Shown one piece after another: positions 1 to 64,000 of a stretch of DNA of 64,000 bases; position 1 is the first letter of the stretch; every line of letters begins with the position of its first letter. The stretch lies in contig JAJDAR010000082.1 of assembly GCA_029261775.1 (NCBI GenBank), positions 20,215 to 84,214 of the forward strand, read 5' to 3'. Below the pieces are notes generated by a model, which was not told the DNA's origin, ran no database searches, and was given only the letters and a program-made list of their open reading frames with translations. A program made the position numbers and the translations under genes. The stretch is from Deltaproteobacteria bacterium (lineage in GTDB: Bacteria; Myxococcota_A; UBA9160; UBA6930).

Positions 1-125
1 GGGTCAGCCAGTTTACTACGAATCGGCGGGCTGGGTACGACTCCCGAGGACGCCCTTGCCAAGCAGAGGCCGGAAGTGATATCCCGACTGGTCGCCCGGA
101 TCACAGGGCGGGCTGGAGACGCGCC

Positions 126-920
126 ATGGCAACCAGGCGGCAGGTTCCGCAGGAACGCTACGACCGCAAATACCTTTTGAGTGACAACACCGAAGGCTTC
201 CAGGAGTTCCAGGAAGGCCGGCTGAGCTTCATCAAGCAGCAGCAGATCGATGGACTCGAGCTCTCCCCGGGCATCCGCCTCCTCGAGGTCGGCTTCGGGC
301 GCGGAGAGTTCGCCTATCAATGCGCCCTACGCGGTGCCGCCCTCACGGCGATCGACTACTCCGAAGCGGCGCTCGAGATCGGCAGGGAGACCCTTGCCGA
401 CTTCCCCGATGCCGACTTGCGAGTGGCGGACTGCCGCGACCTCCCCTTTCCCGACGACTCCTTCGACCGCGTCTACTCGGGGGACGTCCTGGAGCACGTG
501 GACTTCGAGGACGGCGTCCAGATGCTGCGCGAGATGTATCGGGTGCTCGCACCGGACGGCTTCATCTTCCTCCACACGGCTCCGAACACGGTGTTCACGC
601 GCCTTGTCCTGCCCCTGGCAAAACCCTTGCTGCGCGCGATCGACTCGAAAGCGGTGGACACCCTCGAGGACCACATGAAGATCAACGAGTCGGTACACGT
701 CCACGAGTACAACCTGCTCAGCCTGCGGCGAGTCGCCCGGCGGGCGGGGCTGCGGAATGCACGGATCTGGATCGGGAGCGACGTGCTCCGATCCTCCCAG
801 CATCGCCATACCCAGGCGCTCTCGGCAAGCAGGCTCGTCCGCCTGGCCGGGTCCCTGGGCAGGCTGGCGCCCGTCCGGTTCTTCCTGGGTAACGATCTCT
901 ACCTTCGCTGCCGCAAGTAG
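126..920 (+). CDS. class I SAM-dependent methyltransferase
   Basis: 264-aa ORF. Gly-rich SAM motif I LLEVGFGRGEFA, then AIDYSE, DSFDRVYSGDVLEHV and VLAPDGFIFLHT, typical of Methyltransf_11/25-type enzymes. Overlapping frames are Arg/Pro-rich noise. Confidence 0.8.
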   Translation: MATRRQVPQERYDRKYLLSDNTEGFQEFQEGRLSFIKQQQIDGLELSPGIRLLEVGFGRGEFAYQCALRGAALTAIDYSEAALEIGRETLADFPDADLRVADCRDLPFPDDSFDRVYSGDVLEHVDFEDGVQMLREMYRVLAPDGFIFLHTAPNTVFTRLVLPLAKPLLRAIDSKAVDTLEDHMKINESVHVHEYNLLSLRRVARRAGLRNARIWIGSDVLRSSQHRHTQALSASRLVRLAGSLGRLAPVRFFLGNDLYLRCRK

Positions 921-3196
921 AGCAGACCCGCGACGACCAGCGCGACGAGAGTGGTGGCACCGCCCAGGCGCACGCTGCTCGGTCGGTAGACGAACTCGAC
1001 CCGATGCTTCCCCGGTTCCAGGACGACTGCGCGGAACTGCGCATTCGCCGTGAGGACCTCGTGATGGGTACCGTTCACCCGGGCGATCCAGCCGGGGTAG
1101 ACGGTGTCCGTCAGCACCAGGACCCCCCGACGTGACAGCTCCGCCTCTACGATCACCCGCTTGGGTTCGTATCGGACGATCCGAACGGGCTCGATCGCGA
1201 CCCCCGACAGCGCGGGGAGCGCAACCGTGGCAGACAGGCCCTCGAGTACCACGCTCTGGCGGGGATCGAAGTCCGCCGAAGTCAGGGCCGACAACGCGTC
1301 ATCCTGGCTGGCCGCCGCCTCGCCGTGAAACGCCAGATAGGCTCGCGGGAGTGCGCCCCGGTTCTCGTACACGACGTACTGGCCGCCCTTGCGTGGGCGC
1401 GCCAGCGACCAGATGGGCGATCGCTCGGCGAGATCGGAGCGAAGACGTCGATTGAGGTGGTGCAGAACGAGAAACCGGACGCTCATCAGGTCGAGCAGGT
1501 CGAACTTCGAGGAAGTGATGTCTGGATCGAGCCATCCGCTGAAGGGCCTCCTGCTGCGCGCGCTCTCATCGCGGTCGAGCAGCCGGAAGAACCGAGCTCG
1601 GCGTGCGAGGCTGAGGGGCTCGTAGTCCGTCGCCGAGTAGATGCGCTCGAGGGTTCCGTGCTTCGCCATCATGGCGAAATCGAGGCGGCTTCCTCCGAGG
1701 AGCAGGCTTCGATCCAGGCCCTGGCGCGATCGAAGGTAGGCGAAGACGGACTGCTCCTGGTCCTGAAGCCCGGGCTCGTGGAACGGATGCCGATTCGTGT
1801 TGCGCGTCGCGAGGAAAGGGTCGGCAACGGCCAGCAGAGCCAGGACTCCGACGATCCCACGATGCAGGCCCGGACTCCGGATGAGGCTGCCCGCCAACGC
1901 AAGCAGCGCCGAGGACCACAACAGGGCGTGAGTCGGCCCCGAAGGTCGCTGGCTCAGCGAGACGAGTGCAGCGACCGACAGGACCACCACCGGGACGAGC
2001 CATCGTCGATGCCTGTTTCGATCCAAGGACGAGAGCACGTGCGTTCCGACGCCGGCGAGAGCCGCCCCGGCAAAGGCGTAGAGGAAGACGATGCGCTGCG
2101 GTTCGCGGAACCATTGGGCGCTCGGCACGGAGAGAAACGCCCTTCCCCACTCGGTGTGCACCGTGAGCGCGACGCCGGCGCCCAGGGCAAGGATCGACCA
2201 GAGGGCCGCCAGCCTCACCCCCATCCCCCGGGCGAGCAGGGAGAGCGGGATCAGGATCAGGGCCGGAATGCCCAGGTAGGTCCATCGCGGAGGCCCCACG
2301 ACGGCATTCGTGGCAGACGCGATGAGCTGGCCGGGTGCCGTACCGCCGAAGAGCATCATCTCCGAGGTCGAGAGGGAGCCGGTTCGCCGAGGGCTCAAGG
2401 CCTGCAGCTCGAAGCTCGGAAGGAGCTGGACGGCCGCGAGGGCCAGGCCCAGCCCGGCTCCGAGGCCCAGCAGACCCACCATGCGAAGCCTTCCCGGGGA
2501 CCCGACGACCCTTCCAGCGGCGATCCAATGAAGGCCGCAATAGAGGACCAGGGCGTACATCGAGTAGGTCCACAGCTGGAGCCATCCGGCGAGGATCGGC
2601 ATGGCGATCGACGCGGCCAGGGCGACGACCCACCGCGATCCTCCGCCACGCACGACCCGGTCCGCGGCAAGCAGACTTGCCGGCAACCAGATGCTTGCGG
2701 CCAGCGCCGGGGGGAACCAGTTGGCTCGCGACACGACGAAGCCCGACAGGACGAAGGTCGTCGCAGCCACGACACAGGCGATCCGACCGAGCCCCCAGAC
2801 ACGCGCGAGCATGTACATGAACACCGCACCCATCGACAGATGAAGCACGGCCACCAGTTCGACAGCGATGCGCGCCTCGAAGAGGAGATACGGGAAGTTG
2901 AACGGGTAGAGGCTCCCCGGGAGAAGAGTTGCCAACGCCGGATGGCCAGCTCCCTGGTAGGGATTCCACAGGGGCAGCTCTCCGGAGAGCCAGCTGTCGC
3001 GGATGCCGGTAGCGACAGGGACGATGTACGTGAACAGGTCGACGTTGCCCAGGTTGCGCACCAGCGGCGACTCGCTGGCCGGATCCAGGATCCGGAGCTT
3101 CCAGAACGCCAAGGTGACGAGCGCGAGGCCCGCCAGAGCCAGGCAGTCCCGCAACCGACTCGCCCCGGGAGACCCGGCCCTTCCAGCTCCCGACAT
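899..3196 (-). CDS. YfhO-family polytopic membrane protein (putative GT-C glycosyltransferase), paralog 1
   Basis: 765 aa with many hydrophobic segments. N-terminal GELPLWNPYQGAGHP and C-terminal YPGWIARVNGTHHEV...GKHRVEFVYRP followed by a final TM helix, which is the YfhO hallmark. Confidence 0.8.
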   Translation of the reverse strand: MSGAGRAGSPGASRLRDCLALAGLALVTLAFWKLRILDPASESPLVRNLGNVDLFTYIVPVATGIRDSWLSGELPLWNPYQGAGHPALATLLPGSLYPFNFPYLLFEARIAVELVAVLHLSMGAVFMYMLARVWGLGRIACVVAATTFVLSGFVVSRANWFPPALAASIWLPASLLAADRVVRGGGSRWVVALAASIAMPILAGWLQLWTYSMYALVLYCGLHWIAAGRVVGSPGRLRMVGLLGLGAGLGLALAAVQLLPSFELQALSPRRTGSLSTSEMMLFGGTAPGQLIASATNAVVGPPRWTYLGIPALILIPLSLLARGMGVRLAALWSILALGAGVALTVHTEWGRAFLSVPSAQWFREPQRIVFLYAFAGAALAGVGTHVLSSLDRNRHRRWLVPVVVLSVAALVSLSQRPSGPTHALLWSSALLALAGSLIRSPGLHRGIVGVLALLAVADPFLATRNTNRHPFHEPGLQDQEQSVFAYLRSRQGLDRSLLLGGSRLDFAMMAKHGTLERIYSATDYEPLSLARRARFFRLLDRDESARSRRPFSGWLDPDITSSKFDLLDLMSVRFLVLHHLNRRLRSDLAERSPIWSLARPRKGGQYVVYENRGALPRAYLAFHGEAAASQDDALSALTSADFDPRQSVVLEGLSATVALPALSGVAIEPVRIVRYEPKRVIVEAELSRRGVLVLTDTVYPGWIARVNGTHHEVLTANAQFRAVVLEPGKHRVEFVYRPSSVRLGGATTLVALVVAGLLYLRQRR

Positions 3197-3197
3197 C

Positions 3198-5324
3198 TCA
3201 GGCCCTCGCGCTCTGTTCGGACCTGCGTGCCCACAGCAGAGCGATCAGGGCGATCGCCGTCGAGAGCACGAACAGAATCGCGCCAACGCGGAACGAGTTG
3301 GGCCGGTAGACGAAGGCGACGCGGTGCCGCCCGGCCTCGAGCCGGACGCCACGGAAGATCGCGTTCGTTCGCACGATGGCAGCCTCCTCGTGGCCGACGC
3401 GGGCAGACCACCCTGGATAGTAGAGGTCGGTCAAGACGAGGAGACACTCAGCGTGGCAGGAAGCGTCCACGATGACGCGGTGAGGCTTCACCAGGCGGAT
3501 CCGGGCCGCACCGACCGAGCCGCGCAGCTCGCCGTCCAGGGAAGGACCTTCCGCGACGACCGCCTCCGCCCGCGGATCGAAGTCCGGGGCCACGATGTGC
3601 TCGCGGGCGACCCGAGCATCGGCCAGGACTCGAGTCCGGCCCACGACGTAAGCCCGGGGGACGGCCGTTTCACGGAGAAAGAGCGAGGAGTTGCCGACGC
3701 GACGAGCCGTTGCGTTCTCCGTCGTCTGGAGCCGCGCCAAGCCCTCGATGACACCGCTTCGAGCCGTTTGTGCCGCCCAGTAGCGGGCGCTCATGAGGTC
3801 GAGCAGCCTCGGTAGCTCCGGATCCGAGGGGTGCCTCGGGGTCTCGAGAACCGAGAGCCCACCATGCCAGAGGTGCTGCTTTCCGAAGTAGTCGGCATAG
3901 CTCCCCGGAATCATCGGCTGGTAGTCGGGCACGACCGGGACCCGATTCATCATCCCCAGCTTGTAGAGCAGGTCCAGGGAGCGGATGTGTCCCCAATCCT
4001 CGATGAACGTCCTCGACTCCTGACCTTGTTGCTCGAGGAAGCGAACGAGCTCGGGGGGACCCGTGCGTGGGTGATCCCACGAAATCGGAACCGCCCAGGG
4101 AAGAGCCGCCATCACCCAGGCATCGACGGTGATCAGGCCCACCGCGAGACCACTCGCCAGGCGGCTGGCGACGCGGGTGCGCTCCGAAGCCCAGCAAAGG
4201 AGCTGATCCAAGCCCAGTCCGAGCAGGATCGACCAGATCAATCCGTAGAAGGGCGCCATCCGCGCCGGGCTGCGAAACAGGTCACCCAGCGGGAGTGCGT
4301 GGTGCACTCGAAAGACGGGCGTCGAGGGTCCCATCATGAAGAGCCCTGTGAGGAGCGCCGCTGAGGCGAACGTCAGCCCGAGCCACCTCGGCCTGCGCCA
4401 CAGCGCCAGAGGGAGAGCCGCGAGCGCGAGCCAGGTCACCCGGGGAGCGAGCTGGCCGTGGGGAGCACTCGAAATCCAGCCCTCCCATGGGATGAAATGC
4501 GCGAGCGCAATCGATCTCCATGGCAAGAACCCCCACGACGCCTCTGCCAGGCTCAGCCCGTCGAGGCCCCTCGCGCCCAGCTGGCTCAGCTCGAGCGTGG
4601 GGAGCAGCTGAGGCGCGATCCACCCGAGGAACCAGACGGCGGCAACCAACGAGAGGCCCACGAAGCGCGGACGCTGGCCGACGAGGAACAGACCCAGCGC
4701 AGCTGCGAAGAACGCCGCCAGCAGACTTCCGTAGAGGAAACCCTGCGCGTCCCCTCCGAGAAAACCCATCGCTGCGCAGAAGGCGGCGATCGCCGCCTCC
4801 TGCAGCCGCGGGCGCTTCGCCAGGCCAACGAGTGCCCAGCACAGGGCCGGCGCCCAGACGAGTGTCGAGAGATAGAAGACGGTGTAGACGCGGATCAGGA
4901 CCGGCTCGGAGAGCGCGAACGCGATGGCCGCAGCCAACGCGGCCCCACGCCGCAGCTCGAGCCTTCGCAGCAGCAGGAACACGAAGAGGCCGGCCAGGAA
5001 GATGTGAAGAACCGCGTGCGAGGCAAGAGCCGCCTCGGCGGGGATGGCCGCAAGGAGCAGCAGGTTCGGCGGATAGAGGATGCCGGTCGCCTGCGCTGCC
5101 AGGACGGGGAAGCCAGCGAGCTGGTAGGGGTCCCATAGCGGGAGCCGGCCCTCCAGCAGCTCGTTCCGCAGGAAGACCGCGGTCGGGTACGAGTAACGCA
5201 CCACGTCGGAGCTCGAGAGCACCTCGAACTGGGGCGCGAGGACGTGAATGCGGTGCGCCCACAGGCTTCCCACGATCACCGCAAGAAGAACAGGAGCTCC
5301 AGCCCGACGCAGCACAGGTCGCAT
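3198..5324 (-). CDS. YfhO-family polytopic membrane protein, paralog 2
   Basis: 708 aa. GRLPLWDPYQLAGFP near the N-terminus and YYPGWSARVGHEEAAIV...GRHRVAFVYRP near the C-terminus. Lies 1 nt upstream of paralog 1 on the same strand. Confidence 0.8.
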   Translation of the reverse strand: MRPVLRRAGAPVLLAVIVGSLWAHRIHVLAPQFEVLSSSDVVRYSYPTAVFLRNELLEGRLPLWDPYQLAGFPVLAAQATGILYPPNLLLLAAIPAEAALASHAVLHIFLAGLFVFLLLRRLELRRGAALAAAIAFALSEPVLIRVYTVFYLSTLVWAPALCWALVGLAKRPRLQEAAIAAFCAAMGFLGGDAQGFLYGSLLAAFFAAALGLFLVGQRPRFVGLSLVAAVWFLGWIAPQLLPTLELSQLGARGLDGLSLAEASWGFLPWRSIALAHFIPWEGWISSAPHGQLAPRVTWLALAALPLALWRRPRWLGLTFASAALLTGLFMMGPSTPVFRVHHALPLGDLFRSPARMAPFYGLIWSILLGLGLDQLLCWASERTRVASRLASGLAVGLITVDAWVMAALPWAVPISWDHPRTGPPELVRFLEQQGQESRTFIEDWGHIRSLDLLYKLGMMNRVPVVPDYQPMIPGSYADYFGKQHLWHGGLSVLETPRHPSDPELPRLLDLMSARYWAAQTARSGVIEGLARLQTTENATARRVGNSSLFLRETAVPRAYVVGRTRVLADARVAREHIVAPDFDPRAEAVVAEGPSLDGELRGSVGAARIRLVKPHRVIVDASCHAECLLVLTDLYYPGWSARVGHEEAAIVRTNAIFRGVRLEAGRHRVAFVYRPNSFRVGAILFVLSTAIALIALLWARRSEQSARA

Positions 5325-5453
5325 GACAGAATGCGGTGGCGGCTAGGATCGCCGGCGGCGGGGTACGGCTCTTTGGTTCTGCGGCATCGGGCCTCGCACC
5401 TCGCCGCGAGCACGCGCGAGTGACCCGAGTATACACCAGGGGCCGTCGCGCCC

Positions 5454-5469
5454 TGGAATCGGAGTTGCT
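5454..5469 (+). promoter_or_regulatory. candidate sigma54 (-24/-12) promoter
   Basis: TGGAAT-CGGAG-TTGCT matches TGGCAC-N5-TTGCW at the invariant GG and GC with correct spacing. It lies in the 298-bp divergent intergenic region, about 160 nt upstream of the third YfhO gene. Confidence 0.3.
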
Positions 5470-5622
5470 CCCGCGACCGATCCGGAGCGACCTCGCCACC
5501 AGCCGACGCGTAGCCACCCCGTCGGCTTCCATCGGCCGGTTCGAGTCTCCCTCGGGCCGAAACCATCCGCTCGGAGCTCGCAGCCCTTGTGATACGCTCC
5601 CCGGCCAGGATCGAGCCCCCGC

Positions 5623-7887
5623 TTGGGACCCATGGCACGCGCAGAATCTCGAACACCCGTTGCGCGCGGCCGCGCCTCCTCCTGGATGCCGATCGCAGCG
5701 CCGGTCGTGGCGGTCTCAGCCGGCATGGCCATCTTCTGGGGTTGGATCCTCCCCGTCGCCACCCGCGACCTGCCGAAGACCTTCGGTCCCCTGGCCCGAT
5801 GGGACCTCGAGACCTACTTCCTGCCGAAGTTCGTCTACGGCTCGGCGGAGTTCCTCGGAGGCGTGCTTCCGATCTGGAACCCCTTCGAGTTCGCCGGCTA
5901 TCCCCTCGCGGCCGCCGCCCAGCCGGCGGCGCTGTACCTCCCGAAGATCGCGCTGTTCGGCTGGCTCGAGCCCACGCTGGCGCTGCAGCTCTTCCTGGTC
6001 CTCCACTACGTCCTGGCTGCCGCCACTTTCGCGTTGCTGGGGCGCAGCCTCGCGCTTCCGACGCTCGGCATCACCGTGGGAGCGGTGTTCTACTGCTTCA
6101 GCATGACCATGCTGGGCAGCGTGGGCCACCCGGTGAAGATCTCGAACCTCGCCTGGACACCTCTCGTCTTCCTGATGGTCGACCAGTGGGGTAGCCATCG
6201 CAGGGCGACGGCCCTCGCGTTCCTGGTCCTCGTGCTCGCGATCCAGCTGACGGCCGGGTACCCGGCGTTCGTGATCGACACGGCCCCCCTTCTCGCGGTC
6301 TTCGCGCTGGGCCGTTGGGTCGAGGGTCGCTGGACCGTGCCGCCTTGGAAGAGCATTCCGGTGATCGCGGCCGCGTTCGCTGCCTCGGCGCTCGTCGCGG
6401 GGATCCAGGTCTTTCCGCTCGCGGAACTCGTCGGCATCAGCGGTCGCCTGGAGAACGCGTCCGAGATCGCTGCGATGGAGGGCCCACGTTCGAGCCTGGA
6501 GCTCCTCCTCCTCTTCCACACGGGGTTCGTCGCCCTCTACGGCTTCGTCCTGGCAGGAATCCGCCGCCACTCCGTGGCCGTGGTCGGCGTGCTCTTCGCC
6601 TGCCTGTTCCTGGTTCTCGGCGGTTGGAAGCTGCTTCGCCTGCTGCCGATCTACTCGTCGATCCGGATCCCGGCTTCCTACCCCTACCTCATGCAGCTTC
6701 CCCTTGCGTTGCTGGCGGCGGAGGGCGTACGGCGCGGCATGTCCGGCGAGGGCCGCGCGCGCCAGATGATCCGCTTGGGGGGGCTTCTCTGGGCTCTCGC
6801 GTGTCTGCTCGTACCGCTGGCCTTCGACCGGAGCTGGGGCGTGGAGCTGGGGCGCGCCATGCAGATCGCGTCGCCGTCGGCGGGCACCCTCCTGCACATG
6901 GGCCTCGGAGCAGGAGGCGGGCTGATGCTGGCAGCAGCATGGCGATCGCGTGCGACCGGTGCGGCCTGGGTCGCCGCGGCCGTCTGCCTGCTCGCGGTCG
7001 GGCAGCTGTCGAGCTACCCGAGCCTGCGGCCGATCTGGCCACTCCCCCCCCTGCCCGGACCCTCGCGGTCCTTGCAGCTCGTGCCCCCGGAGGTGCTTGC
7101 AGAGGGCCGGGTGTTCTCGCTCTACGATGCGCGCGGCGGGTTCCATCTCCTCGACCGCATCGAGAACACCTCGGGACGCGAAGGCAGCCTTCCGCCCCTT
7201 CGGTACCGCGACGTCGAGCGACGGCTCGGGCTCGTCGTCGGCACGCTACACGCCGATTGGGAAGCGGTGGCGTCGTCACCGGGCTACCTCGACACGCTGG
7301 ATGTCGCCTTCCTCGTCGTTCCGCGGCCGTGGGAGAAGACGTTCCTGGATGCTGGCTTCCAACCGACCCGCGACGGGTCCCAGCCAGGCCCCTGGACCGC
7401 ACTTCGGAACCCCGGGCGGATCGGTCGCGCGTGGGTGGTGCACGGCGTTCATGCCGTCGACGAGCCCGCGCAAGCGCTCGACGCCCTCCTGGCGCCGGAC
7501 TTCGACGCCCGGTCGCAGGTGATCCTCGAGAAGCCCACCCGGCATACCCATCCCTTCCGGTCGTCGAGACCCGCCCGGGCGGTCCCGGTCGTGTACGGCT
7601 CTCCGACCGAGGTCAGGATCGAAGTCGCTCTCGAGGAGCCCGGGATCCTCGTGCTGGCAGACTCGTGCTTTCCCGGGTGGCTGGCCCGGATCGACGGCGT
7701 CGACGAGCCGGTCCACTGCGGCAACTACCTCGTGCGCGCGGTGGAGCTCGATGCGGGCCCGCATGTCGTCGAGTTCCTGTATCGGCCCTGGTCCGTACGC
7801 TGGGGCCTCGCGAGCACGGGTTTCTCCGGCATTCTCCTCGTCGGCGTTCTCGTCCACCCCTGGCTGCGGAGGCGACGCGAAGCATGA
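5623..7887 (+). CDS. YfhO-family polytopic membrane protein, paralog 3
   Basis: 754 aa. GVLPIWNPFEFAGYP and CFPGWLARIDGVDEPV...GPHVVEFLYRP motifs. The ORF starts with TTG at 5623; the ATG at 5632 is a likelier start. Divergent from paralog 2. Confidence 0.8.
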   Translation: MGPMARAESRTPVARGRASSWMPIAAPVVAVSAGMAIFWGWILPVATRDLPKTFGPLARWDLETYFLPKFVYGSAEFLGGVLPIWNPFEFAGYPLAAAAQPAALYLPKIALFGWLEPTLALQLFLVLHYVLAAATFALLGRSLALPTLGITVGAVFYCFSMTMLGSVGHPVKISNLAWTPLVFLMVDQWGSHRRATALAFLVLVLAIQLTAGYPAFVIDTAPLLAVFALGRWVEGRWTVPPWKSIPVIAAAFAASALVAGIQVFPLAELVGISGRLENASEIAAMEGPRSSLELLLLFHTGFVALYGFVLAGIRRHSVAVVGVLFACLFLVLGGWKLLRLLPIYSSIRIPASYPYLMQLPLALLAAEGVRRGMSGEGRARQMIRLGGLLWALACLLVPLAFDRSWGVELGRAMQIASPSAGTLLHMGLGAGGGLMLAAAWRSRATGAAWVAAAVCLLAVGQLSSYPSLRPIWPLPPLPGPSRSLQLVPPEVLAEGRVFSLYDARGGFHLLDRIENTSGREGSLPPLRYRDVERRLGLVVGTLHADWEAVASSPGYLDTLDVAFLVVPRPWEKTFLDAGFQPTRDGSQPGPWTALRNPGRIGRAWVVHGVHAVDEPAQALDALLAPDFDARSQVILEKPTRHTHPFRSSRPARAVPVVYGSPTEVRIEVALEEPGILVLADSCFPGWLARIDGVDEPVHCGNYLVRAVELDAGPHVVEFLYRPWSVRWGLASTGFSGILLVGVLVHPWLRRRREA

Positions 7888-8576
7888 GGGTTGCCGTCGT
7901 CATTCCGGCCTTCAACGAGGAAGCGTCGATCGGTGCCGTCGTGCGCGCGACGCGGGCGTTGGAGCTCGCTCCCCGCGTCATCGTCGTCGACGATGCATCG
8001 GGGGACCGCACGGGCGAGGAGGCCCGCGCTGCCGGAGCCACGGTGCTCTCGCTGGTCTTCAACGGCGGAATTGGAGCGGCCGTGCAGGCCGGCCTCCGCT
8101 TTGCGCTCGAGGACGCGCCGGATCTGGTCGTCCGGGTCGACGGCGACGGCCAGCACGACCCGGACGACATCCCGCGGCTGGTCGAAGTGCTCGTCTCCCA
8201 GAAGGCGCAGCTGGTGCTGGCATCACGCTATCTCTCGAAGGGCGGTCTACAGACCACGAGGGCGCGCCGCATCGGTATCGCGTGGTTCTCCCTGATGCTT
8301 CGTTGGGTCTGCGGCTTGACCATCACGGACCCGACCTCCGGGTTCTGGGCGGCTGACCGCGAGGCTGCCGAGCTCCTGTTGGCGCAGTATTCGAGCGACT
8401 ACCCGGAGGTCGACTCGCTGGTCTATCTGCACCGGAAGGGCCACGCGATCGTCGAGGTTCCCGTCGTCATGAAGCCCCGCAGCGGTGGCGTCTCGTCGAT
8501 CCAAGGACCTCGCAGCTTGTTCTACATGGTCAAGGTCACTCTCGCGCTCCTGATGCAGCGAGTCACACCGCGGTAG
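7884..8576 (+). CDS. family 2 glycosyltransferase, Dpm1/GtrB/CsbB-like polyprenyl-phosphate sugar synthase
   Basis: Internal ATG of the 6315..8576 ORF. MRVAVVIPAFNEE, VIVVDDASGDRT, VDGDGQHDP, ASRY and DPTSGF are GT2 Dpm1-like signatures. The ATG overlaps the YfhO stop codon as ATGA. The upstream part of the ORF is Arg/Pro-rich noise. Confidence 0.85.
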   Translation: MRVAVVIPAFNEEASIGAVVRATRALELAPRVIVVDDASGDRTGEEARAAGATVLSLVFNGGIGAAVQAGLRFALEDAPDLVVRVDGDGQHDPDDIPRLVEVLVSQKAQLVLASRYLSKGGLQTTRARRIGIAWFSLMLRWVCGLTITDPTSGFWAADREAAELLLAQYSSDYPEVDSLVYLHRKGHAIVEVPVVMKPRSGGVSSIQGPRSLFYMVKVTLALLMQRVTPR

Positions 8577-8586
8577 GAGAACCCGA

Positions 8587-8967
8587 ATGGAGTTCCAGCT
8601 CTTCCAGACCGTCGCGGCCCTGGGTTCGATCGGCCTCGTGGGGATCGTCCTCGAGCTGATCCGGCGTCGCAGCATCCAGGACGAGCTGTGGCTGCCCTGG
8701 CTCGCCCTCTCGGCCGCGCCCCTCTTCCTCAGCCTCTCGACGGGCACGTGGGGTGGCTTCGCCCGATCGCTCGGGGTGATCTACGAGCCGTCCCTGCTGC
8801 TCGCGTTGGGATTGCTGATGGCCTTCGCGATGCTCCTGTACCTGTCGACGGTGGTCTCTCGCCTGATCCGCCACAACCTCCTGTTGGCGCAGGAGGTCGC
8901 GGTACTTCGGGCGAGGGGGCTTGCGCCGCTGGCGACGACAGACCGCTCAGCTCCGGCGGATGGCTAG
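8587..8967 (+). CDS. small membrane protein, DUF2304-like GT2 partner
   Basis: 126 aa with 3-4 hydrophobic helices. The LIRRRSIQDELWLPWL motif resembles the DUF2304 proteins that commonly follow Dpm1-like GT2 genes. Confidence 0.55.
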   Translation: MEFQLFQTVAALGSIGLVGIVLELIRRRSIQDELWLPWLALSAAPLFLSLSTGTWGGFARSLGVIYEPSLLLALGLLMAFAMLLYLSTVVSRLIRHNLLLAQEVAVLRARGLAPLATTDRSAPADG

Positions 8968-9819
8968 CGTCAGCGCGTCGCCGAAGTTCACGTACAGACT
9001 GAGCGGCAGGTTCCCAAGGCTCTGCAGCGCCCGGGGCCATCGGGTGGCCACGGCTCGAGCCTTGAAGACTGCGTTGGCGAAGCTGACACGCCGCCCGAGG
9101 CGACGCCTGCGAACCGGTCCGGTGAGGCCTCCCTCGCGAGCGAGGGTTTCGAGCCCGTCCGACGAGAAGTAGAAGAGATGCTGGGGCGGGTCCAGGAAGT
9201 ACCAGCTCGCGCCGAGGAGACGTGCCCACGGGCTGGCGCGATCCCCGGTCTCCAGGATCAGCCAGCCCTCGGGCGAAAGCAGCTCGCACGCACGACGGAC
9301 GCAGGCGGCTGGATCCCTCATGTGCTCGATCACGTCGAAGAAGGTGACGACGTCGAAGGGACCGCCGAGGTCGAGGTCGAGGAAGTCCCCCGCGACGACG
9401 GTTCGACCGGTTCGCCGTTCGGCCTCGGCTGCGCAGTCCGCAGCGATCTCCACGCCCATGGCATCCCAACCCCGGCGCGCGGCGACGTCGACCAGGACCC
9501 CGTAGGCGGCTCCCACGTCGAGCAGCCGGCCAGGCGGTCGGCAGGAGCGCTCCACCCAGGCGAGGCGGTCGGCGAAGTTGCGCTCGAGCAGCGGAAGATC
9601 GGCCAGGTAGCTCGGGTAGCCGGTCTCCTCGCCGCCGGAGAAGTAGGCCTCGGAGTAGAGGCTCTCGAGGTCATCCGGGACCTGATGGGCCGCGAGGAAG
9701 CCGTTGCCGCAGGCGGAGCAGCGCTCGAGCTCGTAGCCACGAATCCGATGCCAGGGCTGGGTGGGGGCCCCACAAAGCCCGCAGGAGCCGCCTGCCTGAG
9801 CGAGCGTGGAGTCCGACAT
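8947..9819 (-). CDS. class I SAM-dependent methyltransferase with N-terminal Cys4 zinc ribbon
   Basis: 290 aa. CGLCG...CSACG zinc ribbon, then LLDVGAAYG (motif I) and FDVVTFFDVIEHMRDP. Confidence 0.8.
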   Translation of the reverse strand: MSDSTLAQAGGSCGLCGAPTQPWHRIRGYELERCSACGNGFLAAHQVPDDLESLYSEAYFSGGEETGYPSYLADLPLLERNFADRLAWVERSCRPPGRLLDVGAAYGVLVDVAARRGWDAMGVEIAADCAAEAERRTGRTVVAGDFLDLDLGGPFDVVTFFDVIEHMRDPAACVRRACELLSPEGWLILETGDRASPWARLLGASWYFLDPPQHLFYFSSDGLETLAREGGLTGPVRRRRLGRRVSFANAVFKARAVATRWPRALQSLGNLPLSLYVNFGDALTLAIRRS

Positions 9820-9924
9820 GGCGAGCTAGGATAGCTGGCCCGTCACTTCCGATCCCCAGGGGGCACCCACCGAGACGGGATCGCGACGGCTCGACTCGAG
9901 GGGTGTCGCTTGGGACTGGAGCGC

Positions 9925-11277
9925 ATGGTTCGGCGAGGATCGAAAGCACGGCTGGCCTTTTCCATCGGTCTCGTGGCGACCGGACTCCTGGGTCTGGGCT
10001 CGGCCGCGGGGTGCGGTGGAACTCGGCGGCCGGACGTCGTGTTGATCGTCATGGACACCACGCGAGCGGACCGGCTCGGCGTGTATGGGCACGATCGGGA
10101 CACCACGCCTCGGCTCGACGCGTTCGCCCGGGAGAGCGAGGTCTACGAACGCGCCTGGTCCACCTCACCGTGGACCCTTCCCTCGCACGCGTCCTTGCTG
10201 ACAGGACGCTACGTGAGCGCCCACGGCGCCCACATGAAGGAGGGCCTGGCCTTCGATTCGCTGGGAGAGAACCCGGCCCACCTGGCCTCGAGTGCAGTGA
10301 CCCTGGCCGAGATCCTACGGGACGAGGGCTATGCGACGGCCGCATTCGCGGGTGCGGGATGGCTGGCACCCGAGTTCGGGTTGCTCCAGGGCTATCAGGT
10401 CCAGGACGCCGAGAACCTGCGAACGATCCCGGCGGCAGAGATCACGGCGCGGGCCAAGGCATGGATCGAGACGATCCCGGCCGACGAGCCGCTGCATCTC
10501 CTCGTGAACTACTTCGATGCTCACGACCCGTATCGCCCGCTCCCCGAGTTCGACCTCTGGTCCGAGGAGCTGCCCGTCTCGGAGGACCCTGCCGCCGACG
10601 ACGAGGCGAAAACCGCCGCCGACAAGGTGGAGCGGACCTTGGCACTCTACGACGGAGAGATCCGCGGGATGGACCACCAGATCGGTGAGCTGCTCGACCA
10701 CCTCGAGATCACCCGCGGGCTGGACGACACCCTGGTCGTGATCACCGCCGATCACGGCGAGGCGTTCGGCGAGAAGGGCGCGGTCGGTCACGCGATGTGG
10801 CTCTACGAACCCCTCATCCGCATTCCGATGATCGTGCGAAGGCCCGGCGGCGAACCCGCGCGGCACCTCGATCCGATCTCCCTCGTCGACGTCTTGGCCA
10901 TCGTCGCGGAAGCGACGGGAATCGAGCTTCCAGCCGGCGTGGACAGCCGGCCTCCGGGGACCCGGGAGCTTCTGTTCGCCGAGGAGCACGCGTCTCCGCT
11001 GTTCCGGAAGCTCTGGAAGCTCGATCGCGATGTCGATGCAGCCGTCGCCTGGCCATACAAAATCATCGCGAATCGGCCCGGCAAGACGGAGCTCTACCGG
11101 CTCGACCATGACCCTTCCGAGACTCACGATCTCGCCGATGGAGAGCGCGAGAAGGGACTGCTCGAGCAGCTCGATCGCTCCCTGGCCGATCTGGAGCCCC
11201 TGCCCGAGGACGAGCGGGCGCCGGAGGTCCGCCCCGAGATCCGGGACCAGCTCCGGGAGCTGGGCTACGTCGAGTGA
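9925..11277 (+). CDS. sulfatase-fold (alkaline phosphatase superfamily) exported protein, Thr-type nucleophile motif, probable lipoprotein
   Basis: VVLIVMDTTRADRLGVYGH metal-binding N-terminal motif, WTLPSHASLLTG in place of C/S-x-P-x-R, and ITADHGE later. Signal peptide MVRRGSKARLAFSIGLVATGLLGLGSAAGC. The ORF track starts at TTG 9910; I prefer ATG 9925. Confidence 0.75.
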   Translation: MVRRGSKARLAFSIGLVATGLLGLGSAAGCGGTRRPDVVLIVMDTTRADRLGVYGHDRDTTPRLDAFARESEVYERAWSTSPWTLPSHASLLTGRYVSAHGAHMKEGLAFDSLGENPAHLASSAVTLAEILRDEGYATAAFAGAGWLAPEFGLLQGYQVQDAENLRTIPAAEITARAKAWIETIPADEPLHLLVNYFDAHDPYRPLPEFDLWSEELPVSEDPAADDEAKTAADKVERTLALYDGEIRGMDHQIGELLDHLEITRGLDDTLVVITADHGEAFGEKGAVGHAMWLYEPLIRIPMIVRRPGGEPARHLDPISLVDVLAIVAEATGIELPAGVDSRPPGTRELLFAEEHASPLFRKLWKLDRDVDAAVAWPYKIIANRPGKTELYRLDHDPSETHDLADGEREKGLLEQLDRSLADLEPLPEDERAPEVRPEIRDQLRELGYVE

Positions 11278-12149
11278 CGCCGGCAGCAGAGCACGAAAGC
11301 GCCGAGCCGTGCATCCTCTGCGCTGAGCGGACGACTCGCAAGCTCTTCGAGAAGGGTGGGCGCGACTTCCTGCGCTGCGTTTCCTGTGGTCTCGTGCGGG
11401 TGGCGCCGCTCCCCAGCGTCGAAGAGCTGCAAACACACTACGCCGCGTCATACGACGACGGGGCGTACGATGCCTTCTCCCGGGCCGCTTCGATCCGAGG
11501 CGCGATCGCGGACGACCGGCTCCACGCCGTCCTTCGCCATGTGCCGTCCGAAGGAAGGTGGCTCGACGTCGGCTGCTCCTCCGGGGACTTCCTCGACGCC
11601 GCAGACCGTGCGGGGATTCGAGCCGAGGGCATCGACCTCGCTGCCGGCGCCGTCGAACGCGCGCGCGCACGAGGCTTCGTGGCCCGGCAGGCCTCGGTCG
11701 AGAGCTTCGAGCCCGACGCCGCCTTCGACGTCATCACCGCCTTCGACGTGCTCGAGCACAGCCGCCAGCCGCTCGCGATGCTGGGCCGGCTGCGCAGCTG
11801 GCTGCGCCCGGGCGGTCACCTGATCCTCGCCGTGCCAGACGTCGGGAGCATCCTTCCGCGCTTCGTCATGCGGCGGCACTGGTTCTACTACGCCCCGCAG
11901 GAGCACCTCTACTACTTCGACGAGCGCACGCTCGAGCGATCCCTCGGGACGGCGGGCCTCCAGGTCGCTTCGATCCGACCGGCATCCAAGCCGCTCTCCC
12001 TCCGCTACAGCGCGGAGAATCTCCGCGTCTTCAATCCACGCCTCGGAGCGGCGGCCTGTGCCGCGATCCGACTCCTCCCTCGCGGGCTCGGCGAGCGGCT
12101 CTGGCACCTCCGCATCGGTGAACTCTTCGCCGTCGCGAGCCGGCCGTGA
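11274..12149 (+). CDS. class I SAM-dependent methyltransferase with N-terminal Cys4 zinc ribbon
   Basis: 291 aa. CILCA...CVSCG zinc ribbon, WLDVGCSSGDF (motif I) and FDVITAFDVLEHSRQP. The GTG start overlaps the upstream stop as GTGA. Confidence 0.8.
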   Translation: MTPAAEHESAEPCILCAERTTRKLFEKGGRDFLRCVSCGLVRVAPLPSVEELQTHYAASYDDGAYDAFSRAASIRGAIADDRLHAVLRHVPSEGRWLDVGCSSGDFLDAADRAGIRAEGIDLAAGAVERARARGFVARQASVESFEPDAAFDVITAFDVLEHSRQPLAMLGRLRSWLRPGGHLILAVPDVGSILPRFVMRRHWFYYAPQEHLYYFDERTLERSLGTAGLQVASIRPASKPLSLRYSAENLRVFNPRLGAAACAAIRLLPRGLGERLWHLRIGELFAVASRP

Positions 12150-13816
12150 GTCGGATGCCCCGCGGCGACGGCTCGCCTCGATTCGGCGGGCTCGCGTTCC
12201 CGATCGCCGCCGGAGCGATCGTCCTGCTCGGCATCGTGCTGCGCTTCCAGTCCCTTGACGCCGGCCTGCCGCACTGGGGGACTCGCCCCGACGAAGAGCC
12301 GATCCTCCGGCACACCGTCCTTCCCGCGGCGGGCGAGTTCGATCTCGGCTGGTCCGTCTACCCGCCCGCGTTCGTCTACACGTGCTGGGCGTGGGCGGAG
12401 GGGGGCCTGCGAATCGCGCAGGCGACGGGTCGGCTGCCGGCCGGCGACTACCCGGAGGTCTACCGCGGCCATCGGGCGAGCTTCCTGTGGATGGGCCGTG
12501 CGCTGTCGGCCACCTTGGGCAGCCTGGCGGTGCTGGTGATGATCCTGCTGTGCCACCGCCGCTTCGGCACGGGCCCGGCTCTGCTCGCGGGTCTGATGCT
12601 CGCCACGGGCTTCCTGCACGCTCGGGACAGCCACACCGTGAAGCCCGACGTCGCCCTCTCGCTCGCGGTCCTGGTCTCCCTGGGCGCGTCGGCCTGGCTC
12701 TGGGAGCGAACCACTCTCCGCCGCGGACTGGCAGCCGGCGTCTCGGTGGGTGCCGCCATGGCCGTCAAGTACCCCGGCGTCCTCCTCCTTTTTCCCTTCT
12801 ACGCAGCGAGCTGGATGAGAAGCCCGAGTCGCGGGTGGCGGCGCGTCGTGAATGCACCGGCAATCGCGGGTGGCGCCTTGGCAGGCGTGGTCTTCCTGGC
12901 TACGTCGCCCTTTCTGCTCTTCGACGAGGAGATGCTGCGCTATCTCGGACGGGGCTTGACAGTCGTCTTTCCTCAGCTGGGGAGCCCCGACGTGATTCCG
13001 ATCCCCAGCGAGGCGGCGACCGATGCCCCAGGCGCCTTCGACTCCTTCCTGTACCACCTGAAGGTCTCGCTCTGGCACGGTGTCGGGCCGGGGACGACCG
13101 CGTTGCTGCTGCCCGCGGTCGGTCTCGCCCTTTGGCGTCGGAATCCGCTGTCCTTCGTATCCGCGATCCTGCTGGTCGTCTGGCTGCTGGTGATCTCCTC
13201 CTCGGTCCAGCAGTACGCCCGCTACCTGACGCCCGTCGTTCCCGCGATCGTCCTGCTCGTCGCCTGGCTGGTCGGGGAGATCGCGGCCGCTCGTCCGCGA
13301 GCTGGGCGCGGCGTCTTCCTGATCGCTGCGCTCCTCCTCACGGGTCCGTCGCTCCTCGACTCGCTGCGCTTCAACCAGCTCGTGGGCCGAATGGACACGA
13401 GAAACCTCGCTACCGCCTGGCTGGCCGAGGAGCTTCCAAGCGGAAGCCGGGTGGCCATCGCCGGAAAGGTCTTCTGGCCTTGGGGCGAGCCCATGCTCCC
13501 TCCGGGCATGCGGCCCGTGGCCGTTCCGGCCGAAGCCGGTGGCCTGCTCGAGGCGAGCCTCCAAAGTGACGCCGACGTCCTGCTCACACACGACCACGAG
13601 CGCGTCTTCTCGTCCCACATCGACCCTCGCGATGCCTCCCGTCTTCGGGAGGAGCTTCCCCTGCTCGTCGAGTTCGATCCGAGGGTTCCCGATCGGGCGC
13701 CCGGGCTCTACGAGAAGGCGGACGCCTACTACGCGCCCTTCCATGGATTCGACAGCGTGGAGCGCACGGGCCCGATCATCCGGATCTTCGACCTGCGAAG
13801 AGGAGAAACCCATTGA
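12146..13816 (+). CDS. polytopic membrane glycosyltransferase, ArnT/PMT (GT39/GT83)-like GT-C
   Basis: 556 aa with about 10 or more hydrophobic helices in the N-terminal 400 aa. Acidic loop RPDEEP after TM1 and a soluble C-terminal domain. 4-nt overlaps with both neighbours. Confidence 0.65.
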   Translation: MSRMPRGDGSPRFGGLAFPIAAGAIVLLGIVLRFQSLDAGLPHWGTRPDEEPILRHTVLPAAGEFDLGWSVYPPAFVYTCWAWAEGGLRIAQATGRLPAGDYPEVYRGHRASFLWMGRALSATLGSLAVLVMILLCHRRFGTGPALLAGLMLATGFLHARDSHTVKPDVALSLAVLVSLGASAWLWERTTLRRGLAAGVSVGAAMAVKYPGVLLLFPFYAASWMRSPSRGWRRVVNAPAIAGGALAGVVFLATSPFLLFDEEMLRYLGRGLTVVFPQLGSPDVIPIPSEAATDAPGAFDSFLYHLKVSLWHGVGPGTTALLLPAVGLALWRRNPLSFVSAILLVVWLLVISSSVQQYARYLTPVVPAIVLLVAWLVGEIAAARPRAGRGVFLIAALLLTGPSLLDSLRFNQLVGRMDTRNLATAWLAEELPSGSRVAIAGKVFWPWGEPMLPPGMRPVAVPAEAGGLLEASLQSDADVLLTHDHERVFSSHIDPRDASRLREELPLLVEFDPRVPDRAPGLYEKADAYYAPFHGFDSVERTGPIIRIFDLRRGETH

Positions 13817-14880
13817 AGTGCCTGGTCACGGGAAGCGCAGGGGTGCTCGGAGGCTGCCTCGTCTCCCGCCTTCGCGAGCGTGGCGACGAGATCCTCCACG
13901 TCGACCTCGTCGAGCCCCGGGGCGGCGTCCCGCCTGGAGAGGCGTTTTCCCGCGCGGATGTCTCCGCCCCTGGAGCCGTCGCCAAGGCCGCCAAAGATCC
14001 GGACGTCATCTACCACCTGGCAGCAGCGCAGCGCATGAAGCCGCAGTTCGCCTCATGGAGTGAGGAGGAGGTCTACGAGCGCAATCTGGGCGGGGTTCGC
14101 GAGGTACTGGACGTCGCTCGAGGCGGGGGCACGGGCAAAGTGGTCTTCATCTCGAGCTCGGCCATCTACGGCATTCCGCGCGGAGGGCTTTGCGCTGAGG
14201 ACCATCCTCATGAGCCGCTCGGCGCCTATGGGCGCTCGAAGCTCGAGGCCGAGCAGCTCTGCCTCGAGGCCGCCGCCGACGGTGTCGACGTCGTCATGCT
14301 TCGCCCGATGAGTCTCTTCGGACCCCACATGACCGGCGTCTTCGTCATGCTCTTCGAGTGGGTCCGCAGCGGGACCCCGATCTACGTGCTGGGGAACGGG
14401 AGGAACCGCGTCCAGATGGTCAGCGCCTGGGACGTTGCCGACGCCGCGGTTCTCGCCGCCGATCGCGAGGGCCTCTCCGGCCGCGCCTTCAACATCGGCT
14501 CCGATCCCGCGTCCATCCCTTCGGTGATCGATCAGGTGTCCGCGCTGGCCGCCCACGGGTCGTCCACGGCGCCGGTGGTGCCGATTCCAGCCTCGCTGCT
14601 GCGGACGGCAGCACGCAGCCTGAATCTGTTCGGCCTGTCTCCGATCGTCCCCGAGCACTACATCCTCGCGGACCGCGACTTCGTCCTCGACATCCGAGCC
14701 GCCCGACAGGAGCTCGGCTTCGAGCCGCTCTTCGACAATCTGCGCATGACCTGCGAGGCCTACGACTGGTACGTCGAGTCGGGCTCCAGCGTGTGGCAGC
14801 CCGGCCACCCGCTGGTGCGTCTGTTGAATCACCTCTGGCCCTGGCGTTGGATCGCCGCACGGGCCGCGGATCAGGACTGA
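13813..14880 (+). CDS. NAD-dependent sugar epimerase/dehydratase (SDR family)
   Basis: 355 aa. MKCLVTGSAGVLGGCL Rossmann GxxGxxG motif and YGRSKLEAE catalytic YxxxK. Confidence 0.85.
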   Translation: MKCLVTGSAGVLGGCLVSRLRERGDEILHVDLVEPRGGVPPGEAFSRADVSAPGAVAKAAKDPDVIYHLAAAQRMKPQFASWSEEEVYERNLGGVREVLDVARGGGTGKVVFISSSAIYGIPRGGLCAEDHPHEPLGAYGRSKLEAEQLCLEAAADGVDVVMLRPMSLFGPHMTGVFVMLFEWVRSGTPIYVLGNGRNRVQMVSAWDVADAAVLAADREGLSGRAFNIGSDPASIPSVIDQVSALAAHGSSTAPVVPIPASLLRTAARSLNLFGLSPIVPEHYILADRDFVLDIRAARQELGFEPLFDNLRMTCEAYDWYVESGSSVWQPGHPLVRLLNHLWPWRWIAARAADQD

Positions 14881-14889
14881 GGAGGAGTC

Positions 14890-15648
14890 GTGGCGCCGCC
14901 TCGTCCGCCGGACTTCGACGATCGGGTGCAGAGCGCCTACTTCGAGCGCGCCGATGAAGAGCGCTACGCGTGGACGACTGCCGGGCCCGGCTTCGCGGAT
15001 CTCGAAGAGGAGGCTCTACGGCCCGTCGTCGGAGCGCCGCTCCCAGGTCTGGAGATCGGCTGCGGCGAGGGCAACAACCTCGTGCGGCTCGGACGTGGGC
15101 GCGGCTGGACGGGAGTGGACCGCTTCAGCAAGAAGCTCGCGTTCGCCGCCCGCGCCCTGCCGGAGGCGCGGTTCGTTTGCGGGGATGGGTCCAGCCTGCC
15201 CTTCCCTGCCGAGTCCTTCCAGAGCGTTCTCGTTCGCGATCTCCTCCACCATCTCGAGCGACCGCAGGCCGCACTCGCCGAGGCAGTCCGGGTCCTGCGT
15301 CCCGGCGGCCGGCTCTTCGTCCTCGAGCCGAACGCTCGGAACCCGCTGGTGCGCCTCCAGACGCACCTCGTCGCAGCGGAGGCGGGCGCACGGAGATTCC
15401 GGCCCGAGCTGCTGGAGACCTGGATCGCGGAGCTTCCCTTGAGCCAGGTGAGCGTCCGCACCGGCGTTCCCTTCCCCTTGCGCAGGCTCCTCTTCCACTA
15501 CCGGCTCGGCGCGCCGCGTCTCGGCAGCCTGTCCGCACTGGTGTCCTTCCTCCGCCTGGGGGAGCGAGCGATCGGGGCATGGATCGGTCCGAAGCGTTGG
15601 TCCTACGTCGTCGCGACCGGCCGGAAGGCCGGGGGCTCTCCCCCGTGA
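14890..15648 (+). CDS. class I SAM-dependent methyltransferase
   Basis: 252 aa. LEIGCGEGNNL (motif I), FQSVLVRDLLHHL and VLRPGGRLFVLEPN. GTG start preceded by GAGGAGGAG. Confidence 0.8.
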   Translation: MAPPRPPDFDDRVQSAYFERADEERYAWTTAGPGFADLEEEALRPVVGAPLPGLEIGCGEGNNLVRLGRGRGWTGVDRFSKKLAFAARALPEARFVCGDGSSLPFPAESFQSVLVRDLLHHLERPQAALAEAVRVLRPGGRLFVLEPNARNPLVRLQTHLVAAEAGARRFRPELLETWIAELPLSQVSVRTGVPFPLRRLLFHYRLGAPRLGSLSALVSFLRLGERAIGAWIGPKRWSYVVATGRKAGGSPP

Positions 15649-15675
15649 TCCGTCGAACTCGATCGGAGAGGGCCG

Positions 15676-17610
15676 GTGAGTTCTGAGCCCCGCCGGCAGG
15701 GAGGCCTGGTCTACCGCCCGGCGCTGGACGGGCTCCGCGCGATCTCGGTGGGAGCCGTCCTCGCCTATCACCTGGGCTACGACTGGGCACCGGGTGGATT
15801 CATGGGAGTGGACGTCTTCTTCGTCCTCTCCGGGTTCCTGATCACGTCCCTCCTGCTCGGCGAGCGAGAGGCGACCGGGCACATCGACCTCCGGGCCTTC
15901 TGGGGACGACGCGCGCGGCGCCTGCTGCCGGCGATCTTCCTGGTCCTGCTCGCGCTGGCCGCCTCCACCTTGCTGCCGGGAAGCCCGATCGATCTCGCCC
16001 GGTTCCGCGGCGACTCGCTTGCGACCCTGCTCTACGTCCAGAACTGGTGGCTGATCTTCCAGGGAGAGACCTACTTCGATCTCTACGGCTCTCCGTCGCC
16101 CCTGCGACACGCATGGTCGCTGGCGATCGAGGAGCAGTTCTACATCGTCTGGCCGATTCTCGTCGCGGCCATCCTGCGCCGGAAGCTCGGGGGTTCGCGG
16201 CTGCTCGGATGCCTCAGCGTCGTGGCCTGTCTCGCTTCGGCAGCCTGGATGGCTCTCGCCTACGACCCGGTCGACGCCTCTCGCGCCTACTTCGGGACCG
16301 CGACACGCATGCACACCCTGCTCGTCGGAGCCCTCTGCGCCGTATGCCTGCACGGCAGGGACGAGGCTCTGCGCCGCTGGCGCGTACCGCTCGATGCTGC
16401 GGGCGCGTTCGGGCTTGCCGTCTGCGTGGCGGGCTTCGCATGGCTCGGGGACGACGACTCCTTCTTCTACCACGGCGGCTCCCTGCTCTTCGCCCTCGCC
16501 GCGTGTCTCGTGGTCGTAGCCGCCGCGCAGCGCGACCGGATGCCCTTTCAGTCCGTGCTGGCGCTCCGCCCGCTGCGTGCTCTTGGGCGTATCTCCTACG
16601 GGATCTATCTCTGGCACTGGCCCGTGATCGTACTCATGACGCGATCCAGGACCGGGCTCGAGGGCCACGCGCTCGCTTCGCTTCAGGTCGCCTCCACGCT
16701 GGTCCTGTCATGGGCCTCGTACGTCTTGATCGAAAGCCCGGTGCGTCACGGAGTGCTGCGGGCCCGGGTGACCCCGATCCACGGGCTCGGCGCGGCGGCG
16801 GGGCTCCTGGTGATCCTGCTCGTCGCGACCACGGGCCCGAGCGAGGCACCTGCGGACGGGCTGGAACGGGCGGGCGACATGGACTCGGCTCCCGCCGTGG
16901 TCCGGCCCGATGGGCCTCCCATCATCGGCATCGTGGGCGATTCGGTCGCAGGGAGCCTCGCCGAGGGTGTCACCGCGGTTGCGAAGCCGCTCGGCTACCG
17001 CGTCGTGGACTACTCCATCGACGGGTGCGGCTTCGCGGTGCGCTATGCCGTACGCCGCACGGGCGTCCCCTTCAACTGGACGGAGAGCTGCGGGGAGAGG
17101 ATCGACCGCCGGGTGGAGCTGCTGCTGACGCACCGCCCCACGCTGGTTCTATGGTTGAGCAGCTGGGATTTCGCGGACCAGCTGATCGACGGACGTCACG
17201 TGCGGTTCGGAACGCCCGAAGGAGATCGGGTGCTTCTGGAATCGATGGAGGACCTGCTCGGACGGTTTCGCAGCCAGGGGATCCCAGTCGCGATCCTGAT
17301 CCCCGCCGAGCGCGCCGCGAGCGACCGTGCCGAGGCCGCCACGGACCCGGACGGGTATCTTGCGCGCTACCAGGGCCTCCTGCGCCGCTTCGCAGAAGAG
17401 CATCCGGAGGACGTGACCCTCGTGGACCTTGCAGCGCTCATCTGCCCAGAAGGCCCCCCATGCCCGGAGCGCATCGTTGGACGGGTCATCCGACCCGACG
17501 GGGGCCACTTCTCGCCGGAAGGAGGCGCGTGGGTCACCCGACTGCTGCTTCGCCCGCTCTTCTTGAAGGACGCGCTGACTACGCGTCGCCGCGCAAGAAG
17601 TTCCCCATGA
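15676..17610 (+). CDS. OafA/YrhL-type O-acyltransferase (AT3 membrane domain fused to an SGNH domain)
   Basis: 644 aa. RPALDGLRAISVGAVLAYH and GVDVFFVLSGFLIT are AT3 motifs. About 10 TM helices, then a C-terminal domain with IVGDSVAGSL (SGNH block I). Confidence 0.85.
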   Translation: MSSEPRRQGGLVYRPALDGLRAISVGAVLAYHLGYDWAPGGFMGVDVFFVLSGFLITSLLLGEREATGHIDLRAFWGRRARRLLPAIFLVLLALAASTLLPGSPIDLARFRGDSLATLLYVQNWWLIFQGETYFDLYGSPSPLRHAWSLAIEEQFYIVWPILVAAILRRKLGGSRLLGCLSVVACLASAAWMALAYDPVDASRAYFGTATRMHTLLVGALCAVCLHGRDEALRRWRVPLDAAGAFGLAVCVAGFAWLGDDDSFFYHGGSLLFALAACLVVVAAAQRDRMPFQSVLALRPLRALGRISYGIYLWHWPVIVLMTRSRTGLEGHALASLQVASTLVLSWASYVLIESPVRHGVLRARVTPIHGLGAAAGLLVILLVATTGPSEAPADGLERAGDMDSAPAVVRPDGPPIIGIVGDSVAGSLAEGVTAVAKPLGYRVVDYSIDGCGFAVRYAVRRTGVPFNWTESCGERIDRRVELLLTHRPTLVLWLSSWDFADQLIDGRHVRFGTPEGDRVLLESMEDLLGRFRSQGIPVAILIPAERAASDRAEAATDPDGYLARYQGLLRRFAEEHPEDVTLVDLAALICPEGPPCPERIVGRVIRPDGGHFSPEGGAWVTRLLLRPLFLKDALTTRRRARSSP

Positions 17611-18634
17611 TGCTCGGATAGGCCTCGCAGGGGGTCCAGCACTGCGGGCACTTGTAGTCCCAGATCTCCGCCTGCACGTCTCGGGCCTCGTCCGAGGCCC
17701 AGATGCGCGCGAGGTCGTAGTCGGACTCGCGCAGGCTCCCGATCTTCCGGTCGTAGACGGTGCAGGGGAACACGTGACCCCAGGAGTCGATGAAGCAGGA
17801 CGACCGCAGCGCGTGACATCGCATCGGCGTGCGGCCGCTCTCCAGGTACGACCGGACTCGGGTCAGATAGGCCCGCTCCAGGTAGTTGACAGGAGACCAG
17901 CCGAAGCCCCGAAGCCGCGCATAGGATTCCGTGGCCTCCGCGAGCGCGGCGGGGGAGACCTCCTTGCGCAGGCCCAGCTCCTGGTTGCCGAGGTAGTGCT
18001 CACCCTCGGTCACGATGTTGACGTGGAACTCGGTGTACTCGAGTCCGGGGATTTCCTGCTTCGCGGCCGCGAAGGCGGCCGGGAAGTGGTTCACGTTGTC
18101 CGCGGAGAGGGTCATCCCCAACACCACTTCCACTCCCGGCATCTCGCGAAGCCGGCGGAAGGTCTCGATCTGTCGGCGATAGCCGCCTTCGATGCCGCGG
18201 ATGGCGTCGTTGGTCGCCTCGTCCCCGTCGCAGCTGATGGTCACCATCAGCTTCTCCGGCGCCATCGCCGCGATGTCCTTGGTGTAGGCGACGACCTGGT
18301 CCGTCAGGTAGCCGTTCGAAGGAAAGTGGAGCAGCAGGAGGTCCGGACAGCTCGAGATCGCGGCCTCACAGATGGAGGGAAAGTCCTTGCGCAGCGAGAC
18401 CTCTCCACCCGTGAGATCGATCCAGCTGAAACGATTCGACTTCCGGAAGAACTCACGGATCTCGTCGAGGCTGAGCTCGTCCCGAGGCGTCATCTTCCAG
18501 ATGTTGCAGGTCTTGCACTTGTAGTTGCACCAGTAGGTGATGCAGAAGGTCAGCTTGAAAGGAAACGAGGGCCGCCCCAGATTGGCCGCCGCCGCTCGCT
18601 GCGCGAGCTTTGCGTAGCTGCGAAGTCGGGTCAC
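17579..18634 (-). CDS. radical SAM enzyme with C-terminal SPASM/twitch-like Cys cluster
   Basis: 351 aa. CNYKCKTC (CxxxCxxC), LTGGEVSL, and a C-terminal cluster CHALRSSC...C...CPQCWTPC. The GTG start overlaps the upstream GT9 stop as GTGA. Confidence 0.85.
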   Translation of the reverse strand: MTRLRSYAKLAQRAAAANLGRPSFPFKLTFCITYWCNYKCKTCNIWKMTPRDELSLDEIREFFRKSNRFSWIDLTGGEVSLRKDFPSICEAAISSCPDLLLLHFPSNGYLTDQVVAYTKDIAAMAPEKLMVTISCDGDEATNDAIRGIEGGYRRQIETFRRLREMPGVEVVLGMTLSADNVNHFPAAFAAAKQEIPGLEYTEFHVNIVTEGEHYLGNQELGLRKEVSPAALAEATESYARLRGFGWSPVNYLERAYLTRVRSYLESGRTPMRCHALRSSCFIDSWGHVFPCTVYDRKIGSLRESDYDLARIWASDEARDVQAEIWDYKCPQCWTPCEAYPSIMGNFLRGDA

Positions 18635-19890
18635 TCGTCCGCAGTCCGTGCCCGCGAAGTTCCGGGTGCGAACGCCTTCGAGGGATCGGACAGGTAGCGC
18701 TCGCTGACCTCTCGCATCACCCGGTCGACCGGAATGCCGCGCACACAGACGGGGTCCGAGCAGCGACTGACCTTGAGATTGTAGTTCGTGACACAGGGAC
18801 TGCAGTAGAGATCCCGGTAGAGCACGAGGTCGTGGTCGTTGCCGGGTCCGTAGTTGAGAGGAGACGTCGGACCGAAGAAGGCAGCCACCGGCGTTCCGAC
18901 CATGGCCGAGAGGTGCATCACCGACGTGTCGTTGACGACTGTCAGACGGGAGCGTTTCAGGAGCGCGACGAGTTCCATGACGCCCAGACGATCACACGCG
19001 TCGAGCGCGGGCTCTCGCATGAGCGAGGCCACCTCGCGCACGAGGGCCGCCTCCTCGTCGCCCTTGCCGGTCAGGACGACTCTCGCGCCGTGCTTGGCGA
19101 CGATCTGGTCACAAAGCGCGGCGAAGTTCTCGATCGGCCATCTCTTGAGCGGCACCTGGTAGAAGTTGGGCCCGCTGCCGACGTGGACGGTGACGATCGG
19201 GGCGTCGGCGGGATCGTCCGCGAAGCCCTCGAGCAACTCGTCCACGGCCTCGTCCTCGAGAGAGGTCGTCGCCACCTTCCTCGCCGCAGGGGTCGTGTCG
19301 ATCCCCAGCGGCCGAAGGAGTCGAGAGAAGATCCGCGACGCATGCTCGCTGTCCGTGTAGACGACGCGATCGGTATAGAGCGGGCCGCGCCGTTGGCCGT
19401 CCGTGTTGAATCCGATCCGACGAGGCGCCCCGGAGAGGAAGCTCAGGATCGTGGAGAGCTTCACGAACTGCTCGAAATCGATGACGAGGTCGTAGGGGCG
19501 GCTCCGGGTGTTGCGAAAGACGCGAAACAAGCTGCGCAGGAGAGGCACGAAGCCTTCGACGTCCACTGGCAGGACACGGGAGACGGTGTCGGAGCGCTCG
19601 AGGAGCTGACCGTTCGCGGCCATCGTCAAGAAGTCGATCTCCGCGTCGGGATACTCTCGTCGCAACGCTCCCAGGACCGGGATCAGCATCGCGATGTTGC
19701 CGAGCCCGTAGAATTTCATGGCCAGGATGCGACGCGGGGCCGGCGCACGTGCGCCATCCTTCGGAGGCGTGGTGGCCCTGCGCGGCGGCTGCGGCGCGCC
19801 TCCGAGCGAGGCTCGCAGACGCGACCAGCGGAACAGCAGCTCGCACAAGACGAGACCGCCCCACTTGTCGATCCGGCGCGCCAGGTTCAT
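18631..19890 (-). CDS. family 9 glycosyltransferase (heptosyltransferase-like)
   Basis: ILAMKFYGLGNIAMLIPVL N-terminal strand and VVNDTSVMHLSAMVGTPVAAFFGPTSP C-terminal GT9 signature. The ORF extends to 20016, but the ATG at 19890 (MNLARRIDKW) is a likelier start. Confidence 0.8.
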   Translation of the reverse strand: MNLARRIDKWGGLVLCELLFRWSRLRASLGGAPQPPRRATTPPKDGARAPAPRRILAMKFYGLGNIAMLIPVLGALRREYPDAEIDFLTMAANGQLLERSDTVSRVLPVDVEGFVPLLRSLFRVFRNTRSRPYDLVIDFEQFVKLSTILSFLSGAPRRIGFNTDGQRRGPLYTDRVVYTDSEHASRIFSRLLRPLGIDTTPAARKVATTSLEDEAVDELLEGFADDPADAPIVTVHVGSGPNFYQVPLKRWPIENFAALCDQIVAKHGARVVLTGKGDEEAALVREVASLMREPALDACDRLGVMELVALLKRSRLTVVNDTSVMHLSAMVGTPVAAFFGPTSPLNYGPGNDHDLVLYRDLYCSPCVTNYNLKVSRCSDPVCVRGIPVDRVMREVSERYLSDPSKAFAPGTSRARTADE

Positions 19891-20064
19891 GTCAAGGGTC
19901 GCGGCCACGCGCTCTCCTTTGTGCCGTCTCTCGAGCGACCCGCGATGATACCACGATCGCTGCCTCACAGGATCGACGACACCGGCCATGCAGCCGTCCG
20001 GCAGCTGGACTCGCAAGCTCCCGAGAACGTTGGCCTTGGCCAGCTTCCGACGACCGCGTGCCCG

Positions 20065-22149
20065 CTACGCGCCGGGAACCGCCAGCCGGACTTTGCCGGT
20101 CTCGTAGCACCGCTCGGCCTCGCCGCCCCACTGGACGAGGCAGGGAACCAGCTCCCAGCCGCCCTCTGGAAGAATCCCCATCGGTTGAGTCCAGACCCTC
20201 GTGTGGGACCCAGCCTCGAGGTCGGTGGGCAGGCGAAAGAAGCCGACCGAGACCCCTCGATCCGACGAGCCGGAGCGACGGGCTCGGAGCTCGACCCCGA
20301 CCAGCCGGTCCCTCCCGACCGCCACGCCCGGCCAGGTGCGCCGCGACCGATTGTGCAGGTCGAAGCGGAGGTGAGGCCCGAGGCCGAGGGGCCCGCGTAT
20401 CTCACGGACGGCCGGCTCGACCGATCCCTCGAGATCCTGCCCACCGAGCAGGTCGAGACGAGTGCCAAGAAGGGTGCGGGTCTCCGATGGTTGCAGCAGC
20501 TGATCCATCCTCGATTCTCCCGAGAACGGGAGCTCGAAGAGAAGGTGGTCCTCGCCTTCTGTGACCAGTTTCGCGCCCGCCTCCGGCAAGGCGTCCCATC
20601 CCTGCAAGCCTACGCCGTTCCGCGGTCGGCGCACGAGCAGCCACCGCGCCCAGCCGAGCTCGGTGAAGCTTCGAAGCCCGTCCGGCTCGTAGATGCCCTG
20701 GGCCAGGGACTTCATCAGCTCGTTCCAGGGCGGGGTGTAGCCGCTGTACCCGTTCACCATCGGGAGCCAATGGAGATGGCTCATGTACTGCGCTTCGCTG
20801 TGCTGCAAGCCGAGCCTTGCCGGCCACTCGAGGAGCGGAGCCCCGCCTCCGTTCGCGGCCAGCCACTCGTACGGTGCGAGGTCCCGTGCGATCTCGGGAG
20901 CGGGGCGGGCCCTGATCTCGAGCGCCGAGGCCGAGAGCAAGAGAGCCACAGCGGTTGCGATGGCGATCGTCGCGCGCATCCGATCCAGGAGCAGGCTGCG
21001 CCCTCCCACGAACGCGAAGGAGGCCAGCAGGGAAAGGGCCAGCCAGGTCACGATGCCGAACCGTGTCATCACGCGGAGGGCAGTCCAACCGGGGATCAGC
21101 CAGCCGACGGCGTCGTCGATCCTGCCGACGGGAAGCCCCCAGACCTCCCGAGCCTGACTCACCGCAAACAGCGAAGAGAGAACCGCGCAGGCGAGGAGCG
21201 CCAGGATGCGCAGCCGCAGTTGGGGCCGGGTCCAACCCACGACACAACCCACGGCGGCGAAGACCGGCAGCAGCCACCACGCCATCCAGTGGTGCCCTGC
21301 GGCTGGGGGGAAGAGATAGTTTCCGAGCAGAGCCCAGCCCGCTTCGCGGACTTCGATCTTCCCGACGATCACGCCCGACTGCTCGAGATCCAGGTACGGC
21401 AGGCTGAGCAGGGCGACTGGAAGCGCTCCCAGGATCAGGCCCGCGACGAGTCGCCCGGACCCGGACCGGGGATGCGCAAGAGCCTGGCCCGCGAGGCAGA
21501 GACCCGCGATCAGGAAGCCGAGGTAGCCCAGATAGGCGGAGCTCGTGCCCTGCAGTACCAGGGCCACCGCGAGCAGCCCCGCGCGGGCCCAGCTCGCGGC
21601 AGCAGCCCCCGGAAGGCAGAGAAAGGCGATGACTGGAAGGAACTGGACCGACAGCAGCTGAGGGTGGCTGAGCTCATTGAACCGCCAAGGTGCAAAGGCG
21701 AAGGCCACACCAGCGACGAGTGCCGCAGCACGGCTTCGCGTCCACGCGAAGGCAACGAGCGATGCCGCAACTCCACTCATGACGAAGGTCGAGAGGACCC
21801 AGAGATTGAAGGAGAGAGCGAGCTGACCGGTCGAAGCGAAGAACGGAGCAAAGAACGGCAAAGCGCCGATCATGTGATCCGAGTGTGCGAGCGCGCCCGG
21901 GGCGGGAAAGAAGATGTTGGCATCGAACCAGCTGCTCCAGTCACCCGCAAGGAGCTTGTGATGGTCCCAGGCGAGGATCCAAGCGTGCAGCGTCACATCG
22001 GGCTGGTTCAAGAACCCGCCTTCGAAGGTCCTCGCGTCGTAGAGGACGGCCGAGGGATCGGTGGACAAGGGGTGAAGGAGGACGACCGCCAGCGCGGAGA
22101 AGCCAGCTACGACGATCGAGAGATAGGCGAAGCCCTGGCGCTTCATCAT
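20065..22149 (-). CDS. large polytopic membrane protein with C-terminal extracytoplasmic domain (unclassified, GT-C-like)
   Basis: Real part of the 20065..23964 ORF, starting MMKRQGFAYLSIVVAGF. About 12 or more hydrophobic helices over ~420 aa, then a ~270-aa soluble domain. The ATG overlaps the upstream stop as ATGA. The rest of the 1299-aa ORF is Arg/Gly/Pro noise antisense-shifted over the neighbouring gene. Confidence 0.6.
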   Translation of the reverse strand: MMKRQGFAYLSIVVAGFSALAVVLLHPLSTDPSAVLYDARTFEGGFLNQPDVTLHAWILAWDHHKLLAGDWSSWFDANIFFPAPGALAHSDHMIGALPFFAPFFASTGQLALSFNLWVLSTFVMSGVAASLVAFAWTRSRAAALVAGVAFAFAPWRFNELSHPQLLSVQFLPVIAFLCLPGAAAASWARAGLLAVALVLQGTSSAYLGYLGFLIAGLCLAGQALAHPRSGSGRLVAGLILGALPVALLSLPYLDLEQSGVIVGKIEVREAGWALLGNYLFPPAAGHHWMAWWLLPVFAAVGCVVGWTRPQLRLRILALLACAVLSSLFAVSQAREVWGLPVGRIDDAVGWLIPGWTALRVMTRFGIVTWLALSLLASFAFVGGRSLLLDRMRATIAIATAVALLLSASALEIRARPAPEIARDLAPYEWLAANGGGAPLLEWPARLGLQHSEAQYMSHLHWLPMVNGYSGYTPPWNELMKSLAQGIYEPDGLRSFTELGWARWLLVRRPRNGVGLQGWDALPEAGAKLVTEGEDHLLFELPFSGESRMDQLLQPSETRTLLGTRLDLLGGQDLEGSVEPAVREIRGPLGLGPHLRFDLHNRSRRTWPGVAVGRDRLVGVELRARRSGSSDRGVSVGFFRLPTDLEAGSHTRVWTQPMGILPEGGWELVPCLVQWGGEAERCYETGKVRLAVPGA

Positions 22150-24182
22150 CTCGTCTCCGCAGCCTCGACGACGGCGGCCTCGGCCCAACCCACGGGCGCG
22201 AACCCGCTCGATCCAGGCTCGAGCTCCACACACAGGGCCAACTCCACGGTCTCTCCAGCCCAGCGGCCGAGCGGTACAGAGACGGCGCGCGGCGGAACGC
22301 CCGCTTCCAGGGTCTCTCGATACTCGACCGAGGAGCTCCCATCCTCCGAGTCGACCAGGATCTCGAATCGCGCTGCAGCCGGGTCGGGGAACCAGATCCC
22401 GCGGTAGTCCCGCGCCCACGTCTTCGGATCGAAGAGGGGGCGTGCGACGAGCTCGTGTCGGCGCTGCGGCCGGAGCGCGTGGCGGACGCAACTTCGGGGC
22501 GCCGCCTCGGAGATCGGTGGAGCGATCGTCCGGTACGCCAGCCATACCTCGCGTTGGTCTTGCGGCGATCGGGACCAGAGATCGACCACCATGGCCCACG
22601 GCGGGTCGCTCTCGCGTCGTTCCAGCACGATGGCCGCGGGGCTGACCACCTCGACCGGCTCGAACCGACGGGCCATCACCTCTGCGAACCGCGGCGCGAA
22701 GTCGAGGAGCTCTCCGCCGACCCAGGGCACGCCATGCGGATCGAACACCACGAGGTCGACGTTCGCGAGCTCCTCGGCAAGGCGTCGATCCTCGGGCTCC
22801 TTGACGGTCCAGGACACGATGAGGTCCACGGAGAGCGGCAGCGATCGTCCGCTCAGGAAGTGCAGCAGTGGCTGAGCGGGCAGGAAGGCCACGCTCCGTT
22901 CCGGGTCGACCGACTCGCTCCAGCGCAAGACGCGCTCGAGCTGGTCCGCCTTGTGAACGAGCCCCGCGATCTTGCCCCGAGGCGTATCCACCGTCTGTCG
23001 CTGACTGATCCCCATCGCGCCCGCCGCGACGAAGCCCAGGGCGAGCCAGCCCGTGAGCGCCGACACGCCGAGAGCGCGGCGGGGCGAGGCCGCGGCGGCG
23101 GTCGCGAGGATGAGGAGTGGCGCGATGTTGGACAGGTGCGCCCAGTCCGCCCGGTAGAGCATGCTCATGAAGGCCAGCACGGCGCCCACCAGCAGCGATG
23201 CGTCGAGCACCTCGCGCCGCGTCGCCTGGCTTCGGCCACGGAAGGTCCGTACGCCCAGGCCCACGATGGCCGCCAGAGGCACCACGTACGCGAGCTTGAC
23301 CGCCCACTCCAGCAGCAGGGCAGGGAACGAGCCCACCTTCAGGAGGCCCTGGAATTGCAAGTCGGCCAGTGTCCCAGGCAGGTAGGCGTACAGGAGGGCT
23401 CCCGCCTCGGGACCGCCTCCCCAGGGCCAGAGGGGCGGAACCGGAATGATCCAATCCTCGTGGGCTTCCAGCGCCCTGATCAGGACGAGCCGAGCGACTT
23501 CTCCGAGTGCACCGGCCGAGGCGTAGAGGCCGCCCGCGACGACGAGGGGCACCGCGGCAGCGCCGAGCAGGATGAGCCCCTGCGCGGCCAGCGCTCGGAA
23601 CGACGAGCCCGGCCAGGCGTCGCGAAGCAGTGCCGTGGAGACGACACAGACGGAGATGACTCCCAGGTTCTGCTTGGCGAGGAGACAGAAGCCGCAGAGG
23701 AACCCGGCCGTCAGCAGCCACCTCGTCCTGCCCGTCTCGGTGAATCGCAGGCCCGCCGCGAGGGCACCGAGGATGAGCGCCATCCCCAGCTGCGAGTAGT
23801 TCACGATCGTGTAGAGCGGGAACCCAAGCGGCTTGAGGGCGATCACGGCGACTGCACTGCCGAAAGCCCAGCCCGAGCCGAGGGCGGGCCGGAGGACCGC
23901 GTAGCCGAGGAGAACCGTGGCGACGAACAGGCTGGCCTGGAGCAGCCGCGCCACGACCAGCCACTCGCCGAAGATCCTGAACAGGGCCGACAGGAGCTCG
24001 TTGATGAGCGGCGCGACGAAGGTGATCTGGTCCCGGTAGAGCACATCGCCAGCGGCGAGTTCACTCGAGATGGTCAGGATCGAGCCCTCGTCGAGGAGCG
24101 AGATGCCCTCGTCGAGGAAGGGCAGCTGGATCGAGGCGGCCAGGACGGTCAGTGCCACGATGTGCCTGGCTTCCCGCGTCAC
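22146..24182 (-). CDS. large polytopic membrane protein, GT-C-like (paralog of 35936..38059)
   Basis: 678 aa. The N-terminal loop LPFLDEGISLLDEGSILTISSELAAGDVLYRDQITFVAPL aligns with LLEEGIVVHIAQRLAEGEHLYQDVLIFTGPL in 35936..38059. Many TM helices plus a C-terminal soluble domain. Confidence 0.6.
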   Translation of the reverse strand: MTREARHIVALTVLAASIQLPFLDEGISLLDEGSILTISSELAAGDVLYRDQITFVAPLINELLSALFRIFGEWLVVARLLQASLFVATVLLGYAVLRPALGSGWAFGSAVAVIALKPLGFPLYTIVNYSQLGMALILGALAAGLRFTETGRTRWLLTAGFLCGFCLLAKQNLGVISVCVVSTALLRDAWPGSSFRALAAQGLILLGAAAVPLVVAGGLYASAGALGEVARLVLIRALEAHEDWIIPVPPLWPWGGGPEAGALLYAYLPGTLADLQFQGLLKVGSFPALLLEWAVKLAYVVPLAAIVGLGVRTFRGRSQATRREVLDASLLVGAVLAFMSMLYRADWAHLSNIAPLLILATAAAASPRRALGVSALTGWLALGFVAAGAMGISQRQTVDTPRGKIAGLVHKADQLERVLRWSESVDPERSVAFLPAQPLLHFLSGRSLPLSVDLIVSWTVKEPEDRRLAEELANVDLVVFDPHGVPWVGGELLDFAPRFAEVMARRFEPVEVVSPAAIVLERRESDPPWAMVVDLWSRSPQDQREVWLAYRTIAPPISEAAPRSCVRHALRPQRRHELVARPLFDPKTWARDYRGIWFPDPAAARFEILVDSEDGSSSVEYRETLEAGVPPRAVSVPLGRWAGETVELALCVELEPGSSGFAPVGWAEAAVVEAAETR

Positions 24183-24183
24183 C

Positions 24184-25245
24184 TCAAGCTCCCAGCCAGG
24201 TACGCGCTCGGGCTCCCAGAGCGAGACGGACGGATGCGATCAGGGTCATCGACCCGACGAGAGCGAGCGTGGCCAGCGCCAGGAGCCGCAAGCCCGAAGG
24301 AAGGGAGTCGAGCCAGGGCAGCGCCATCAGGATGAACAAGAAGTGGTAGAGGTAGATCGCGAGAGAGGAGTCGCTCAGTTCCGTGACGAGTCTTCCGGGA
24401 GATGCAGCTCTTGCGAAGATGAACGACAGGGCGATGACGGAGAGAGTGAAGGTGAAGCGCACGGTCAGATGCGGAATCCAGGGATCCGCTGCGGCGGTCG
24501 TGCGCGCGTGGAGCAGCACGGGAAGCAAACAGAGTCCGACCGCCATGGGCTTTCTTGCGTCGATCCAGGACATGATCTCGGGCCGGAAGATGGCAGCGAC
24601 CCAGCCAGCAAGGAACATCGGGGCGGCCCCGAGGAACGGGTTTCGCGCCGCCCAGAAGAGGTCCATTCCCGAGGGCTTCGCCTCCCGCAGCCCGAGCGCG
24701 AACGAGGCGTCGATGGCGATGGGCACGAGAGCCAGCGAGGCCAGAGCAAGAACCAGGGTGCGGGTGGCGAGGCGAGAGAGCAGGAAGATCGTCGGAATCA
24801 GCAGGGCGATCAGGAAGATGAAATAGTAGATCTCGAGCGCCGACCCGGTCAGGATCTGGATCCCTGCGGTCAACGCGTGCAGGGCTAGCGGCGATTCGCT
24901 CAGTGCCGGAAGGAGCTCCTCCACGATGGCCCTTGGCTTCTGGGTCTGGGCCCAACCCAGCGCCATCACGGCCCCCGACGCGACCAGGTAGGGAACCAGC
25001 ACCCTCTGGAGCCTCCGCGAGACGTCGCTCCAGGGAATCGGCTCCGCCCGTTGATACAGGAAGCCGGAGGCGAAGAAGAACGCCGGAACCGCGAACTGCG
25101 GGAGGAAGGCCGAGATCCACAGGTCCCAGGGCCCATGCCGCGGATCCCAGAAAGGGCGGCCAGCATGGATCAGGGCGACACCTACAATCGAAGCCGCCTT
25201 GAGGTAGTCGATTGCCGGGAGTCGAACTCGCTGCTCGATACCCAT
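24184..25245 (-). CDS. acyltransferase family 3 (AT3) membrane O-acyltransferase
   Basis: 353 aa and hydrophobic throughout. LPAIDYLKAASIVGVALIHAG N-terminal AT3 motif; no SGNH domain. Confidence 0.75.
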   Translation of the reverse strand: MGIEQRVRLPAIDYLKAASIVGVALIHAGRPFWDPRHGPWDLWISAFLPQFAVPAFFFASGFLYQRAEPIPWSDVSRRLQRVLVPYLVASGAVMALGWAQTQKPRAIVEELLPALSESPLALHALTAGIQILTGSALEIYYFIFLIALLIPTIFLLSRLATRTLVLALASLALVPIAIDASFALGLREAKPSGMDLFWAARNPFLGAAPMFLAGWVAAIFRPEIMSWIDARKPMAVGLCLLPVLLHARTTAAADPWIPHLTVRFTFTLSVIALSFIFARAASPGRLVTELSDSSLAIYLYHFLFILMALPWLDSLPSGLRLLALATLALVGSMTLIASVRLALGARARTWLGA

Positions 25246-25301
25246 GGCGGGACCTTAGCGTCGGACCCGGGATCCGGACGGTCGAAGAGGTGGCCGAGAA
25301 C

Positions 25302-26471
25302 ATGAGCAAACACATCCGAGTCCTGCTGCTCAACGAGCGCGACCCGCTCCACCCCAGGGCTGGCGGGGCCGAGGTGCACGTGGCTGAGGTGGCGAGCAGG
25401 CTCTCCGAGCGCGGCTTCGGGCTCACCCAGTATGCGGCGAGCTTTCCAGGGGCTTCCCCATCCGAGCGCGTCTCCGGGATCGAGGTCGTCCGGCTCGGTG
25501 GGCTGGCTTCGTACTACAGCCGGCTTCCGGGCCGGATCTACCGGGCGACACGGTCTGGGGAGTTCGACGTGGTCGTCGAGCATCTCAACAAGGTCCCCTT
25601 CCAGGCGCCGCTCCTCTCCCGCGTGCCCGTCATCGCCGTCAACCACCATCTCTTCGGCACCAGCGCGTTCGCCCAGGTGGCCTTTCCCATCGCACTTGGC
25701 GTCGTGATGCTGGAGCGCACCCTCCCCTACACCTACCGAAAGGCCCGCTTCCTGGCGGTCTCGCCCAGCTCGAAGCAGGACCTGGTCGAGCGTGGACTTC
25801 CGGAACAAGGGATCGGGCTCGTCTACAACGGCATCCGCTTCCCGACCCTCGAGCGCCAGAGGTTCGCCGACCGGCCCCTGCGACTCGCCTACGTGGGCAG
25901 GCTCGAAGCCTACAAGCGCGTCGAGATCTTTCTCGAGGCGGTGGCCCACCTCGTCCCCCGGTTCCCCGATCTCGAAGCCGTCGTGATCGGCCGCGGGGAC
26001 GAGAGGGAGCGTCTCGCTGGGGTCGCGGAGGAACTGGGCATCGGTGCGAGAACCCGCTTCACGGGCTTCGTGCCCGATGAGGAACGAGATCGTCTCTTGT
26101 CGGGTTCCCGCGTGTGCGTCTGCCCTTCCATGAAGGAAGGCTGGGGAATCACGGTCGTGGAGGCGAGCGCGCATGGCGTGCCCGTGGTGGCGACCGATGC
26201 GCCCGGCCTTCGAGATGCGGTTCGCCCCGGACGGACGGGCTTGCTCGTCTCGGACCGGCCCGAAGCGGGGTTCTCGACACGAGTCGCCGAGGCGGTCGCG
26301 AGCATCCTGCAGGACGAAGAGCTCGGAGAACGCCTGGGTACCGGGGGCCGCGAGTGGGCGCGGCGCTTCACGTGGGACGAAGCCGCGAACGTGATGGAGC
26401 GCGAGATCCGCTCGGTGCTAGGTGAGACGGACACCTCGGCGAGCTCGCAGAACGCCGCCTCGGTTGAATAG
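25302..26471 (+). CDS. family 4 (GT-B) glycosyltransferase
   Basis: MSKHIRVLLLNERDPLHPRAGGAEVHV N-terminus and EGWGITVVEASAHGVPVVATDAPGLRDAV (E-x7-E). The ORF track starts at 25212; ATG 25302 is preferred. Confidence 0.85.
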   Translation: MSKHIRVLLLNERDPLHPRAGGAEVHVAEVASRLSERGFGLTQYAASFPGASPSERVSGIEVVRLGGLASYYSRLPGRIYRATRSGEFDVVVEHLNKVPFQAPLLSRVPVIAVNHHLFGTSAFAQVAFPIALGVVMLERTLPYTYRKARFLAVSPSSKQDLVERGLPEQGIGLVYNGIRFPTLERQRFADRPLRLAYVGRLEAYKRVEIFLEAVAHLVPRFPDLEAVVIGRGDERERLAGVAEELGIGARTRFTGFVPDEERDRLLSGSRVCVCPSMKEGWGITVVEASAHGVPVVATDAPGLRDAVRPGRTGLLVSDRPEAGFSTRVAEAVASILQDEELGERLGTGGREWARRFTWDEAANVMEREIRSVLGETDTSASSQNAASVE

Positions 26472-26490
26472 GAATGGGCGCGTACGTACC

Positions 26491-28224
26491 ATGGACCCGA
26501 TGCCCAAGCAGGTCGGCTCGTCTCGAGGACCGGATCTCCTGGACGAGGCGGAGACCCTGATCGGCGCGCTTCGCAGGCTCGTCGACCTTCGGCCCGACGC
26601 GGAGGCCGTCGTGCTCCTCGATCGCAGTGGCTCTGAGCAGATCGTCGAGGCGGAACCGCTCTGGGCGGCGGCCTCCGCCTTCGGGGCCACGCTCCTCGAC
26701 GAGGGCTTGAAGCCGGGCGATGTCGTGGTCCTGGTCCTGCCGACCAGCAGGGATCTGATCTCGGCCTACTTCGGAACCCTGATGGCAGGTGGCGTCCCGG
26801 CACTCTTGTCGACTCCCTCGCGAAGGGTCTCGGACCCCTCCGTCTTCAGGGGACGGGTCGGGCACGTGGTCTCGACGGCTCGGCCACACTCGCTGATCTG
26901 CAAGAGTCCCGTGGCTGAGCTGCTACGGGAAGAAGCAGGGCTCCTCGGCCGAACCCGGCTGATCGACCCGTCGACGGCGGGCTCGAAACGCGGCGAGAGC
27001 GCCGCCCCGGTCCCCTGCTCACCGGACGCGATCGCGACCATCCAGTTCTCTTCGGGCACGACCGGCTCGCCGAAGGGCGTCCTGGTGAGCCACGGCGCCG
27101 TCCTCAACAACCTGCGCTCGATGCGCGACGCCTTCGGGGTGGTACCGGGGGACGTCGCGGTCAACTGGATCCCGCTCTTTCACGACATGGGGCTGTTCGG
27201 CGCCTTCCTGCTTCCTCTCCTCTGCGGCTGCAAGACCGTGATCATGCCCACGGAGGACTTCATGCGAAGTCCGAGCCTCTGGCTCCGGTGCATCGATCGC
27301 TACCGAGGAACCTTCAGCTGGGCGCCCAACATGGCGTACACCCTCTGCGCCAGCAGGCTCTCGGACGAGGAGATCGAGGGGGTCGACCTCTCGAGCTGGA
27401 GACTGGCCCTGAACGGCTCCGAGCCGGTCCTCGCGTCCACCGTCCGAGCGTTCACGGACCGCTTCGAACCCTACGGCTTCGACCCCCGGGCGATGTCTCC
27501 TGCGTGGGGCCTTGCCGAGGTGACGGTCCTCGCGAGCGTCCACCCCCCGACGGAAGAGCCCATCTGCGAGCTGATCGACCGGACCGCACTCGCCAGGGAG
27601 GACGTCGCGCGGATCACGGCCGACGACGAGGCCGTCTCCTGCGTCTCGGTGGGACGGTGCATCCCAGGCGTGGAGCTCGAGGTGCGCAACGAAGCGGGAG
27701 AGGTGCTCGCGGATCGACATGTCGGGGAGATCTGGCTCAGGTCGAACGCCCTCTTCCAGTGCTACCAGGGAGATCCCCAGCGAACGAGTGGGGCCGTGGT
27801 CGATGGCTGGCTCCGGACCGGAGATCGCGGATACGTCGTGGCGGGCTACGTCTTCTTCGTATCGAGGCTGAAGGACGTGATCGTGATCGGCGGGGAGAAG
27901 TATCTCCCCGACGACATCGAGGCCGTCATCAACCGGGTCGAGGGAGTGAGGCAGGGCTGCGTCGCGGTCTTCGGGGTTGCCGACGAGAAGCGGGGAACCG
28001 AAAAGCTGGCGGCCGTCGTCGAGACCCGGGCGAGCCGACCCGACGAGCAGGAGGATCTGCGCGCCGCGATCCGCAAGGCGGTGACGCGCGCGACGGGACT
28101 CGGCCTCGGCGTGTTGGTCCTCACGCCCCCGAACGGGGTGGAGAAGACCACGAGCGGCAAGCTCTCTCGGAGTGGCACGCGCAGTCGCTACCGTTCGGAG
28201 CTCGAAGCAGAGGGCCAGCCGTGA
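26491..28224 (+). CDS. acyl-AMP ligase of the ANL superfamily (FAAL/acyl-ACP synthetase-like; DltA-position enzyme)
   Basis: 577 aa from ATG 26491. IQFSSGTTGSPKGVLVSHGA (A3), WLRTGDRGY, SRLKDVIVIGGEKYLPDDIE and TTSGKLSR motifs. Confidence 0.85.
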   Translation: MDPMPKQVGSSRGPDLLDEAETLIGALRRLVDLRPDAEAVVLLDRSGSEQIVEAEPLWAAASAFGATLLDEGLKPGDVVVLVLPTSRDLISAYFGTLMAGGVPALLSTPSRRVSDPSVFRGRVGHVVSTARPHSLICKSPVAELLREEAGLLGRTRLIDPSTAGSKRGESAAPVPCSPDAIATIQFSSGTTGSPKGVLVSHGAVLNNLRSMRDAFGVVPGDVAVNWIPLFHDMGLFGAFLLPLLCGCKTVIMPTEDFMRSPSLWLRCIDRYRGTFSWAPNMAYTLCASRLSDEEIEGVDLSSWRLALNGSEPVLASTVRAFTDRFEPYGFDPRAMSPAWGLAEVTVLASVHPPTEEPICELIDRTALAREDVARITADDEAVSCVSVGRCIPGVELEVRNEAGEVLADRHVGEIWLRSNALFQCYQGDPQRTSGAVVDGWLRTGDRGYVVAGYVFFVSRLKDVIVIGGEKYLPDDIEAVINRVEGVRQGCVAVFGVADEKRGTEKLAAVVETRASRPDEQEDLRAAIRKAVTRATGLGLGVLVLTPPNGVEKTTSGKLSRSGTRSRYRSELEAEGQP

Positions 28225-28475
28225 ACACCGCGGATCTCGTGGAGCGGCTTCAGCGCTACCTCGGCGAGCAGCTCGAGCTCGCGATCGCGCCCGTTCGACC
28301 GGACGAGCCGCTGATCGAGAACGGACACATCGATTCGATGGATGTCGTGCGCATCGCCGCACATCTCGAGGATCTCCTCGGCGTGGAGATCCCCGACCAG
28401 GACGTCTCGGACGAGAACTTCGGCTCCCTCGAGCGCATCGTCGCCTACGCCACGGGGCGTGGCGCGCTCGACTAG
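28221..28475 (+). CDS. acyl carrier protein
   Basis: 84 aa. GHIDSMDVVRIAAHLEDLLGVEI contains the phosphopantetheine Ser motif DSxD. The GTG start overlaps the ligase stop as GTGA. It is the C-terminal in-frame part of the noise ORF 27288..28475. Confidence 0.8.
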   Translation: MNTADLVERLQRYLGEQLELAIAPVRPDEPLIENGHIDSMDVVRIAAHLEDLLGVEIPDQDVSDENFGSLERIVAYATGRGALD

Positions 28476-28497
28476 CGCTCTGGGCTTGCTCGGCTTC

Positions 28498-29865
28498 CTA
28501 GAGACCGATCAGCGCTGCGAAGAACTCCCGGGCTCGCGGAAGCTCGAGAACCGCGAACACGTTCGCGAGAGCGAAGAAGTTGAACGTGAGCGCGACGCTG
28601 AGGCCGTGGGCCGCAGGTGAGCTCCGCCACCAGACGAGCCATCGGTGGGGGATCCGCCGGCCGAGCTGGCGCGCGTACACACCCACGAAGACGAGGCCCA
28701 ACCCCTGGATCAGGCCCCAGAGGGCGAAGCCCGGCGTGATCCCGTGCCAGAGGCCGCAGACCAGCATGGTGGTGAGCTGGGCGACGACCGCCGGCGCGTT
28801 CCTCGTCGAGCGCTCCCAGCGCAGCAAGCGGCGACTGATCGGGACGAACAGGTACCTCCGGAGCCAGCCCGTGAGCGTCATGTGCCACCTCTGCCAGAGC
28901 TGCACGAGATTTCGCTGGATCAATGGACGATCGAAGTTCTCCTGGATCTCGACTCCCCAGATCGCCGCTGCGCCGATCGCGATGTCGCTGTACCCCGCGA
29001 AATCCAGGTAGAAGCGCAGCGTGAAGGCGTAGGCAGCGATCAGCAGCTCGACGGGCGAATGGGCGCCGGCCTGCGACAGAATCGGCTGCGACCATTCGCC
29101 GAGGACCCGGGCCAGGAGCAGCGTCTTGACGAGTCCGAAGAGCACGCGCTCGAGCCCGGCGAGCGAACGGGAGAGGGTCGGCTGGATGGCCTGACGGCGA
29201 AAGTGGTCCAGCGGCTCCACGGGGCCGCTCGAAAAGGTGGGGAGAAAGACCGACCATGCGACGAGGTCCCGGGCGGGAACGGCCGGATGAGCGCGGCGAT
29301 GGGTGTCCACGATCGCGGCGGACAGCTTCAGGGCGAGGTAGGAGAAGCCGACCCACACGAGACCGGTCTGCGAGGGCAGGACGCCCCCACCTCCACCGGT
29401 CTTGTGCCAGACGAAGATTGCGCCGATTCCGGCGAGGGCCAGCACGGTCCACAGGGTGCGCGCCCGACCCTCCGAGATACCGATCAAGCGCATCGCAAGC
29501 TGGCTCGCTGCGATGACGAGCCCCATCGCCACCAGAAGCTTCGGATCGAACCATCCGATCCCGGCCAGGCTCAGCACGATCGCGAGGGACGCGCGCCAGC
29601 GAGGTGTCACGAGCGGGAGCAGCAGGGCGAACGCGGTCGCGATCAGGACGGCGATGAGCACGTTGCGGCAGATGATGGACCCGCCCGCAGCGCGCAGCAA
29701 CAGACCGATCTGCGGTGCTGGCGATCGCAGAAGGTCTGGGATTCCCTCTGCCCATGCCGTATGGGAAACCCGGCGCGAGAGAGCGGGCACTCGCCTGGCT
29801 GCTGACCCCGTTCGTGCTCCTGGCCCTCGACGCGACCGTGACGAGAACACCGATCCTGTGGGCAC
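28498..29865 (-). CDS. MBOAT-family membrane O-acyltransferase (DltB/AlgI-like)
   Basis: 455 aa. FLPTFSSGPVEPLDHF, RWHMTLTGWLRRYLFVPI and GLWHGITPGFALWG (conserved His) are MBOAT signatures. The true start is uncertain: the first ~50 codons are Arg-rich and overlap the divergent gene. Confidence 0.85.
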   Translation of the reverse strand: MPTGSVFSSRSRRGPGARTGSAARRVPALSRRVSHTAWAEGIPDLLRSPAPQIGLLLRAAGGSIICRNVLIAVLIATAFALLLPLVTPRWRASLAIVLSLAGIGWFDPKLLVAMGLVIAASQLAMRLIGISEGRARTLWTVLALAGIGAIFVWHKTGGGGGVLPSQTGLVWVGFSYLALKLSAAIVDTHRRAHPAVPARDLVAWSVFLPTFSSGPVEPLDHFRRQAIQPTLSRSLAGLERVLFGLVKTLLLARVLGEWSQPILSQAGAHSPVELLIAAYAFTLRFYLDFAGYSDIAIGAAAIWGVEIQENFDRPLIQRNLVQLWQRWHMTLTGWLRRYLFVPISRRLLRWERSTRNAPAVVAQLTTMLVCGLWHGITPGFALWGLIQGLGLVFVGVYARQLGRRIPHRWLVWWRSSPAAHGLSVALTFNFFALANVFAVLELPRAREFFAALIGL

Positions 29866-30881
29866 CTACCTCGTTCGAGGAATCCGATCTCTCCCGGCTC
29901 AACTTCTCCCAGACCTTCCAGGCCGCGCGGAAGATCTACTGGCCGGAGTCGGAGCCGGATCGGGCTGTCCTGGTGCTCGGGAACTCGCGGGCGCGCCTGG
30001 GCCTGCGAAAGGCGCCTCTCGAGGAGGCCCTGGCCTCACTGCACCCGGGCCCTCGAGTCCGGATCGACAATCTCGCCGTGTTCGGAGCCGGCCCGGCGGC
30101 GCTGGAAGTGTTGAGCCGACACCTCGTAGAAGTCGATGCGGCCCTGGCGATCCTCGCCATCGCCCCCTCCGATCTCGGCATTCCCCTGCACTACGAGTCG
30201 AATCACCCGATTCCGAAACTGCTCGCGCGCGGCTGGGCCGACGACGGACTGGAGGAGCAGGGAGCGAGCCGGCGAATCGATCGGTGGTTGCGCTCGATCT
30301 GGAGGCTGGCCCGGTTCCGGGAGTTCGCTAGGGCCGCGATCCGCGACCGACTCGATCCCATGGTGGACAACCCGCCGCGGCCCGAGCGTTTCACGTCGAC
30401 GGCCGAGCTCTTCGCGGCGACCCGCCCGGGCGTGGGACCGGCGGTGGAGACGAAGTACCGCGAGTTCGTGGCGGATCCCGGCCTGCCGAGCTTCCTCGCC
30501 TACCTGCGGGTCGGCCAGGCGCCCCACATCGACGATGTCCGCCACCGAATCCGCGAGGCCCGGGTGTCGGGCGACCTCGAGCGACAGGCGCAGAACCTGC
30601 GTCGTCTGGTCGCCCGCGCGAGCACCACGACCCCGACGCTCGTTCTCCTGCTGCCGGAGAATCCTGTGATGGCCGAGGACGAAGACCAGGTCTTCCACGA
30701 CGAAGAGCTCGATCTCGCCAACCTGGCTCGCATCCATTCGATCGCGGCCGCGTCGGGAGTCGAAGTACTGGATGCCCGACATTGGATGGGGATCGATGCC
30801 TTCATCGACCTCGACCATCTGCTTCCCGATCTGTCGGGCTTCGAGCGCCGGGTGGCTCCGGAGATCCTGCGTGCGCTCTGA
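29754..30881 (+). CDS. membrane-anchored SGNH/DltD-like accessory protein of the MBOAT system
   Basis: N-terminal anchor ALAWLLTPFVLLALD, VLVLGNSRARLG (block I-like Ser) and a C-terminal FIDLDHLLP (DxxH). Adjacent to MBOAT, ACP and ligase. The ORF track starts at GTG 29715; ATG 29754 is an alternative. Confidence 0.5.
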   Translation: MPYGKPGARERALAWLLTPFVLLALDATVTRTPILWAPTSFEESDLSRLNFSQTFQAARKIYWPESEPDRAVLVLGNSRARLGLRKAPLEEALASLHPGPRVRIDNLAVFGAGPAALEVLSRHLVEVDAALAILAIAPSDLGIPLHYESNHPIPKLLARGWADDGLEEQGASRRIDRWLRSIWRLARFREFARAAIRDRLDPMVDNPPRPERFTSTAELFAATRPGVGPAVETKYREFVADPGLPSFLAYLRVGQAPHIDDVRHRIREARVSGDLERQAQNLRRLVARASTTTPTLVLLLPENPVMAEDEDQVFHDEELDLANLARIHSIAAASGVEVLDARHWMGIDAFIDLDHLLPDLSGFERRVAPEILRAL

Positions 30882-31005
30882 AGAGGACGATGCCGTCCGG
30901 TGGGGTCTGGTCCTGCTGCTGGCGATGGCCTACGGCGTCGCCATCGCATCGCTCGTCGTCTTCGGACCCAGCGAGATCCCGACCTTCATCTACGAGGCGT
31001 TCTGA
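30871..31005 (+). CDS. DltX-like 44-aa single-pass membrane mini-protein
   Basis: GTG at 30871 is in frame with ORF 30772..31005. It encodes MRSEEDDAVRWGLVLLLAMAYGVAIASLVVFGPSEIPTFIYEAF: one TM helix and a C-terminal FIYxxF that matches the C-terminal motif of Firmicute DltX (FIYNEF). It overlaps the end of the DltD-like gene by 11 nt. Confidence 0.45.
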   Translation: MRSEEDDAVRWGLVLLLAMAYGVAIASLVVFGPSEIPTFIYEAF

Positions 31006-31850
31006 GCGACGCGCTCCTCTGGCTTGCGTCCGCGGATCAGCAGGGAGCCCGCGATCTCCCGCAGCAGGGGTGTACGCTCGAGGACCCGACCCAGCCGCTC
31101 CATCGCGCCGAGAAGCGGCCTGGGCGTCAGCGGATAGAGGAAGTCGAAGGGCCGCGCCGAGACCTCCACCAGCCCCAGTCGGCCGAGCGTCTCGCAGATC
31201 CGCCAGCGCACGAAGGCCGTCTCGTCCGGCGAGTTGTCGAGCAGCCGCCCGATCCATTTCACGCGGCGCTCCACGAAGACCTGCGGGTTGAGGAGATTCG
31301 GCTCCGCGAAGCAGAGCAAGCCGCCGGGCCGCAGCACCCGGAGCAGCTCGGGGAGCACGGCATCGAGGGGCAGGTGGTGCAGGACGCCGTTGCCGACCAC
31401 GGCTGCGAAGGTCCCGTCCGGAAACGGGAGCCTTCCCGCATCTGCCGCGGCTGGCGTGAGGTTCGCCGGTGCATCCTGGAGGACTCCGCGAACGATCTCC
31501 GCCGAGAGGTCGATGGCCACGACGGTCGCATCCGTCGAGCTGGCGAGGGGACGGGAGTAGGCGCCGGTCCCGCACCCGATGTCGAGGATCAGGTCGCCCT
31601 GGCTTGCCTCCGCTCCGTCGGCGAGGAGACGGGCGCGCTGCGCCTGGCGGCGGGACGCCGCGGGCATGCGATCCGCCCAGTAGAGCTCAGACTGCGTCGC
31701 CGCAACGTGCTCGAAGTGCCGGCGCTCGCGCTCGGTCCTACCGACTCGATCGCTCTCCACGGCCTTCGTGTCTACCACGGATCGTGACGCCGCGTCGAGG
31801 GGTTGGTCACGTTGGCGGCGGGAGCCGTCGGTGCTTTCTGGGTGGCTCAT
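30990..31850 (-). CDS. class I SAM-dependent methyltransferase
   Basis: Real C-terminal part of ORF 30990..32882, from MSHPESTDG. ILDIGCGTGAYS (motif I), AIDLSAE, FAAVVGNGVLHHL and VLRPGGLLCFAEPN. The ATG overlaps the upstream stop as ATGA. Confidence 0.8.
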   Translation of the reverse strand: MSHPESTDGSRRQRDQPLDAASRSVVDTKAVESDRVGRTERERRHFEHVAATQSELYWADRMPAASRRQAQRARLLADGAEASQGDLILDIGCGTGAYSRPLASSTDATVVAIDLSAEIVRGVLQDAPANLTPAAADAGRLPFPDGTFAAVVGNGVLHHLPLDAVLPELLRVLRPGGLLCFAEPNLLNPQVFVERRVKWIGRLLDNSPDETAFVRWRICETLGRLGLVEVSARPFDFLYPLTPRPLLGAMERLGRVLERTPLLREIAGSLLIRGRKPEERVAQNAS

Positions 31851-32743
31851 GGCGAGCGCTCCAGGGGCCTCGCGAGGATGGTCTCGAGACCCACCCCGCC
31901 GACCCAGACGATCCGATCGACGACCCCGAATGCTCGCGCCAGACGGTCTGCCGCGCCGACGGGCCATTCCCCCAGCCGCCGCAGCCGGCTCACCAGGTAT
32001 CCCAAGCGCAGGGCGCGCCGGTGGGGGAGCACGGCGATCCGCTCGAAACCCGCCTTCGCCAGCAGAAGGTCTCGGGTTCGATCGTTGAGGTGGACCGTGT
32101 GCATCTCCATGAAGAAGGGATAGCGGCCGCGCATCAGACGGGCTGCGAGCGAATCGAGGTTGTGCGTGGTGAAGGCGAGGACGCCGCCCGGATGCATGAG
32201 TCGGTGCACCGTGCGGAGCACCTCCAGCGGGTTCTCGAGATGCTCGATGACGTCCCACATCGTCACGACGTCGAAGCGCCGTTCGGTGCGAAAGGCCTCG
32301 ATCGGGCCGTTGAACACGTCGAGCCCGAGCTTCTCTGCAGCATGCCGGGCGCCCCAGATGCTCGGCTCCACGCCGGCCACGTCGTAGTCCCGCTCCCGGG
32401 CCTGCTCGAGGAAGAAGCCCGCGTAGCAGCCGACGTCGAGGAGCTCGCGGCCCGCCGCGTGGGCCTCGATCCGCTCGAGCTCGCGATCGTAGGTGAGTCG
32501 GCGGGACAGCTTCTGGTCGAGATAGTCCGGATCCTCTGTCTGGGCGTACTCCTCGAGGTGGTCCAGCTCGCCGGTGGCCGGCTCGTTGAAGACGAAGCTG
32601 CAGCTTCGGCAGCGGAAGATGTCCGGATGGAGCCCGAGGCCGAAGGAGGTGCAGTCGTAGCGGGACCCTGAACGCTGCTCGGGGAGGTTGCTCGCGTAGA
32701 GAAGCGAGACGTCCTGGCTTTGGCAGAGGGGGCAGCGATCCAA
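31847..32743 (-). CDS. class I SAM-dependent methyltransferase with N-terminal Cys4 zinc ribbon
   Basis: 298 aa. CPLCQ...CRSCS zinc ribbon, LLDVGCYAGFF (motif I) and FDVVTMWDVIEHLENP. Confidence 0.8.
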   Translation of the reverse strand: MDRCPLCQSQDVSLLYASNLPEQRSGSRYDCTSFGLGLHPDIFRCRSCSFVFNEPATGELDHLEEYAQTEDPDYLDQKLSRRLTYDRELERIEAHAAGRELLDVGCYAGFFLEQARERDYDVAGVEPSIWGARHAAEKLGLDVFNGPIEAFRTERRFDVVTMWDVIEHLENPLEVLRTVHRLMHPGGVLAFTTHNLDSLAARLMRGRYPFFMEMHTVHLNDRTRDLLLAKAGFERIAVLPHRRALRLGYLVSRLRRLGEWPVGAADRLARAFGVVDRIVWVGGVGLETILARPLERSP

Positions 32744-32969
32744 CGTGACGAGCGACTCCGGCGCATCGGGCGGCGCGGAGGTCTAGTATGCCGACCTGAG
32801 GCCCAGGGGGCCGTTTCTGTCGATCCCCGCGGGGGGTTCCATCTTGTAGCGGATGACGACGCATGATCGTTGTCTTTTCCACCCGATTTGTCCATCAACT
32901 TCTGCCGGGGACCCCGTGAACGGTGCTAAGGTGGCCCCCCAGGGAGGGTGGAGAGGAGAGTCGACCGTC

Positions 32970-33773
32970 ATGGGCGCCCTGCGCTCCCTCGTCGTGATCC
33001 CGACCTACAACGAGCGGGAGAACCTGGCCGCGCTGTTCACAGCGCTGCTGGCGCTGCGTCCGGATCTCGACGTCCTCGTGGTCGATGACGGCAGCCCCGA
33101 CGGCACGGCGGAACTCGCTGCGGAGTGGTCGGTACGCGACTCCCGGATCCAGCTCGTCCGTCGGCCCGGCAAGCTCGGGATCGGCTCCGCGCACCGAGAG
33201 GGCTTTCGCTACGGGCTCGGCAAGGGCTACGAGTTCGTGCTGACGATGGACGGGGACCAGAGCCACGACCCTGCCTACGTGCCTGCGCTGCTGGCGGCGA
33301 TGGACACCGCTCATCTCGCCATCGGCTCCCGCTACGTCCCGGGCGGGTCGATCGCCAACTGGGCCCTGCACCGACGGATCCTCTCCCGGGGAGCCAACCT
33401 CTACACGCGATGGGTGCTCGGCCTCGGGGTTCGCGACTGCACGTCCGGCTTCCGCTGCTACCACCGATCGGTTCTCGAGCAGATCGATCTCGACCGGGTC
33501 CGCGCGTCCGGATATGCATTCCTGGAAGAGATGGCCTGGCTCACCCATCGCTCAGGCTTTGCGATCCGCGAGGTCCCGATCCGCTTCATCGACCGACACC
33601 GCGGGCGGTCGAAGATCGACCGGGCCGAAATCTTCAAGGCGATCGCCCACGTCTCGTGGACGGGCCTCGAACGGCTGCGGGGGAAGTTGCGGAGCGAGCG
33701 ACCGCGGCCGGCCTCCGAGGCCCTTGCAGTCGAGCACTCGGCCCCGCTGCCGCACCGCGACCCCCCGAGCTGA
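32970..33773 (+). CDS. polyprenol-phosphate mannose (or hexose) synthase, Dpm1/Ppm1-like GT2
   Basis: LVVIPTYNERENL, VLVVDDGSPDGT, MDGDQSHDP, GSRYVPGG, DCTSGFRCY and GYAFLEEM. ATG 32970 is preceded by GGAGAGGAGAG. Confidence 0.85.
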   Translation: MGALRSLVVIPTYNERENLAALFTALLALRPDLDVLVVDDGSPDGTAELAAEWSVRDSRIQLVRRPGKLGIGSAHREGFRYGLGKGYEFVLTMDGDQSHDPAYVPALLAAMDTAHLAIGSRYVPGGSIANWALHRRILSRGANLYTRWVLGLGVRDCTSGFRCYHRSVLEQIDLDRVRASGYAFLEEMAWLTHRSGFAIREVPIRFIDRHRGRSKIDRAEIFKAIAHVSWTGLERLRGKLRSERPRPASEALAVEHSAPLPHRDPPS

Positions 33774-33785
33774 TCGAAGGTCCCG

Positions 33786-35918
33786 TTGCTCGCCGTCCTC
33801 CGATCCTGCCGACCGGGTCGGCGCTCCTCGAGCTTGGGAGCGCTGGCGGTGGGGAGCCTCGCGTTCCTGGTACTCGGCTGCGGGCCCTCCCTCCCCGCAC
33901 AGGATCGGATCGAGGCGCGGCTCGACGCCGACGGCGTTCGCGGTGCGCCCGAGCCGGCCTACCTCGGGGGCACACCGGTCGTCGGCTACCCGACTCCCGC
34001 GGGCAGCGCGGCTGCCGCGCTCAAGGCGAGCCTCGGCGACGACACGCGATCCGTTCTCGCCCAGCATCGCCGGCATCTGGTGGCCTTCGAGCAGGAGTTC
34101 TCCATCGGCCTGGGTGGAAACGTCTCGATCTTCCTGCCCCTGGGCCCCGGCTTCCCGGCGGGCGAGCCCGTGCTGCTCGAGGCTCACCTGAAGCCAGGGT
34201 CGGGTCCCTGGCAACGCTGGCCGATGTCGAGTGCCACGGTGCGGGAGAAGTCGGGGGGCGGCGTGGAAGCGGAGCTTCGGGGGATCATCGCTGCGCAGCC
34301 TGGAACGGGGTTGGCGACGGTCCACGCAATCCTCCCGACGACCAATCTGCGGGTCGAGTCGGCCGCGCTGACGATCCCGGAGGAGGCGCGCCTCGAGTTC
34401 GCGCTCGGCAACGAGGGTGCCGACGCGAGCCTCCCACCGATCCGCTTCTCGGCGTCGGTCTGCCACGAGGGGACATGCGCGGAGGTGTTCGAGGAGACCA
34501 TTCTGCCTGGCGAGAAGGGAGGAGTCGTTCCCTGGTCGCCTCGCAGCGTGTCCCTTCGGAGCTTCGCCGGCCAGCATGCGGCGATCCGCTTCGAGGCGAC
34601 GAGCGCCCCGCCCGCCCGCATCCTGCCGACGATCGCCAACGCGCGTCTTGTCGCCGCTGCAACGGAGCGGCGACCGAACGTCGTGATCCTCTCGATCGAC
34701 ACCCTCCGGGCGGATCGGATCGATCTGTACGGACACCCGCGGCCGACCGCGCCCTTTCTCTCCGAAGACCTCGCGTCGAGAGGCGTGGTCTTCGATCGGG
34801 CGATGGCGGAGGCAAGCACGACCGACGCCTCGCACATGACCCTCTTCACCGGGCTCCCCGCCCTGGTCCATCGAGTCCACGGCTTCCTGGATCCCATCCG
34901 GATCCCGGCGGAGACGCTGGCCAGCCTGCTCAGCGCCGAGGGCTACGAGACGGCCGCCTTCACGGAGAACGGGCCCCTCGCACAGCAACGCGGCTTCGGG
35001 ATCGGCTTCGACCGGTACGTCGAGAACCGCAGCACGTCCCTGCTGCTTCCCAGCGGGCAGGTCGACAAGACCTTCGGCCAGGCCAAGGAGTGGCTCGCCG
35101 GCGTCGGCTCCTCCCGGTTCTTCCTGTTCCTGCACACGTTCCAGGTGCACAGCCCGTACTCACCGCCGAAGCGATACGCCAGGCTCTTTCGAGACGACGG
35201 ACTCGCCGCCGACCCGATCCCCGAAGCGAACGCTTACGATGCGGAGATCCGCATGGTGGACGACGAGCTCAGTGTGCTCATCAGCTTCATGGAGGCGAAC
35301 AAGCTGCTCGAGAACACGTTGTTCGTCGTGCTCTCGGACCACGGCGAGGAGTTCAAGGAACACGGAAGTCGAGGGCATGCCACCCTTCCCTATGAGACGG
35401 TGCTCCATATCCCACTCGTCGTCTTCGGCGCGGGGCTTCCGGGAGGCCGACGAATCCAGGAGCCCGTACATCACGTCGATCTGCTCCCGACCGTGCTGGA
35501 ACTGGCCGGGGTTCCGACCCCGCCCGGCCTCCCCGGTCGCAGCCTGGCGGGGCTCATGAAGGGGACGGGCCCGCCCTCGCCGTCCCGCCCCCTGTTCGCC
35601 GCGACCTGGGTCCTCCCCGACGGGCTCGGAGCGCCGGCGTTGGCGGTGCGGAAGGGGGACCGCAAGCTGATCCGATGGACGGAGCAGGGCGAAGTGAAAC
35701 GGCTGGTCTTCGACCTGAAGGCGGACCCCGAGGAGAGATCCGGCCGCCGACCGGCGTCCGGCGAGGTGGCCGAGCTGGAGGGGATGCTGGACGCCTATGA
35801 GGCCGAGGCCGCCCGCACCCATGCGACCCTCTCCGCCGGCGTCGCTCCCGACGACGCACCCGCCGCGGTCGACCCGGCGCAGCAGGAGAAGCTGCGCGCG
35901 TTGGGATACATCGAATAG
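33786..35918 (+). CDS. sulfatase-fold (alkaline phosphatase superfamily) exported protein with ~270-aa N-terminal extra domain, Thr-type motif
   Basis: 710 aa. Signal peptide with Cys (LAFLVLGC), an unknown N-terminal domain, then VVILSIDTLRADRIDLYGH, TTDASHMTLFTG and VLSDHGEEF. TTG start. Confidence 0.75.
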   Translation: MLAVLRSCRPGRRSSSLGALAVGSLAFLVLGCGPSLPAQDRIEARLDADGVRGAPEPAYLGGTPVVGYPTPAGSAAAALKASLGDDTRSVLAQHRRHLVAFEQEFSIGLGGNVSIFLPLGPGFPAGEPVLLEAHLKPGSGPWQRWPMSSATVREKSGGGVEAELRGIIAAQPGTGLATVHAILPTTNLRVESAALTIPEEARLEFALGNEGADASLPPIRFSASVCHEGTCAEVFEETILPGEKGGVVPWSPRSVSLRSFAGQHAAIRFEATSAPPARILPTIANARLVAAATERRPNVVILSIDTLRADRIDLYGHPRPTAPFLSEDLASRGVVFDRAMAEASTTDASHMTLFTGLPALVHRVHGFLDPIRIPAETLASLLSAEGYETAAFTENGPLAQQRGFGIGFDRYVENRSTSLLLPSGQVDKTFGQAKEWLAGVGSSRFFLFLHTFQVHSPYSPPKRYARLFRDDGLAADPIPEANAYDAEIRMVDDELSVLISFMEANKLLENTLFVVLSDHGEEFKEHGSRGHATLPYETVLHIPLVVFGAGLPGGRRIQEPVHHVDLLPTVLELAGVPTPPGLPGRSLAGLMKGTGPPSPSRPLFAATWVLPDGLGAPALAVRKGDRKLIRWTEQGEVKRLVFDLKADPEERSGRRPASGEVAELEGMLDAYEAEAARTHATLSAGVAPDDAPAAVDPAQQEKLRALGYIE

Positions 35919-35935
35919 GCCCTGGGGAGAGCAGC

Positions 35936-38059
35936 TTGAGCGTCGACGCATCCGCGGGGGCCGGCAGCCGGTCCGATGCCATCGCCACTGCATTCTGGGC
36001 GATGATCGGCGCGCTCGCCTGCTGGTCGCTGCGAGGCTTCGAGCCGAACCTCCTCGAAGAGGGGATCGTCGTCCACATCGCCCAGCGCCTGGCCGAGGGC
36101 GAGCACCTCTACCAGGACGTCCTCATCTTTACCGGGCCGCTCCCCTACGAGCTGCTGGCCCTGCTCTTCCGTGTCTTCGGCGAGGAGATCGCGGTCGCCC
36201 GCGCGGCCATCGCCGTCACCCACGGCCTGGCCACCGGCGCGACCTTCTGGATCGCGCGACGCGCCGCCGCCGGATCCCTGTCCCATGCCGCGGCGGCCAT
36301 GACCGCGGCGGCGCCCCTCGTGCTCTTTCCGCTCTTCTCGATCTTCTTCTATACCACGCTGGCCTTCCACCTCTCGCTCGCTGCAGTCGCGGCGGCCGTG
36401 GCAGGCATCTCGTCGCGTCGAGCCGCCTTCGCGGCAGGCGCGCTCGTGGCCGCGGTCGCCCTCTGCAAGCAGACGGTGGGGGCCTCGCTCGCGGTGACCC
36501 TGGGGATTGCACTCGTCTTCTCGGTCGAAGGCCGCGAGCGTCTCCGCTGCGTGATCGCGTATTCGGCGGGTGGTCTGTGCGTCGCCCTGCTGACCCTGGC
36601 GGGCTTCGCCGTGACGGGGGGGCTCGACGACCTCTTCTTCGCGCTGGTGACCCTGCCGACCTCCTTCGACGAGATCTACACGTCCCCGTACCCCAACCTC
36701 TGGCCTCCGGGTGAGCTGGCGCCGGAGATCCGCGCCAGCGAGACCTTCTACTTTCCGTACTTCCTCGTCCTGATCGAGGGTCTCTTCGTCGAGCGGAAGT
36801 GGTGGATGCTGCTCCTGACCCAGGTGCTCTTCGCCGTACCGCTCGCGGCCATCCTGGGCGCCGTGCTCCGACCCCTTCTGTCGCGCGTGCCTCGCGCCGT
36901 CTGGTTCCACCTCGCGCTTTTGGTGGCCTGGATGAGCAACCTCTTCCCGCGAACCGACTGGGGCCACCTCGTCCATGTGCTCCCGCTCGCCATGACCCAG
37001 CTCCTGCTGCTCGGATCGACCTCGGGCGCGCCATCCCGGGGACGACGTGCTCTCGTCGGAGGGGTCGCGACCCTCGCAATCGCCGTGGCGGCCGGTGGTG
37101 TCTGGTGGTCGAACGCCCTGATTCGCAGGGAGGCCGACCCGAACACCTTCGGCGAACGGGTGCCGCTGCGACCGGTGAGCCTCGGACTGCGCGGCGAGCC
37201 CGTCACCCGTGTCATCCGCTACCTCGAGGAACGGGTCGAGCCGGGGGAGGCCATCTTCGTCGCGCGTGCCGAGCCGCTCCTGTACTTCGCGACGGGCACG
37301 ACGAATCCGACCCCGTACCTGGGCGTGATCCCCGGCATGCAGGAGGAGCAGCAGGACGTGATCCTCGAGGCACTCGAGAGGGTGCGCTTCGTGGTGATGT
37401 CGGACGTCGACCAGCCCGCCATGACCTACTACCGGGACGTCCTGCCCCGGGTCCAGGCCCACCTCGAGCGCTTCTACCACATCCCCCGTTCCCTGCTCGG
37501 AGGCCAGGTTCACTGGTTGGTGGTGCTCGAAAAGGGCCGCGACCGCGGACCGACCGCCATCGATCTCGTGGAGCGCTCCTCTTCTGCTACCGCGTGGACC
37601 CGGAACGCGGAGGGCATCGAAGCGGAAGCAGATCGATTCACCGACGTCCTTCCCACGAAGTACAACCGGCGTCCCGTCGGTTTCTACCTCGACGAAGGTG
37701 GCGGCGGGCTCGACTATCGGCTGCGGATTCCGGAAGAGCCGTCCGTGTTCCAGGCCGATGTCGGACTGTGGGTCGTCAGCGGGGCGAAGGACATCTACGT
37801 CCATCCCGAGAGGGTCCGGATGAGGGTTTCCATCGACGCCGGGGACGGATTCAAGCCCCTCGTCTCCCTGCCGGCAATGGGACCCGGCTCCGACTTCCGG
37901 CGCTGGAACTCCATGCAAGCCGAGCTCTCCCGATTCGCGGGCCAGGACGTCACGTTGCGTCTGGAGCTCCAGCCGACCGACGAGCCGACGATCCCCAGGT
38001 CCATCGGCTACTACGCGAGCCCCCGCATCGCCCTCACGCCCGCACGCGGAAGGCCGTAG
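35936..38059 (+). CDS. large polytopic membrane protein, GT-C-like (paralog of 22146..24182)
   Basis: 707 aa. Shares the N-terminal acidic loop motif with 22146..24182. About 12 TM helices plus a ~250-aa C-terminal soluble domain. Confidence 0.6.
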   Translation: MSVDASAGAGSRSDAIATAFWAMIGALACWSLRGFEPNLLEEGIVVHIAQRLAEGEHLYQDVLIFTGPLPYELLALLFRVFGEEIAVARAAIAVTHGLATGATFWIARRAAAGSLSHAAAAMTAAAPLVLFPLFSIFFYTTLAFHLSLAAVAAAVAGISSRRAAFAAGALVAAVALCKQTVGASLAVTLGIALVFSVEGRERLRCVIAYSAGGLCVALLTLAGFAVTGGLDDLFFALVTLPTSFDEIYTSPYPNLWPPGELAPEIRASETFYFPYFLVLIEGLFVERKWWMLLLTQVLFAVPLAAILGAVLRPLLSRVPRAVWFHLALLVAWMSNLFPRTDWGHLVHVLPLAMTQLLLLGSTSGAPSRGRRALVGGVATLAIAVAAGGVWWSNALIRREADPNTFGERVPLRPVSLGLRGEPVTRVIRYLEERVEPGEAIFVARAEPLLYFATGTTNPTPYLGVIPGMQEEQQDVILEALERVRFVVMSDVDQPAMTYYRDVLPRVQAHLERFYHIPRSLLGGQVHWLVVLEKGRDRGPTAIDLVERSSSATAWTRNAEGIEAEADRFTDVLPTKYNRRPVGFYLDEGGGGLDYRLRIPEEPSVFQADVGLWVVSGAKDIYVHPERVRMRVSIDAGDGFKPLVSLPAMGPGSDFRRWNSMQAELSRFAGQDVTLRLELQPTDEPTIPRSIGYYASPRIALTPARGRP

Positions 38060-38063
38060 GAAG

Positions 38064-38999
38064 TCACGCCGCCTCCTCCTGGCGGTGGACGTCTTCGTAG
38101 GCGGCTCGCGTGTACTCCCCGGCAAAGAGCAGCCCGAGCCCCACGCGGGAGACGATGATGCCGGCGGAGAGGGTCAGGCTGACGGCGAGCACGACCTCTG
38201 GATCCGCCCAGTGGCTGAAGAGGTAGACCATCGCCGCCTGCGTGGTCCCTAGGCCCGAGAGAGCAATGGGCAATGCGGCGACCAGCGCCGTCGCGCCCAG
38301 GTTGACGACCAGGTCTGCCGTCGGGACGTGCGCGCCGAACGCAGCGAAGGTGACGCCGCCCAGCGTAAGGAACAGGCACAGGATGCCGAGACGCGCGAAG
38401 TGGAGACCCGCGAGGCTCGACAGCGGAATCTCTCGAAGCGTCCGGAATACGTCGCGCTCCGCGAGCGTACGCAGCGGCCCGGCGGGCGCAAAGCGGAGCA
38501 CGAGGAAGCCCGTGATGGCGAGTCCGAGGAAGCCCACGAACACGGCCCGATCGACCGGGGGCGGGCGCGTCGCAAAAAACGCTGCGCCGACCCCCGCAAA
38601 GACGAGCACGAGGCCGAGGTCGATCATGGCCATCAAACCGACGAGGCCCGTCGCTTCCATCACGCCGAGACCGACCCGCCGTCGGAGCAAGGCGATCGTT
38701 CCGAGCGAGCCGAAGGCATAGTGGAGCAGGCCCAGGGGATAGGTGGCGGCGCGCAGCCGCGCGGCCTGCCAGAGGCTGGGCCGGCGCTCTGCAGGGATGG
38801 CGACCCGCACGGCGATCCCGTCGCAGGCCACGCAACCGACGCCATACAGCACGAGGAAGGGGAGCCAGAGGGAGAGGTCGGCGCCCTTCATGTGGTGCCA
38901 GACCGTGGCCAGGTCCAACCTGCTGAACACGACCCCCAGCACGAGCAGGCTGACCACCGCCGGCAGCAGCCGGCTCAGGACGAGGCGGGTCCGGCTCAT
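38064..38999 (-). CDS. flippase-like / lysyl-PG synthase TM-region (UPF0104) family membrane protein
   Basis: 311 aa from MSRTRLVLSRLLPAVVSLLVLGVVFSRLDL. About 8 TM helices with the loop pattern typical of LPG_synthase_TM-type proteins. The upstream part of ORF 38064..40097 is noise. Confidence 0.5.
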   Translation of the reverse strand: MSRTRLVLSRLLPAVVSLLVLGVVFSRLDLATVWHHMKGADLSLWLPFLVLYGVGCVACDGIAVRVAIPAERRPSLWQAARLRAATYPLGLLHYAFGSLGTIALLRRRVGLGVMEATGLVGLMAMIDLGLVLVFAGVGAAFFATRPPPVDRAVFVGFLGLAITGFLVLRFAPAGPLRTLAERDVFRTLREIPLSSLAGLHFARLGILCLFLTLGGVTFAAFGAHVPTADLVVNLGATALVAALPIALSGLGTTQAAMVYLFSHWADPEVVLAVSLTLSAGIIVSRVGLGLLFAGEYTRAAYEDVHRQEEAA

Positions 39000-39311
39000 C
39001 CAGCCTGCCGCCGGCCATGCCGACCCGCACCCGGCAGGGCCGGGGGACTCGGGTTCATGGGGTGGAGCACAGGCGGCGACCCTCCTCACCAGCGCGGGCG
39101 TCGCCTGGCGCGATTCACATGCGCGATCGAGGCCGAGCTTCCGGGACCTCCTCGAGCCGATCGGCAGGGCCGGAGGGTGCGGCACCCTGGGAACCTCTTC
39201 AACCTGCGGCCCGTCGCACTTCCCTCGGGGAGGCATACCCGCACGGGGATCCTTCGTGGTAGAAACCCTGGATGCCGAGGGAGCACCGCCATTCCTGAGT
39301 CTCGTCGTTCC

Positions 39312-40124
39312 ATGGCGGAGTGGGCCGTGCTGATCGTCGCGGCCGTCCTCGGCGGTGCGGTGGCCGGTTGGATGGTCTCCGACCGCCCCGGCGCCAACCC
39401 GTCGGCTGACCCGTCGCCCTCGGCCCCCCGCGACCTCCGGGCCTCCATCGACCAGGCGCTTGCACCGGACCGGGCGGAGCGAGCGGCGCTGGCCGCCGAG
39501 GTCGAGCGGCTGGGGCAGGCCGTCGAGGGGTTGTTCGGCACCCTCCCCCTCGAGGATCCGGAGCCGATTCCCGACGAGGAGCTCCCCGAGCTCGGCGGCG
39601 GCCCGGGCGGGACCGCCGGTGCGGGGCAGTTCGACGCCGACCGTCTCGCGGCCGCGCGACTCGATCCCCGGGACATCGAGGACCTGCGAACCCGCTGGGC
39701 CGCGGCCGAGCTGGCCAAGCTCGAGATCCAGGACCAGGCGATCCGCGAGGGCTGGTTCTTCACGCCGAGGCATCGACGCGAATTGAACGAGCTCGAGAAC
39801 GAGCTGCGAACCGAGCTCGGCGAATCCCTCTTCGATGCCTACCTGTTCGCGACCGGGACCCGGAATCGCGTGCTCGTGCAGCAGGTGATCCCGGGGTCGT
39901 CGGCCGCGCGAGCGGGCCTGCAGGCCGGCGATGCCATCCTCCTCTACGACGGCGAGCGGATCTTCAAGCCCGGCGAACTGCGGATCGCCACCGGCCGAGG
40001 CTCGCGAGGGGAGAGCGTCGAGCTCCAGGTGCGGCGTGGCGGACGGACCGAGGTCCTCTCGGTCGAGCGCGGACCCCTCGGCATCCTGCTCGATCATCGC
40101 CTCGAAGAGCCGGCGGACAAATGA
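39312..40124 (+). CDS. membrane-anchored PDZ-domain protein
   Basis: 270 aa from MAEWAVLIVAAVLGGAVAGWMV (TM anchor), a coiled-coil/acidic middle region, and a C-terminal PDZ domain (VIPGSSAARAGLQAGDAILLYDGERI). Confidence 0.7.
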   Translation: MAEWAVLIVAAVLGGAVAGWMVSDRPGANPSADPSPSAPRDLRASIDQALAPDRAERAALAAEVERLGQAVEGLFGTLPLEDPEPIPDEELPELGGGPGGTAGAGQFDADRLAAARLDPRDIEDLRTRWAAAELAKLEIQDQAIREGWFFTPRHRRELNELENELRTELGESLFDAYLFATGTRNRVLVQQVIPGSSAARAGLQAGDAILLYDGERIFKPGELRIATGRGSRGESVELQVRRGGRTEVLSVERGPLGILLDHRLEEPADK

Positions 40125-40177
40125 CAGCCGCGGGCCCCGAGAGCCCGATCCATCGAGACCTGCCGTAAGGAGAAACC

Positions 40178-41503
40178 ATGTCGGCCCGGAGCTCCGGGGA
40201 AAACGATCGGCGGGGCCTCGGGCTCCTGCTCCTGGCCATCGCCTTCGTCGCAGGAAGCACCCATGTCACCAGCCTGCAGACGACCGGAATCGACTTCTTC
40301 CAGTATTGGCTCGTGGCGGACGAGACCCGCCGCTCCACCGAGGACCTGTACTCGCCGGAGACGCGCACCCGTTGGGCGCGCGAGGCCCAGTCCGCCGCCT
40401 TCGGATCCCCGGACGCCCGGCTCGTAGGGGCCACGCGCGCCCGAGCGGGTGGGATCGAGATCTTCTCGACACCCTTCCTCTATACGGTCTTTCGCCCGCT
40501 CTCCACGGGCGACTACGAACGCGACCTGCGGCGCTACCAGATCCTGAGTCTCCTGGCGGGGATCGCCGCGATGCTCCTGCTGGCGCGCGCGCTCGGTCTG
40601 GGAGTTCGTGAGACGACCGTGTTCCTGCTGCTCGTGCCGATCTTCGAGCCGTATGGCAGCGAGGTCGCCGTCGCCAACGTCAATCGCCTCCAGCTCCTGG
40701 CGCTCGCCGGCTTCCTGGCCTTGAGCGGCTCGGACCGCCCGCTTCGAACGATCGCGGCGGGGAGCGTGCTCGGATTCATCGGCCTCATGAAGCCCAACGT
40801 CGCCTTCGCCGTGGGCTTGCTCTTCGCGAGCCGGCTCCTGGATCGGCAGTTCCGAACGCTGGCGCTCGAAGCCGCGGGGGCCGCCGGGGCATGTGCGGTC
40901 GGAATCGTCGTCTCGGCCGTCGCCATGGGGAGCGTCACCCTTTGGCTCGAATGGCCGGGCGCCGTCGCAGAGCTGTTCACCAGCTTCGATGCCATCCCGG
41001 TCGAGGCCAGCAACTTCGCGGCGGTGCAGCTCGTACGTGAGGCACTCGGCGTCGACCCGGGTCCCTGGATCTGGCTGCTGCTCCTCGCCGTGCTGGGCGG
41101 AACCGTGTACGCGGCGAGAAGGCCACCGGGCGCGGGCGATGCCGGACGGGCACGAGACGCCGTGATCCTCGGGATCGGCTGCGCCGCAATGCTGGTGGCC
41201 TCGAGACTCGCCTGGAAGCACTACTTCCTCATGGACCTGCTGCTCTTCATGGCGGTACTCGCAGGACCGGGCGTCGGTCCCACGGCCCGCGTGCGGCGTG
41301 GGGTCGCGATCCTCGGCCTCCTGCTCGTGTCCCTGGTTCCGGTTCGCTCCGCCGAGATCACCTCGATGAACGTCGCAGCCTGGACCGTGGTGAGCGGGAA
41401 CCTGCTTCTCCTGCTCAGCGGAGTGTGGGCGCTGCTCTCGCCGATGGATTCGCCGAAGGAACCGGATCCCTCCATCGGAGCCCGCGCGACGGAGGGTCCC
41501 TAG
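40178..41503 (+). CDS. polytopic membrane protein, DUF2029/GT87-like GT-C
   Basis: 441 aa. The GIDFFQYWLVAD motif after TM1 resembles the D-F-x-x-Y loop of GT87 mannosyltransferases. About 10 TM helices. ATG preceded by AAGGAG. Confidence 0.5.
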   Translation: MSARSSGENDRRGLGLLLLAIAFVAGSTHVTSLQTTGIDFFQYWLVADETRRSTEDLYSPETRTRWAREAQSAAFGSPDARLVGATRARAGGIEIFSTPFLYTVFRPLSTGDYERDLRRYQILSLLAGIAAMLLLARALGLGVRETTVFLLLVPIFEPYGSEVAVANVNRLQLLALAGFLALSGSDRPLRTIAAGSVLGFIGLMKPNVAFAVGLLFASRLLDRQFRTLALEAAGAAGACAVGIVVSAVAMGSVTLWLEWPGAVAELFTSFDAIPVEASNFAAVQLVREALGVDPGPWIWLLLLAVLGGTVYAARRPPGAGDAGRARDAVILGIGCAAMLVASRLAWKHYFLMDLLLFMAVLAGPGVGPTARVRRGVAILGLLLVSLVPVRSAEITSMNVAAWTVVSGNLLLLLSGVWALLSPMDSPKEPDPSIGARATEGP

Positions 41504-41522
41504 AACCTTCAGCGGCCGGAAA

Positions 41523-42299
41523 TCAAGCGCATCCAGGGCGACGAGGGCGCCTGCAGACGGCAAGCAGGTCGACGCACCGCTCATCGGCGGGTCCGATGGG
41601 ATAGTGCTCCTCGCCGAGCTGGGGGGCGAGGTCCGAGGCGCCGATCAGCCGTCGCACGACGACCGACAGCTGGGCGAAGGCCCACTCGACGAAGGCCGTC
41701 GGCAGGCGCCGCCGCAGACCCAGCACGTCGAGCCGCACGATGCGCCGGATCTGCCGGAGGCGGTTCTCGTGGTAGGTCCAGGCCTCGCCCTCGGCATGGA
41801 CGCCCCGCATCTCCACCTCCTCGAAGAATTCGAGCAGCAGGTGGTGGAGCTCGTCGGCCTCGTACTCGTGAACGTGATACGGGTTCTCCCGGTCGCTCTG
41901 CGTGAGGTTGGGCGTCGTCACGACCGCCACCCCTTCCGCGACGAGCGAATCGGCCATGCTCGCGAGATAGGGGCGCGGATCGACCAGGTGCTCGATGACC
42001 TGGAAGCTCACCACCCGGTCGAAGCTCCGGCTTCGGAGCGGCAGCTGGTTGAGATCGGCCCGCAGGAACTCGGCCCCGGGGCGAAGAGAACCTTCTTCGG
42101 GCCGAACCCGATCGACGGCCACCACACGCGCCGCCGAATCGACGAGACTGCGGGTCCCGTAGCCCGTGCCGGAGCCGAGCTCGAGCACGCGAGCGTCGGT
42201 GAGCAGCGGCTCGGCGAAGCGGTAGGCGGCGCGGTGCCGCAAGAGATCGACGCCGTAGAGCCCGTCCTCCGCGTCGAGCCTTTCCCCGGTTCGGCTCAT
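41523..42299 (-). CDS. class I SAM-dependent methyltransferase
   Basis: 258 aa. VLELGSGTGYGT (motif I), AVDRV and FDRVVSFQVIEHLVDP. Confidence 0.8.
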   Translation of the reverse strand: MSRTGERLDAEDGLYGVDLLRHRAAYRFAEPLLTDARVLELGSGTGYGTRSLVDSAARVVAVDRVRPEEGSLRPGAEFLRADLNQLPLRSRSFDRVVSFQVIEHLVDPRPYLASMADSLVAEGVAVVTTPNLTQSDRENPYHVHEYEADELHHLLLEFFEEVEMRGVHAEGEAWTYHENRLRQIRRIVRLDVLGLRRRLPTAFVEWAFAQLSVVVRRLIGASDLAPQLGEEHYPIGPADERCVDLLAVCRRPRRPGCA

Positions 42300-42321
42300 G
42301 CCATCTCCATGTCGAGCGTCT

Positions 42322-43728
42322 TCATGGCGCCTGTGCTTCGTTCCACTGCAGTCCGGGGAACTCGTTCTTCTCGAACCAGACGTCGTACGCGAAGACGAAG
42401 TGGACGAGGAGGAAGAGCACGCAGAGAAGCGTACCGAGCAGCGCCCGCACCGCCTTTCCCTTCGCGAACCAGCGATCCAATGTGTCGCTGGTCCACCAGG
42501 CGTAGGGGAGCAGGAGACTGAGGAGGAAGCTGCCCTTCACGGTCACGAACCACGGGTTTCTCCAGGTGAAGGCCACGTAGCCTGCGAGCACGACGCCTGC
42601 GTAGCCGACCAGGAGAGCCGTGGACGGCGAGCCTCCTCCGAATGCTGCTTCCCGCAGCCTGCGGACGAAACCGACCAGGAAGGCGGCGGTTGGAATCGAG
42701 CCCAGCAGCAGGAGCAGGCTGGCCACAGCGGCCACGCCCGTCGTCGGAAGGAAGTGCGCGTGGGCGTCGAACCAGATCGAGGCATAGGTCGTGCCCCAGA
42801 CCGAGTGGAGGAGGTCGGGCGCGAGCGGGTTCGGGTTCCAGAAGACCGAGAACGGCACGTAGAGGTAGTCGAAGAGGCTGCGTGAGCCGGGCGGCATCTC
42901 GAACATGACCTGGTGCGCCGGGAGACCGTGGGGATAGAGATAGCCGTACAGCCACCAGCTGCGCAGCGTGAACCAGCCACCGGCCAGCCCGGCCGTCCCC
43001 GCGAAGACGACGAGGGAGCGCCATGCACCGCCCCGCACGGCCTTCCAGAGGAAGGCGAGCCCGCCGACCGCGATGACCAGAACGCCGGTCAGCTTCGTGA
43101 GCCAGGCCAGTCCGGCAAGGAGGCCGAGGAGAGCGACTCGACCGAGGGCCTCGTCGGAGCGGTCGACCGCGCGGCCGATGCCCAGCAGCACCAGGGTGAT
43201 CAGGGAGGCGGTCAGCAGCTCCTCGCTGAACATGGTCGTCATCATGATCTGAACCGGAAGCGCCAAGGCGAGCCCGACGGCGATCAGCGCGCGGCGCGGG
43301 CGCGCAGGATCGCGGCGCCGGATCTCGAGGCCCAGCAGGACGACCACGAGTAGCGACAGAGCCACGTTCGCCAGACGGGTCCCGATCACGATCGTCGGCT
43401 TGTCGTCCACCCCCGCCAGTGCGGCCATTCCGGCGACCGCGGCGTAGAAGAAGGGTGGATGCCCGGTCGACCAGGAGGTCTCGGGGTGGGGGAGGCGCCC
43501 CGTCTCGCGCAGGATCTCGACGTACTCCCAGTTCTGGGGCGCGTCGAAGCCCATGTCGATGTCGTAGGCAAAGGCGTTGTGGACCCGCACGACGACCGCG
43601 AGGGCGAACAGCAGCCCGGCCCCGACCAGCCAGGTTCGCGGCAGGGCGATCGCCGAAGCTCCCATGTGCGACGCGGAACCGATCCGTCGCGCTAGATGCG
43701 GCGGAGGAGGCTCGAGATACGAAGCCAC
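42322..43728 (-). CDS. polytopic membrane glycosyltransferase, ArnT/PMT-like GT-C
   Basis: 468 aa and hydrophobic throughout. After TM1: RVHNAFAYDIDMGFDAPQNWEYV...HPPFFYA. The ATG at 43665 (MGASAIAL) is an alternative start that avoids overlap with the upstream gene. Confidence 0.65.
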   Translation of the reverse strand: MASYLEPPPPHLARRIGSASHMGASAIALPRTWLVGAGLLFALAVVVRVHNAFAYDIDMGFDAPQNWEYVEILRETGRLPHPETSWSTGHPPFFYAAVAGMAALAGVDDKPTIVIGTRLANVALSLLVVVLLGLEIRRRDPARPRRALIAVGLALALPVQIMMTTMFSEELLTASLITLVLLGIGRAVDRSDEALGRVALLGLLAGLAWLTKLTGVLVIAVGGLAFLWKAVRGGAWRSLVVFAGTAGLAGGWFTLRSWWLYGYLYPHGLPAHQVMFEMPPGSRSLFDYLYVPFSVFWNPNPLAPDLLHSVWGTTYASIWFDAHAHFLPTTGVAAVASLLLLLGSIPTAAFLVGFVRRLREAAFGGGSPSTALLVGYAGVVLAGYVAFTWRNPWFVTVKGSFLLSLLLPYAWWTSDTLDRWFAKGKAVRALLGTLLCVLFLLVHFVFAYDVWFEKNEFPGLQWNEAQAP

Positions 43729-44408
43729 CAGACGATCCAGAGTGCCTCGAGCCCGATCCGGAGGCTCAGCTTCGACTCGCCGGCGACACGATCGAGGAAG
43801 AAGATCGGGATCTCCCGGATGCGCGCGCCGTTCTTCCAGAGGCGATAGTTGAGCTCGATCTGGAAGGCATAACCGTCGGCGCGGATGCGCTCGAAGCCGA
43901 TCTTGTGCAGCATTTCGCTGCGCATCGCGCGAAAGCCGCCGGTCGTGTCACTGATCTCGAGCCCGCTGATCGCGCGGGCGTACACGTTGGCGAAGTAGGA
44001 GAGCAGGATGCGCTCGATCGGCCAGTTCACGACCGTGATGCCCTGCAGGTAGCGAGAGCCCAGGACGACGTCGCAGTCCTCGATCTCGGAGAGGAACTGC
44101 GGGAGCGTCTCGGGCGAGTGCGAGAAGTCCGCATCCATCTGGATCACGACATCCGCGCCGGCGTCCAGCGCGATGCGGAAGCCCTCCCGATAGGCGCTTC
44201 CGAGACCCGACTTCTGGCTGCGGTGCAGGACGTTCACGCGCCCCGGGTGCGCAAGGGCGAGCTCCTCCGCGAGCTTGCCCGTACCGTCCGGCGATCCGTC
44301 GTCGACCACGAGCACGTCGATGCGCGGGTCCTGGGCGAGCACCTCCGGAACGATCCGCGGAAGATTCTCGGCTTCGTTGTAGGTGGGGATGACGACCGTG
44401 ACGCGCAT
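43692..44408 (-). CDS. polyprenol-phosphate mannose synthase, Dpm1/Ppm1-like GT2
   Basis: 238 aa. MRVTVVIPTYNEAENL, VLVVDDGSPDGT, MDADFSHSP, GSRY, DTTGGFRAM and GYAFQIEL form the full Ppm1-type signature set. Confidence 0.9.
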   Translation of the reverse strand: MRVTVVIPTYNEAENLPRIVPEVLAQDPRIDVLVVDDGSPDGTGKLAEELALAHPGRVNVLHRSQKSGLGSAYREGFRIALDAGADVVIQMDADFSHSPETLPQFLSEIEDCDVVLGSRYLQGITVVNWPIERILLSYFANVYARAISGLEISDTTGGFRAMRSEMLHKIGFERIRADGYAFQIELNYRLWKNGARIREIPIFFLDRVAGESKLSLRIGLEALWIVWWLRISSLLRRI

Positions 44409-44431
44409 CGGGAGACCTCGCGAGAATCGCC

Positions 44432-44461
44432 ATCATACTGCAGCGTAAGTGTCCGTTTCAA
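44432..44461 (-). promoter_or_regulatory. candidate sigma70-type promoter
   Basis: On the minus strand, TTGAAA-N18-TATGAT sits about 23 nt upstream of the ATG at 44408, with a GAGG Shine-Dalgarno between. It is a conspicuous AT-rich near-consensus match in very GC-rich DNA. Confidence 0.4.
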
Positions 44462-44518
44462 CAAGGGATTTCGAGAGTTTCCAAGGCGGGTTGGAAGCCG
44501 AGCTGCCGGTCCGGCCGA

Positions 44519-45127
44519 CTAGAAGGACTGGTTCTCCGGCCTCGAAGCGGCTTTGACGGCGGGAATCAGCGACGCCTGGGGATGCGCGGAGAAGGCGATC
44601 AGCACGTCTCGCAACTGCACGCCCCGCTGCTCGATCTCGTCGATCCGCCAGCCGGCGGCGCCCTCCTGCTTCAGGCGAAAGACCTGCACGAAGCCGAAGC
44701 TCCCTTCCACGCGGACCTTCACCTGCACCTCGACCCGGCCGTCGTCGAGCGCGACGGGGGCGCGGAACTCCGGTTCGAGGAACATCACCGCCTTGCGCAG
44801 CCGTCCCTCGACCTGCACCTGGAGCCACGCGAACTCCCATGCATCGCGCCCTCGGGTCGCATCGACTGGCGCCAGGGCCTCGATCGGCGCCTCGCGCTCG
44901 ACGGGATCCATGAAGAGATAGTCGCCCCAGAGCCAACCCTCGACGGCGGCCATCGAGATGCCGTGACGGTCGTGGAACTCGGGCGTCAGGAGGGGGAGAT
45001 TGCGCGAGGGGTCGCGCTTCAGATTGCGGAAGTAGGCCTCGACCGTCTCCGTCGGAGTCGCGGGCAGGCGCGCGCAGCCCGCGGAGATGACGAGGATCAA
45101 GACGACCAGTACGGACGCGCGCCTCAT
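44519..45127 (-). CDS. exported hypothetical protein (probable lipoprotein)
   Basis: 202 aa from MRRASVLVVLILVISAGC (signal peptide ending in Cys). Real C-terminal part of ORF 44519..46612. The ATG overlaps the upstream stop as ATGA. Confidence 0.6.
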   Translation of the reverse strand: MRRASVLVVLILVISAGCARLPATPTETVEAYFRNLKRDPSRNLPLLTPEFHDRHGISMAAVEGWLWGDYLFMDPVEREAPIEALAPVDATRGRDAWEFAWLQVQVEGRLRKAVMFLEPEFRAPVALDDGRVEVQVKVRVEGSFGFVQVFRLKQEGAAGWRIDEIEQRGVQLRDVLIAFSAHPQASLIPAVKAASRPENQSF

Positions 45128-46476
45128 ATCCACCACCCGAACCACAGGAAGGCCGTGTCGCCGGCCGCCAGGAGCAGCAGGAGGCCACGCGCCACGCTCC
45201 GGAAGCGACCGCGCAGGGCCTGCAGGGCGGAGGCGAAGGCCAGACCGATCGGCAGCAGGGCCGGAAGCAGGTAGCTCGCCTTCACGGCCGAGTAGGTCGG
45301 AAGGACCCAGCTGTAGCGAAGCAGCGCGGCGAACAGGAGACCGGCAAAGAGCAGGGCCCAGAGCTCGCCTGGCGACCGACGCTGCACGATGCGAAGCAGG
45401 CCGAAGCACGCGAAAACCGTCGCGAAGAGGCCGGCCACGGAGACGATGGGAAGCACCTTGAGGGTCGTGGTCGTGATCCAGATGTAGTGGCCGTGCACGT
45501 CTGCCCAGGCTGAGGCGTGGAGCAGGCCAGGCACCGAGGTGGCCATGCCGGCCCCGTCGAAGCGCGGCCAGGCGATCGCGCTCGCGGGGAAGTTGAGATA
45601 GTGCCAGAGCTCGCGTTGCCCAGGCGGCTGCGAGCTCATGACCAGCGCGAGATCCGGGGAGTGGGCGGCACCCGACAGGAAGCTCATCGGAGAGCCTCCC
45701 CCGTCGAGGGCGACGCGGACGTAGAAGGGCGCTGCGAGAAGCAGGGCCGGCAGCGCAATCGCGGTCCCGCAGAGGAGGGCTCGGGGGAGCGAGGCGCGCG
45801 CATGCACCAGGTAGGCCAACCCAGCGACACCGCCCACCACCCAGCCCGTCGACTTGGAGAGCGCGGCGAGTGCGACCCAGAGACCGGTGACCAGCGCATG
45901 ACGCACCAGGTCCCCATCGTCGGTCGGCAGGTCGAGCAACCGGACCAGGACCAGCGTCGCAAAGAGCGCGCAGAACCCCTCGTTGCCGAGCATCACGAGC
46001 GCGATGCCCACGAACGGAATCGACAACAACAGCACCGCCGTGACGGCCGCATCCTCCGGAGCGAAGCGGCGTGCCAGGTGCCGCCACACGATGGCGATTG
46101 CCGCGAGTCCCGGTGCCAACGAGAGGTATCGCATGGCGAGATGCACCGGCACCGACTCCGGAAGCATCGCCCAGGCCAAGCCGGCCAGGGCGTGGTAGAG
46201 CGGGGGGTGGAAGCCGGACCACGAGCTCGGAGGCGGCAGGAGTCCCTGCAGAAAGAAGTGCGCGCTCTGGACGTGGCCTGCCGCGTCGTAGTCCTGGAGC
46301 GCGGGAAAGGCGGCTGCGGAGTGCAGCCGGCCGACGACGGCAGCGACGGCGACCGCGGCAGCGGCGGCCAGCCAAAGACGTTCGGCTCGAAGAGAAGACC
46401 CGGTCACGGGGAGTCGGGGGGTCGAAATGCCGCGGATCAGCTCTCGATCTTGAGCTTCTCGATCGCGCGGTTGCAA
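45124..46476 (-). CDS. polytopic membrane glycosyltransferase, ArnT/PMT-like GT-C
   Basis: 450 aa and hydrophobic throughout. After TM1: LQDYDAAGHVQSAHFFLQG...FHPPLYHA, parallel to 42322..43728. TTG start at 46476 is uncertain because it overlaps the upstream gene by 40 nt. Confidence 0.6.
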   Translation of the reverse strand: MQPRDREAQDRELIRGISTPRLPVTGSSLRAERLWLAAAAAVAVAAVVGRLHSAAAFPALQDYDAAGHVQSAHFFLQGLLPPPSSWSGFHPPLYHALAGLAWAMLPESVPVHLAMRYLSLAPGLAAIAIVWRHLARRFAPEDAAVTAVLLLSIPFVGIALVMLGNEGFCALFATLVLVRLLDLPTDDGDLVRHALVTGLWVALAALSKSTGWVVGGVAGLAYLVHARASLPRALLCGTAIALPALLLAAPFYVRVALDGGGSPMSFLSGAAHSPDLALVMSSQPPGQRELWHYLNFPASAIAWPRFDGAGMATSVPGLLHASAWADVHGHYIWITTTTLKVLPIVSVAGLFATVFACFGLLRIVQRRSPGELWALLFAGLLFAALLRYSWVLPTYSAVKASYLLPALLPIGLAFASALQALRGRFRSVARGLLLLLAAGDTAFLWFGWWI

Positions 46477-47375
46477 TCCGCGGTCGAGCCCGTCTGGCAG
46501 CCAGGGAGGGTCTTCTTGATCTCCTCGACGAGGCGCATCCGCTCGCGGAAGTAGGCGCCGTTGAGCTGGTCATCCTTGAAGTCGACGAAGTCCACCGCCT
46601 CGTCCCCCCCATCGATGTTGAGGTAGCTCAACGCCTCTGCCGCTCGAGCGGCCATGTCGAAGTTCTGGTGCGATTCGACGTTGTAGGCGAGGTTGAAGAG
46701 GGTCGAGATGGCGCCGGAGTGCAGGTCCCCGAGGTTCTCGAACAGCTCGATCGCCTGCTCGTAATGAAGCTCATCGCCGAAGAAGGGAACGAGCTGGCCG
46801 GCCGAGAGCGCCTCGAGATCGAGCAGGGCCTCGATGTTGTCGGGATCGGCCTCGGGATCCCCGAGAGCCGCCTCGGCGACTTCACCGAGCACGTCGTTGG
46901 CCTCGAGCGCAGCCAGTGCGCGCACGGCGGCCACCCGGATCCGCGAGGAAGGATCGAAGATCGCGAGCTGGCGAAGCAGATCGAGGTCGGCCTGGTTCTC
47001 GCGCTCGTCGAGGTCCTCGAGCGCCTCGAGGCGAACCCGCTCGTCCGGGTCGAGGAGGCGCGAGCGCAGCTCGGCATCGTCGATCGGCGCCTCGAGATCA
47101 GCGCGACCTGCGGCTCCCTGGGCCCTCGGAAGGCGAGACCGGAGCGAGCGATCACCGGGGCGCAGGCGGACGAATTCCGACTCGGTCCGAGCGACCGGGC
47201 CCGGCCGTGCGCCCAGGCCCAGGGGCGGAGGAGCATCGACGGACGGAGCAATCCCCGCGGGGACTCCGGACTCCGGGGAAGGCAGCCAACCCGGTCGTTC
47301 AGCCCAGATCAGTCCGATTCCGACGAGGAGCGCGGTCACAGCGACAGCGGCGACGGGAGCGAGCTTCTTCCACAT
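46437..47375 (-). CDS. membrane-anchored HEAT-repeat protein
   Basis: 312 aa from MWKKLAPVAAVAVTALLVGIGLIW (anchor). HEAT-like repeats (DPDERVRLEALEDL, DPSSRIRVAAVRALAAL). The upstream part of ORF 46437..47675 lacks coding character. Confidence 0.6.
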   Translation of the reverse strand: MWKKLAPVAAVAVTALLVGIGLIWAERPGWLPSPESGVPAGIAPSVDAPPPLGLGARPGPVARTESEFVRLRPGDRSLRSRLPRAQGAAGRADLEAPIDDAELRSRLLDPDERVRLEALEDLDERENQADLDLLRQLAIFDPSSRIRVAAVRALAALEANDVLGEVAEAALGDPEADPDNIEALLDLEALSAGQLVPFFGDELHYEQAIELFENLGDLHSGAISTLFNLAYNVESHQNFDMAARAAEALSYLNIDGGDEAVDFVDFKDDQLNGAYFRERMRLVEEIKKTLPGCQTGSTADCNRAIEKLKIES

Positions 47376-47556
47376 GTCACGACTCCAAGGCTGGCGAAGA
47401 ACGGGGTATCGTATCACGTTCTCCGGCCGGCGAGCGGTGTCGAAATCGCGCGTCACGCACGAGCCGGCGCCTGCCACTCTTCTCCAGACCTTTCTCTCGA
47501 CCCGTGCGTCGCGTCCCATCGGGGCCCGATACTCGATCCAGGAGCACGTTGAAACC

Positions 47557-48294
47557 ATGTCCCGAGTCGCTTCTACCTCCCTCACTGCCGTTCTCGCCCT
47601 GGTGCTGGCGCTGTCCTGGGGCTGCTCGAGCGCGGATGACTCGGATTCCGCAGCATCCCCGGAGGGAGCCGCCATCCAGCCCGACCATTGGCTGAACGAC
47701 CCCTTGCTTCCGGAGCCTCCGGACGTCGAGGTCTACGCGGCGGTCGAGAACTCGTTCACGGAAGAGCCCGAGGGCATGAACGATCCGCGCGTCGAGGAGA
47801 TCCAAGAGATGGCCAAGGTCGAGAGCCTCGTGGCCACGCCAGCGGGGCCCGAGACCGTCGCATCCGTGCTCGAGCTCGGCCTGGCCGAGCCGGTCCTCCC
47901 AGCGGTCCAGGAGGAGGCCATCGATGCACTCGAGAATCTGGGGTGGAAGGGCGGCCAGCTCGACGGAGCGGTCGAGGCGATCGGGAAGATCCTGGAGGTC
48001 GGCGAGCCGCGGGTGAGAGCGCGAGCCATCGAAGCCCTCGACTTCCTGAAGAGTGACCGCTCGACGGAGCTGCTGATCGGCGCGCTCTCCGATCCCCATC
48101 CGCAGGTCCGCTCGGATGCCTGCTCGGGCCTGCTGCTTCGGGTTCGACCGGAGCACCACGAGCCCGTCAAGGCAGCCTACCTCAAGGAGGAGGACCGAAC
48201 GGTGAAGGTCGACCTCTGGGAGCTGCTCGAGAACATCGCCGTCGAGCGACAGAAGATGCGCGCCGCCCAGGGGGCCGACGCAAAGGACGCCTAG
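47557..48294 (+). CDS. exported HEAT-repeat protein (signal peptide with Cys)
   Basis: 245 aa from MSRVASTSLTAVLALVLALSWGC. Repeats such as EPRVRARAIEALDFL and DPHPQVRSDACSGL. Divergent from 46437..47375. Confidence 0.65.
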   Translation: MSRVASTSLTAVLALVLALSWGCSSADDSDSAASPEGAAIQPDHWLNDPLLPEPPDVEVYAAVENSFTEEPEGMNDPRVEEIQEMAKVESLVATPAGPETVASVLELGLAEPVLPAVQEEAIDALENLGWKGGQLDGAVEAIGKILEVGEPRVRARAIEALDFLKSDRSTELLIGALSDPHPQVRSDACSGLLLRVRPEHHEPVKAAYLKEEDRTVKVDLWELLENIAVERQKMRAAQGADAKDA

Positions 48295-48304
48295 GAGGCC
48301 TTTC

Positions 48305-50140
48305 TCAGGGCTGCGAGCGTGTCTCCCTCAGGAGCTCCACGGCCAGGCCGGCTCGCCCGGCCCGGCGCGCGAGGTCCGAGAGCACGAGCGGAATCTGGGG
48401 ATCGTCGGGCGGGAGACCCAGCTCGCGAGCAACGCCGGCGCGGGCTTGCGCGTCTCGCCCCGCGCGAAGATCCAGCAGCACGAGATCGAGTCCCGCCCAG
48501 ACGATCTCGGGATGGACCTCGCGGCTACGGGCCGCGACCTGCTCCGCACGCTCCCAGAGCCCCTGCCGGATCAGGACATCCAGGAGCAGCTTGCTGGCAT
48601 CGTAGTTCTCCGGATCTTCCACGAGGGCGCGCTCGAGCAGCGCGATGGCCTGCGCCGGGCGGCCGCGGCGATCCTCGAGGCCTCCGAGCCGATGGAGCGC
48701 GAGCGGGAGCATCTTGCGCTCGGGTCCCGCAGCTTGCTCCGCGAGATCGGCGGCTCGCTGCAAAGGCGGAAACGCCTCTTCGAAGCGGCCGACCGCGGTG
48801 AGGAACGCTCCCCAGTTCAGGAACGCACGGGAGTTCTGGGGCGTGTGGCGAGCGTTCGCGGCCCAGAGCTCGACGGGGCTCGCGTACTCGAGATTCCGCT
48901 CTCGGGTGGCCACGACCGAGGCAAACGCGAGCGACGCCACGACGAGAGCGAAGCAGGCCCTTGCCGACCGCCCGCGCCCCTCCAGCTGGAGCCCGGCCAC
49001 ACCCAGGATGCCAACCAGCAGGGCCGCCATCGGAAGGTACATCCGGTGCTCCGCCATGATCTCCGTCCTGATGGGCAGGATGCTCGACGAAGGGCCCAGG
49101 ACGAGGAAGCAGAGGGCCATGGGGAGGCTGGCGCGCGGCGCGCGGAAGAAACCGATCGCCGTCGCCACGACGGCCGCGGCCACCGCGACCAGGGCCGGGC
49201 CATAGGACGGCCAAGCACGGCCGAGGTCGGCCAACCGGTGGACCTCGACGATCGGCCAGCCGTAATCCACCAGCAGCGGTGACGGCCACACGACGAGGCG
49301 CGCATAGTGCACGAGCGCGTTGCCCTGCGTCAGGAGGTAGTTCAGCGGATTCAGGGACTGGGAGAACCAGCCGACCGAGTCGGGCCGAGGAGCCGTCGCC
49401 AGGAGCCCTGCGGTCAGCAGCCACGCAGAAGCGAGCCCCGCATAGAGAGGCTTGTGGTCGCGCAGGCCCCCCGATCTCGAGAAGAGTGCGCGGTGGATCA
49501 GCCAGAAGGCGATCGGGACCAGGGCTCCGACCTCCTTGCTGCCCACCGAGAGCCATGCGAATAGCGTCGCCAGCGCCACCCAGAGGCCTCGGCGACCGGG
49601 CTCGAGGGCACGACAGCTACAGAGCAGCGCCAGGACGAAGAAGAGGGACATCAGCACTTCGGCGCGCTGGGCGGCGTACGTCACCGCACTGGTCGTCAGC
49701 GGGTGCACCGTCCACAGGGCTGCCGCAGCCAGCGCGAGGGAGCGGGCCAGTCCCTCGAGACGCCTGACCGCCCCGAGCAGCCGCTCCGCCAGGAAGAACA
49801 GGGCCAGGCCCGTGGCCACGTGAAGCACCACGTTCACGGCCACGAAGCTTCTCGGACTGGGAAGCCTGGCTCCCTCCTCCCAATGGGCGAACACTGCGTT
49901 CACCGACCAGGAGAAGGCCATGACGGGGCGGCCGGCGGCAGTGCCGTCCTTCTGCAGGCTGAACAGCAGCTCGAAGGGCCACGCCCCGGGCGTCAGTCCT
50001 GACGACATCAGGATGTCGTCGAAGACGAACCGGGCGCCCAGAGCGGTCTCGTAGGCCGCTCCCGCGACGGCGAGCAGGAGACACGCGGGAAGCAGGGCAC
50101 CCGTGAGGCCGCCGGGCCACGGCCGGTGCGCGACGGACAT
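48305..50140 (-). CDS. TMTC-like GT-C membrane domain fused to C-terminal TPR repeats (putative protein O-mannosyltransferase-like)
   Basis: 611 aa. ARFVFDDILM acidic loop after TM1 (the FV(Y/F)DD motif of TMTC/DUF1736-type proteins), about 10 TM helices over 420 aa, then TPR-like repeats (AFLNWGAFLTAVGRFEEAFPPLQRA..., AIALLERALVEDPENYDA...). Confidence 0.7.
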   Translation of the reverse strand: MSVAHRPWPGGLTGALLPACLLLAVAGAAYETALGARFVFDDILMSSGLTPGAWPFELLFSLQKDGTAAGRPVMAFSWSVNAVFAHWEEGARLPSPRSFVAVNVVLHVATGLALFFLAERLLGAVRRLEGLARSLALAAAALWTVHPLTTSAVTYAAQRAEVLMSLFFVLALLCSCRALEPGRRGLWVALATLFAWLSVGSKEVGALVPIAFWLIHRALFSRSGGLRDHKPLYAGLASAWLLTAGLLATAPRPDSVGWFSQSLNPLNYLLTQGNALVHYARLVVWPSPLLVDYGWPIVEVHRLADLGRAWPSYGPALVAVAAAVVATAIGFFRAPRASLPMALCFLVLGPSSSILPIRTEIMAEHRMYLPMAALLVGILGVAGLQLEGRGRSARACFALVVASLAFASVVATRERNLEYASPVELWAANARHTPQNSRAFLNWGAFLTAVGRFEEAFPPLQRAADLAEQAAGPERKMLPLALHRLGGLEDRRGRPAQAIALLERALVEDPENYDASKLLLDVLIRQGLWERAEQVAARSREVHPEIVWAGLDLVLLDLRAGRDAQARAGVARELGLPPDDPQIPLVLSDLARRAGRAGLAVELLRETRSQP

Positions 50141-50149
50141 GCGGGGAGG

Positions 50150-50839
50150 CTACTCGGTGGCTTGCTGAGCCGCCTCGGCCTGCGCCTTCCTTTCGGCCTC
50201 GGCCTGCGCCTTCCCCTCGGGATGGATCTCCTTGAGGATCTCGTCGGAGAGCTGCTTGGAGCTCGTAATGCCGCGCTCCTGCAGCTCCTTGCCCATCTGA
50301 CGGACCATCTCCTGCTTGATGCTGGTCTGGACGAGCTGATCGAGGGTGTGGTCGATGAAGCCGACCGAATAGCTCCCACGCCGGTGGGAGACCACCCGTT
50401 CCTCGCTGTACCAGTAGTCCGCGTCGATGAAGAAGCGGGTGGGTTCGCCGTAGGTCTCGAGCAGGTAGGGCCCGGCATCTGCGAGGTCGGCGCAGCGCAC
50501 GTCCACGAAGTAGAGCTGGTCGGCGGCGAACTTCAGGATCACCTCGCAACCGCCGTCCCTGCCCAACCCCGCCTGGTCTTCGAGGCGGTACTCCTGCAGG
50601 CGGGGAACCGTCACGACGCCGTCCCGGAGCATGTCGCCGGTATCCCCCTGGAGCTCCATCGACGGGTGGAGTGCCTGGGCCTCCGCGACGGTCATGCGGA
50701 ACTGAATGCCGCCCCAGCCGTTGGGCAGCGGTTGGTGGCCATCCTCGGTCGGGCTGGAGGCCCAGCCGGCTCCGGCCGAGACGAGAAGGGTCAGGGCGGC
50801 AGCCAGCCAGCTGCGCCCCGTTCGAGGAAACTGGAGCAT
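50150..50839 (-). CDS. exported hypothetical protein
   Basis: 229 aa. Signal peptide MLQFPRTGRSWLAAALTLLVSAGAGWA and a Lys/Glu/Ala-rich C-terminal tail (KAQAEAERKAQAEAAQQ). GAGGGG lies upstream of the ATG. Confidence 0.55.
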   Translation of the reverse strand: MLQFPRTGRSWLAAALTLLVSAGAGWASSPTEDGHQPLPNGWGGIQFRMTVAEAQALHPSMELQGDTGDMLRDGVVTVPRLQEYRLEDQAGLGRDGGCEVILKFAADQLYFVDVRCADLADAGPYLLETYGEPTRFFIDADYWYSEERVVSHRRGSYSVGFIDHTLDQLVQTSIKQEMVRQMGKELQERGITSSKQLSDEILKEIHPEGKAQAEAERKAQAEAAQQATE

Positions 50840-50932
50840 GGAGGATTCCCCTCGGACGTTGAGGTAGGGCTTGGTGAAGGATAGTGGCCGATCAGGGGTC
50901 CTGGGTGATCCTCGGACCTGCGGCTCACGAAG

Positions 50933-50974
50933 AAAAAGGACGGGGCCGGAAGGCTCGATGCCTTCCGACCCCGT
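50933..50974 (-). terminator. rho-independent terminator
   Basis: Minus-strand RNA ACGGGGUCGGAAGGC-AUCGA-GCCUUCCGGCCCCGU forms a 15-bp stem with one G-U pair, followed by CCUUUUU. It lies about 60 nt downstream of the stop at 51033. Confidence 0.65.
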
Positions 50975-51032
50975 TGCCTGTTCGAGAGTTCTTCCGGGAA
51001 GTTCTCTCTCGTAGGCTGGTGTCAGACCCTTC

Positions 51033-52490
51033 CTACGGGAAGGTCGGACCTGCGCACACGGTCGAGATCTCGGTCAGGGTGTGACCCACGATGGCGGCCA
51101 CCGCCGGATCCGTGGCGACGATCGCCGAGACACCGGTGAGGGTACCGTCGAGGTCGCCCACGAGGGCGCGAGCCGGATCGAACGTGGCACCGACCAGGGA
51201 AGCCGTGGTCAGCGTGAACGTACCGGCACTCGTGCCGGAACCCACATCGAAGAACGTGCCGCTCGAGTCACCCGTCGCGAGCAGGTTGGCACCCGGCGTG
51301 GCCGGAGCGGCCAGCGGGGTCGAACCCGCGTTGCACGGGTCAGGGTCGCCCAGGACATTCAGGGTCGCCTGAATCCGCTGCAGGTTCAGGGCTGCCGAGG
51401 CACCCGCCACCGAGCCGCCAACTGAAATGTTCAGAGTGACGTCTCGACAGACCTTGGAGTCCGGGGCGCCTGCCTGCGCCGTGCAGTTGACGAACCCGAG
51501 GCAGTCGTCCGTGCTGACCGCATCGACGTCTGCGCAGACGGCGATGTCCAGGTTGGGCAGGTCAGCCGAAGCAACCGTCGCAATGTAGCCCTGCGCGCGC
51601 TGCTGCTCGAGGCAGATGGCGAGCGGAAGGGTCGGTGCGAAGGTTCCCTGCAGGCCCTTGCTCGGCCCGCTGACGATGGCGATACCGTCGGCGAGGATCT
51701 CCGGAACGTGGCAGTACTCGGACGTGTTGTTGCCCCTGAGGTCCAGGGTCACACCCGTCGGCGTTCCACTCACCAGCTGGTGGGTGATGAAGCTCGAGGA
51801 CGGCTGTGAGTCGCAATAGCCCGACCAGCACGGACCGGCCGACACTCGGTTGGTCGGAGGACCGTTCAGCGGGGCTGCCATGTCCGCGCACTCCGGGCAC
51901 GCTGCCACACCGCAGGTACCGGTGGCGCAGTCGCCGTCGACTGCACAAGCCACGGTCTCGTCGTCGTTGCAACGCTGGTCCGCCGCGTTGGCAAGAGCCT
52001 CCGCGGTCGCACCGTTGACTGCGTTCTGCACCGACCAGGCGCGCGCGAACGCGGCCATGACCGAGAGGCGAGCACCGACATCACCCGTCGAGAAGACGTT
52101 GGTGTTCAGGATGCCCATGGCGTCCAGGTCGTCATCCGTGCACTTGGCCTTGGCGCCACCCGGAAAACCACCCTTCACCTTGTCGAATGCCTTGCCGAGC
52201 TTGCTCTTCGGATCTCCGGAGATGTCGCCCGAGCCGAGACCGATCTTGATCAGGCCGGCCTGGCACTTCTCGGCCTGCTTGAGCTGGCCCTTGCCCTTGA
52301 GGTCGGTCTTGATCCAACCGTCCACGCACTTGGCCAGTTCCTTCTGGACGTCGGCGGTCGCCTTGGCCGCGTTCTTGGTGATGTCCTTCGTGCACTTGTC
52401 GAGCTGTGCCGAAGCCGCCACCGGGGCGAAGATGAGCGCGCATGCGGCCGCACCCAAAACCCCCAGCTTCTTCAATTGATTGAGATTCAC
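51033..52490 (-). CDS. secreted Cys-rich protein of unknown function
   Basis: 485 aa from GTG 52490, preceded by AGGAGAG. Signal peptide VNLNQLKKLGVLGAAACALIFAPVAASA. Lys-rich helical N-terminal region with spaced Cys, then a Cys/Gly/Thr-rich region. The upstream part of ORF 51033..52748 is not coding-like. Confidence 0.6.
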   Translation of the reverse strand: MNLNQLKKLGVLGAAACALIFAPVAASAQLDKCTKDITKNAAKATADVQKELAKCVDGWIKTDLKGKGQLKQAEKCQAGLIKIGLGSGDISGDPKSKLGKAFDKVKGGFPGGAKAKCTDDDLDAMGILNTNVFSTGDVGARLSVMAAFARAWSVQNAVNGATAEALANAADQRCNDDETVACAVDGDCATGTCGVAACPECADMAAPLNGPPTNRVSAGPCWSGYCDSQPSSSFITHQLVSGTPTGVTLDLRGNNTSEYCHVPEILADGIAIVSGPSKGLQGTFAPTLPLAICLEQQRAQGYIATVASADLPNLDIAVCADVDAVSTDDCLGFVNCTAQAGAPDSKVCRDVTLNISVGGSVAGASAALNLQRIQATLNVLGDPDPCNAGSTPLAAPATPGANLLATGDSSGTFFDVGSGTSAGTFTLTTASLVGATFDPARALVGDLDGTLTGVSAIVATDPAVAAIVGHTLTEISTVCAGPTFP

Positions 52491-52582
52491 GATTCTCTCC
52501 TGTTGATCTGGAACTCGTGCGGCCTCTGGCCCCCGCCGGTGGCCGTTCCAGCGTAAACACCCTTTGGGCTGGTAGGGGGATG

Positions 52583-52598
52583 AGCAAGTTCCATGCCC
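52583..52598 (-). promoter_or_regulatory. candidate sigma54 (-24/-12) promoter
   Basis: Minus strand GGGCAT-GGAAC-TTGCT has GG-N10-GC spacing as in TGGCAC-N5-TTGCW. It lies about 93 nt upstream of the GTG at 52490, in a lower-GC 286-bp intergenic region. Confidence 0.3.
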
Positions 52599-52665
52599 AC
52601 AGGGATCTTTTCCCCTCATAGGCGTTTCCCTGCTCAACTCCCTGGTTTTCCTTCGCTTTCGAAGC

Positions 52666-52696
52666 AGAGGCCCCATGTCGCCGACATGGGGCCTCT
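52666..52696 (-). terminator. strong GC-rich hairpin downstream of dsbA-like gene (possible terminator)
   Basis: AGAGGCCCCATGT-cgccg-ACATGGGGCCTCT is a perfect 13-bp stem about 80 nt past the stop at 52777. It has no clear U-tract. A second 5-bp hairpin (CTTCG-CTTT-CGAAG) lies at 52651-52664. Confidence 0.45.
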
Positions 52697-52776
52697 CTGT
52701 GTGTCCGATCCGTTTCCCACCCGAGGAAGGGGTGTTCCTGCTCACCAACCCCCCGGGGAGAACGATTCGAGGGGCC

Positions 52777-53511
52777 TCAGCTCGCGAGCTGGCGGTCGAT
52801 CACCGCCTTGAACGCCTCGAAGGGCTGGGCGCCCGACAGGAAGTAGCCGTTGATGAAGAAGCTCGGCGTGCCGGTGACGCCCATGCCGCTGGCCTGCTTC
52901 ATGTCGGCATCGATATGCGCCTGGACGGCCGGAGACGCCATGTCCTTCTTGAACTGCTCCACGTCGAGACCCATCTCGCCGGCCCAGGTCGCGTAGTTGT
53001 CCGTCGACATGGTCGCCTGGTTGGCAAAGATCTTGTCGTGCATCTCCCAGAACTTGCCCTGCTTGCCGGCTGCAATGGAGGCCTTGTGCGCGTCCGGAGC
53101 CTTGGTGTGGAAGGCCAGCGGGAAGTGCTTGAAGGCGATCTTGACCTTGTCACCGTACTCCTCGCTCACCTTCGCCAGGGTGGGGTTGACCCGGCTGCAG
53201 AAGGGGCACTGGAAGTCGGAGAACTCGACGATCGTCACCTTCGCGCTGTCGGAGCCCTTCACGTGGGCGTTGGCGAGGGCGATCTCGTACTGCTTGTTCG
53301 GGTCGGGTCCGCGCCGCGGGGCGGGAGCTGCGGCGGGGGCCGCCGCAGCAGCCGCAGGCGCCGCGGCCGCCGGCCGGGCCGCGAGCTCGGCCTGGGCCTC
53401 AGCCATCTGGCTGCCGGCCCGGTCGAGGGACTGGGAAACCTGGAAGGCGCCGATGACGATGGCCGCGCCCAGGATCAGGGCGGCGAGGATGTTTCCGGTG
53501 GCGGAGTTCAT
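52777..53511 (-). CDS. membrane-anchored DsbA-family thiol:disulfide oxidoreductase
   Basis: 244 aa from MNSATGNILAALILGAAIVIGAF (anchor), an Ala/Pro-rich linker, then a thioredoxin fold with FSDFQCPFCSRV (CPFC active site) and GVTGTPSFFING (cis-Pro loop). Confidence 0.85.
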   Translation of the reverse strand: MNSATGNILAALILGAAIVIGAFQVSQSLDRAGSQMAEAQAELAARPAAAAPAAAAAAPAAAPAPRRGPDPNKQYEIALANAHVKGSDSAKVTIVEFSDFQCPFCSRVNPTLAKVSEEYGDKVKIAFKHFPLAFHTKAPDAHKASIAAGKQGKFWEMHDKIFANQATMSTDNYATWAGEMGLDVEQFKKDMASPAVQAHIDADMKQASGMGVTGTPSFFINGYFLSGAQPFEAFKAVIDRQLAS

Positions 53512-53732
53512 GAGTTGTCCTCTCAGGGGAGAATGGATGGATTCGATGCCCGCGGGCCGGTTGGGGTTCCCGCGGGATACGGCATTCAGGTGAGTGCATG
53601 GCCGGGGCGAAACGTGACGCCCGGCGAGTGGTTCTGGGCCCCGCTGCAACCTCGGGGCTGGGGAGGATATCCCAGGGCGGCGGCCCCTCGCAGGGGGTCG
53701 AAACGCCGCGCCCGACCGCCCGAAGACGGCCG

Positions 53733-54551
53733 CTAGGGCCCGGGGGTCCCGTTCACGAAGCCGGGCAGGAAGAGGTTGAAGTCCGAGATCCCGACGGAGC
53801 CGTCCCCGTTCATGTCCGTCCCGACACCGCTGTCCACCGTCGACTGGAAGTCCGGCAGGAAGAGGTTGAAGTCCGAGATCGAGCAGAAGCCGTCGTTGTC
53901 GAAATCGCAGTCGCAGACGTTGCCGTAGCCGTCGCCATCGCGGTCGAACTGACCGGGGTTCGGAACGCCCTCGCAGTTGTCCGAGCAGCCGAGGGTCTGG
54001 CCGGTCGCACAGCGCGGCAGGGCCGGGTTGGTCGGGATGCCGTCGCCGTCGTCGTTGACGACGACCGAGCCGGACTGGGCGAGGGCCGGCAGCGAGCTGC
54101 CCGAGGGAGAGGCGGCACCGGCCTTGCCGGCCAGCGGCCAGGTGCCCGACGGGCCGCCCGCGGGCGCCGTGAAGGTGCAGGTCGCGACCGTGCCGTCTGG
54201 AATCGAGTTGTTGTTCAGGCCGAAGATCCCGAGCCGCAAGAGGCCGCTCGCCGGGGTCGTCTGGGTCAAATCCTTGCCGGCAGGGCTGCCGGGGCCGATC
54301 GCCGCAGCGATCACACAGGTCGGGTTCGGGTCGAGGGCCGACGGGTCGAAGCGGATCTCGAGAGACAGGGCCGACACCTGCTCTCCCGGGCTCGCGAGCA
54401 TCGAGATCGGGATGGTGGCGTCCTCGCCGGAGCCGATCAGATCGGAGCCGATCAGCAGGTCCACCGCAGCGGCCCCGGCCGGCGCGGCGAGCAGGCCGAG
54501 CACCAGGAGCGCGGAAAGGACTCGGGATCGCGAAGCGTTCATCAAATCCAT
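53733..54551 (-). CDS. secreted cohesin-like / TSP3-like / dockerin-like protein
   Basis: 272 aa from MDLMNASRSRVLSALLVLGLLAAPAGAAA (signal peptide). Cohesin-like beta domain (ATIPISML...LSLEIRFDPSALD...TCTFTAPAG), a Ca-binding FDRDGDGYGNVCD, and two EF-hand loops DFDNDGFCSISD and DMNGDGSVGISD, each followed by FNLFLP. Confidence 0.7.
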   Translation of the reverse strand: MDLMNASRSRVLSALLVLGLLAAPAGAAAVDLLIGSDLIGSGEDATIPISMLASPGEQVSALSLEIRFDPSALDPNPTCVIAAAIGPGSPAGKDLTQTTPASGLLRLGIFGLNNNSIPDGTVATCTFTAPAGGPSGTWPLAGKAGAASPSGSSLPALAQSGSVVVNDDGDGIPTNPALPRCATGQTLGCSDNCEGVPNPGQFDRDGDGYGNVCDCDFDNDGFCSISDFNLFLPDFQSTVDSGVGTDMNGDGSVGISDFNLFLPGFVNGTPGP

Positions 54552-54555
54552 TCCC

Positions 54556-57500
54556 TCAGAAGCCCAGGTGGTTGTTGATGGTGAGCTGGACTTCCGCCGC
54601 ATCGACCACGCCGTCGGCCGAGGCGTCCGCGGCGGGGCAGCTCGCGAGGACGTCGATGCCGGCGAAGATGTTGATCACCAGCTGGACCTCGGCAATCGAG
54701 ACACCGCCCTGGCCGTCGCAGTCGCCCACCAGCCCGGTGGCCGGCGTGGTCCCGCCTGCGCCCAGCACGGCAATGCTGCCGGAGAGCCCGTTGACTGGCA
54801 CCGGCACGCCTGTGGGATCCGAGGCGGTGGCGCCGGTGCCGAGGGCGTAGGTGCCCGGCGCCGCGCTGAGGTCGTAGGAGAAGGTGCAGGTGTAGAGGTC
54901 GCCTTCCGGAATCACCTCGTTGCCGAAGGGATCCGCGATCGCGACCCGCCAGATGCCGCTGCCCTGGGAGCTCTGGGCGAGCGACTTGTTGAAGGTCGTA
55001 CCGGGGCCGATCGCGGGGTTGATCACGCAGACCGGGTTCGCATCGAGCAGCGACTGGTTGAAGAAGAGGTCGTTCGACGTGGCGCTGATCTGCACCAGCG
55101 GATCGATGAAGGAGAGGGTCGCCGTGACCCCTACGTCGGTGCCGGGGTCGCCGATCGCCGAGCCGAGCCCGATCGCGGCCTGCGCGCCGGCCACACAGCT
55201 GTCTCCGAAGCCCTCGTCGATGGCCCCGTTGCAGTTGTTGTCGACCCCGTCGCAGAGCTCGAGCGCACCCGGCAGGATCGCCGGATTGCCGTCGTTGCAG
55301 TCGCCGCCGCAGGTCGTGACGCCGTCGCCATCCGAGTCCACCGACACGCCCTCGTCGACCTGGCAGTCGCAGTCGTTGTCGAGGCCGTCGCAGATCTCCG
55401 GGGCGTACGGGTTCACCAGCGCGTTGGTGTCGTCACAGTCGGGCGGCGAGGTGCAGGCCGTCAGGCCGTCGCCGTCCAGGTCCACGCAGCCGAACTCGTC
55501 TGCACCGACGTCGACGACCGCCATCGCATTCGCCCTGCCGTCCTGCACGCGCGGCTGCTCGTCGATGTCCTCGCTCGGAATGCCCGTGGTCGTGCTGTCG
55601 CCGACGTCCACGAGCGGCGAGGAGGGATCGAGGTGGAGGTCGCCGGGACAGCCGCCCGCGACGAACAGCGGATCCGCCGAGAAGCCGTTGGCACCGGCGG
55701 AGCAGGTGCCGCTGAAGTCGAGCGGCACGTTGTTCCAGACGTTGTTGAAGTCGACGACCGAGGTGGCCGGGGCACCGCAGAAGATGCCCGCGCCCGCCTG
55801 GGAGTCGGCGACGATGTTGTTCGTGATCGTGCCGGTGCAGATCCCGAGGTAGATGCCGCCGCCGCCGATCGTCGCGGCGTTCTGCACCAGGGTGTTGTTG
55901 ACGATCTCCAGGGAGCTCGAGCTCTCGCACCAGACGCCACCGCCGGCCGTCGTCGAGACGTTCGAGTCGAAGAAGTTGCTGGCCACGTTCGCAGGGGTGC
56001 CGCCGCTGCCGGGCACGTTGAGCAGGGCCACACCGCCACCACCGCTCCCCAGCGACATGTTCGAGCTGAATCGGTTGCCGCGCACCCGGATCGAGGCGCT
56101 CTCCATCAGCAGGCCGCCGCCGCCCTGGGCGGTGTTGCCGACGAACTCGTTGCCGACGACCAGCGCCGAGGACTCGAAGCCGTAGAAGCCACCGCCGCGG
56201 CCGCCCGCGTTCACGTTGGTCACGTTGCCGCTGAAGATGTTGTCCTTCAGAGTTGGCGTGCCGGTGTTGACCGCGACGCCACCGCCATGGGTGCCGGCCA
56301 GGTTGCCGTCGATCACATTGTCCTCGAGATCGCTGGTGGCCGCCTTGATGTAGACACCGCCGCCCTGCAGTCGCGACTGGTTGTTCTGGATCGTGTTGCG
56401 GCGCACGTCGATGGTCGTCGCCTCGAGGGCGATGCCACCACCGTTCTGGAGCGAGCGGTTGCCCGCGATCACGTTGTCCTCGATCGTGCCCGTGGCCGCG
56501 AAGACCTTGATCGCCCCTCCGTCGCCGGCGTTGAGGTTGGCGGTCAGCACGTTGTTCTGGATCGCCACCGAGGCGATGTTCACGTCGATGCCGCCGCCGC
56601 TTCCGGCGTTGCTGATCGTGAAGCCGTCCACCGTCTTCTTGCCGCCGCCGAGGCCCAGGGTCAGGGTCGGGGTGCTGCCGCCGCCCTGGATCGTCGTCAC
56701 GCTCGGGCCGCTCGAGCTCTGCAGCGTGAAGCGCTTGCCGGTCAGGGTCAGGTTCTCGAGGTAGAGACCGGGCTCGACGATGATCGCCGCGCTGCTGCCG
56801 CTGGCGCAGTTGATGGCGTCCTGGATCGTCGGGTAGGGCTGGAAGATCGTCCCGCAGCTTCCGCAGGAGACCGGCGTCGGGCAGTTCGAGGTCGGATCCA
56901 CATACAGGGAGTCGGGATCGCAGACGTCGCCGAGCCCGTCGTTGTCGGCGTTCAGCTGCGAGGGGTTGAACTGGAAGGGGCAGTTGTCCACCAGCCCGCA
57001 GATCTCGTCGCCGTCGATGTCGTTGTCGAAGTCACCCGGGCAGGCGTCGCAAGCGTCCGGCGTGCCATCGCCGTCCTGGTCGGCGGTGTCGAGCACGTTC
57101 GAGCAGCCGGCCAAGGCGTCACAGGTGTCGACCGTGCAGGGATCGCCGTCGTCGCAGTTGATCGGCGTGTGGACCTCGCCGAAGTTCGAGTCACAGGAGT
57201 CGGCGGTACAGACGCTGCCGTCGTCCACGTTCAGCGGGGAACCACCCGCGCAGCTTCCACCCTGGCAGGTGTCGCCGGTGGTGCAGGCGTCGCTGTCGAA
57301 GCACGGGAAGCCGTCGATCAGCGGTGAGGGCACGCAGGCGTCGGCTACGTCGTCACAGAGGCCGAAGTTGCACTGATCGCTCGCACTCGAGCAGTCGCGC
57401 GGCGTGCCGGCGATGCACACCTGGGTCACGCAGGTGTCGTTCTCGGTGCAGAAGAAGCCGTCGTCGCAGGCCCCACCGTCCGGGATCGGCGTGGCGAAGC

Positions 57501-60500
57501 ACCCGGTGACCGAGTCGCAGGCATCGGTCGTGCAGGCCTGGCCGTCGTCACAGATGATCGGAGTGCCGGTGCAGGACCCGGTCAGACACTGGTCACCCGA
57601 GGTACAGGCATCGACGTCGGTGCACCCGGTGCCATCGGGCAGGTTCGGGTTGAAGCAGCCCGTGATCGGATCGCAGGAGTCGGTCGTGCAGAGGTTGCCG
57701 TCCGTGCAGTCCAGGAAGGTCAGACCCACGCACTGGCCCACCAGGCAGACGTCGCTGGGGGTACACACGCTGTTGTCGCTGCAGACCGTGCCGTCCTGGA
57801 AGTTGTTGAACTCGCAGGCGTCGTTGGTCTCGTTGCAGAAGCCGACCCGGCAGGAGGTGTCGAGGAAGGTGCAGTCGACCGGCGGGCCGCCGTTGCAGAC
57901 ACCGGCCGTACAGGTGTCGGTGCTGGTGCAGAACAGGTTGTCGTCGCAGCTGCTTCCGTCTGCGATCGGCACGTTCTGGCAGCCGAGGATCGCGTCGCAG
58001 CTGTCCGCGGTGCAGTCGTTGCCGTCGTCGCAGTTGAGGGTCGCACCCGTCTGGCAGACGCCGGCCTGGCAGAGCTCGGTGCCGTTGCAGAGATCGGCAT
58101 CGAGGCAGCTCGTCCCGTCGGTCACGGCCACGTTCTGGCAGCCGAAGACCGCGTCACAGCTGTCGGCCGTACAGGGGTTGCCGTCGTCGCAGTTCACCGC
58201 GCCGCCGCCGCTGCAGATCCCGAGCTGACAGGTCTCGCCGCTGGTGCACGCGTCGCTGTCGTTGCAGATGGTGCCATCGGTCACGGCGACGTTCTGGCAG
58301 CCCAGGATCGCATCGCAGCTGTCTGCCGTGCAGGCGTTGCCATCGTCGCAGTTCAGCGGCAGGCCCGGCACGCAGACGCCGGTGTTGCAGATCTCGGTGC
58401 CGGTGCAGACGTCATTGTCCGAACAGGTGGTGCCGTTCGGCAGCGACACGTTGACGCAGCCGGTGACCGCGTCGCAGGCGTCCGCCGTGCACAGGTTGCC
58501 GTCGTCGCAGTTGAGCGGCGTCGAGCCGGTGCAGACACCGAGCTGGCAGCTGTCCACCGTGGTGCAGGTATTGCTGTCATCGCAGGTCGTGCCGTCGACG
58601 ACCGGAGCATTCGCGCAACCCGTCACCGAGTCGCAGCTGTCGGCGGTGCAGGCGTTGCCGTCGTCGCAGTTCAGCGGCAGGCCCGGCAGGCAGATCCCGC
58701 TCTGGCACAGCTCGTTGCCGGTGCAGACGTCGCCGTCGGAGCAGCTGCTGCCGTCCGGAATCGCGAGGTTCTGGCAGCCGACCACCGCATCGCAGGAGTC
58801 CGCCGTGCAGAGGTTGCCATCGTCGCAGTTCAGCGCCGGGCCGCCCGAACAGGCACCCGCCTGACAGCTGTCGGCCGTGGAGCAGGCGTTGCTGTCGTCG
58901 CAGGTCGTGCCGTCCGTCACGGGGACGTTCTGGCAGCCGAGCACGAGGTCGCAGCTGTCCGCGGTGCACTCGTTGCCGTCGTCGCAGTTCGGACCCACGC
59001 CGCCGGTGCAGGCGCCCACCTGACACGTATCGCCGGTCGTACAGGCATTGCCGTCGTCGCAGCTCGTGCCGTCCGTCACGGCGACGTTCTGGCAGCCCAG
59101 GATCGCGTCGCAGCTGTCCGCCGTGCACTCGTTGCCGTCGTCGCAGTTGGGCGGAGCCCCGCCGGTGCAGGTGCCGGTCTGGCAGCTGTCGGCCGTGGTG
59201 CAGGCGCTGCCGTCGTCGCAGCTGGTGCCGTCCGCGACCGGGACGTTCTGGCAGCCGAGCACCGCGTCGCAGCTGTCTGCCGTACAGGCATTGCCGTCGT
59301 CACAGTTCGGGGCCGTGCCGGGCTGGCAGGCGCCCGCACCATCACAGGTCTCGGCCCCGTTGCAGACGGTCGCATCGTCGCAGGCCGTCCCCGCGCCCAC
59401 GGGCACGTTCTGGCAGCCAAGCACTGCGTCGCAGCTGTCCGCCGTACAGGGATTGCCGTCGTCGCAGTTCGGGGCGGTGCCGGGCTGGCAGGCCCCGCCG
59501 CCGTCGCAGGTCTCGCCGCCATTGCAGAGCGTGGCGTCGTCACAGGCGGTCCCGGCCGCCACGGGCACGTTCTGGCAGCCGAGCACCAGGTCACAGCTGT
59601 CGGCGGTGCACGGGTTGCCGTCGTCGCAGTTCGGGCCGACGCCGCCGGTGCAGGCACCCGCCTGGCAGCTGTCACCCGTGCTGCAGGCGTCGCCGTCGTC
59701 ACAGAGGGTCCCGTCGACGACCGCGACGTTCTGGCAGCCCGAGACCGCGTCGCAGCTGTCGGCCGTGCACTCGTTGCCGTCGTCACAAAGCAGCGGGTTG
59801 CCGCTCACGCAGGTGCCGCCGAGCTGGCAGGTCTCGTCGCCGTTGCAGACGTCGCCGTCGGCGCAGCTGGTGCCGTCGGCGACGGGCACGTTCTGACAGC
59901 CCAGGACCGCATCGCAGCTGTCGGCCGTGCAGGGGTTGCCGTCGTCGCAGTTCAGCGGGTTGCCGCTCACGCAGATCCCGCTCAGCTGGCAGGTCTCGGC
60001 GCCGTTGCAGACGTCGCCGTCGGCGCAGGTGGTGCCGTCCGGGAGGGTCGCGTTCTGGCAGCCGAGGACCGCGTCGCAGCTGTCGGCCGTGCACAGGTTG
60101 CCGTCGTCGCAGTTCGGGGGCGGGCCAGCCTGGCAGGCGCCGGCGCCGTCGCAGGTCTCCCCGCCGTTGCACAGATCGCCGTCGGCGCAGGCCGTGCCGG
60201 CCGAGAGCGGGACGTTCTGGCAGCCGAGGACTGCATCGCAGCTGTCCGCCGTGCAGACGTTGCCGTCGTCGCAGTTGGCGCCGGCCCCGACGCAGGCGCC
60301 CGCCTGGCAGGAATCGCCGCTCGTGCAGACCGTGCCGTCGTCACAGACCGTGCCGTTCGTCACGGGGTTGTTGACGCAGCCCGTGCTCGGATTGCAGCTG
60401 TCGGTGGTGCAGGTCTCGCCGTCGTTGCAGTTGGGGGGCGGACCACCCGAGCACGAGCCGGACTGGCAGGTGTCGGTGGTCGTGCAGAAGCTGCCGTCCT

Positions 60501-63500
60501 CGCAGGAGGTGCCGTTCGCGACCGGGATCGCGTCACAGATGTCGAGGGACTCGTTGCAGACGCCGAGGGTGCACTGGGTGGTCGAGCCCGAGCAGTCGAT
60601 CGGGCCACCACCCTGGCAGGCACCGATCTGACAGGTCTCGCCGGTGGTGCAGAAGAGCCCATCCTCGCAGGAGGTGCCGTCTGCCACGGGCACGTTCTGG
60701 CAGCCCAGGATCGCGTCGCAGCTGTCGGCCGTGCAGGGATCGCCGTCGTCGCAGTTCAGCGGGGGACCGGCGCTGCAGGCGCCCGCCTGGCAGGACTCCG
60801 CACCGTTGCACAGGTCGGCATCGACGCAGCTGGTGCCGTCCGTCACCGGCACGTTCTGGCAGCCCAGGATCGCGTCGCAGCTGTCGGCCGTGCAGGGATT
60901 GCCGTCGTCACAGTTCGGCGCGGTGCCGGGCTGGCAGGTCGCCGCCGCGTCACAGGTCTCACCGCCGTTGCACAGATCGCCGTCCGCGCAGCTCGTTCCC
61001 GCCGCCACCGGCGTGTTCTGGCAGCCCAGCACGAGGTCGCAGCTGTCTGCCGTACACGGGTTGCCGTCGTCGCAGTTCGGACCCACGCCGCCGGTGCAGG
61101 CGCCCACCTGGCAGCTGTCGCCGGTCGTGCAGGAGTTGCCGTCGTCGCAGCTCGTTCCGTCCGCGACGGGCACGTTCTGGCAGCCGAGCACCGCATCGCA
61201 GCTGTCCGCGGTGCACTCGTTGCCGTCGTCACAGAGGAGCGGGTTGCCGCTCACGCAGGTGCCGCCGAGCTGGCAGGTCTCCGCACCGTTGCAGACGTCG
61301 CCGTCGGCGCAGCTCGTGCCATCGGCCACGGGCACGTTCTGGCAGCCCAGGACCGCGTCGCAGCTGTCGGCCGTGCACGGATTGCCGTCGTCGCAGTTCA
61401 GCGCCGTGCCGGGCTGGCAGGCGCCGCCCGCGTCACAGGTCTCGGCGCCGTTGCAGAGCGTCGCGTCGTCGCAGGCGGTTCCGGCGGCGACGGGCACGTT
61501 CTGGCAGCCCAGGACCGCGTCGCAGCTGTCGGCCGTGCACGGATTGCCGTCGTCGCAGTTCGGACCCACGCCGCCGGTGCAGGCCCCCACCTGGCAGCTG
61601 TCGCCGGTCGTGCAGGAGTTGCCGTCGTCGCAGCTCGTTCCGTCCGCGACGGGCACGTTCTGGCAGCCGAGCACCGCATCGCAGCTGTCCGCCGTGCACT
61701 CGTTGCTGTCGTCGCAGTCGAGCGGGTTGCCGCTCACGCAGATCCCGCTCAGCTGACAGGTCTCGTCACCGTTGCAGGCGTCGCCGTCCCCGCAGCTCGT
61801 GCCGTCCGCAACGGGCACGTTCTGACAGCCGAGCACCGCATCGCAGCTGTCGGCCGTGCAGAGGTTGCCGTCGTCGCAGTTCAGCGCGGTGCCGGGCTGA
61901 CAGGCCCCGGCCGCGTCGCAGGTCTCGGCCCCGTTGCAGAGCGTCGCGTCGTCACACGCGGTTCCGGCCGCCACCGGCACGTTCTGGCAGCCGAGGATCG
62001 CGTCGCAGCTGTCCGCCGTGCACGGATTGCCGTCGTCGCAGTTCAGCGCCGTGCCGGCCTGACAGGTTCCACCGGCGTCGCAGGTCTCGGCGCCGTTGCA
62101 AAGGGTCGCGTCATCGCAGGCCGTCCCGGCCGCCACCGGAACACTCTGGCAGCCCAGGATCGCGTCGCAGCTGTCCGCCGTGCACGGGTTGCCGTCGTCG
62201 CAGTTCAGCGCCGTGCCGGCCTGACAAGTTCCGCCCGCGTCGCAGGTCTCGGCGCCGTTGCAGAGGGTCGCATCGTCGCAGGCCGTTCCGGCCGCCACCG
62301 GCGTGTTCTGGCAGCCCAGCACCAGGTCGCAGCTGTCTGCCGTACACGGGTTGCCGTCGTCGCAGTTCGGACCCACCCCGCCGGTGCAGGCGCCCACCTG
62401 GCAGCTGTCGCCGGTCGTGCAGGAGTTGCCGTCGTCGCACGTCGTCCCGTCCGCGACGGGCGCGTTCTGGCAGCCGAGCACCGCATCGCAGCTGTCGGCC
62501 GTGCACTCGTTGCCGTCGTCGCAGTTGATCGGGTTGCCACTCACGCAGATCCCGCTCAGCTGACAGGTCTCGGCACCGTTGCAGACGTCGCCGTCCCCAC
62601 AGCTCGTGCCGTCGGCGAGGGGGACGTTCTGGCAGCCGAGCACCGCGTCGCAGCTGTCGGCCGTGCACGGATTGCCGTCATCGCAGTTCAGCGGCGCGCC
62701 GGAAGAGCACGCACCCGCCTGGCAGCTCTCGGCTCCGTTGCAGAGGTCGGCGTCGGCACAGCTCGTGCCGTTCGTCACCGGGACGTTCTGGCAGCCGAGC
62801 ACCGCATCACAGCTGTCGGCTGTGCAGGGGTTGCTGTCGTCGCAGTTCGCTGCGGTCCCGGTACAGGCTCCTGTCTGGCAGCTGTCCGCCGAGGTGCACA
62901 CGGACCCGTCGTCGCAGGCGGTCCCGTTGGCCACCGGGTTGTTCACACAGCCCGTGCTCGGATTGCAGCTGTCGCTGGTGCAGGTCTCGCCGTCATTGCA
63001 GTTGGGGGGCGAACCGCCCGAGCAGGAGCCCGACTGGCAGGTGTCGGCGGTCGTGCAGAAGCTGCCGTCCTCGCAGCTCGTCCCGTCGGCCACCGGAACG
63101 GCATCACAGAGGTCGGTCGCCTCGTTGCAGACGCCAAGGGTGCACTGGGTAGTCGCGCTCGAGCAGTCGATCGGGCCGCCGCCCTGGCAGGTGCCGGTCT
63201 GGCAGATGTCTCCGGAGGTGCAGAAGAGCCCGTCCTCGCAGGAGGTCCCATCCGCCACCACGACGTTCTGGCAGCCCAGGACCGCATCGCAGCTGTCGGC
63301 CGTGCACGGATTGCCGTCGTCGCAGTTCAGGGCCGTGCCGGTCTGGCAGGTGCCACCCGCGTCGCAGGTCTCGGCGCCGTTGCAGACCGTCGCGTCATCG
63401 CACGCGGTCCCGGCGGCCACCGGCACGTTCTGGCAGCCGAGCACTGCGTCACAGCTGTCCGCGGTGCAGGGATTGCCGTCGTCGCACGCGAGAGGCGTCC

Positions 63501-64000
63501 CCGCCTGGCAGGTGCCGCCCGCATCGCAGGTCTCGGCACCGTTGCAGAGGGTCGCGTCGTCACAGGCCGTCCCGGCCGCCACGGGCACGTTCTGGCAGCC
63601 GAGCACCGCATCGCAGCTGTCCGCGGTGCAGGGATTGCCGTCGTCGCACGCGAGCGGTGCGCCGGCCTGGCAGGTGCCCCCTGCATCGCAGGTCTCGGCG
63701 CCGTTGCAGACCGTGGCGTCGTCACAGGTCGTCCCGGCGGCGACCGGCACGTTCTGGCAACCCAGGACGGCGTCGCAGCTGTCCGCCGTACAGGGGTTGA
63801 GATCGTCACAGTCCACCGGGTTGCCGCTCACGCAGATCCCGCTCAGCTGACAAGTCTCGTCACCGTTGCAGACATCGCCGTCGGCGCAGCTCGTGCCATC
63901 CGCGAGGGGCACGTTTTGACAGCCGAGGACCGCATCGCAGCTGTCGGCGGTGCAGAGGTTGCCGTCGTCGCAGCTCAGCGCCGTGCCGGCCTGGCAGGTG
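54556..64000 (-). CDS. giant secreted multi-domain Cys-rich repeat protein (5' end outside window)
   Basis: The frame is open from 54556 to the window edge. The M at 63912 is an internal GTG (Val), and codons 63913-64000 continue the repeat (...TCQAGTALSCDDGNLCTADSCDAVLGCQN). More than 3,147 codons lie in the window. Order N to C: about 43 Cys-rich repeats, TSP3-like Asp-rich repeats, a parallel beta-helix, two MopE-like metal-binding motifs, a cohesin-like domain and a dockerin. Confidence 0.9.
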   Translation of the reverse strand, partial: TCQAGTALSCDDGNLCTADSCDAVLGCQNVPLADGTSCADGDVCNGDETCQLSGICVSGNPVDCDDLNPCTADSCDAVLGCQNVPVAAGTTCDDATVCNGAETCDAGGTCQAGAPLACDDGNPCTADSCDAVLGCQNVPVAAGTACDDATLCNGAETCDAGGTCQAGTPLACDDGNPCTADSCDAVLGCQNVPVAAGTACDDATVCNGAETCDAGGTCQTGTALNCDDGNPCTADSCDAVLGCQNVVVADGTSCEDGLFCTSGDICQTGTCQGGGPIDCSSATTQCTLGVCNEATDLCDAVPVADGTSCEDGSFCTTADTCQSGSCSGGSPPNCNDGETCTSDSCNPSTGCVNNPVANGTACDDGSVCTSADSCQTGACTGTAANCDDSNPCTADSCDAVLGCQNVPVTNGTSCADADLCNGAESCQAGACSSGAPLNCDDGNPCTADSCDAVLGCQNVPLADGTSCGDGDVCNGAETCQLSGICVSGNPINCDDGNECTADSCDAVLGCQNAPVADGTTCDDGNSCTTGDSCQVGACTGGVGPNCDDGNPCTADSCDLVLGCQNTPVAAGTACDDATLCNGAETCDAGGTCQAGTALNCDDGNPCTADSCDAILGCQSVPVAAGTACDDATLCNGAETCDAGGTCQAGTALNCDDGNPCTADSCDAILGCQNVPVAAGTACDDATLCNGAETCDAAGACQPGTALNCDDGNLCTADSCDAVLGCQNVPVADGTSCGDGDACNGDETCQLSGICVSGNPLDCDDSNECTADSCDAVLGCQNVPVADGTSCDDGNSCTTGDSCQVGACTGGVGPNCDDGNPCTADSCDAVLGCQNVPVAAGTACDDATLCNGAETCDAGGACQPGTALNCDDGNPCTADSCDAVLGCQNVPVADGTSCADGDVCNGAETCQLGGTCVSGNPLLCDDGNECTADSCDAVLGCQNVPVADGTSCDDGNSCTTGDSCQVGACTGGVGPNCDDGNPCTADSCDLVLGCQNTPVAAGTSCADGDLCNGGETCDAAATCQPGTAPNCDDGNPCTADSCDAILGCQNVPVTDGTSCVDADLCNGAESCQAGACSAGPPLNCDDGDPCTADSCDAILGCQNVPVADGTSCEDGLFCTTGETCQIGACQGGGPIDCSGSTTQCTLGVCNESLDICDAIPVANGTSCEDGSFCTTTDTCQSGSCSGGPPPNCNDGETCTTDSCNPSTGCVNNPVTNGTVCDDGTVCTSGDSCQAGACVGAGANCDDGNVCTADSCDAVLGCQNVPLSAGTACADGDLCNGGETCDGAGACQAGPPPNCDDGNLCTADSCDAVLGCQNATLPDGTTCADGDVCNGAETCQLSGICVSGNPLNCDDGNPCTADSCDAVLGCQNVPVADGTSCADGDVCNGDETCQLGGTCVSGNPLLCDDGNECTADSCDAVSGCQNVAVVDGTLCDDGDACSTGDSCQAGACTGGVGPNCDDGNPCTADSCDLVLGCQNVPVAAGTACDDATLCNGGETCDGGGACQPGTAPNCDDGNPCTADSCDAVLGCQNVPVGAGTACDDATVCNGAETCDGAGACQPGTAPNCDDGNACTADSCDAVLGCQNVPVADGTSCDDGSACTTADSCQTGTCTGGAPPNCDDGNECTADSCDAILGCQNVAVTDGTSCDDGNACTTGDTCQVGACTGGVGPNCDDGNECTADSCDLVLGCQNVPVTDGTTCDDSNACSTADSCQAGACSGGPALNCDDGNLCTADSCDAVVGCQNLAIPDGSSCSDGDVCTGNELCQSGICLPGLPLNCDDGNACTADSCDSVTGCANAPVVDGTTCDDSNTCTTVDSCQLGVCTGSTPLNCDDGNLCTADACDAVTGCVNVSLPNGTTCSDNDVCTGTEICNTGVCVPGLPLNCDDGNACTADSCDAILGCQNVAVTDGTICNDSDACTSGETCQLGICSGGGAVNCDDGNPCTADSCDAVFGCQNVAVTDGTSCLDADLCNGTELCQAGVCQTGATLNCDDGNDCTADSCDAILGCQNVPIADGSSCDDNLFCTSTDTCTAGVCNGGPPVDCTFLDTSCRVGFCNETNDACEFNNFQDGTVCSDNSVCTPSDVCLVGQCVGLTFLDCTDGNLCTTDSCDPITGCFNPNLPDGTGCTDVDACTSGDQCLTGSCTGTPIICDDGQACTTDACDSVTGCFATPIPDGGACDDGFFCTENDTCVTQVCIAGTPRDCSSASDQCNFGLCDDVADACVPSPLIDGFPCFDSDACTTGDTCQGGSCAGGSPLNVDDGSVCTADSCDSNFGEVHTPINCDDGDPCTVDTCDALAGCSNVLDTADQDGDGTPDACDACPGDFDNDIDGDEICGLVDNCPFQFNPSQLNADNDGLGDVCDPDSLYVDPTSNCPTPVSCGSCGTIFQPYPTIQDAINCASGSSAAIIVEPGLYLENLTLTGKRFTLQSSSGPSVTTIQGGGSTPTLTLGLGGGKKTVDGFTISNAGSGGGIDVNIASVAIQNNVLTANLNAGDGGAIKVFAATGTIEDNVIAGNRSLQNGGGIALEATTIDVRRNTIQNNQSRLQGGGVYIKAATSDLEDNVIDGNLAGTHGGGVAVNTGTPTLKDNIFSGNVTNVNAGGRGGGFYGFESSALVVGNEFVGNTAQGGGGLLMESASIRVRGNRFSSNMSLGSGGGGVALLNVPGSGGTPANVASNFFDSNVSTTAGGGVWCESSSSLEIVNNTLVQNAATIGGGGIYLGICTGTITNNIVADSQAGAGIFCGAPATSVVDFNNVWNNVPLDFSGTCSAGANGFSADPLFVAGGCPGDLHLDPSSPLVDVGDSTTTGIPSEDIDEQPRVQDGRANAMAVVDVGADEFGCVDLDGDGLTACTSPPDCDDTNALVNPYAPEICDGLDNDCDCQVDEGVSVDSDGDGVTTCGGDCNDGNPAILPGALELCDGVDNNCNGAIDEGFGDSCVAGAQAAIGLGSAIGDPGTDVGVTATLSFIDPLVQISATSNDLFFNQSLLDANPVCVINPAIGPGTTFNKSLAQSSQGSGIWRVAIADPFGNEVIPEGDLYTCTFSYDLSAAPGTYALGTGATASDPTGVPVPVNGLSGSIAVLGAGGTTPATGLVGDCDGQGGVSIAEVQLVINIFAGIDVLASCPAADASADGVVDAAEVQLTINNHLGF
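54559..54726 (-). other. C-terminal dockerin (paired EF-hand) module of the giant protein
   Basis: Two canonical 12-residue Ca loops, DCDGQGGVSIAE and DASADGVVDAAE, are each followed by VQL(V/T)IN helices. The spacing is typical of type I dockerins. Confidence 0.7.
54727..55176 (-). other. cohesin-like domain of the giant protein
   Basis: DVGVTATLSFIDPLVQISATSNDLFFNQSLLD...CVINPAIGPG...LYTCTFSYDLSAAPGTYAL has the same pattern as the N-terminal domain of the downstream 272-aa protein. Confidence 0.55.
55500..56820 (-). other. right-handed parallel beta-helix (PbH1-type) region of the giant protein
   Basis: About 20 successive ~23-aa turns with N-x-(I/V/F)-x-x-N and GGG(I/V/L) motifs, for example IQNNVLTANLNAGDGGAIKV, IAGNRSLQNGGGIALE, IQNNQSRLQGGGVYIK and IDGNLAGTHGGGVAVN. 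Confidence 0.75.
57091..64000 (-). repeat. in-frame tandem coding repeat array, unit ~162 nt (~54 aa, 8 Cys)
   Basis: Consensus CDDGNPCTADSCDAVLGCQNVPVA(A/D)GT(A/S)C(D/A)D(A/G)xxCNGAETCxxGGxCQxGxxLN. About 43 units by manual count. Many copies are near-identical at the DNA level. Confidence 0.9.

Follow-up and report, generated by a model that had tools for sequence, protein, structure and literature searches.

A 64-kb stretch of DNA, referred to here as the window, on contig JAJDAR010000082.1 of Deltaproteobacteria bacterium encodes eleven large membrane proteins that belong to the GT-C superfamily. Judged from its gene families and their arrangement, the region is probably (about 70% likely) a conserved envelope-glycan supercluster that would act mainly at the periplasmic face of the inner membrane. 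The source is an uncultured diderm related to Myxococcota/Binatia. The eleven genes occupy 20.5 kb of 49.2 kb (42%), and conventional export genes are absent from the window. Related metagenomes contain the same set of GT-C proteins, donor synthases, and envelope enzymes, and this recurrence suggests an envelope glycan not described so far, assembled or decorated on the periplasmic side. A sequence-only reading had proposed an extracytoplasmic assembly or decoration line that uses polyprenyl-phosphate sugar donors; this proposal is supported, and the tests named for its refutation left it standing.

All eleven open reading frames are backed by GC3 frame analysis of the 68% GC window. By HMM, paralogy, homologue, and fold evidence, three of the proteins are YfhO-like, one is DUF6311/YfhO-like, five are PMT_2/ArnT-like, one is GT87, and one is TMTC-like with TPR. 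Six score above Pfam gathering cutoffs (two for YfhO, three for PMT_2, one of them also for PMT, and one for GT87), and three others are paralogues of these (those at 5623, 35936, and 42322 of those at 899, 22146, and 45124, respectively). For the remaining two, full-length homologues carry YfhO, PF10131, DUF6311, or PMT_2 domains (PF09586, PF10131, PF19830, or PF13231; protein at 20065) or PMT_2 (protein at 48305). A strict hydropathy scan gives 6–12 TM segments per protein, which is an undercount because two AlphaFold models show about 13 membrane helices. The acidic first-loop motif noticed earlier is present throughout, as an Asp or Glu directly after the first TM helix in 11/11, and it is invariant in both family alignments tested (D51 in the 20065 family, D41/D42 in the 48305 family). 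Soluble C-terminal domains, described before as frequent, occur in 8/11. No Wzy_C match was found at E ≤ 0.01 among the eleven, and the top PDB folds are GT-C only (for the models of 20065 and 22146: STT3, PglB, AglB, ArnT, Emb, AftA, DPY19, and Pmt4). By these results, none of the eleven resembles a transporter or a Wzy/O-antigen-ligase protein. The paralogues are about 30% identical to one another, and we take the eleven to be anciently diverged members of at least five subfamilies.

Orthologues of individual window genes (35–74% identity) occur together on contigs from other samples, so the locus-level check called for by the earlier reading recovered the same gene set. For example, the related 22-kb context L084 has five distinct GT-Cs that pair with five different paralogues of the window (35–54%), beside 10 further window orthologues. 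L082 keeps the run GT-C/GT9/rSAM/methyltransferase/SDR/PMT_2/AT3/PDZ/MBOAT/carrier protein. The related contigs carry a separate orthologue for every one of the GT-C paralogues, which indicates an old, conserved system. Gene order is shuffled between relatives with the same gene vocabulary, and the cluster could therefore consist of several modules that work independently, each on an acceptor of its own. The GT-C density had been called exceptional. This is true relative to most genomes: of 42 loci in other species that span 15 kb or more and are anchored on a 20065-family gene, only three have at least three detectable GT-Cs. The cluster type nevertheless recurs within the lineage.

The YfhO-like proteins are encoded at 899..3196 (minus strand, 765 aa; Pfam YfhO 6e-19, above cutoff; 12 TM segments, first-loop D53), 3198..5324 (minus, 708 aa; YfhO 5e-13; 30% identical to the former over 773 aa, 1e-43), and 5623..7887 (plus, 754 aa). 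The last has 9 TM segments and no Pfam match, is a paralogue of the first (4e-24 C-terminal, 1e-9 N-terminal) and of the second, and opens an operon GT-C/GT2/DUF2304 in which its stop overlaps the GT2 start. The DUF6311/YfhO-related protein (20065..22149, minus, 694 aa), assigned by homologue annotation, belongs to a family of 32,518 representatives, mostly without Pfam annotation. Its AF2 model (pLDDT 88) has GT-C proteins as all of its top 16 PDB matches, and its C-terminal beta-sandwich domain bears a weak resemblance to the carbohydrate-binding domain of Wzt. The neighboring PMT_2-type protein (22146..24182, minus, 678 aa; PMT_2 2e-7) also ends in a beta-sandwich, which is CBM-like; all of its top 29 PDB matches are GT-C (AF2 pLDDT 83), followed by weak carbohydrate-binding-module matches.

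The other PMT_2-type or related proteins lie at 12146..13816 (plus, 556 aa; PMT_2 7e-10 and PMT 6e-8; DE in the first-loop motif; 46% orthologue in L082), 35936..38059 (plus, 707 aa; paralogue of 22146, 2e-21; weak Agl23 match; orthologues of 46–54% in L003, L082, L084, and L085), 42322..43728 (minus, 468 aa; paralogue of 45124, 3e-22; orthologues of 43–47% in L084 and L085, annotated PMT_2), and 45124..46476 (minus, 450 aa; PMT_2 4e-8; 48% orthologue in L084). The GT87-family member is at 40178..41503 (plus, 441 aa; GT87 4e-8, above cutoff; 9 TM segments). The TMTC-like protein (48305..50140, minus, 611 aa) has a C-terminal TPR domain identified by TPR matches, an invariant FDD motif, and a 40% orthologue in L084; its homologues (80–97% coverage) carry PMT_2.

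Three soluble GT2 proteins, taken earlier as Dpm1/Ppm1-like, indeed have DPMS (5mlz) as their best PDB match (3e-15 to 1e-33), then ArnC, and are candidate polyprenyl-phosphate sugar synthases of the Dpm1/ArnC type. They are encoded at 7884..8576 (plus, 230 aa, no TM; Pfam GT2 4e-23, DPMS 3e-15), 32970..33773 (plus, 267 aa; GT2 2e-31, DPMS 1e-33), and 43692..44408 (minus, 238 aa; GT2 2e-33, DPMS 1e-32; orthologues at 71–74%). For the second, the ATG at 32970 is the likelier start, with an SD-like GGAGAGGAGAG upstream. By coordinates, each GT2 sits in a same-strand run with overlaps or short gaps that holds at least one GT-C (5623/7884/8554; 32970/33786/35936; 45124/lipoprotein/43692/42322/41523). 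Adjoining the GT2 at 7884 is a small DUF2304 membrane protein (8554..8967, plus; Pfam 6e-13) of the GacJ/Rv3632 family, in which such proteins are activator partners of GT2s.

Members of UPF0104 have been predicted or shown to be lipid flippases, and the UPF0104/LPG_synthase_TM protein at 38064..38999 (minus; Pfam 8e-13) is the sole candidate flippase for lipid-linked sugars in the locus. The earlier reading placed the protein correctly and gave it 677 aa; it has 311 aa, and the upper half of the longer ORF overlaps a separate plus-strand gene, 39312..40124, for a membrane-anchored PDZ-domain protein (270 aa; 45% orthologue in L082, annotated PDZ). In L084 and L085 the UPF0104 orthologue shows translational coupling to a GT-C gene and a methyltransferase gene, and the full operon in L084 is GT2/GT4/GT-C/UPF0104/methyltransferase, which supports the place of UPF0104 in the system.

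The genes that the earlier reading passed over widen this picture without contradicting it. Seven SAM methyltransferases are encoded at 126..920 (plus, CMAS/Methyltransf_11-like, at the left edge), 8947..9819 (minus) and 11274..12149 (plus; both Methyltransf_23), 14890..15648 (plus), 30990..31850 (minus), 31847..32743 (minus, Methyltransf_23; strongly conserved, with orthologues of 60–62% in L084 and L085), and 41523..42299 (minus). The last is a conserved partner of the GT-C/UPF0104 operon, with orthologues of 53–54% immediately after UPF0104 in L084 and L085. Other predicted cytoplasmic enzymes are an NAD-dependent SDR epimerase/dehydratase (13813..14880, plus; Pfam Epimerase 2e-38; 61% orthologue in L082), a GT4 (25212..26471, plus; Glycos_transf_1 4e-38) with a 53% orthologue inside the GT2/GT-C/UPF0104 operon of L084, and a GT9 of the heptosyltransferase family (18631..20016, minus; GT9 1e-28; NCBIfam heptosyltransferases I–III at 1e-23 to 1e-26, under cutoffs; 65% orthologue in L082). 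A radical SAM/SPASM protein (17579..18634, minus) has a 74% orthologue beside GT9 in L082. The claim of a single nucleotide-sugar enzyme is right inside the window; immediately upstream lie two further SDR-type genes. The cluster extends at least 8.5 kb upstream of the left edge, where a GMC-oxidoreductase-SDR fusion gene is found.

Envelope tailoring is represented by two AT3 acyltransferases, one an AT3-SGNH O-acyltransferase of the OafA/SucT type (15676..17610, plus; Acyl_transf_3 7e-28, SGNH 4e-19; best NCBIfam match SucT, 9e-39, under cutoff), the other at 24184..25245 (minus; Pfam 3e-24; weak MdoC-like match). A module follows, composed of a fatty-acyl-AMP-ligase-like adenylating enzyme (26422..28224, plus; AMP-binding 2e-61; NCBIfam FAAL 2e-116, under cutoff), an 84-aa carrier protein with a phosphopantetheine site (28221..28475, plus; PP-binding 2e-9), a DltB-like MBOAT (28498..29865, minus; MBOAT 7e-17; NCBIfam DltB 1e-49, under cutoff), and a membrane-anchored protein with an SGNH-like VLGNS motif (29715..30881, plus; GDSL_2 0.0045, below cutoff). 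The last is a possible DltD/AlgX counterpart, and the overlap of its ORF with the MBOAT gene leaves its start in doubt. Two lipoproteins with a lipobox carry a sulfatase-fold (alkaline-phosphatase superfamily) domain of the Thr type: 9910..11277 (plus; Sulfatase 7e-38; DTTRAD motif, no C/S-x-P-x-R) and 33786..35918 (plus; Sulfatase 1e-44; an additional N-terminal domain, DTLRAD motif, 41% orthologue in L084).

We infer the donors, the flipping step, the acceptor, and a single product for all modules from this inventory, as follows. The three cytoplasmic Dpm1-type GT2s would charge polyprenyl phosphate with monosaccharides from nucleotide sugars, one of them paired with the GacJ-type DUF2304 protein. 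The SDR and the SAM methyltransferases may alter sugars or lipid-linked sugars in the cytoplasm prior to export; SAM methyltransferases cannot act in the periplasm, and this counts against the proposed scheme. Lipid-linked sugars would then be flipped, possibly by UPF0104; that the locus has no GtrA, SMR, MATE, or Wzx-type flippase also counts against the scheme. Each of the eleven GT-Cs could be responsible for its own position or linkage, adding a sugar to a periplasmic acceptor whose cytoplasmic primer would probably come from GT4 and GT9. The same product might be tailored outside the cytoplasm by the AT3 and AT3-SGNH enzymes, the acyl-AMP ligase/carrier/DltB-like MBOAT module, and the Thr-type sulfatase-fold lipoproteins. 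A glycan or glycolipid (LPS core or lipoglycan) is the probable acceptor, more so than a protein. The C-terminal beta-sandwiches of 20065 and 22146 hint at a glycan, as they weakly resemble carbohydrate-binding modules (E 3e-3 to 2e-2), and similar C-terminal domains occur in Emb, AftD, and GT136. Against a glycan, the substrates of PMT- and TMTC-type relatives in other organisms are proteins.

A special case of this scheme has a specific acceptor and no glycan built by these enzymes: the GT-Cs, sulfatase-fold transferases, and acyltransferases would modify lipid A, core, or O-antigen made elsewhere, as ArnC/ArnT, EptA-C, RgtA-E, GtrABC, and OafA do as periplasmic LPS modifiers. Such LPS decoration is possible but rather doubtful. 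The GT9 gene is conserved next to the 20065-type GT-C, although it scores far under all heptosyltransferase cutoffs and is the sole lipid A/core gene in the window. PMT_2, to which five of the GT-Cs are assigned, is the Pfam family that includes ArnT as well; ArnT is one of the top fold matches of 22146, and each of the three GT2s has ArnC as its second-best match of solved structure, yet ArnA/B/D and ArnE/F are missing from the window. Likewise, the sulfatase-fold proteins match EptA/CptA/MCR weakly but have no polytopic N-terminal domain of the EptA kind. Decoration would suit the AT3-SGNH enzymes, whose counterparts in other bacteria acylate O-antigens. A further discrepancy is numerical: eleven GT-Cs per three donors far exceeds any known LPS decoration system; to our knowledge, these have one GT-C per GT2.

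Protein O-glycosylation, in which PMT_2, PMT, and TMTC-like enzymes would add mannose or another sugar to proteins that are secreted or located at the surface, is unlikely. It would account for the match of 12146 to both PMT_2 and PMT, the TMTC-like layout of 48305 (membrane domain plus TPR), and the name ‘protein O-mannosyl-transferase’ given by JGI to some 48305 homologues. The protein-acting STT3, PglB, and DPY19 head both fold lists, and Pmt4 and Pmt1-Pmt2 are among the matches of 22146, but these similarities mirror the shared fold (TM-scores ~0.4), not the acceptor, and the C-terminal domains of 20065 and 22146 are CBM-like, unlike the MIR domains of PMTs. A candidate substrate lies downstream, a giant protein of >3,147 aa with 40 Cys-rich repeats, which together with DsbA and other exported proteins is within 4–14 kb; no such giant protein was found in the related contexts examined. 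Moreover, YfhO, GT87, and DUF6311-type members use glycan or glycolipid acceptors where studied (partly general knowledge), and the acyltransferases, sulfatase-fold transferases, and GT9 suit a glycan better. An ordinary exopolysaccharide or O-antigen locus, with Wzx/Wzy, ABC, or synthase export and a priming transferase just outside and the GT-Cs as accessory side-chain enzymes, is quite improbable. In its favor, such loci typically contain GT4, SDR epimerase, methyltransferase, and acyltransferase genes. The sequence covered comprises all but about 15 kb of the 87.8-kb source contig, and an acceptor pathway or exporter may be located in that part or elsewhere in the genome. However, Wzx, Wzy, ABC, PCP/OPX, synthase, and priming phosphoglycosyltransferase genes are absent from all called genes of the window, as the earlier reading stated, and also from the 8.5-kb upstream flank and four independent related 22-kb contexts with the same gene vocabulary in differing order. 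We know of no conventional polysaccharide locus that approaches 42% GT-C coding.

The proposed periplasmic glycan supercluster shares its logic with multi-component transmembrane glycosylation, in which a GT2 in the cytoplasm produces a polyprenyl-phosphate-linked monosaccharide, a membrane flippase translocates it, and a GT-C transfers the sugar outside the cytoplasm: GtrA/B/C (Salmonella, Shigella), CsbB/GtcA/YfhO (Bacillus, Listeria), GacI/J/K/L (Streptococcus pyogenes), and PPPRS/MATE/GT136 (Citrobacter youngae). The locus resembles these in its GT2/GT-C runs, the Gac system in the DUF2304 partner, and the Csb system in its YfhO-like members. It differs in its ratio of eleven GT-Cs to three GT2s, where those systems have one of each, UPF0104 as the conserved partner in place of the other flippase types, GT2s without the TM anchor of GtrB/CsbB, no acceptor-polymer pathway, and embedded methyltransferases, sulfatase-fold lipoproteins, and a carrier-protein/MBOAT module.

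Mycobacterial LM/LAM and arabinogalactan assembly (Ppm1, PimE/GT87, MptA-C, EmbA-C, AftA-D, SucT) likewise uses many GT-Cs on few polyprenyl-phosphate donors, a branched extracytoplasmic glycan, and a GT4-made primer, features that are predicted for the locus. Further likenesses are soluble GT2s (Ppm1 domain D2), a GT87 member (PimE), CBM-like C-terminal domains (Emb, AftD), and the SucT match. In contrast, the lineage is a diderm of the Myxococcota/Binatia type, the locus has no Emb/Aft-family Pfam matches, no UbiA-type decaprenyl-phosphoribose synthase or recognizable DprE1/E2 was found in the window, though the GMC-oxidoreductase-SDR fusion is present upstream, and the mycobacterial systems offer no counterpart to the sulfatase-fold lipoproteins or the seven methyltransferases. 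ArnC/ArnT, Rhizobium RgtA-E, and EptA-type LPS modification is matched by ArnC-like GT2s, PMT_2-family GT-Cs, and alkaline-phosphatase-superfamily proteins at the periplasmic face; the locus differs in the Arn genes it lacks, in its lipoprotein rather than polytopic sulfatase-fold proteins, and in far more numerous and diverse GT-Cs. Eukaryotic and actinobacterial PMT and TMTC enzymes share the PMT/PMT_2 Pfam matches, the acidic first-loop motif (DE in 12146, FDD in 48305), and, for TMTC, the TPR layout of 48305; the locus has no MIR domain and no acceptor protein was found for it.

At the right side of the cluster, an ORF listed earlier at 44433–45188 was in the wrong frame and is replaced by a small lipoprotein gene (44519..45121, minus; 39% orthologue in L084). 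Two divergent exported HEAT-repeat proteins are encoded within 46437..48294 (about 46437–47372, minus, and 47560–48294, plus, a lipoprotein), with HEAT proteins at the flank of the cluster in L083 and L085 as well.

Extracytoplasmic glycosylation from polyprenyl-phosphate sugars is known in two forms: small decoration modules, each made of one GT2, one flippase and one GT-C, and the assembly line of the mycobacterial cell wall, a drug target. The locus described here looks like a large, conserved assembly system of the mycobacterial type in a different, uncultured lineage. The system is solid, conserved and unusual; each of its functional steps is an inference.

With a GC content of 67-71% throughout the window, ORFs taken alone include many false frames, and genes were therefore called from third-position GC and frame plots; these yield about 42 genes and leave no uncalled gap longer than 312 nt. 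The sequence-only reading had proposed eleven GT-C-like ORFs, named here by their starts (899, 3198, 5623, 12146, 20065, 22146, 35936, 40178, 42322, 45124 and 48305), and the same plots uphold every one of them; together they take up 42% of the roughly 49-kb stretch 899-50140. The start that it gave for the second GT2 gene, 32970, is also the likelier one. The 677-aa UPF0104 ORF did not survive: in the region 38064-40124, this long minus-strand frame is a high-GC artefact that overlaps a real plus-strand gene for a membrane-anchored PDZ protein (39312-40124), and the UPF0104 gene itself encodes 311 aa (38064-38999, minus strand). ORF 44433-45188 lies in the wrong frame, its true product being a lipoprotein of about 200 aa in another frame, and the overlapping ORFs 46437-47675 and 46834-48294 give way to two shorter, divergent exported HEAT-repeat proteins. 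The gene for an 84-aa carrier protein (28221-28475), missed in the first gene list, was added. A mobile-element origin was rejected: GC is uniform, and the window holds no tRNA and no integrase or transposase match.

As far as sequence and predicted structure show, the eleven proteins are GT-C enzymes, as had been proposed; Pfam, paralogy, homologue annotation and fold matches agree on this. Six exceed Pfam gathering scores: 899 and 3198 for YfhO, 12146 for both PMT_2 and PMT, 22146 and 45124 for PMT_2, and 40178 for GT87. Three are placed by paralogy (1e-21 to 1e-24): 5623 matches 899 and 3198 (4e-24, 1e-9), 35936 matches 22146 (2e-21), and 42322 matches 45124 (3e-22). The remaining two, 20065 and 48305, are placed via full-length homologues annotated YfhO, PF10131, DUF6311 or PMT_2. 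All of these families (YfhO, PMT_2, PMT, GT87, PF10131 and DUF6311) we take to be members of the GT-C clan. None of the eleven has a Wzy_C or transporter-family match in Pfam at E<=0.01. A strict hydropathy scan finds 6-12 hydrophobic segments in each protein, and an Asp or Glu follows TM1, in the first extracytoplasmic loop, in 11/11. This acid is invariant in the family alignments of 20065 (A1, D51) and 48305 (A2, D41/D42) and nearly invariant in a third alignment (A3, E32).

Two proteins were compared at the level of the fold. 20065 has no Pfam match of its own, and Asp51 is invariant across the 21 sequences of its family alignment. Its AlphaFold model (pLDDT 88, pTM 0.89) has GT-C proteins as its best 16 PDB matches (STT3, DPY19, AftA, PglB; probability 1.0, TM-score ~0.4); the family profile had found no meaningful match among PDB sequences, and fold comparison was used instead. 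The model of 22146 (pLDDT 83) likewise has only GT-C proteins among its best 29 PDB matches, again with probability 1.0 and TM-score ~0.4; these include AglB, ArnT, EmbA/B/C, STT3, AftA, PglB and Pmt4. In both AF2 models the membrane part has about 13 helices. The profile of the 20065 family retrieves 32,518 representatives at 50% identity (4,925 at E<=1e-30), which makes it a very large family; most of the members examined carry no Pfam annotation. 48305 belongs to a widespread bacterial family that combines a membrane domain with TPR, some members also having PMT_2; its FDD motif is invariant in the family alignment. The profile of this family against the PDB is swamped by TPR proteins and is uninformative for the membrane domain.

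On the donor side, the three GT2s (7884, 32970 and 43692) are paralogues of each other and have no TM helices. Each aligns across its whole catalytic domain with the Pyrococcus dolichyl-phosphate-mannose synthase (DPMS; 3e-15 to 1e-33), the next-best solved relatives being ArnC and then GtrB (sll0501). By these relatives, the three are candidate polyprenyl-phosphate sugar synthases. A DUF2304 protein (8554) directly follows 7884; two members of this family are known from published work: GacJ, a binding partner and stimulator of the GlcNAc-P-undecaprenol synthase GacI, and Rv3632, an accessory protein of PpgS. By coordinates, every GT2 shares a same-strand run with one or two GT-Cs: 5623 / 7884 / 8554; 32970 / 33786 / 35936, in which 33786 is a sulfatase-fold lipoprotein; and 45124 / lipoprotein / 43692 / 42322 / 41523, which ends in a methyltransferase. 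GT2 and GT-C are also paired in L084, one of four related 22-kb contexts from other samples (L082-L085). The eleven GT-Cs may use a lipid-phosphate-linked sugar donor, in keeping with their co-location with Dpm1-type GT2s.

How such donors might cross the membrane is suggested by the UPF0104 gene. In L084 and L085 it overlaps the end of a 42322-type GT-C gene and is followed by a 41523-type methyltransferase gene, and the operon order in L084 is GT2 (74%), GT4 (53%), GT-C, UPF0104, methyltransferase. No dedicated flippase of the GtrA, SMR, MATE or Wzx type is found by Pfam among the called genes of the window. UPF0104 is the conserved alternative to these types and our candidate flippase; according to the literature, the flippase domain of MprF, the C-terminal domain of AglD, and GpgF belong to the same family. 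In comparison with decoration modules of the Gtr, CsbB-GtcA-YfhO or GacIJKL type, the locus shares GT2s related to polyprenyl-phosphate sugar synthases and GT-Cs encoded with them, but it has UPF0104 in place of a GtrA/SMR/MATE/Wzx-type flippase.

The extracytoplasmic assembly or decoration line that had been proposed for the window is extended by several further enzymes. The locus encodes seven class-I SAM methyltransferases (none named by an NCBIfam match above cutoff), an SDR epimerase/dehydratase, a GT4, a GT9 and a radical-SAM/SPASM protein. Apart from these, its enzymes are of types that modify extracytoplasmic substrates or supply the groups for such modification: one AT3 and one AT3-SGNH acyltransferase, two sulfatase-fold lipoproteins and an acyl-ligase/carrier/MBOAT module. 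The sulfatase-fold lipoproteins (9910-11277 and 33786-35918) have a Thr-type DTxRAD motif and no C/S-x-P-x-R formylglycine motif, which makes a role as phospho-transferase or hydrolase likelier than one as true sulfatase. Lipoproteins of this Thr type recur in every related context (L083, L084, L085), where two or three copies per locus stand next to genes for PMT_2 GT-Cs and Methyltransf_23 enzymes.

The radical-SAM/SPASM protein was considered as an anaerobic maturase for formylglycine sulfatases and rejected: no maturase is among its top NCBIfam matches, and the sulfatase-fold proteins are of the Thr type. Its gene is tightly conserved (74% between loci) beside GT9 (65%) and the 20065-type GT-C, at 17579-20016 of the window and 12788-15117 of L082, and it adjoins a 20065-type gene in a further related locus (L048) as well. 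The neighbouring GT9 has an N-terminal extension of about 95 aa.

The module at 26422-30881 resembles a Dlt-type trans-membrane acylation system. It consists of a fatty-acyl-AMP-ligase-like enzyme, the 84-aa carrier protein, a DltB-like MBOAT and an SGNH-like anchored protein. The MBOAT matches DltB at 1e-49, but with 170 bits against a cutoff of 375; the adenylating enzyme matches fatty-acyl-AMP ligases in NCBIfam (2e-116) rather than DltA; and the possible counterpart of DltD shows only an SGNH-like motif. This composition suggests that a periplasmic substrate receives fatty acyl groups rather than D-alanine. MBOAT and carrier protein are adjacent in L082 too, and an MBOAT homologue occurs in 7/42 related loci. 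In the literature searched, no paper connects DltB to fatty-acyl-AMP ligases. The gene for the PDZ protein is one of the conserved genes, since its orthologue sits between AT3 and MBOAT in L082. Exported HEAT-repeat proteins also accompany the cluster (46437-48294 of the window, 1-2362 of L083 and 1-61 of L085); in L083 a PMT_2 protein of 975 aa carries a fused HEAT region, which hints at a role as periplasmic scaffold or in acceptor binding.

The GTDB species representatives that were scanned do not include the source MAG, whose contig is in NCBI and Logan. The nearest locus is in a Myxococcota MAG (46-71% identity), followed by Binatia and 'Deltaproteobacteria' MAGs. The gene vocabulary of the window recurs in the homologue contexts L082-L085. 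L084 holds 15 orthologues of window genes in 22 kb (35-74% identity), and its five GT-Cs each match a different window paralogue: 48305 (40%), 45124 (48%), 22146 (35%), 42322 (47%) and 35936 (54%). L082 keeps the run GT-C (20065), GT9 (65%), radical SAM (74%), methyltransferase, SDR (61%), PMT_2 (46%), AT3, PDZ, MBOAT (53%) and carrier protein. Among themselves, the window paralogues share only some 30% identity, and each copy has its own orthologue; therefore, the duplications predate these lineages and each copy was kept. Such old, fully retained duplications argue for distinct, non-redundant roles of the eleven GT-Cs.

GT-C arrays are not a general feature of the 20065 family. Among 42 loci of at least 15 kb each from other species, anchored on a 20065-type gene, 6/42 have at least two detectable GT-Cs and 3/42 at least three, and the multi-GT-C loci are all Binatia-, 'Deltaproteobacteria'- or Myxococcota-like. 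A 'Deltaproteobacteria' MAG (L012, 1-22034) has five full-length 20065-type paralogues in 22 kb, and a Binatia MAG (L009, 1-20511) has three full-length GT-C matches and four shorter YfhO-like fragments in 20 kb; both loci also have GT2, methyltransferase, sulfatase-fold and MBOAT genes.

On the simplest account, donors would be made by the GT2s and flipped, with UPF0104 as candidate flippase, and the eleven specialised GT-Cs would then use them on a periplasmic acceptor, which would also be acylated and phospho-modified. An ordinary exopolysaccharide locus is unlikely, as the hallmark genes of Wzx/Wzy-, ABC- or synthase-dependent loci are lacking in the window, in 8.5 kb upstream and in the four related 22-kb contexts. 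The claim that export genes are missing holds over this wider range: Pfam finds no Wzx, Wzy, PCP/OPX, ABC transporter, processive synthase or priming phosphoglycosyltransferase in the window and upstream flank (all but about 15 kb of the 87.8-kb source contig), and no export or priming gene in L082-L085. 50150, 51033 and 44519 were considered as hidden exporters and rejected, since each is a secreted protein or a lipoprotein and has two hydrophobic segments at most.

Two other destinations for the sugars are live alternatives. For LPS decoration, the nearest model is the ArnC/ArnT lipid A aminoarabinose pathway, of which the locus has only the ArnC-like GT2s and PMT_2 GT-Cs; by Pfam, the window contains no formyltransferase, aminotransferase, deformylase or EamA/SMR gene as counterparts of ArnA/B/D/E/F. 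For protein O-glycosylation, some relatives of 48305 are named 'protein O-mannosyl-transferase' by JGI. A glycan or glycolipid nevertheless seems the likelier acceptor, and building likelier than decoration at a single site, for two reasons: 11 GT-Cs to 3 donor synthases is a ratio like that of mycobacterial LM/LAM and arabinogalactan, and the C-terminal beta-sandwich domains of both modelled proteins, 20065 and 22146, show a weak likeness to carbohydrate-binding modules; similar C-terminal domains are reported in Emb, AftD and GT136. The mycobacterial arabinan/mannan line and the locus have Dpm1/Ppm1-like GT2s in common; the locus differs in having no Emb/Aft Pfam family, no UbiA-type synthase and one GT87 match only. 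The paralogues behind the ratio of 11 to 3 are anciently diverged and individually conserved. PIM/LM synthesis begins with a primer made by a cytoplasmic GT4; once flipped, this primer is lengthened by GT-Cs. The GT4 in the GT2 / GT-C / UPF0104 operon of L084 and the GT87 member in the window may, by analogy, be reminiscent of this logic.

In its fullest form, the periplasmic-assembly reading is tentative, with roughly one chance in five: an uncultured, Myxococcota/Binatia-like diderm clade would build a complex methylated and acylated envelope lipoglycan or glycan wholly in the periplasm from polyprenyl-phosphate monosaccharides, with about a dozen dedicated GT-Cs, a UPF0104 flippase and a fatty-acyl carrier-protein/MBOAT module, and without a Wzx/Wzy, ABC or synthase pathway. 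If so, an assembly strategy like that of arabinogalactan and LAM would have evolved outside Actinobacteria. The components and the principle of the system are already known. In the literature searched, its scale, its lineage and its conserved partnership with UPF0104, methyltransferases, sulfatase-fold lipoproteins and a carrier/MBOAT module are not described, and no paper links GT-Cs with Myxococcota or Binatota. Partners so far undescribed in systems of this kind are the UPF0104 flippase candidate, Methyltransf_23, Thr-type sulfatase-fold lipoproteins and the acyl-AMP ligase/carrier/MBOAT module. Confirmation would show GT-C-based glycan assembly to be a general bacterial strategy, give functions to several large unannotated families such as that of 20065, and predict that bacteria abundant in soil and sediment carry a new envelope glycoconjugate. 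For now the value is limited: the organism is uncultured and the acceptor putative.

Upstream of the window, the cluster goes on along the source contig (L001), where there are a further AT3-SGNH, a further sulfatase-fold protein, an SDR and a GMC oxidoreductase-SDR fusion of 855 aa. The fusion, of the GMC/FAD type, is followed by a second SDR epimerase (L001 10733-14343), and this oxidase and reductase may, by analogy, work as DprE1 and DprE2 do in epimerising a lipid-linked sugar. At the other end, 4-14 kb from the TMTC-like GT-C 48305, lies a disulfide-rich surface-protein set of a kind typical of Myxococcota-like genomes: a secreted Cys-rich protein (51033-52748), DsbA (52777-53649), a cohesin/TSP3-like protein (53733-54602) and a giant minus-strand ORF (54556-63999; over 3,147 aa), which contains 40 Cys-rich Dicty_CTDC repeats and runs off the window end.

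Follow-up and report, generated by a model that had tools for sequence, protein, structure and literature searches.

The segment between 57,091 and 64,000 is the repeat core of one real gene, not of many. Recent duplication or conversion is limited to a small part of this array, namely three copies of a 483-nt triplet of units within 60,913–62,685, and most of the DNA similarity from unit to unit is due to selection on the protein together with a codon bias of 92% GC at third positions (GC3). Two older, paralogous landmark blocks account for a recurrence at 2,571 nt, which is no evidence of a recent 16-unit duplication. The array is likely to be the core of a gene for a very large, secreted, disulfide-rich protein that evolves in two zones, with recent exchange confined to the three triplets.

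The reading frame that includes the array translates as 3,147 codons without an internal stop over 9.4 kb (Table 1), and, as it is still open at the end of the window (the whole 64-kb stretch of DNA analysed here), the N-terminus of the giant protein lies outside. GC3 of this ORF is 0.92, and the long high-GC3 ORFs on the strand opposite the array are by-products. The predicted product belongs to Pfam PF00526 (Dicty_CTDC), which it matches in 39 separate stretches with 639.6 bits (E = 9.6e-198) against a gathering score of 27 bits. Five further regions were recognised between the array and the stop codon. The TSP3-like segment scores 15.6 bits with Pfam TSP_3, which is below threshold, and matches thrombospondin-2 and COMP among PDB sequences (E = 1e-6 to 4e-5). 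It is followed by the parallel beta-helix domain, which also has a weak match to NCBIfam NosD_copper_fam, by the two MopE-type motifs, and by a cohesin-like domain that shares 39% identity over 130 aa (E = 4e-21) with the Pfam-positive cohesin of the protein encoded downstream. The final module is only dockerin-like, with 15 bits for Pfam Dockerin_1 (PF00404) against a cut-off of 22.9, but by eye its translation shows a duplicated D-x-D-G-x-V-x-x-x-E-V-Q segment with the calcium-loop and helix pattern.

Table 1. Features of the giant gene, its repeat array and the adjacent genes (positions in the window).
Feature	Position	Strand	Details
DsbA-family thiol:disulfide oxidoreductase	52777–53511	−	Membrane-anchored; CPFC active site; Pfam DSBA PF01323, 105 bits
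Downstream gene	53733–54551	−	ATG 4 nt past the stop of the giant gene; GAGGGA Shine-Dalgarno-like motif overlaps that stop
Giant ORF	54556–63999	−	At least 3,147 codons; stop at 54,556–54,558; open at window end
Dockerin-like C-terminal module	54574–54726	−	
Cohesin-like domain of giant protein	54766–55101	−	
Two MopE-type putative metal-binding Cys motifs	55200–55420 (approximate)	−	Pfam PF11617, 71–83 bits, 2 stretches
Right-handed parallel beta-helix domain	55729–56826	−	Pfam Beta_helix 43.1 bits, NosD 35.5 bits, both above cut-offs
TSP type-3-like calcium-binding repeats	56956–57081	−	Directly C-terminal to the array
Repeat array	57076–63972	−	At least 42 units of 53/54 aa (159/162 nt)
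E-F block copy 4 (partial)	57157–57468	−	480 nt (160 codons) from copy 3
E-F block copy 3	57553–57948	−	2,721 nt (907 codons) from copy 2
E-F block copy 2	60274–60669	−	aa 1111–1242; exactly 857 codons (2,571 nt) from copy 1
E-F block copy 1	62845–63240	−	aa 254–385
B-C-A triplet T4	59467–59949	−	Units 26–28; older copy
B-C-A triplet T3	60913–61395	−	Units 17–19; in tandem with T2
B-C-A triplet T2	61396–61878	−	Units 14–16
B-C-A triplet T1	62203–62685	−	Units 9–11; 483-nt super-unit
C-type unit u18	61075–61233	−	Stretch noted at 61,071; 97% identity to u15, 95% to u10
C-type unit u15	61558–61716	−	Stretch noted at 61,554
C-type unit u10	62365–62523	−	Stretch noted at 62,361
Longest exact repeat, 107 nt	61103–61209		Second copy at 61,586–61,692, lag 483 nt

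The downstream gene predicts a protein with a signal peptide, a cohesin domain, TSP3-like repeats and dockerin-like repeats. Its match to Pfam Cohesin (PF00963) is above the cut-off, although marginally (24.4 bits against 24.1). The next gene encodes a member of the DsbA family, as it matches the DSBA model and carries a CxxC motif. The best C-terminal ortholog of the giant protein, found at a locus designated L019, is 60% identical over 100% of the query, and the gene order there is the same, with the giant gene, the cohesin gene and the DsbA gene. Adjacency of the DsbA gene is conserved, and its product shares 68% identity (tblastx) with L019 positions 15,048–15,614. In L019 a Sec-type signal peptide directly precedes the array and, as the N-terminus of the protein in the window lies beyond its edge, export of that protein is inferred from this ortholog; its cysteine content and the DsbA encoded nearby also fit with export. 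The array gene lies on the margin of a 47-kb island for glycoconjugate biosynthesis, and a TPR protein is encoded at 48,305–50,140. No Rfam families or tRNAs were found in the 64-kb window, and Pfam scans of the larger ORFs in the window detected no reverse transcriptase.

Each unit of the array is made up of an a-module of 28 aa (CDDGNxCTADSCDxxxGCxNxP), which corresponds to Dicty_CTDC, and a b-module of 24–26 aa, which is a second four-cysteine module and occurs as subtypes A, B, C and D. Around 85 four-cysteine modules of ~24–28 aa are in view, and 81 fit the expression C-x5-C-x4/5-C-x4-6-C. All cysteine columns are invariant in the 38 five-unit windows, and the cysteine pattern is kept by the units without exception. 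Unit u20 is 53 aa long. Tandem Repeats Finder detects two periods between 57,940 and 64,000, one of 162 nt (37.7 copies, 71% matches), in agreement with the ~162-nt unit of the initial annotation, and one of 483 nt (12.5 copies). The order of unit subtypes begins BAAA-E-x-F-D-BCA-AA-BCA-BCA-D-E-x-F. The nested repeat architecture that had been proposed is supported, with the 24–28-aa module contained in the 53/54-aa unit, the unit in the 483-nt B-C-A super-unit, and the E-F landmark blocks superimposed. An AlphaFold model of units 4–8 (pLDDT 81) predicts one beta-hairpin per module; its pTM of 0.34 is what an extended chain would be expected to give. A match of the array units to PDB 9e5c, an alanine/glutamate-rich repeat protein (E = 1.6e-4), was rejected as a spurious compositional match because no cysteines align.

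There are 99 exact repeats of at least 25 nt in the array, concentrated in 58,900–63,900, and the lag is a multiple of 3 in all 99. Unequal exchange would therefore generate in-frame length variants. For the same reason, and with units of 159 or 162 nt, a phase-variable contingency locus was rejected, since recombination between the repeats would change length and not frame.

The E-F landmark is a three-unit block with the motif CEDGLFCT..GGGPIDCS..TTQCTLGVCNE..CEDGSFCTT..CNDGETCT.DSCNPSTGCVNNPV. Its recurrence at precisely the distance given in the initial annotation is seen in copies 1 and 2, and the more degenerate versions placed near 57,830 and 57,350 correspond to copy 3 and to the partial copy 4. 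Copies 1 and 2 share 84% protein and 83% DNA identity over 160 codons, and sub-stretches of the pair, for example 60,335–60,527, reach 85–88%. Copies 3 and 4 share 45–55% protein identity with the other copies, and copy 3 is 54–55% identical to copies 1 and 2. For the three E-F units, the best DNA match is the counterpart 16 units away (0.86, 0.85 and 0.80), and as the next-best matches reach only 0.67–0.78, this pairing is far beyond chance. Synonymous identity in the pair is 0.70 against 0.64 expected (p = 0.08), which is no excess. As codon bias alone would make the synonymous sites look about this similar, the pair at 2,571 nt is an old duplication. The same block is also found close to C-terminal domains in two database proteins (P0121 and P0122).

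The spacing had been taken as a sign of a higher-order duplication of about 16 units. As a recent or clean event this did not hold, since there is no 16-unit register between the landmarks, and only the three E-F units find their best match at +16. An older form of the idea, in which a ~2.6-kb block was duplicated whole, perhaps twice, and later events erased collinearity except in the E-F units, would account for copies spaced by 857 and 907 codons, for the D-type unit that precedes both copy 2 and copy 3, and for a long HSP of 75% identity at a lag of ~2,559 nt. The +16-unit diagonal is also the highest of the offsets (mean 0.776) when the E-F units are counted, and an HSP of 80.5% over 2,284 nt at a lag of ~2,096 nt in L019 indicates that multi-unit duplications happen in this gene family. 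However, with the three landmark units removed the diagonal falls to 0.768 and is indistinguishable from several other offsets (0.76–0.79 for offsets 3, 5, 8, 9, 12 and 13). Unit-type strings also differ between the two intervals, D-BCA-AA-BCA-BCA-D in one and A-B-BCA-A-CCC... in the other, and autocorrelation at lag 2,571 (0.442) is lower than at lags 162, 483 and 1,929. A true 16-unit higher-order repeat is thus considered unlikely and, given that the E-F synonymous sites are at background, any such event would be old. Copies 3 and 4 are not decayed relics of the duplication, as each has its best protein match in the positionally equivalent block of L019 (10,373–10,765 for copy 3 and 10,853–11,209 for copy 4).

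The 483-nt B-C-A triplet, unlike the 16-unit block, is a higher-order tandem repeat in which blocks in register are more alike than the units within a block. T1, T2 and T3 are 88–91% identical in register compared with ~72–76% for neighbouring units, and T1 shares 90.9% DNA identity with T2 and 89.0% with T3. The stretches of ~145 nt starting at 61071, 61554 and 62361 that were initially described as almost identical are the C-type units of these triplets, and are indeed 95–99% identical (98.6% between the stretches at 61,071 and 61,554, and 95.2% between each of these and the one at 62,361). Near-identity of DNA copies is therefore a property of the C-type units and their flanks, but it does not extend to the 2,571-nt pair, at 83%. 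At identical residues, T1–T3 use identical codons in 82–83% of cases against 63% expected (p = 4e-7 to 6e-8), and u10, u15 and u18 share 46–49 of 50–52 synonymous codons (p = 1e-5 to 1e-7). The older copy T4 is 83–86% identical to T1–T3 in DNA, with a synonymous identity of 0.69–0.73. At the informative sites of T1–T3, 41 adjacent pairs are of the same type compared with 24.6 ± 3.9 in shuffled data (p = 5e-5), a mosaic pattern found in recently duplicated or gene-converted repeats, although a chimeric assembly would give the same signal.

Over all unit pairs, mean synonymous codon identity is 0.68, where 0.64 is expected. For the 259 pairs of equal length the median is 0.70, and a Bonferroni correction leaves only four, those among u10, u15 and u18 and the pair u1/u14. 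An excess of synonymous identity is thus present in T1–T3 and u1/u14, and absent from the E-F pair and most of the array. The expected values (0.62–0.64) assume independent codon draws from array-wide usage, and position-specific codon preference could inflate the apparent excess, but it would not explain why only three triplets stand out. These background values, which are already high at a GC3 of 0.92, would suit the view that no DNA has been exchanged recently and that even the 95–99% stretches reflect purifying selection on a near-invariant peptide combined with extreme codon bias, as would the small rise over expectation in the mean and the small number of individually significant pairs. 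This is highly improbable, however, as the excess seen in u10, u15 and u18 covers whole 483-nt triplets, the longest exact match is 107 nt, and T4 encodes nearly the same peptide without showing the excess. Recent unit expansion or gene conversion, which had been suggested for the array in general, accordingly stands for the triplets at 60,913–62,685, and most other pairs are accounted for by codon bias and protein conservation.

The triplets and their mosaics could also have arisen in a short-read or metagenome assembly, through mis-joins, collapse or chimerism between strains, in which case the order and number of units would not be biological. Such an artefact would be in keeping with the 107-nt repeat, with the abundance of exact repeats of 25 nt or more, with the mosaic site patterns of T1–T3, which are also expected from a chimeric assembly of variants, and with the visible damage in the public L019 array. 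Likewise, the intact ORF is no proof of correct order, because lags are multiples of 3 and a mis-join would keep the frame. On the other side, reads of 150 nt span every exact repeat, and no 127-mer is repeated in the array, where non-unique 55-mers number 158 of 7,046 and non-unique 99-mers 18 of 7,002. The frame is intact over its full length, no unit departs from the cysteine pattern, and the order of landmarks is mirrored in L019. An artefact is therefore judged decidedly unlikely. The assembly risk raised in the initial annotation was overstated; as the longest exact repeat is 107 nt and no 127-mer recurs, it is modest, and the concern narrows from the whole 7 kb to ~1.8 kb (60.9–62.7 kb).

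Comparison with L019 separates the two zones. L019 contains four E-F blocks in the same landmark order, E-F ... E-F ... E-F-E, with spacings of ~2,081, 3,127 and 480 nt compared with 2,571, 2,721 and 480 nt in the window, the L019 values being only approximate because of ~40 apparent frame changes in its array, which may contain many errors or belong to a pseudogene. Each of copies 3 and 4 is closest to its positional ortholog, whereas within each genome copies 1 and 2 resemble one another (82.9% and 84.4%) more than they do their counterparts in the other genome (74–78%). Likewise, nearly all of units 1–31 (the exceptions are u8 and u24) have a better match within the array (0.83–0.97) than in L019 (0.71–0.85), and the central units have no one-to-one orthology with L019. 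A single array thus offers a clean contrast between a stable C-proximal part, where E-F blocks match their positional counterparts, and a central part evolving in concert. No close strains of the locus were found in the collections searched (GTDB species genomes, JGI metagenome contigs and protein databases), and an exact look-up of the TPR protein in public assemblies gave no record. Among GTDB species genomes, the C-terminal 881 aa retrieved only distant relatives, with at most 53% identity over short pieces, and the scan of JGI metagenome contigs returned one short contig (L010; 48% identity, 2.8 kb) that is too short for the array.

The array gene is a fast-evolving repeat gene of no unusual type, and its kind is already well represented in environmental bacteria. 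At E ≤ 1e-10 its product has more than 2,551 matches among database proteins, the best being 43–60% identical over part of the query and labelled as Myxococcota or Deltaproteobacteria MAGs, and thousands of similar giant proteins are present in metagenomes. Bacterial giant Dicty_CTDC proteins (PF00526, 'slime mold repeat-containing') carry the same repeat family in 1,700–5,500 aa with tens of a-modules each. In several (P0005, P0043 and P0121–P0123) the repeats are joined, as here, to a parallel beta-helix, MopE motifs or both, and a search with the pattern CS..QC..G.CNE..C places the a' module of the E-F block in P0003, P0005 and P0040 as well. However, none in the collections searched is a close relative, the best full-length match being 43% identical and the best C-terminal match 60%, and the cohesin-like and dockerin-like tail with neighbouring cohesin and DsbA genes was seen only in the window and in L019. 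We know of no bacterial giant of this family that has been studied experimentally.

EcmA, EcmB and their relatives in Dictyostelium, the founding Dicty_CTDC family, likewise have the same Pfam repeat and are secreted, cysteine-rich and tandemly repeated. These are listed as matrix proteins (PMC4931340, Table 4), and a matrix or stalk role for the bacterial protein may be inferred by likeness to them. They differ in being eukaryotic and in having a plain 24-aa repeat, whereas here the repeat alternates with a second module in a 53/54-aa unit and is followed in the same protein by beta-helix, MopE, cohesin-like and dockerin-like domains. Structurally, the model of units 4–8 is best matched by the cysteine-rich region of the Entamoeba histolytica Gal/GalNAc lectin heavy chain (PDB 9gjf and related entries). 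Both appear as extended stacks of small disulfide-bonded beta-hairpin modules, but the match is weak (E = 3.7e-4, TM 0.17, 19% identity) and would be an analogy of fold style only.

In repeat adhesins of staphylococci and streptococci, in alpha C protein and in Bap/Esp, repeat number changes by in-frame recombination and the repeats evolve in concert. The array resembles these in having coding units that are a multiple of 3 nt, long exact tracts between units, paralogous units that are closer within than across genomes, and what may be a length that differs between relatives. Classic adhesin arrays are often >95% identical throughout, whereas most units here are 70–85% identical with saturated synonymous sites and only the three triplets are recent.

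The favoured reading, a two-zone repeat core, may be put as follows. The region would encode the tandem repeats of a protein of the cell surface or matrix that is secreted and rich in disulfides, with two predicted four-cysteine beta-hairpin modules in each 159/162-nt unit, one of the Dicty_CTDC ('slime mould') type and a second of four subtypes. The C-proximal third (~57,100–58,900) would be old, with diverged units and with E-F copies 3 and 4 in ortholog-matching positions. The central and N-proximal part (~58,900–63,970) would be subject to turnover through unequal recombination in frame, through slippage and through gene conversion from one unit to another, and the most recent events probably involve the B-C-A triplet in its three copies within 60,913–62,685. 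After Sec export, the repeats would fold into a long disulfide-stapled rod, of a length set by the number of units, that carries the parallel beta-helix, calcium- and metal-binding motifs and the cohesin-like and dockerin-like pair at its C-terminal end. The small cohesin/dockerin protein encoded nearby probably tethers or cross-links this rod, and the neighbouring DsbA probably oxidises it.

Where a genome is high in GC, codon bias can explain most of the DNA similarity between coding repeats, and any claim of recent expansion should first allow for it. For annotation, the array should be treated as one gene; at the public L019 locus, an array of this kind is broken into fragmentary and antisense gene calls. 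The conserved neighbourhood of a cohesin/dockerin partner and a DsbA gene provides a testable idea for how the common bacterial 'slime-mould repeat' giants are folded and anchored. As both proteins predicted to be secreted have a cohesin-like module along with a dockerin-like one, they could chain together. We tentatively suggest that the giant protein, the cohesin/dockerin protein and DsbA could form a conserved three-gene module that builds a self-assembling, disulfide-stapled extracellular fibre or matrix. The reach of this structure would be set by the number of repeats, with the central array evolving in concert and the C-proximal units remaining unchanged. If true, bacteria would have in this module a counterpart to the sheath proteins of slime moulds.

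The region from 57,091 to 64,000 translates entirely within a single minus-strand ORF (Table), which has a third-position GC content of 0.92. Its tandem array of Dicty_CTDC ('slime mould') repeats segments into 42 or more units, each 53 or 54 aa long (159 or 162 nt). The Pfam repeat itself is the a-module of each unit (28 aa, CDDGNxCTADSCDxxxGCxNxP...); a b-module of 24-26 aa follows, its four cysteines set in the same rhythm. Four b-module subtypes were found, named A, B, C and D here, and a distinctive three-unit landmark, the E-F block, is written E x F. From N- to C-terminus, the unit string is B A A A / E x F / D B C A A A B C A B C A D / E x F / A B B C A A C C C ... D / E x F / E x, and Tandem Repeats Finder reports periods of 162 nt (37.7 copies) and 483 nt (12.5 copies). 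Long plus-strand ORFs opposite the array (57,377-63,850), such as 62,579-63,850 (423 aa) and 60,644-61,756 (370 aa), several with a GC3 of 0.89-0.94, most likely arise as a side effect of the repetitive, high-GC3 coding strand rather than being genes. A 24-nt tandem repeat at 50,172-50,220 (2 copies, 92% match), within an ORF at 50,150-50,839, is unrelated to the array.

Features of the array and its surroundings
Feature	Position	Strand	Remarks
Giant ORF	stop at 54,556-54,558; open at the window's last full codon	minus	at least 3,147 codons in view; N-terminus outside
E-F copy 1	62,845-63,240	minus	aa 254-385
E-F copy 2	60,274-60,669	minus	aa 1111-1242
E-F copy 3 (weaker)	57,553-57,948	minus	907 codons beyond copy 2
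E-F copy 4 (weaker)	57,157-57,468	minus	160 codons beyond copy 3
B-C-A triplet T1	62,203-62,685	minus	
B-C-A triplet T2	61,396-61,878	minus	
B-C-A triplet T3	60,913-61,395	minus	
B-C-A triplet T4	59,467-59,949	minus	
Small secreted cohesin protein gene	53,733-54,551	minus	signal peptide, cohesin domain, TSP3-like and dockerin-like repeats
Membrane-anchored DsbA-family oxidoreductase gene	52,777-53,511	minus	CPFC site; downstream of giant and cohesin genes
571-aa ORF	51,036-52,748	minus	just downstream of DsbA gene
Island, YfhO, PMT_2/GT39-like and glycosyltransferase proteins	1-47,700		two YfhO, at least 4 PMT_2/GT39-like, GT1/4, GT2 (twice), GT9, GT87
Island, other transferases	1-47,700		AT3 and AT3-SGNH acyltransferases, MBOAT, four methyltransferases
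Island, remaining	1-47,700		epimerase, two sulfatases, LPG-synthase-like membrane protein, AMP-binding enzyme

E-F copies 1 and 2 are separated by 857 codons, exactly the 2,571 nt given in the initial annotation, and the degenerate versions it placed near 57,830 and 57,350 correspond to the two weaker copies. The best DNA match of each E-F unit is its counterpart 16 units away (0.86, 0.85 and 0.80, with next-best matches of 0.67-0.78). The further proposal of a higher-order duplication of about 16 units was not supported, as no clean 16-unit repeat is seen by autocorrelation, in the unit diagonals or in the unit-type strings of the two inter-landmark intervals, which are not collinear. Base-by-base autocorrelation over 57,091-64,000 (background 0.29 ± 0.05) is 0.528 at lag 162, 0.498 at 1,929, 0.490 at 483, 0.460 at 2,574 and 0.442 at 2,571. 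In the unit identity matrix the +16 diagonal is top (0.776) owing only to the three landmark units, and without them it falls to 0.768, on par with offsets 3, 5, 8, 9, 12 and 13 (0.76-0.79).

At 92% GC3, units encoding the same peptide share most codons by chance, and recency of copying was therefore assessed by comparing the identical-codon fraction at identical residues with the expectation from the array's own codon usage. Mean codon identity over all unit pairs is 0.68 against 0.64 expected, and only 4 of 259 same-length pairs are significant after Bonferroni correction (u15/u18, u10/u15, u10/u18 and u1/u14, units being numbered from the N-terminal side). The ~145-nt stretches at 61,071, 61,554 and 62,361, described earlier as almost identical, are indeed so (pairwise 98.6%, 95.2% and 95.2%) and correspond to C-type units u18, u15 and u10. 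Triplets T1-T3, each 483 nt, share 88-91% in-register DNA identity and a synonymous identity of 0.82-0.83, where codon usage predicts 0.63 (p = 4e-7 to 6e-8); T4 has little synonymous excess (0.69-0.73, p = 0.008-0.10). Recent unit expansion or gene conversion is supported for T1-T3 but not for the E-F pair at 2,571 nt, in which 94 of 134 codons are identical (0.70 against 0.64 expected, p = 0.08) and which is an old duplication kept by selection on the protein.

The variable sites of T1-T3 form a mosaic, T2 and T3 alternating from run to run as the odd copy, and 41 adjacent informative sites share the same pattern compared with 24.6 ± 3.9 in shuffles (p = 5e-5). Synonymous excess and mosaicism are confined to these three triplets. 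The pattern is characteristic of gene conversion or recombination among repeats, and chimeric assembly would look the same. The array contains 99 maximal exact repeats of at least 25 nt, nearly all between 58,900 and 63,900, the three longest measuring 107 nt (61,103 and 61,586), 72 nt and 62 nt. K-mer counts found no repeated 127-mer in the array, and non-unique k-mers number 18 of 7,002 99-mers and 158 of 7,046 55-mers. A short-read assembler could really be misled over only a small part of the array, about 60.9-62.7 kb, which narrows the mis-assembly risk raised earlier for the whole region. An intact frame is not proof of unit order because mis-joins would also keep the frame: in all 99 exact repeats the lag is divisible by three. 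The repeats offer substrate for RecA-type exchange, and for the same reason any such exchange would have in-frame length variants as its products.

More than 2,551 database proteins match the full giant protein at E ≤ 1e-10, mostly metagenome Dicty_CTDC proteins of 1,700-5,500 aa, the named ones labelled Myxococcota or Deltaproteobacteria; the best match has 43% identity over 73% of the query, and another has 60% over 42%. To our knowledge, giant bacterial Dicty_CTDC proteins are a common, unstudied class. Four strong matches (P0010, P0028, P0091 and P0102) carry Dicty_CTDC arrays fused to RHS/YD-repeat toxin shells, and no toxin part is in view in the giant protein, whose N-terminus is outside the window. 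These fusions agree with a preprint that counts the repeat as one of the N-terminal adhesion modules found in bacterial teneurin-like proteins (bioRxiv 10.1101/2025.11.11.687626).

With the non-repeat C-terminus as query, true orthologs were recovered: P0121 (60% identity, 100% of query), P0122 (52%) and P0123 (47%). The P0121 contig, L019, is syntenic, with the giant gene followed by a cohesin-like gene and a DsbA gene (14,889-15,620), and its giant protein begins with a Sec-type signal peptide directly followed by the array. In the L019 array (about 3,456-11,240) a-modules are spread over the three reading frames, and there are about 40 apparent changes of frame, which could reflect long-read indel errors or a decaying gene. 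Public gene calls at 3,343-10,000 break the array into several forward fragments, accompanied by three long antisense 'genes' that have no Pfam hit. At 5,558-5,774 and 7,645-8,080 some a-modules are spaced at 72 nt (24 aa) with no b-module between; this plain Dictyostelium-type arrangement is found in parts of L019 but not in the window array.

L019 likewise carries four E-F blocks (near 5,165, 7,246, 10,373 and 10,853), spaced by about 2,081, 3,127 and 480 nt across an array with many frame changes, compared with 2,571, 2,721 and 480 nt in the window. Copies 3 and 4 pair with their positional counterparts, whereas copies 1 and 2 are closer to each other within a genome (82.9% in the window, 84.4% in L019) than between genomes (74-78%). 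The best match within the window array (0.83-0.97) is closer than the best in L019 (0.71-0.85) for almost every one of units 1-31, and one-to-one orthology of these units with L019 is absent, many sharing the same L019 best match. Together, the pairing and the unit matches indicate that the array comprises a stable C-proximal zone and a centre evolving in concert.

The array is directly followed by predicted thrombospondin type-3-like calcium-binding repeats, then a right-handed parallel beta-helix (Beta_helix 43 bits, NosD 35 bits), two MopE-type Cys motifs, a cohesin-like domain (39% identity to the neighbour's cohesin, E = 4e-21) and a dockerin-like tail scoring below the Pfam threshold. 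Units 4-8 were modelled with AlphaFold from 38 aligned five-unit windows of the giant gene itself. The model has one beta-hairpin per module (mean pLDDT 81); its pTM of 0.34 is as expected for an extended chain. Its best PDB match, the cysteine-rich region of the Entamoeba Gal/GalNAc lectin heavy chain, is weak (E = 3.7e-4, TM 0.17), and a PDB sequence search with the repeat returned no matching solved structure.

The ATG of the cohesin gene lies 4 nt past the giant gene's stop, which is overlapped by a Shine-Dalgarno-like GAGGGA, suggesting translational coupling with the giant dockerin-bearing protein. Because the gene order is shared with L019, DsbA may be a dedicated oxidative-folding helper. 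The 571-aa ORF has no match in a Pfam scan, and since a signal-peptide-like segment, LGVLGAAACALIFAPVAASA, starts ~90 residues in, translation probably begins inside it and would give a secreted protein that contains cysteines. The giant gene stands at the edge of a large glycoconjugate or envelope biosynthesis island that fills the first 47 kb of the window.

Published support for a mechanism is sparse; in dictyostelids, Dicty_CTDC proteins are matrix proteins (PMC4931340). On the most likely mechanism, the giant protein would be exported and oxidised by the DsbA next door, and it would fold into a long disulfide-stapled rod with a beta-helix displayed at its head, tethered or cross-linked via cohesin-dockerin contacts. 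Through unequal recombination, slippage and gene conversion among its units, the central array would grow, shrink and become more uniform. The unit map, landmark spacing, triplet-restricted excess, in-frame repeats and lack of central unit orthology are the observed parts of this scheme. The codon-bias correction, the narrowed assembly caveat and the conserved neighbourhood of giant, cohesin and DsbA genes are the useful products of the analysis. The giant protein is a new member of a well-populated class, and its repeat dynamics are ordinary.
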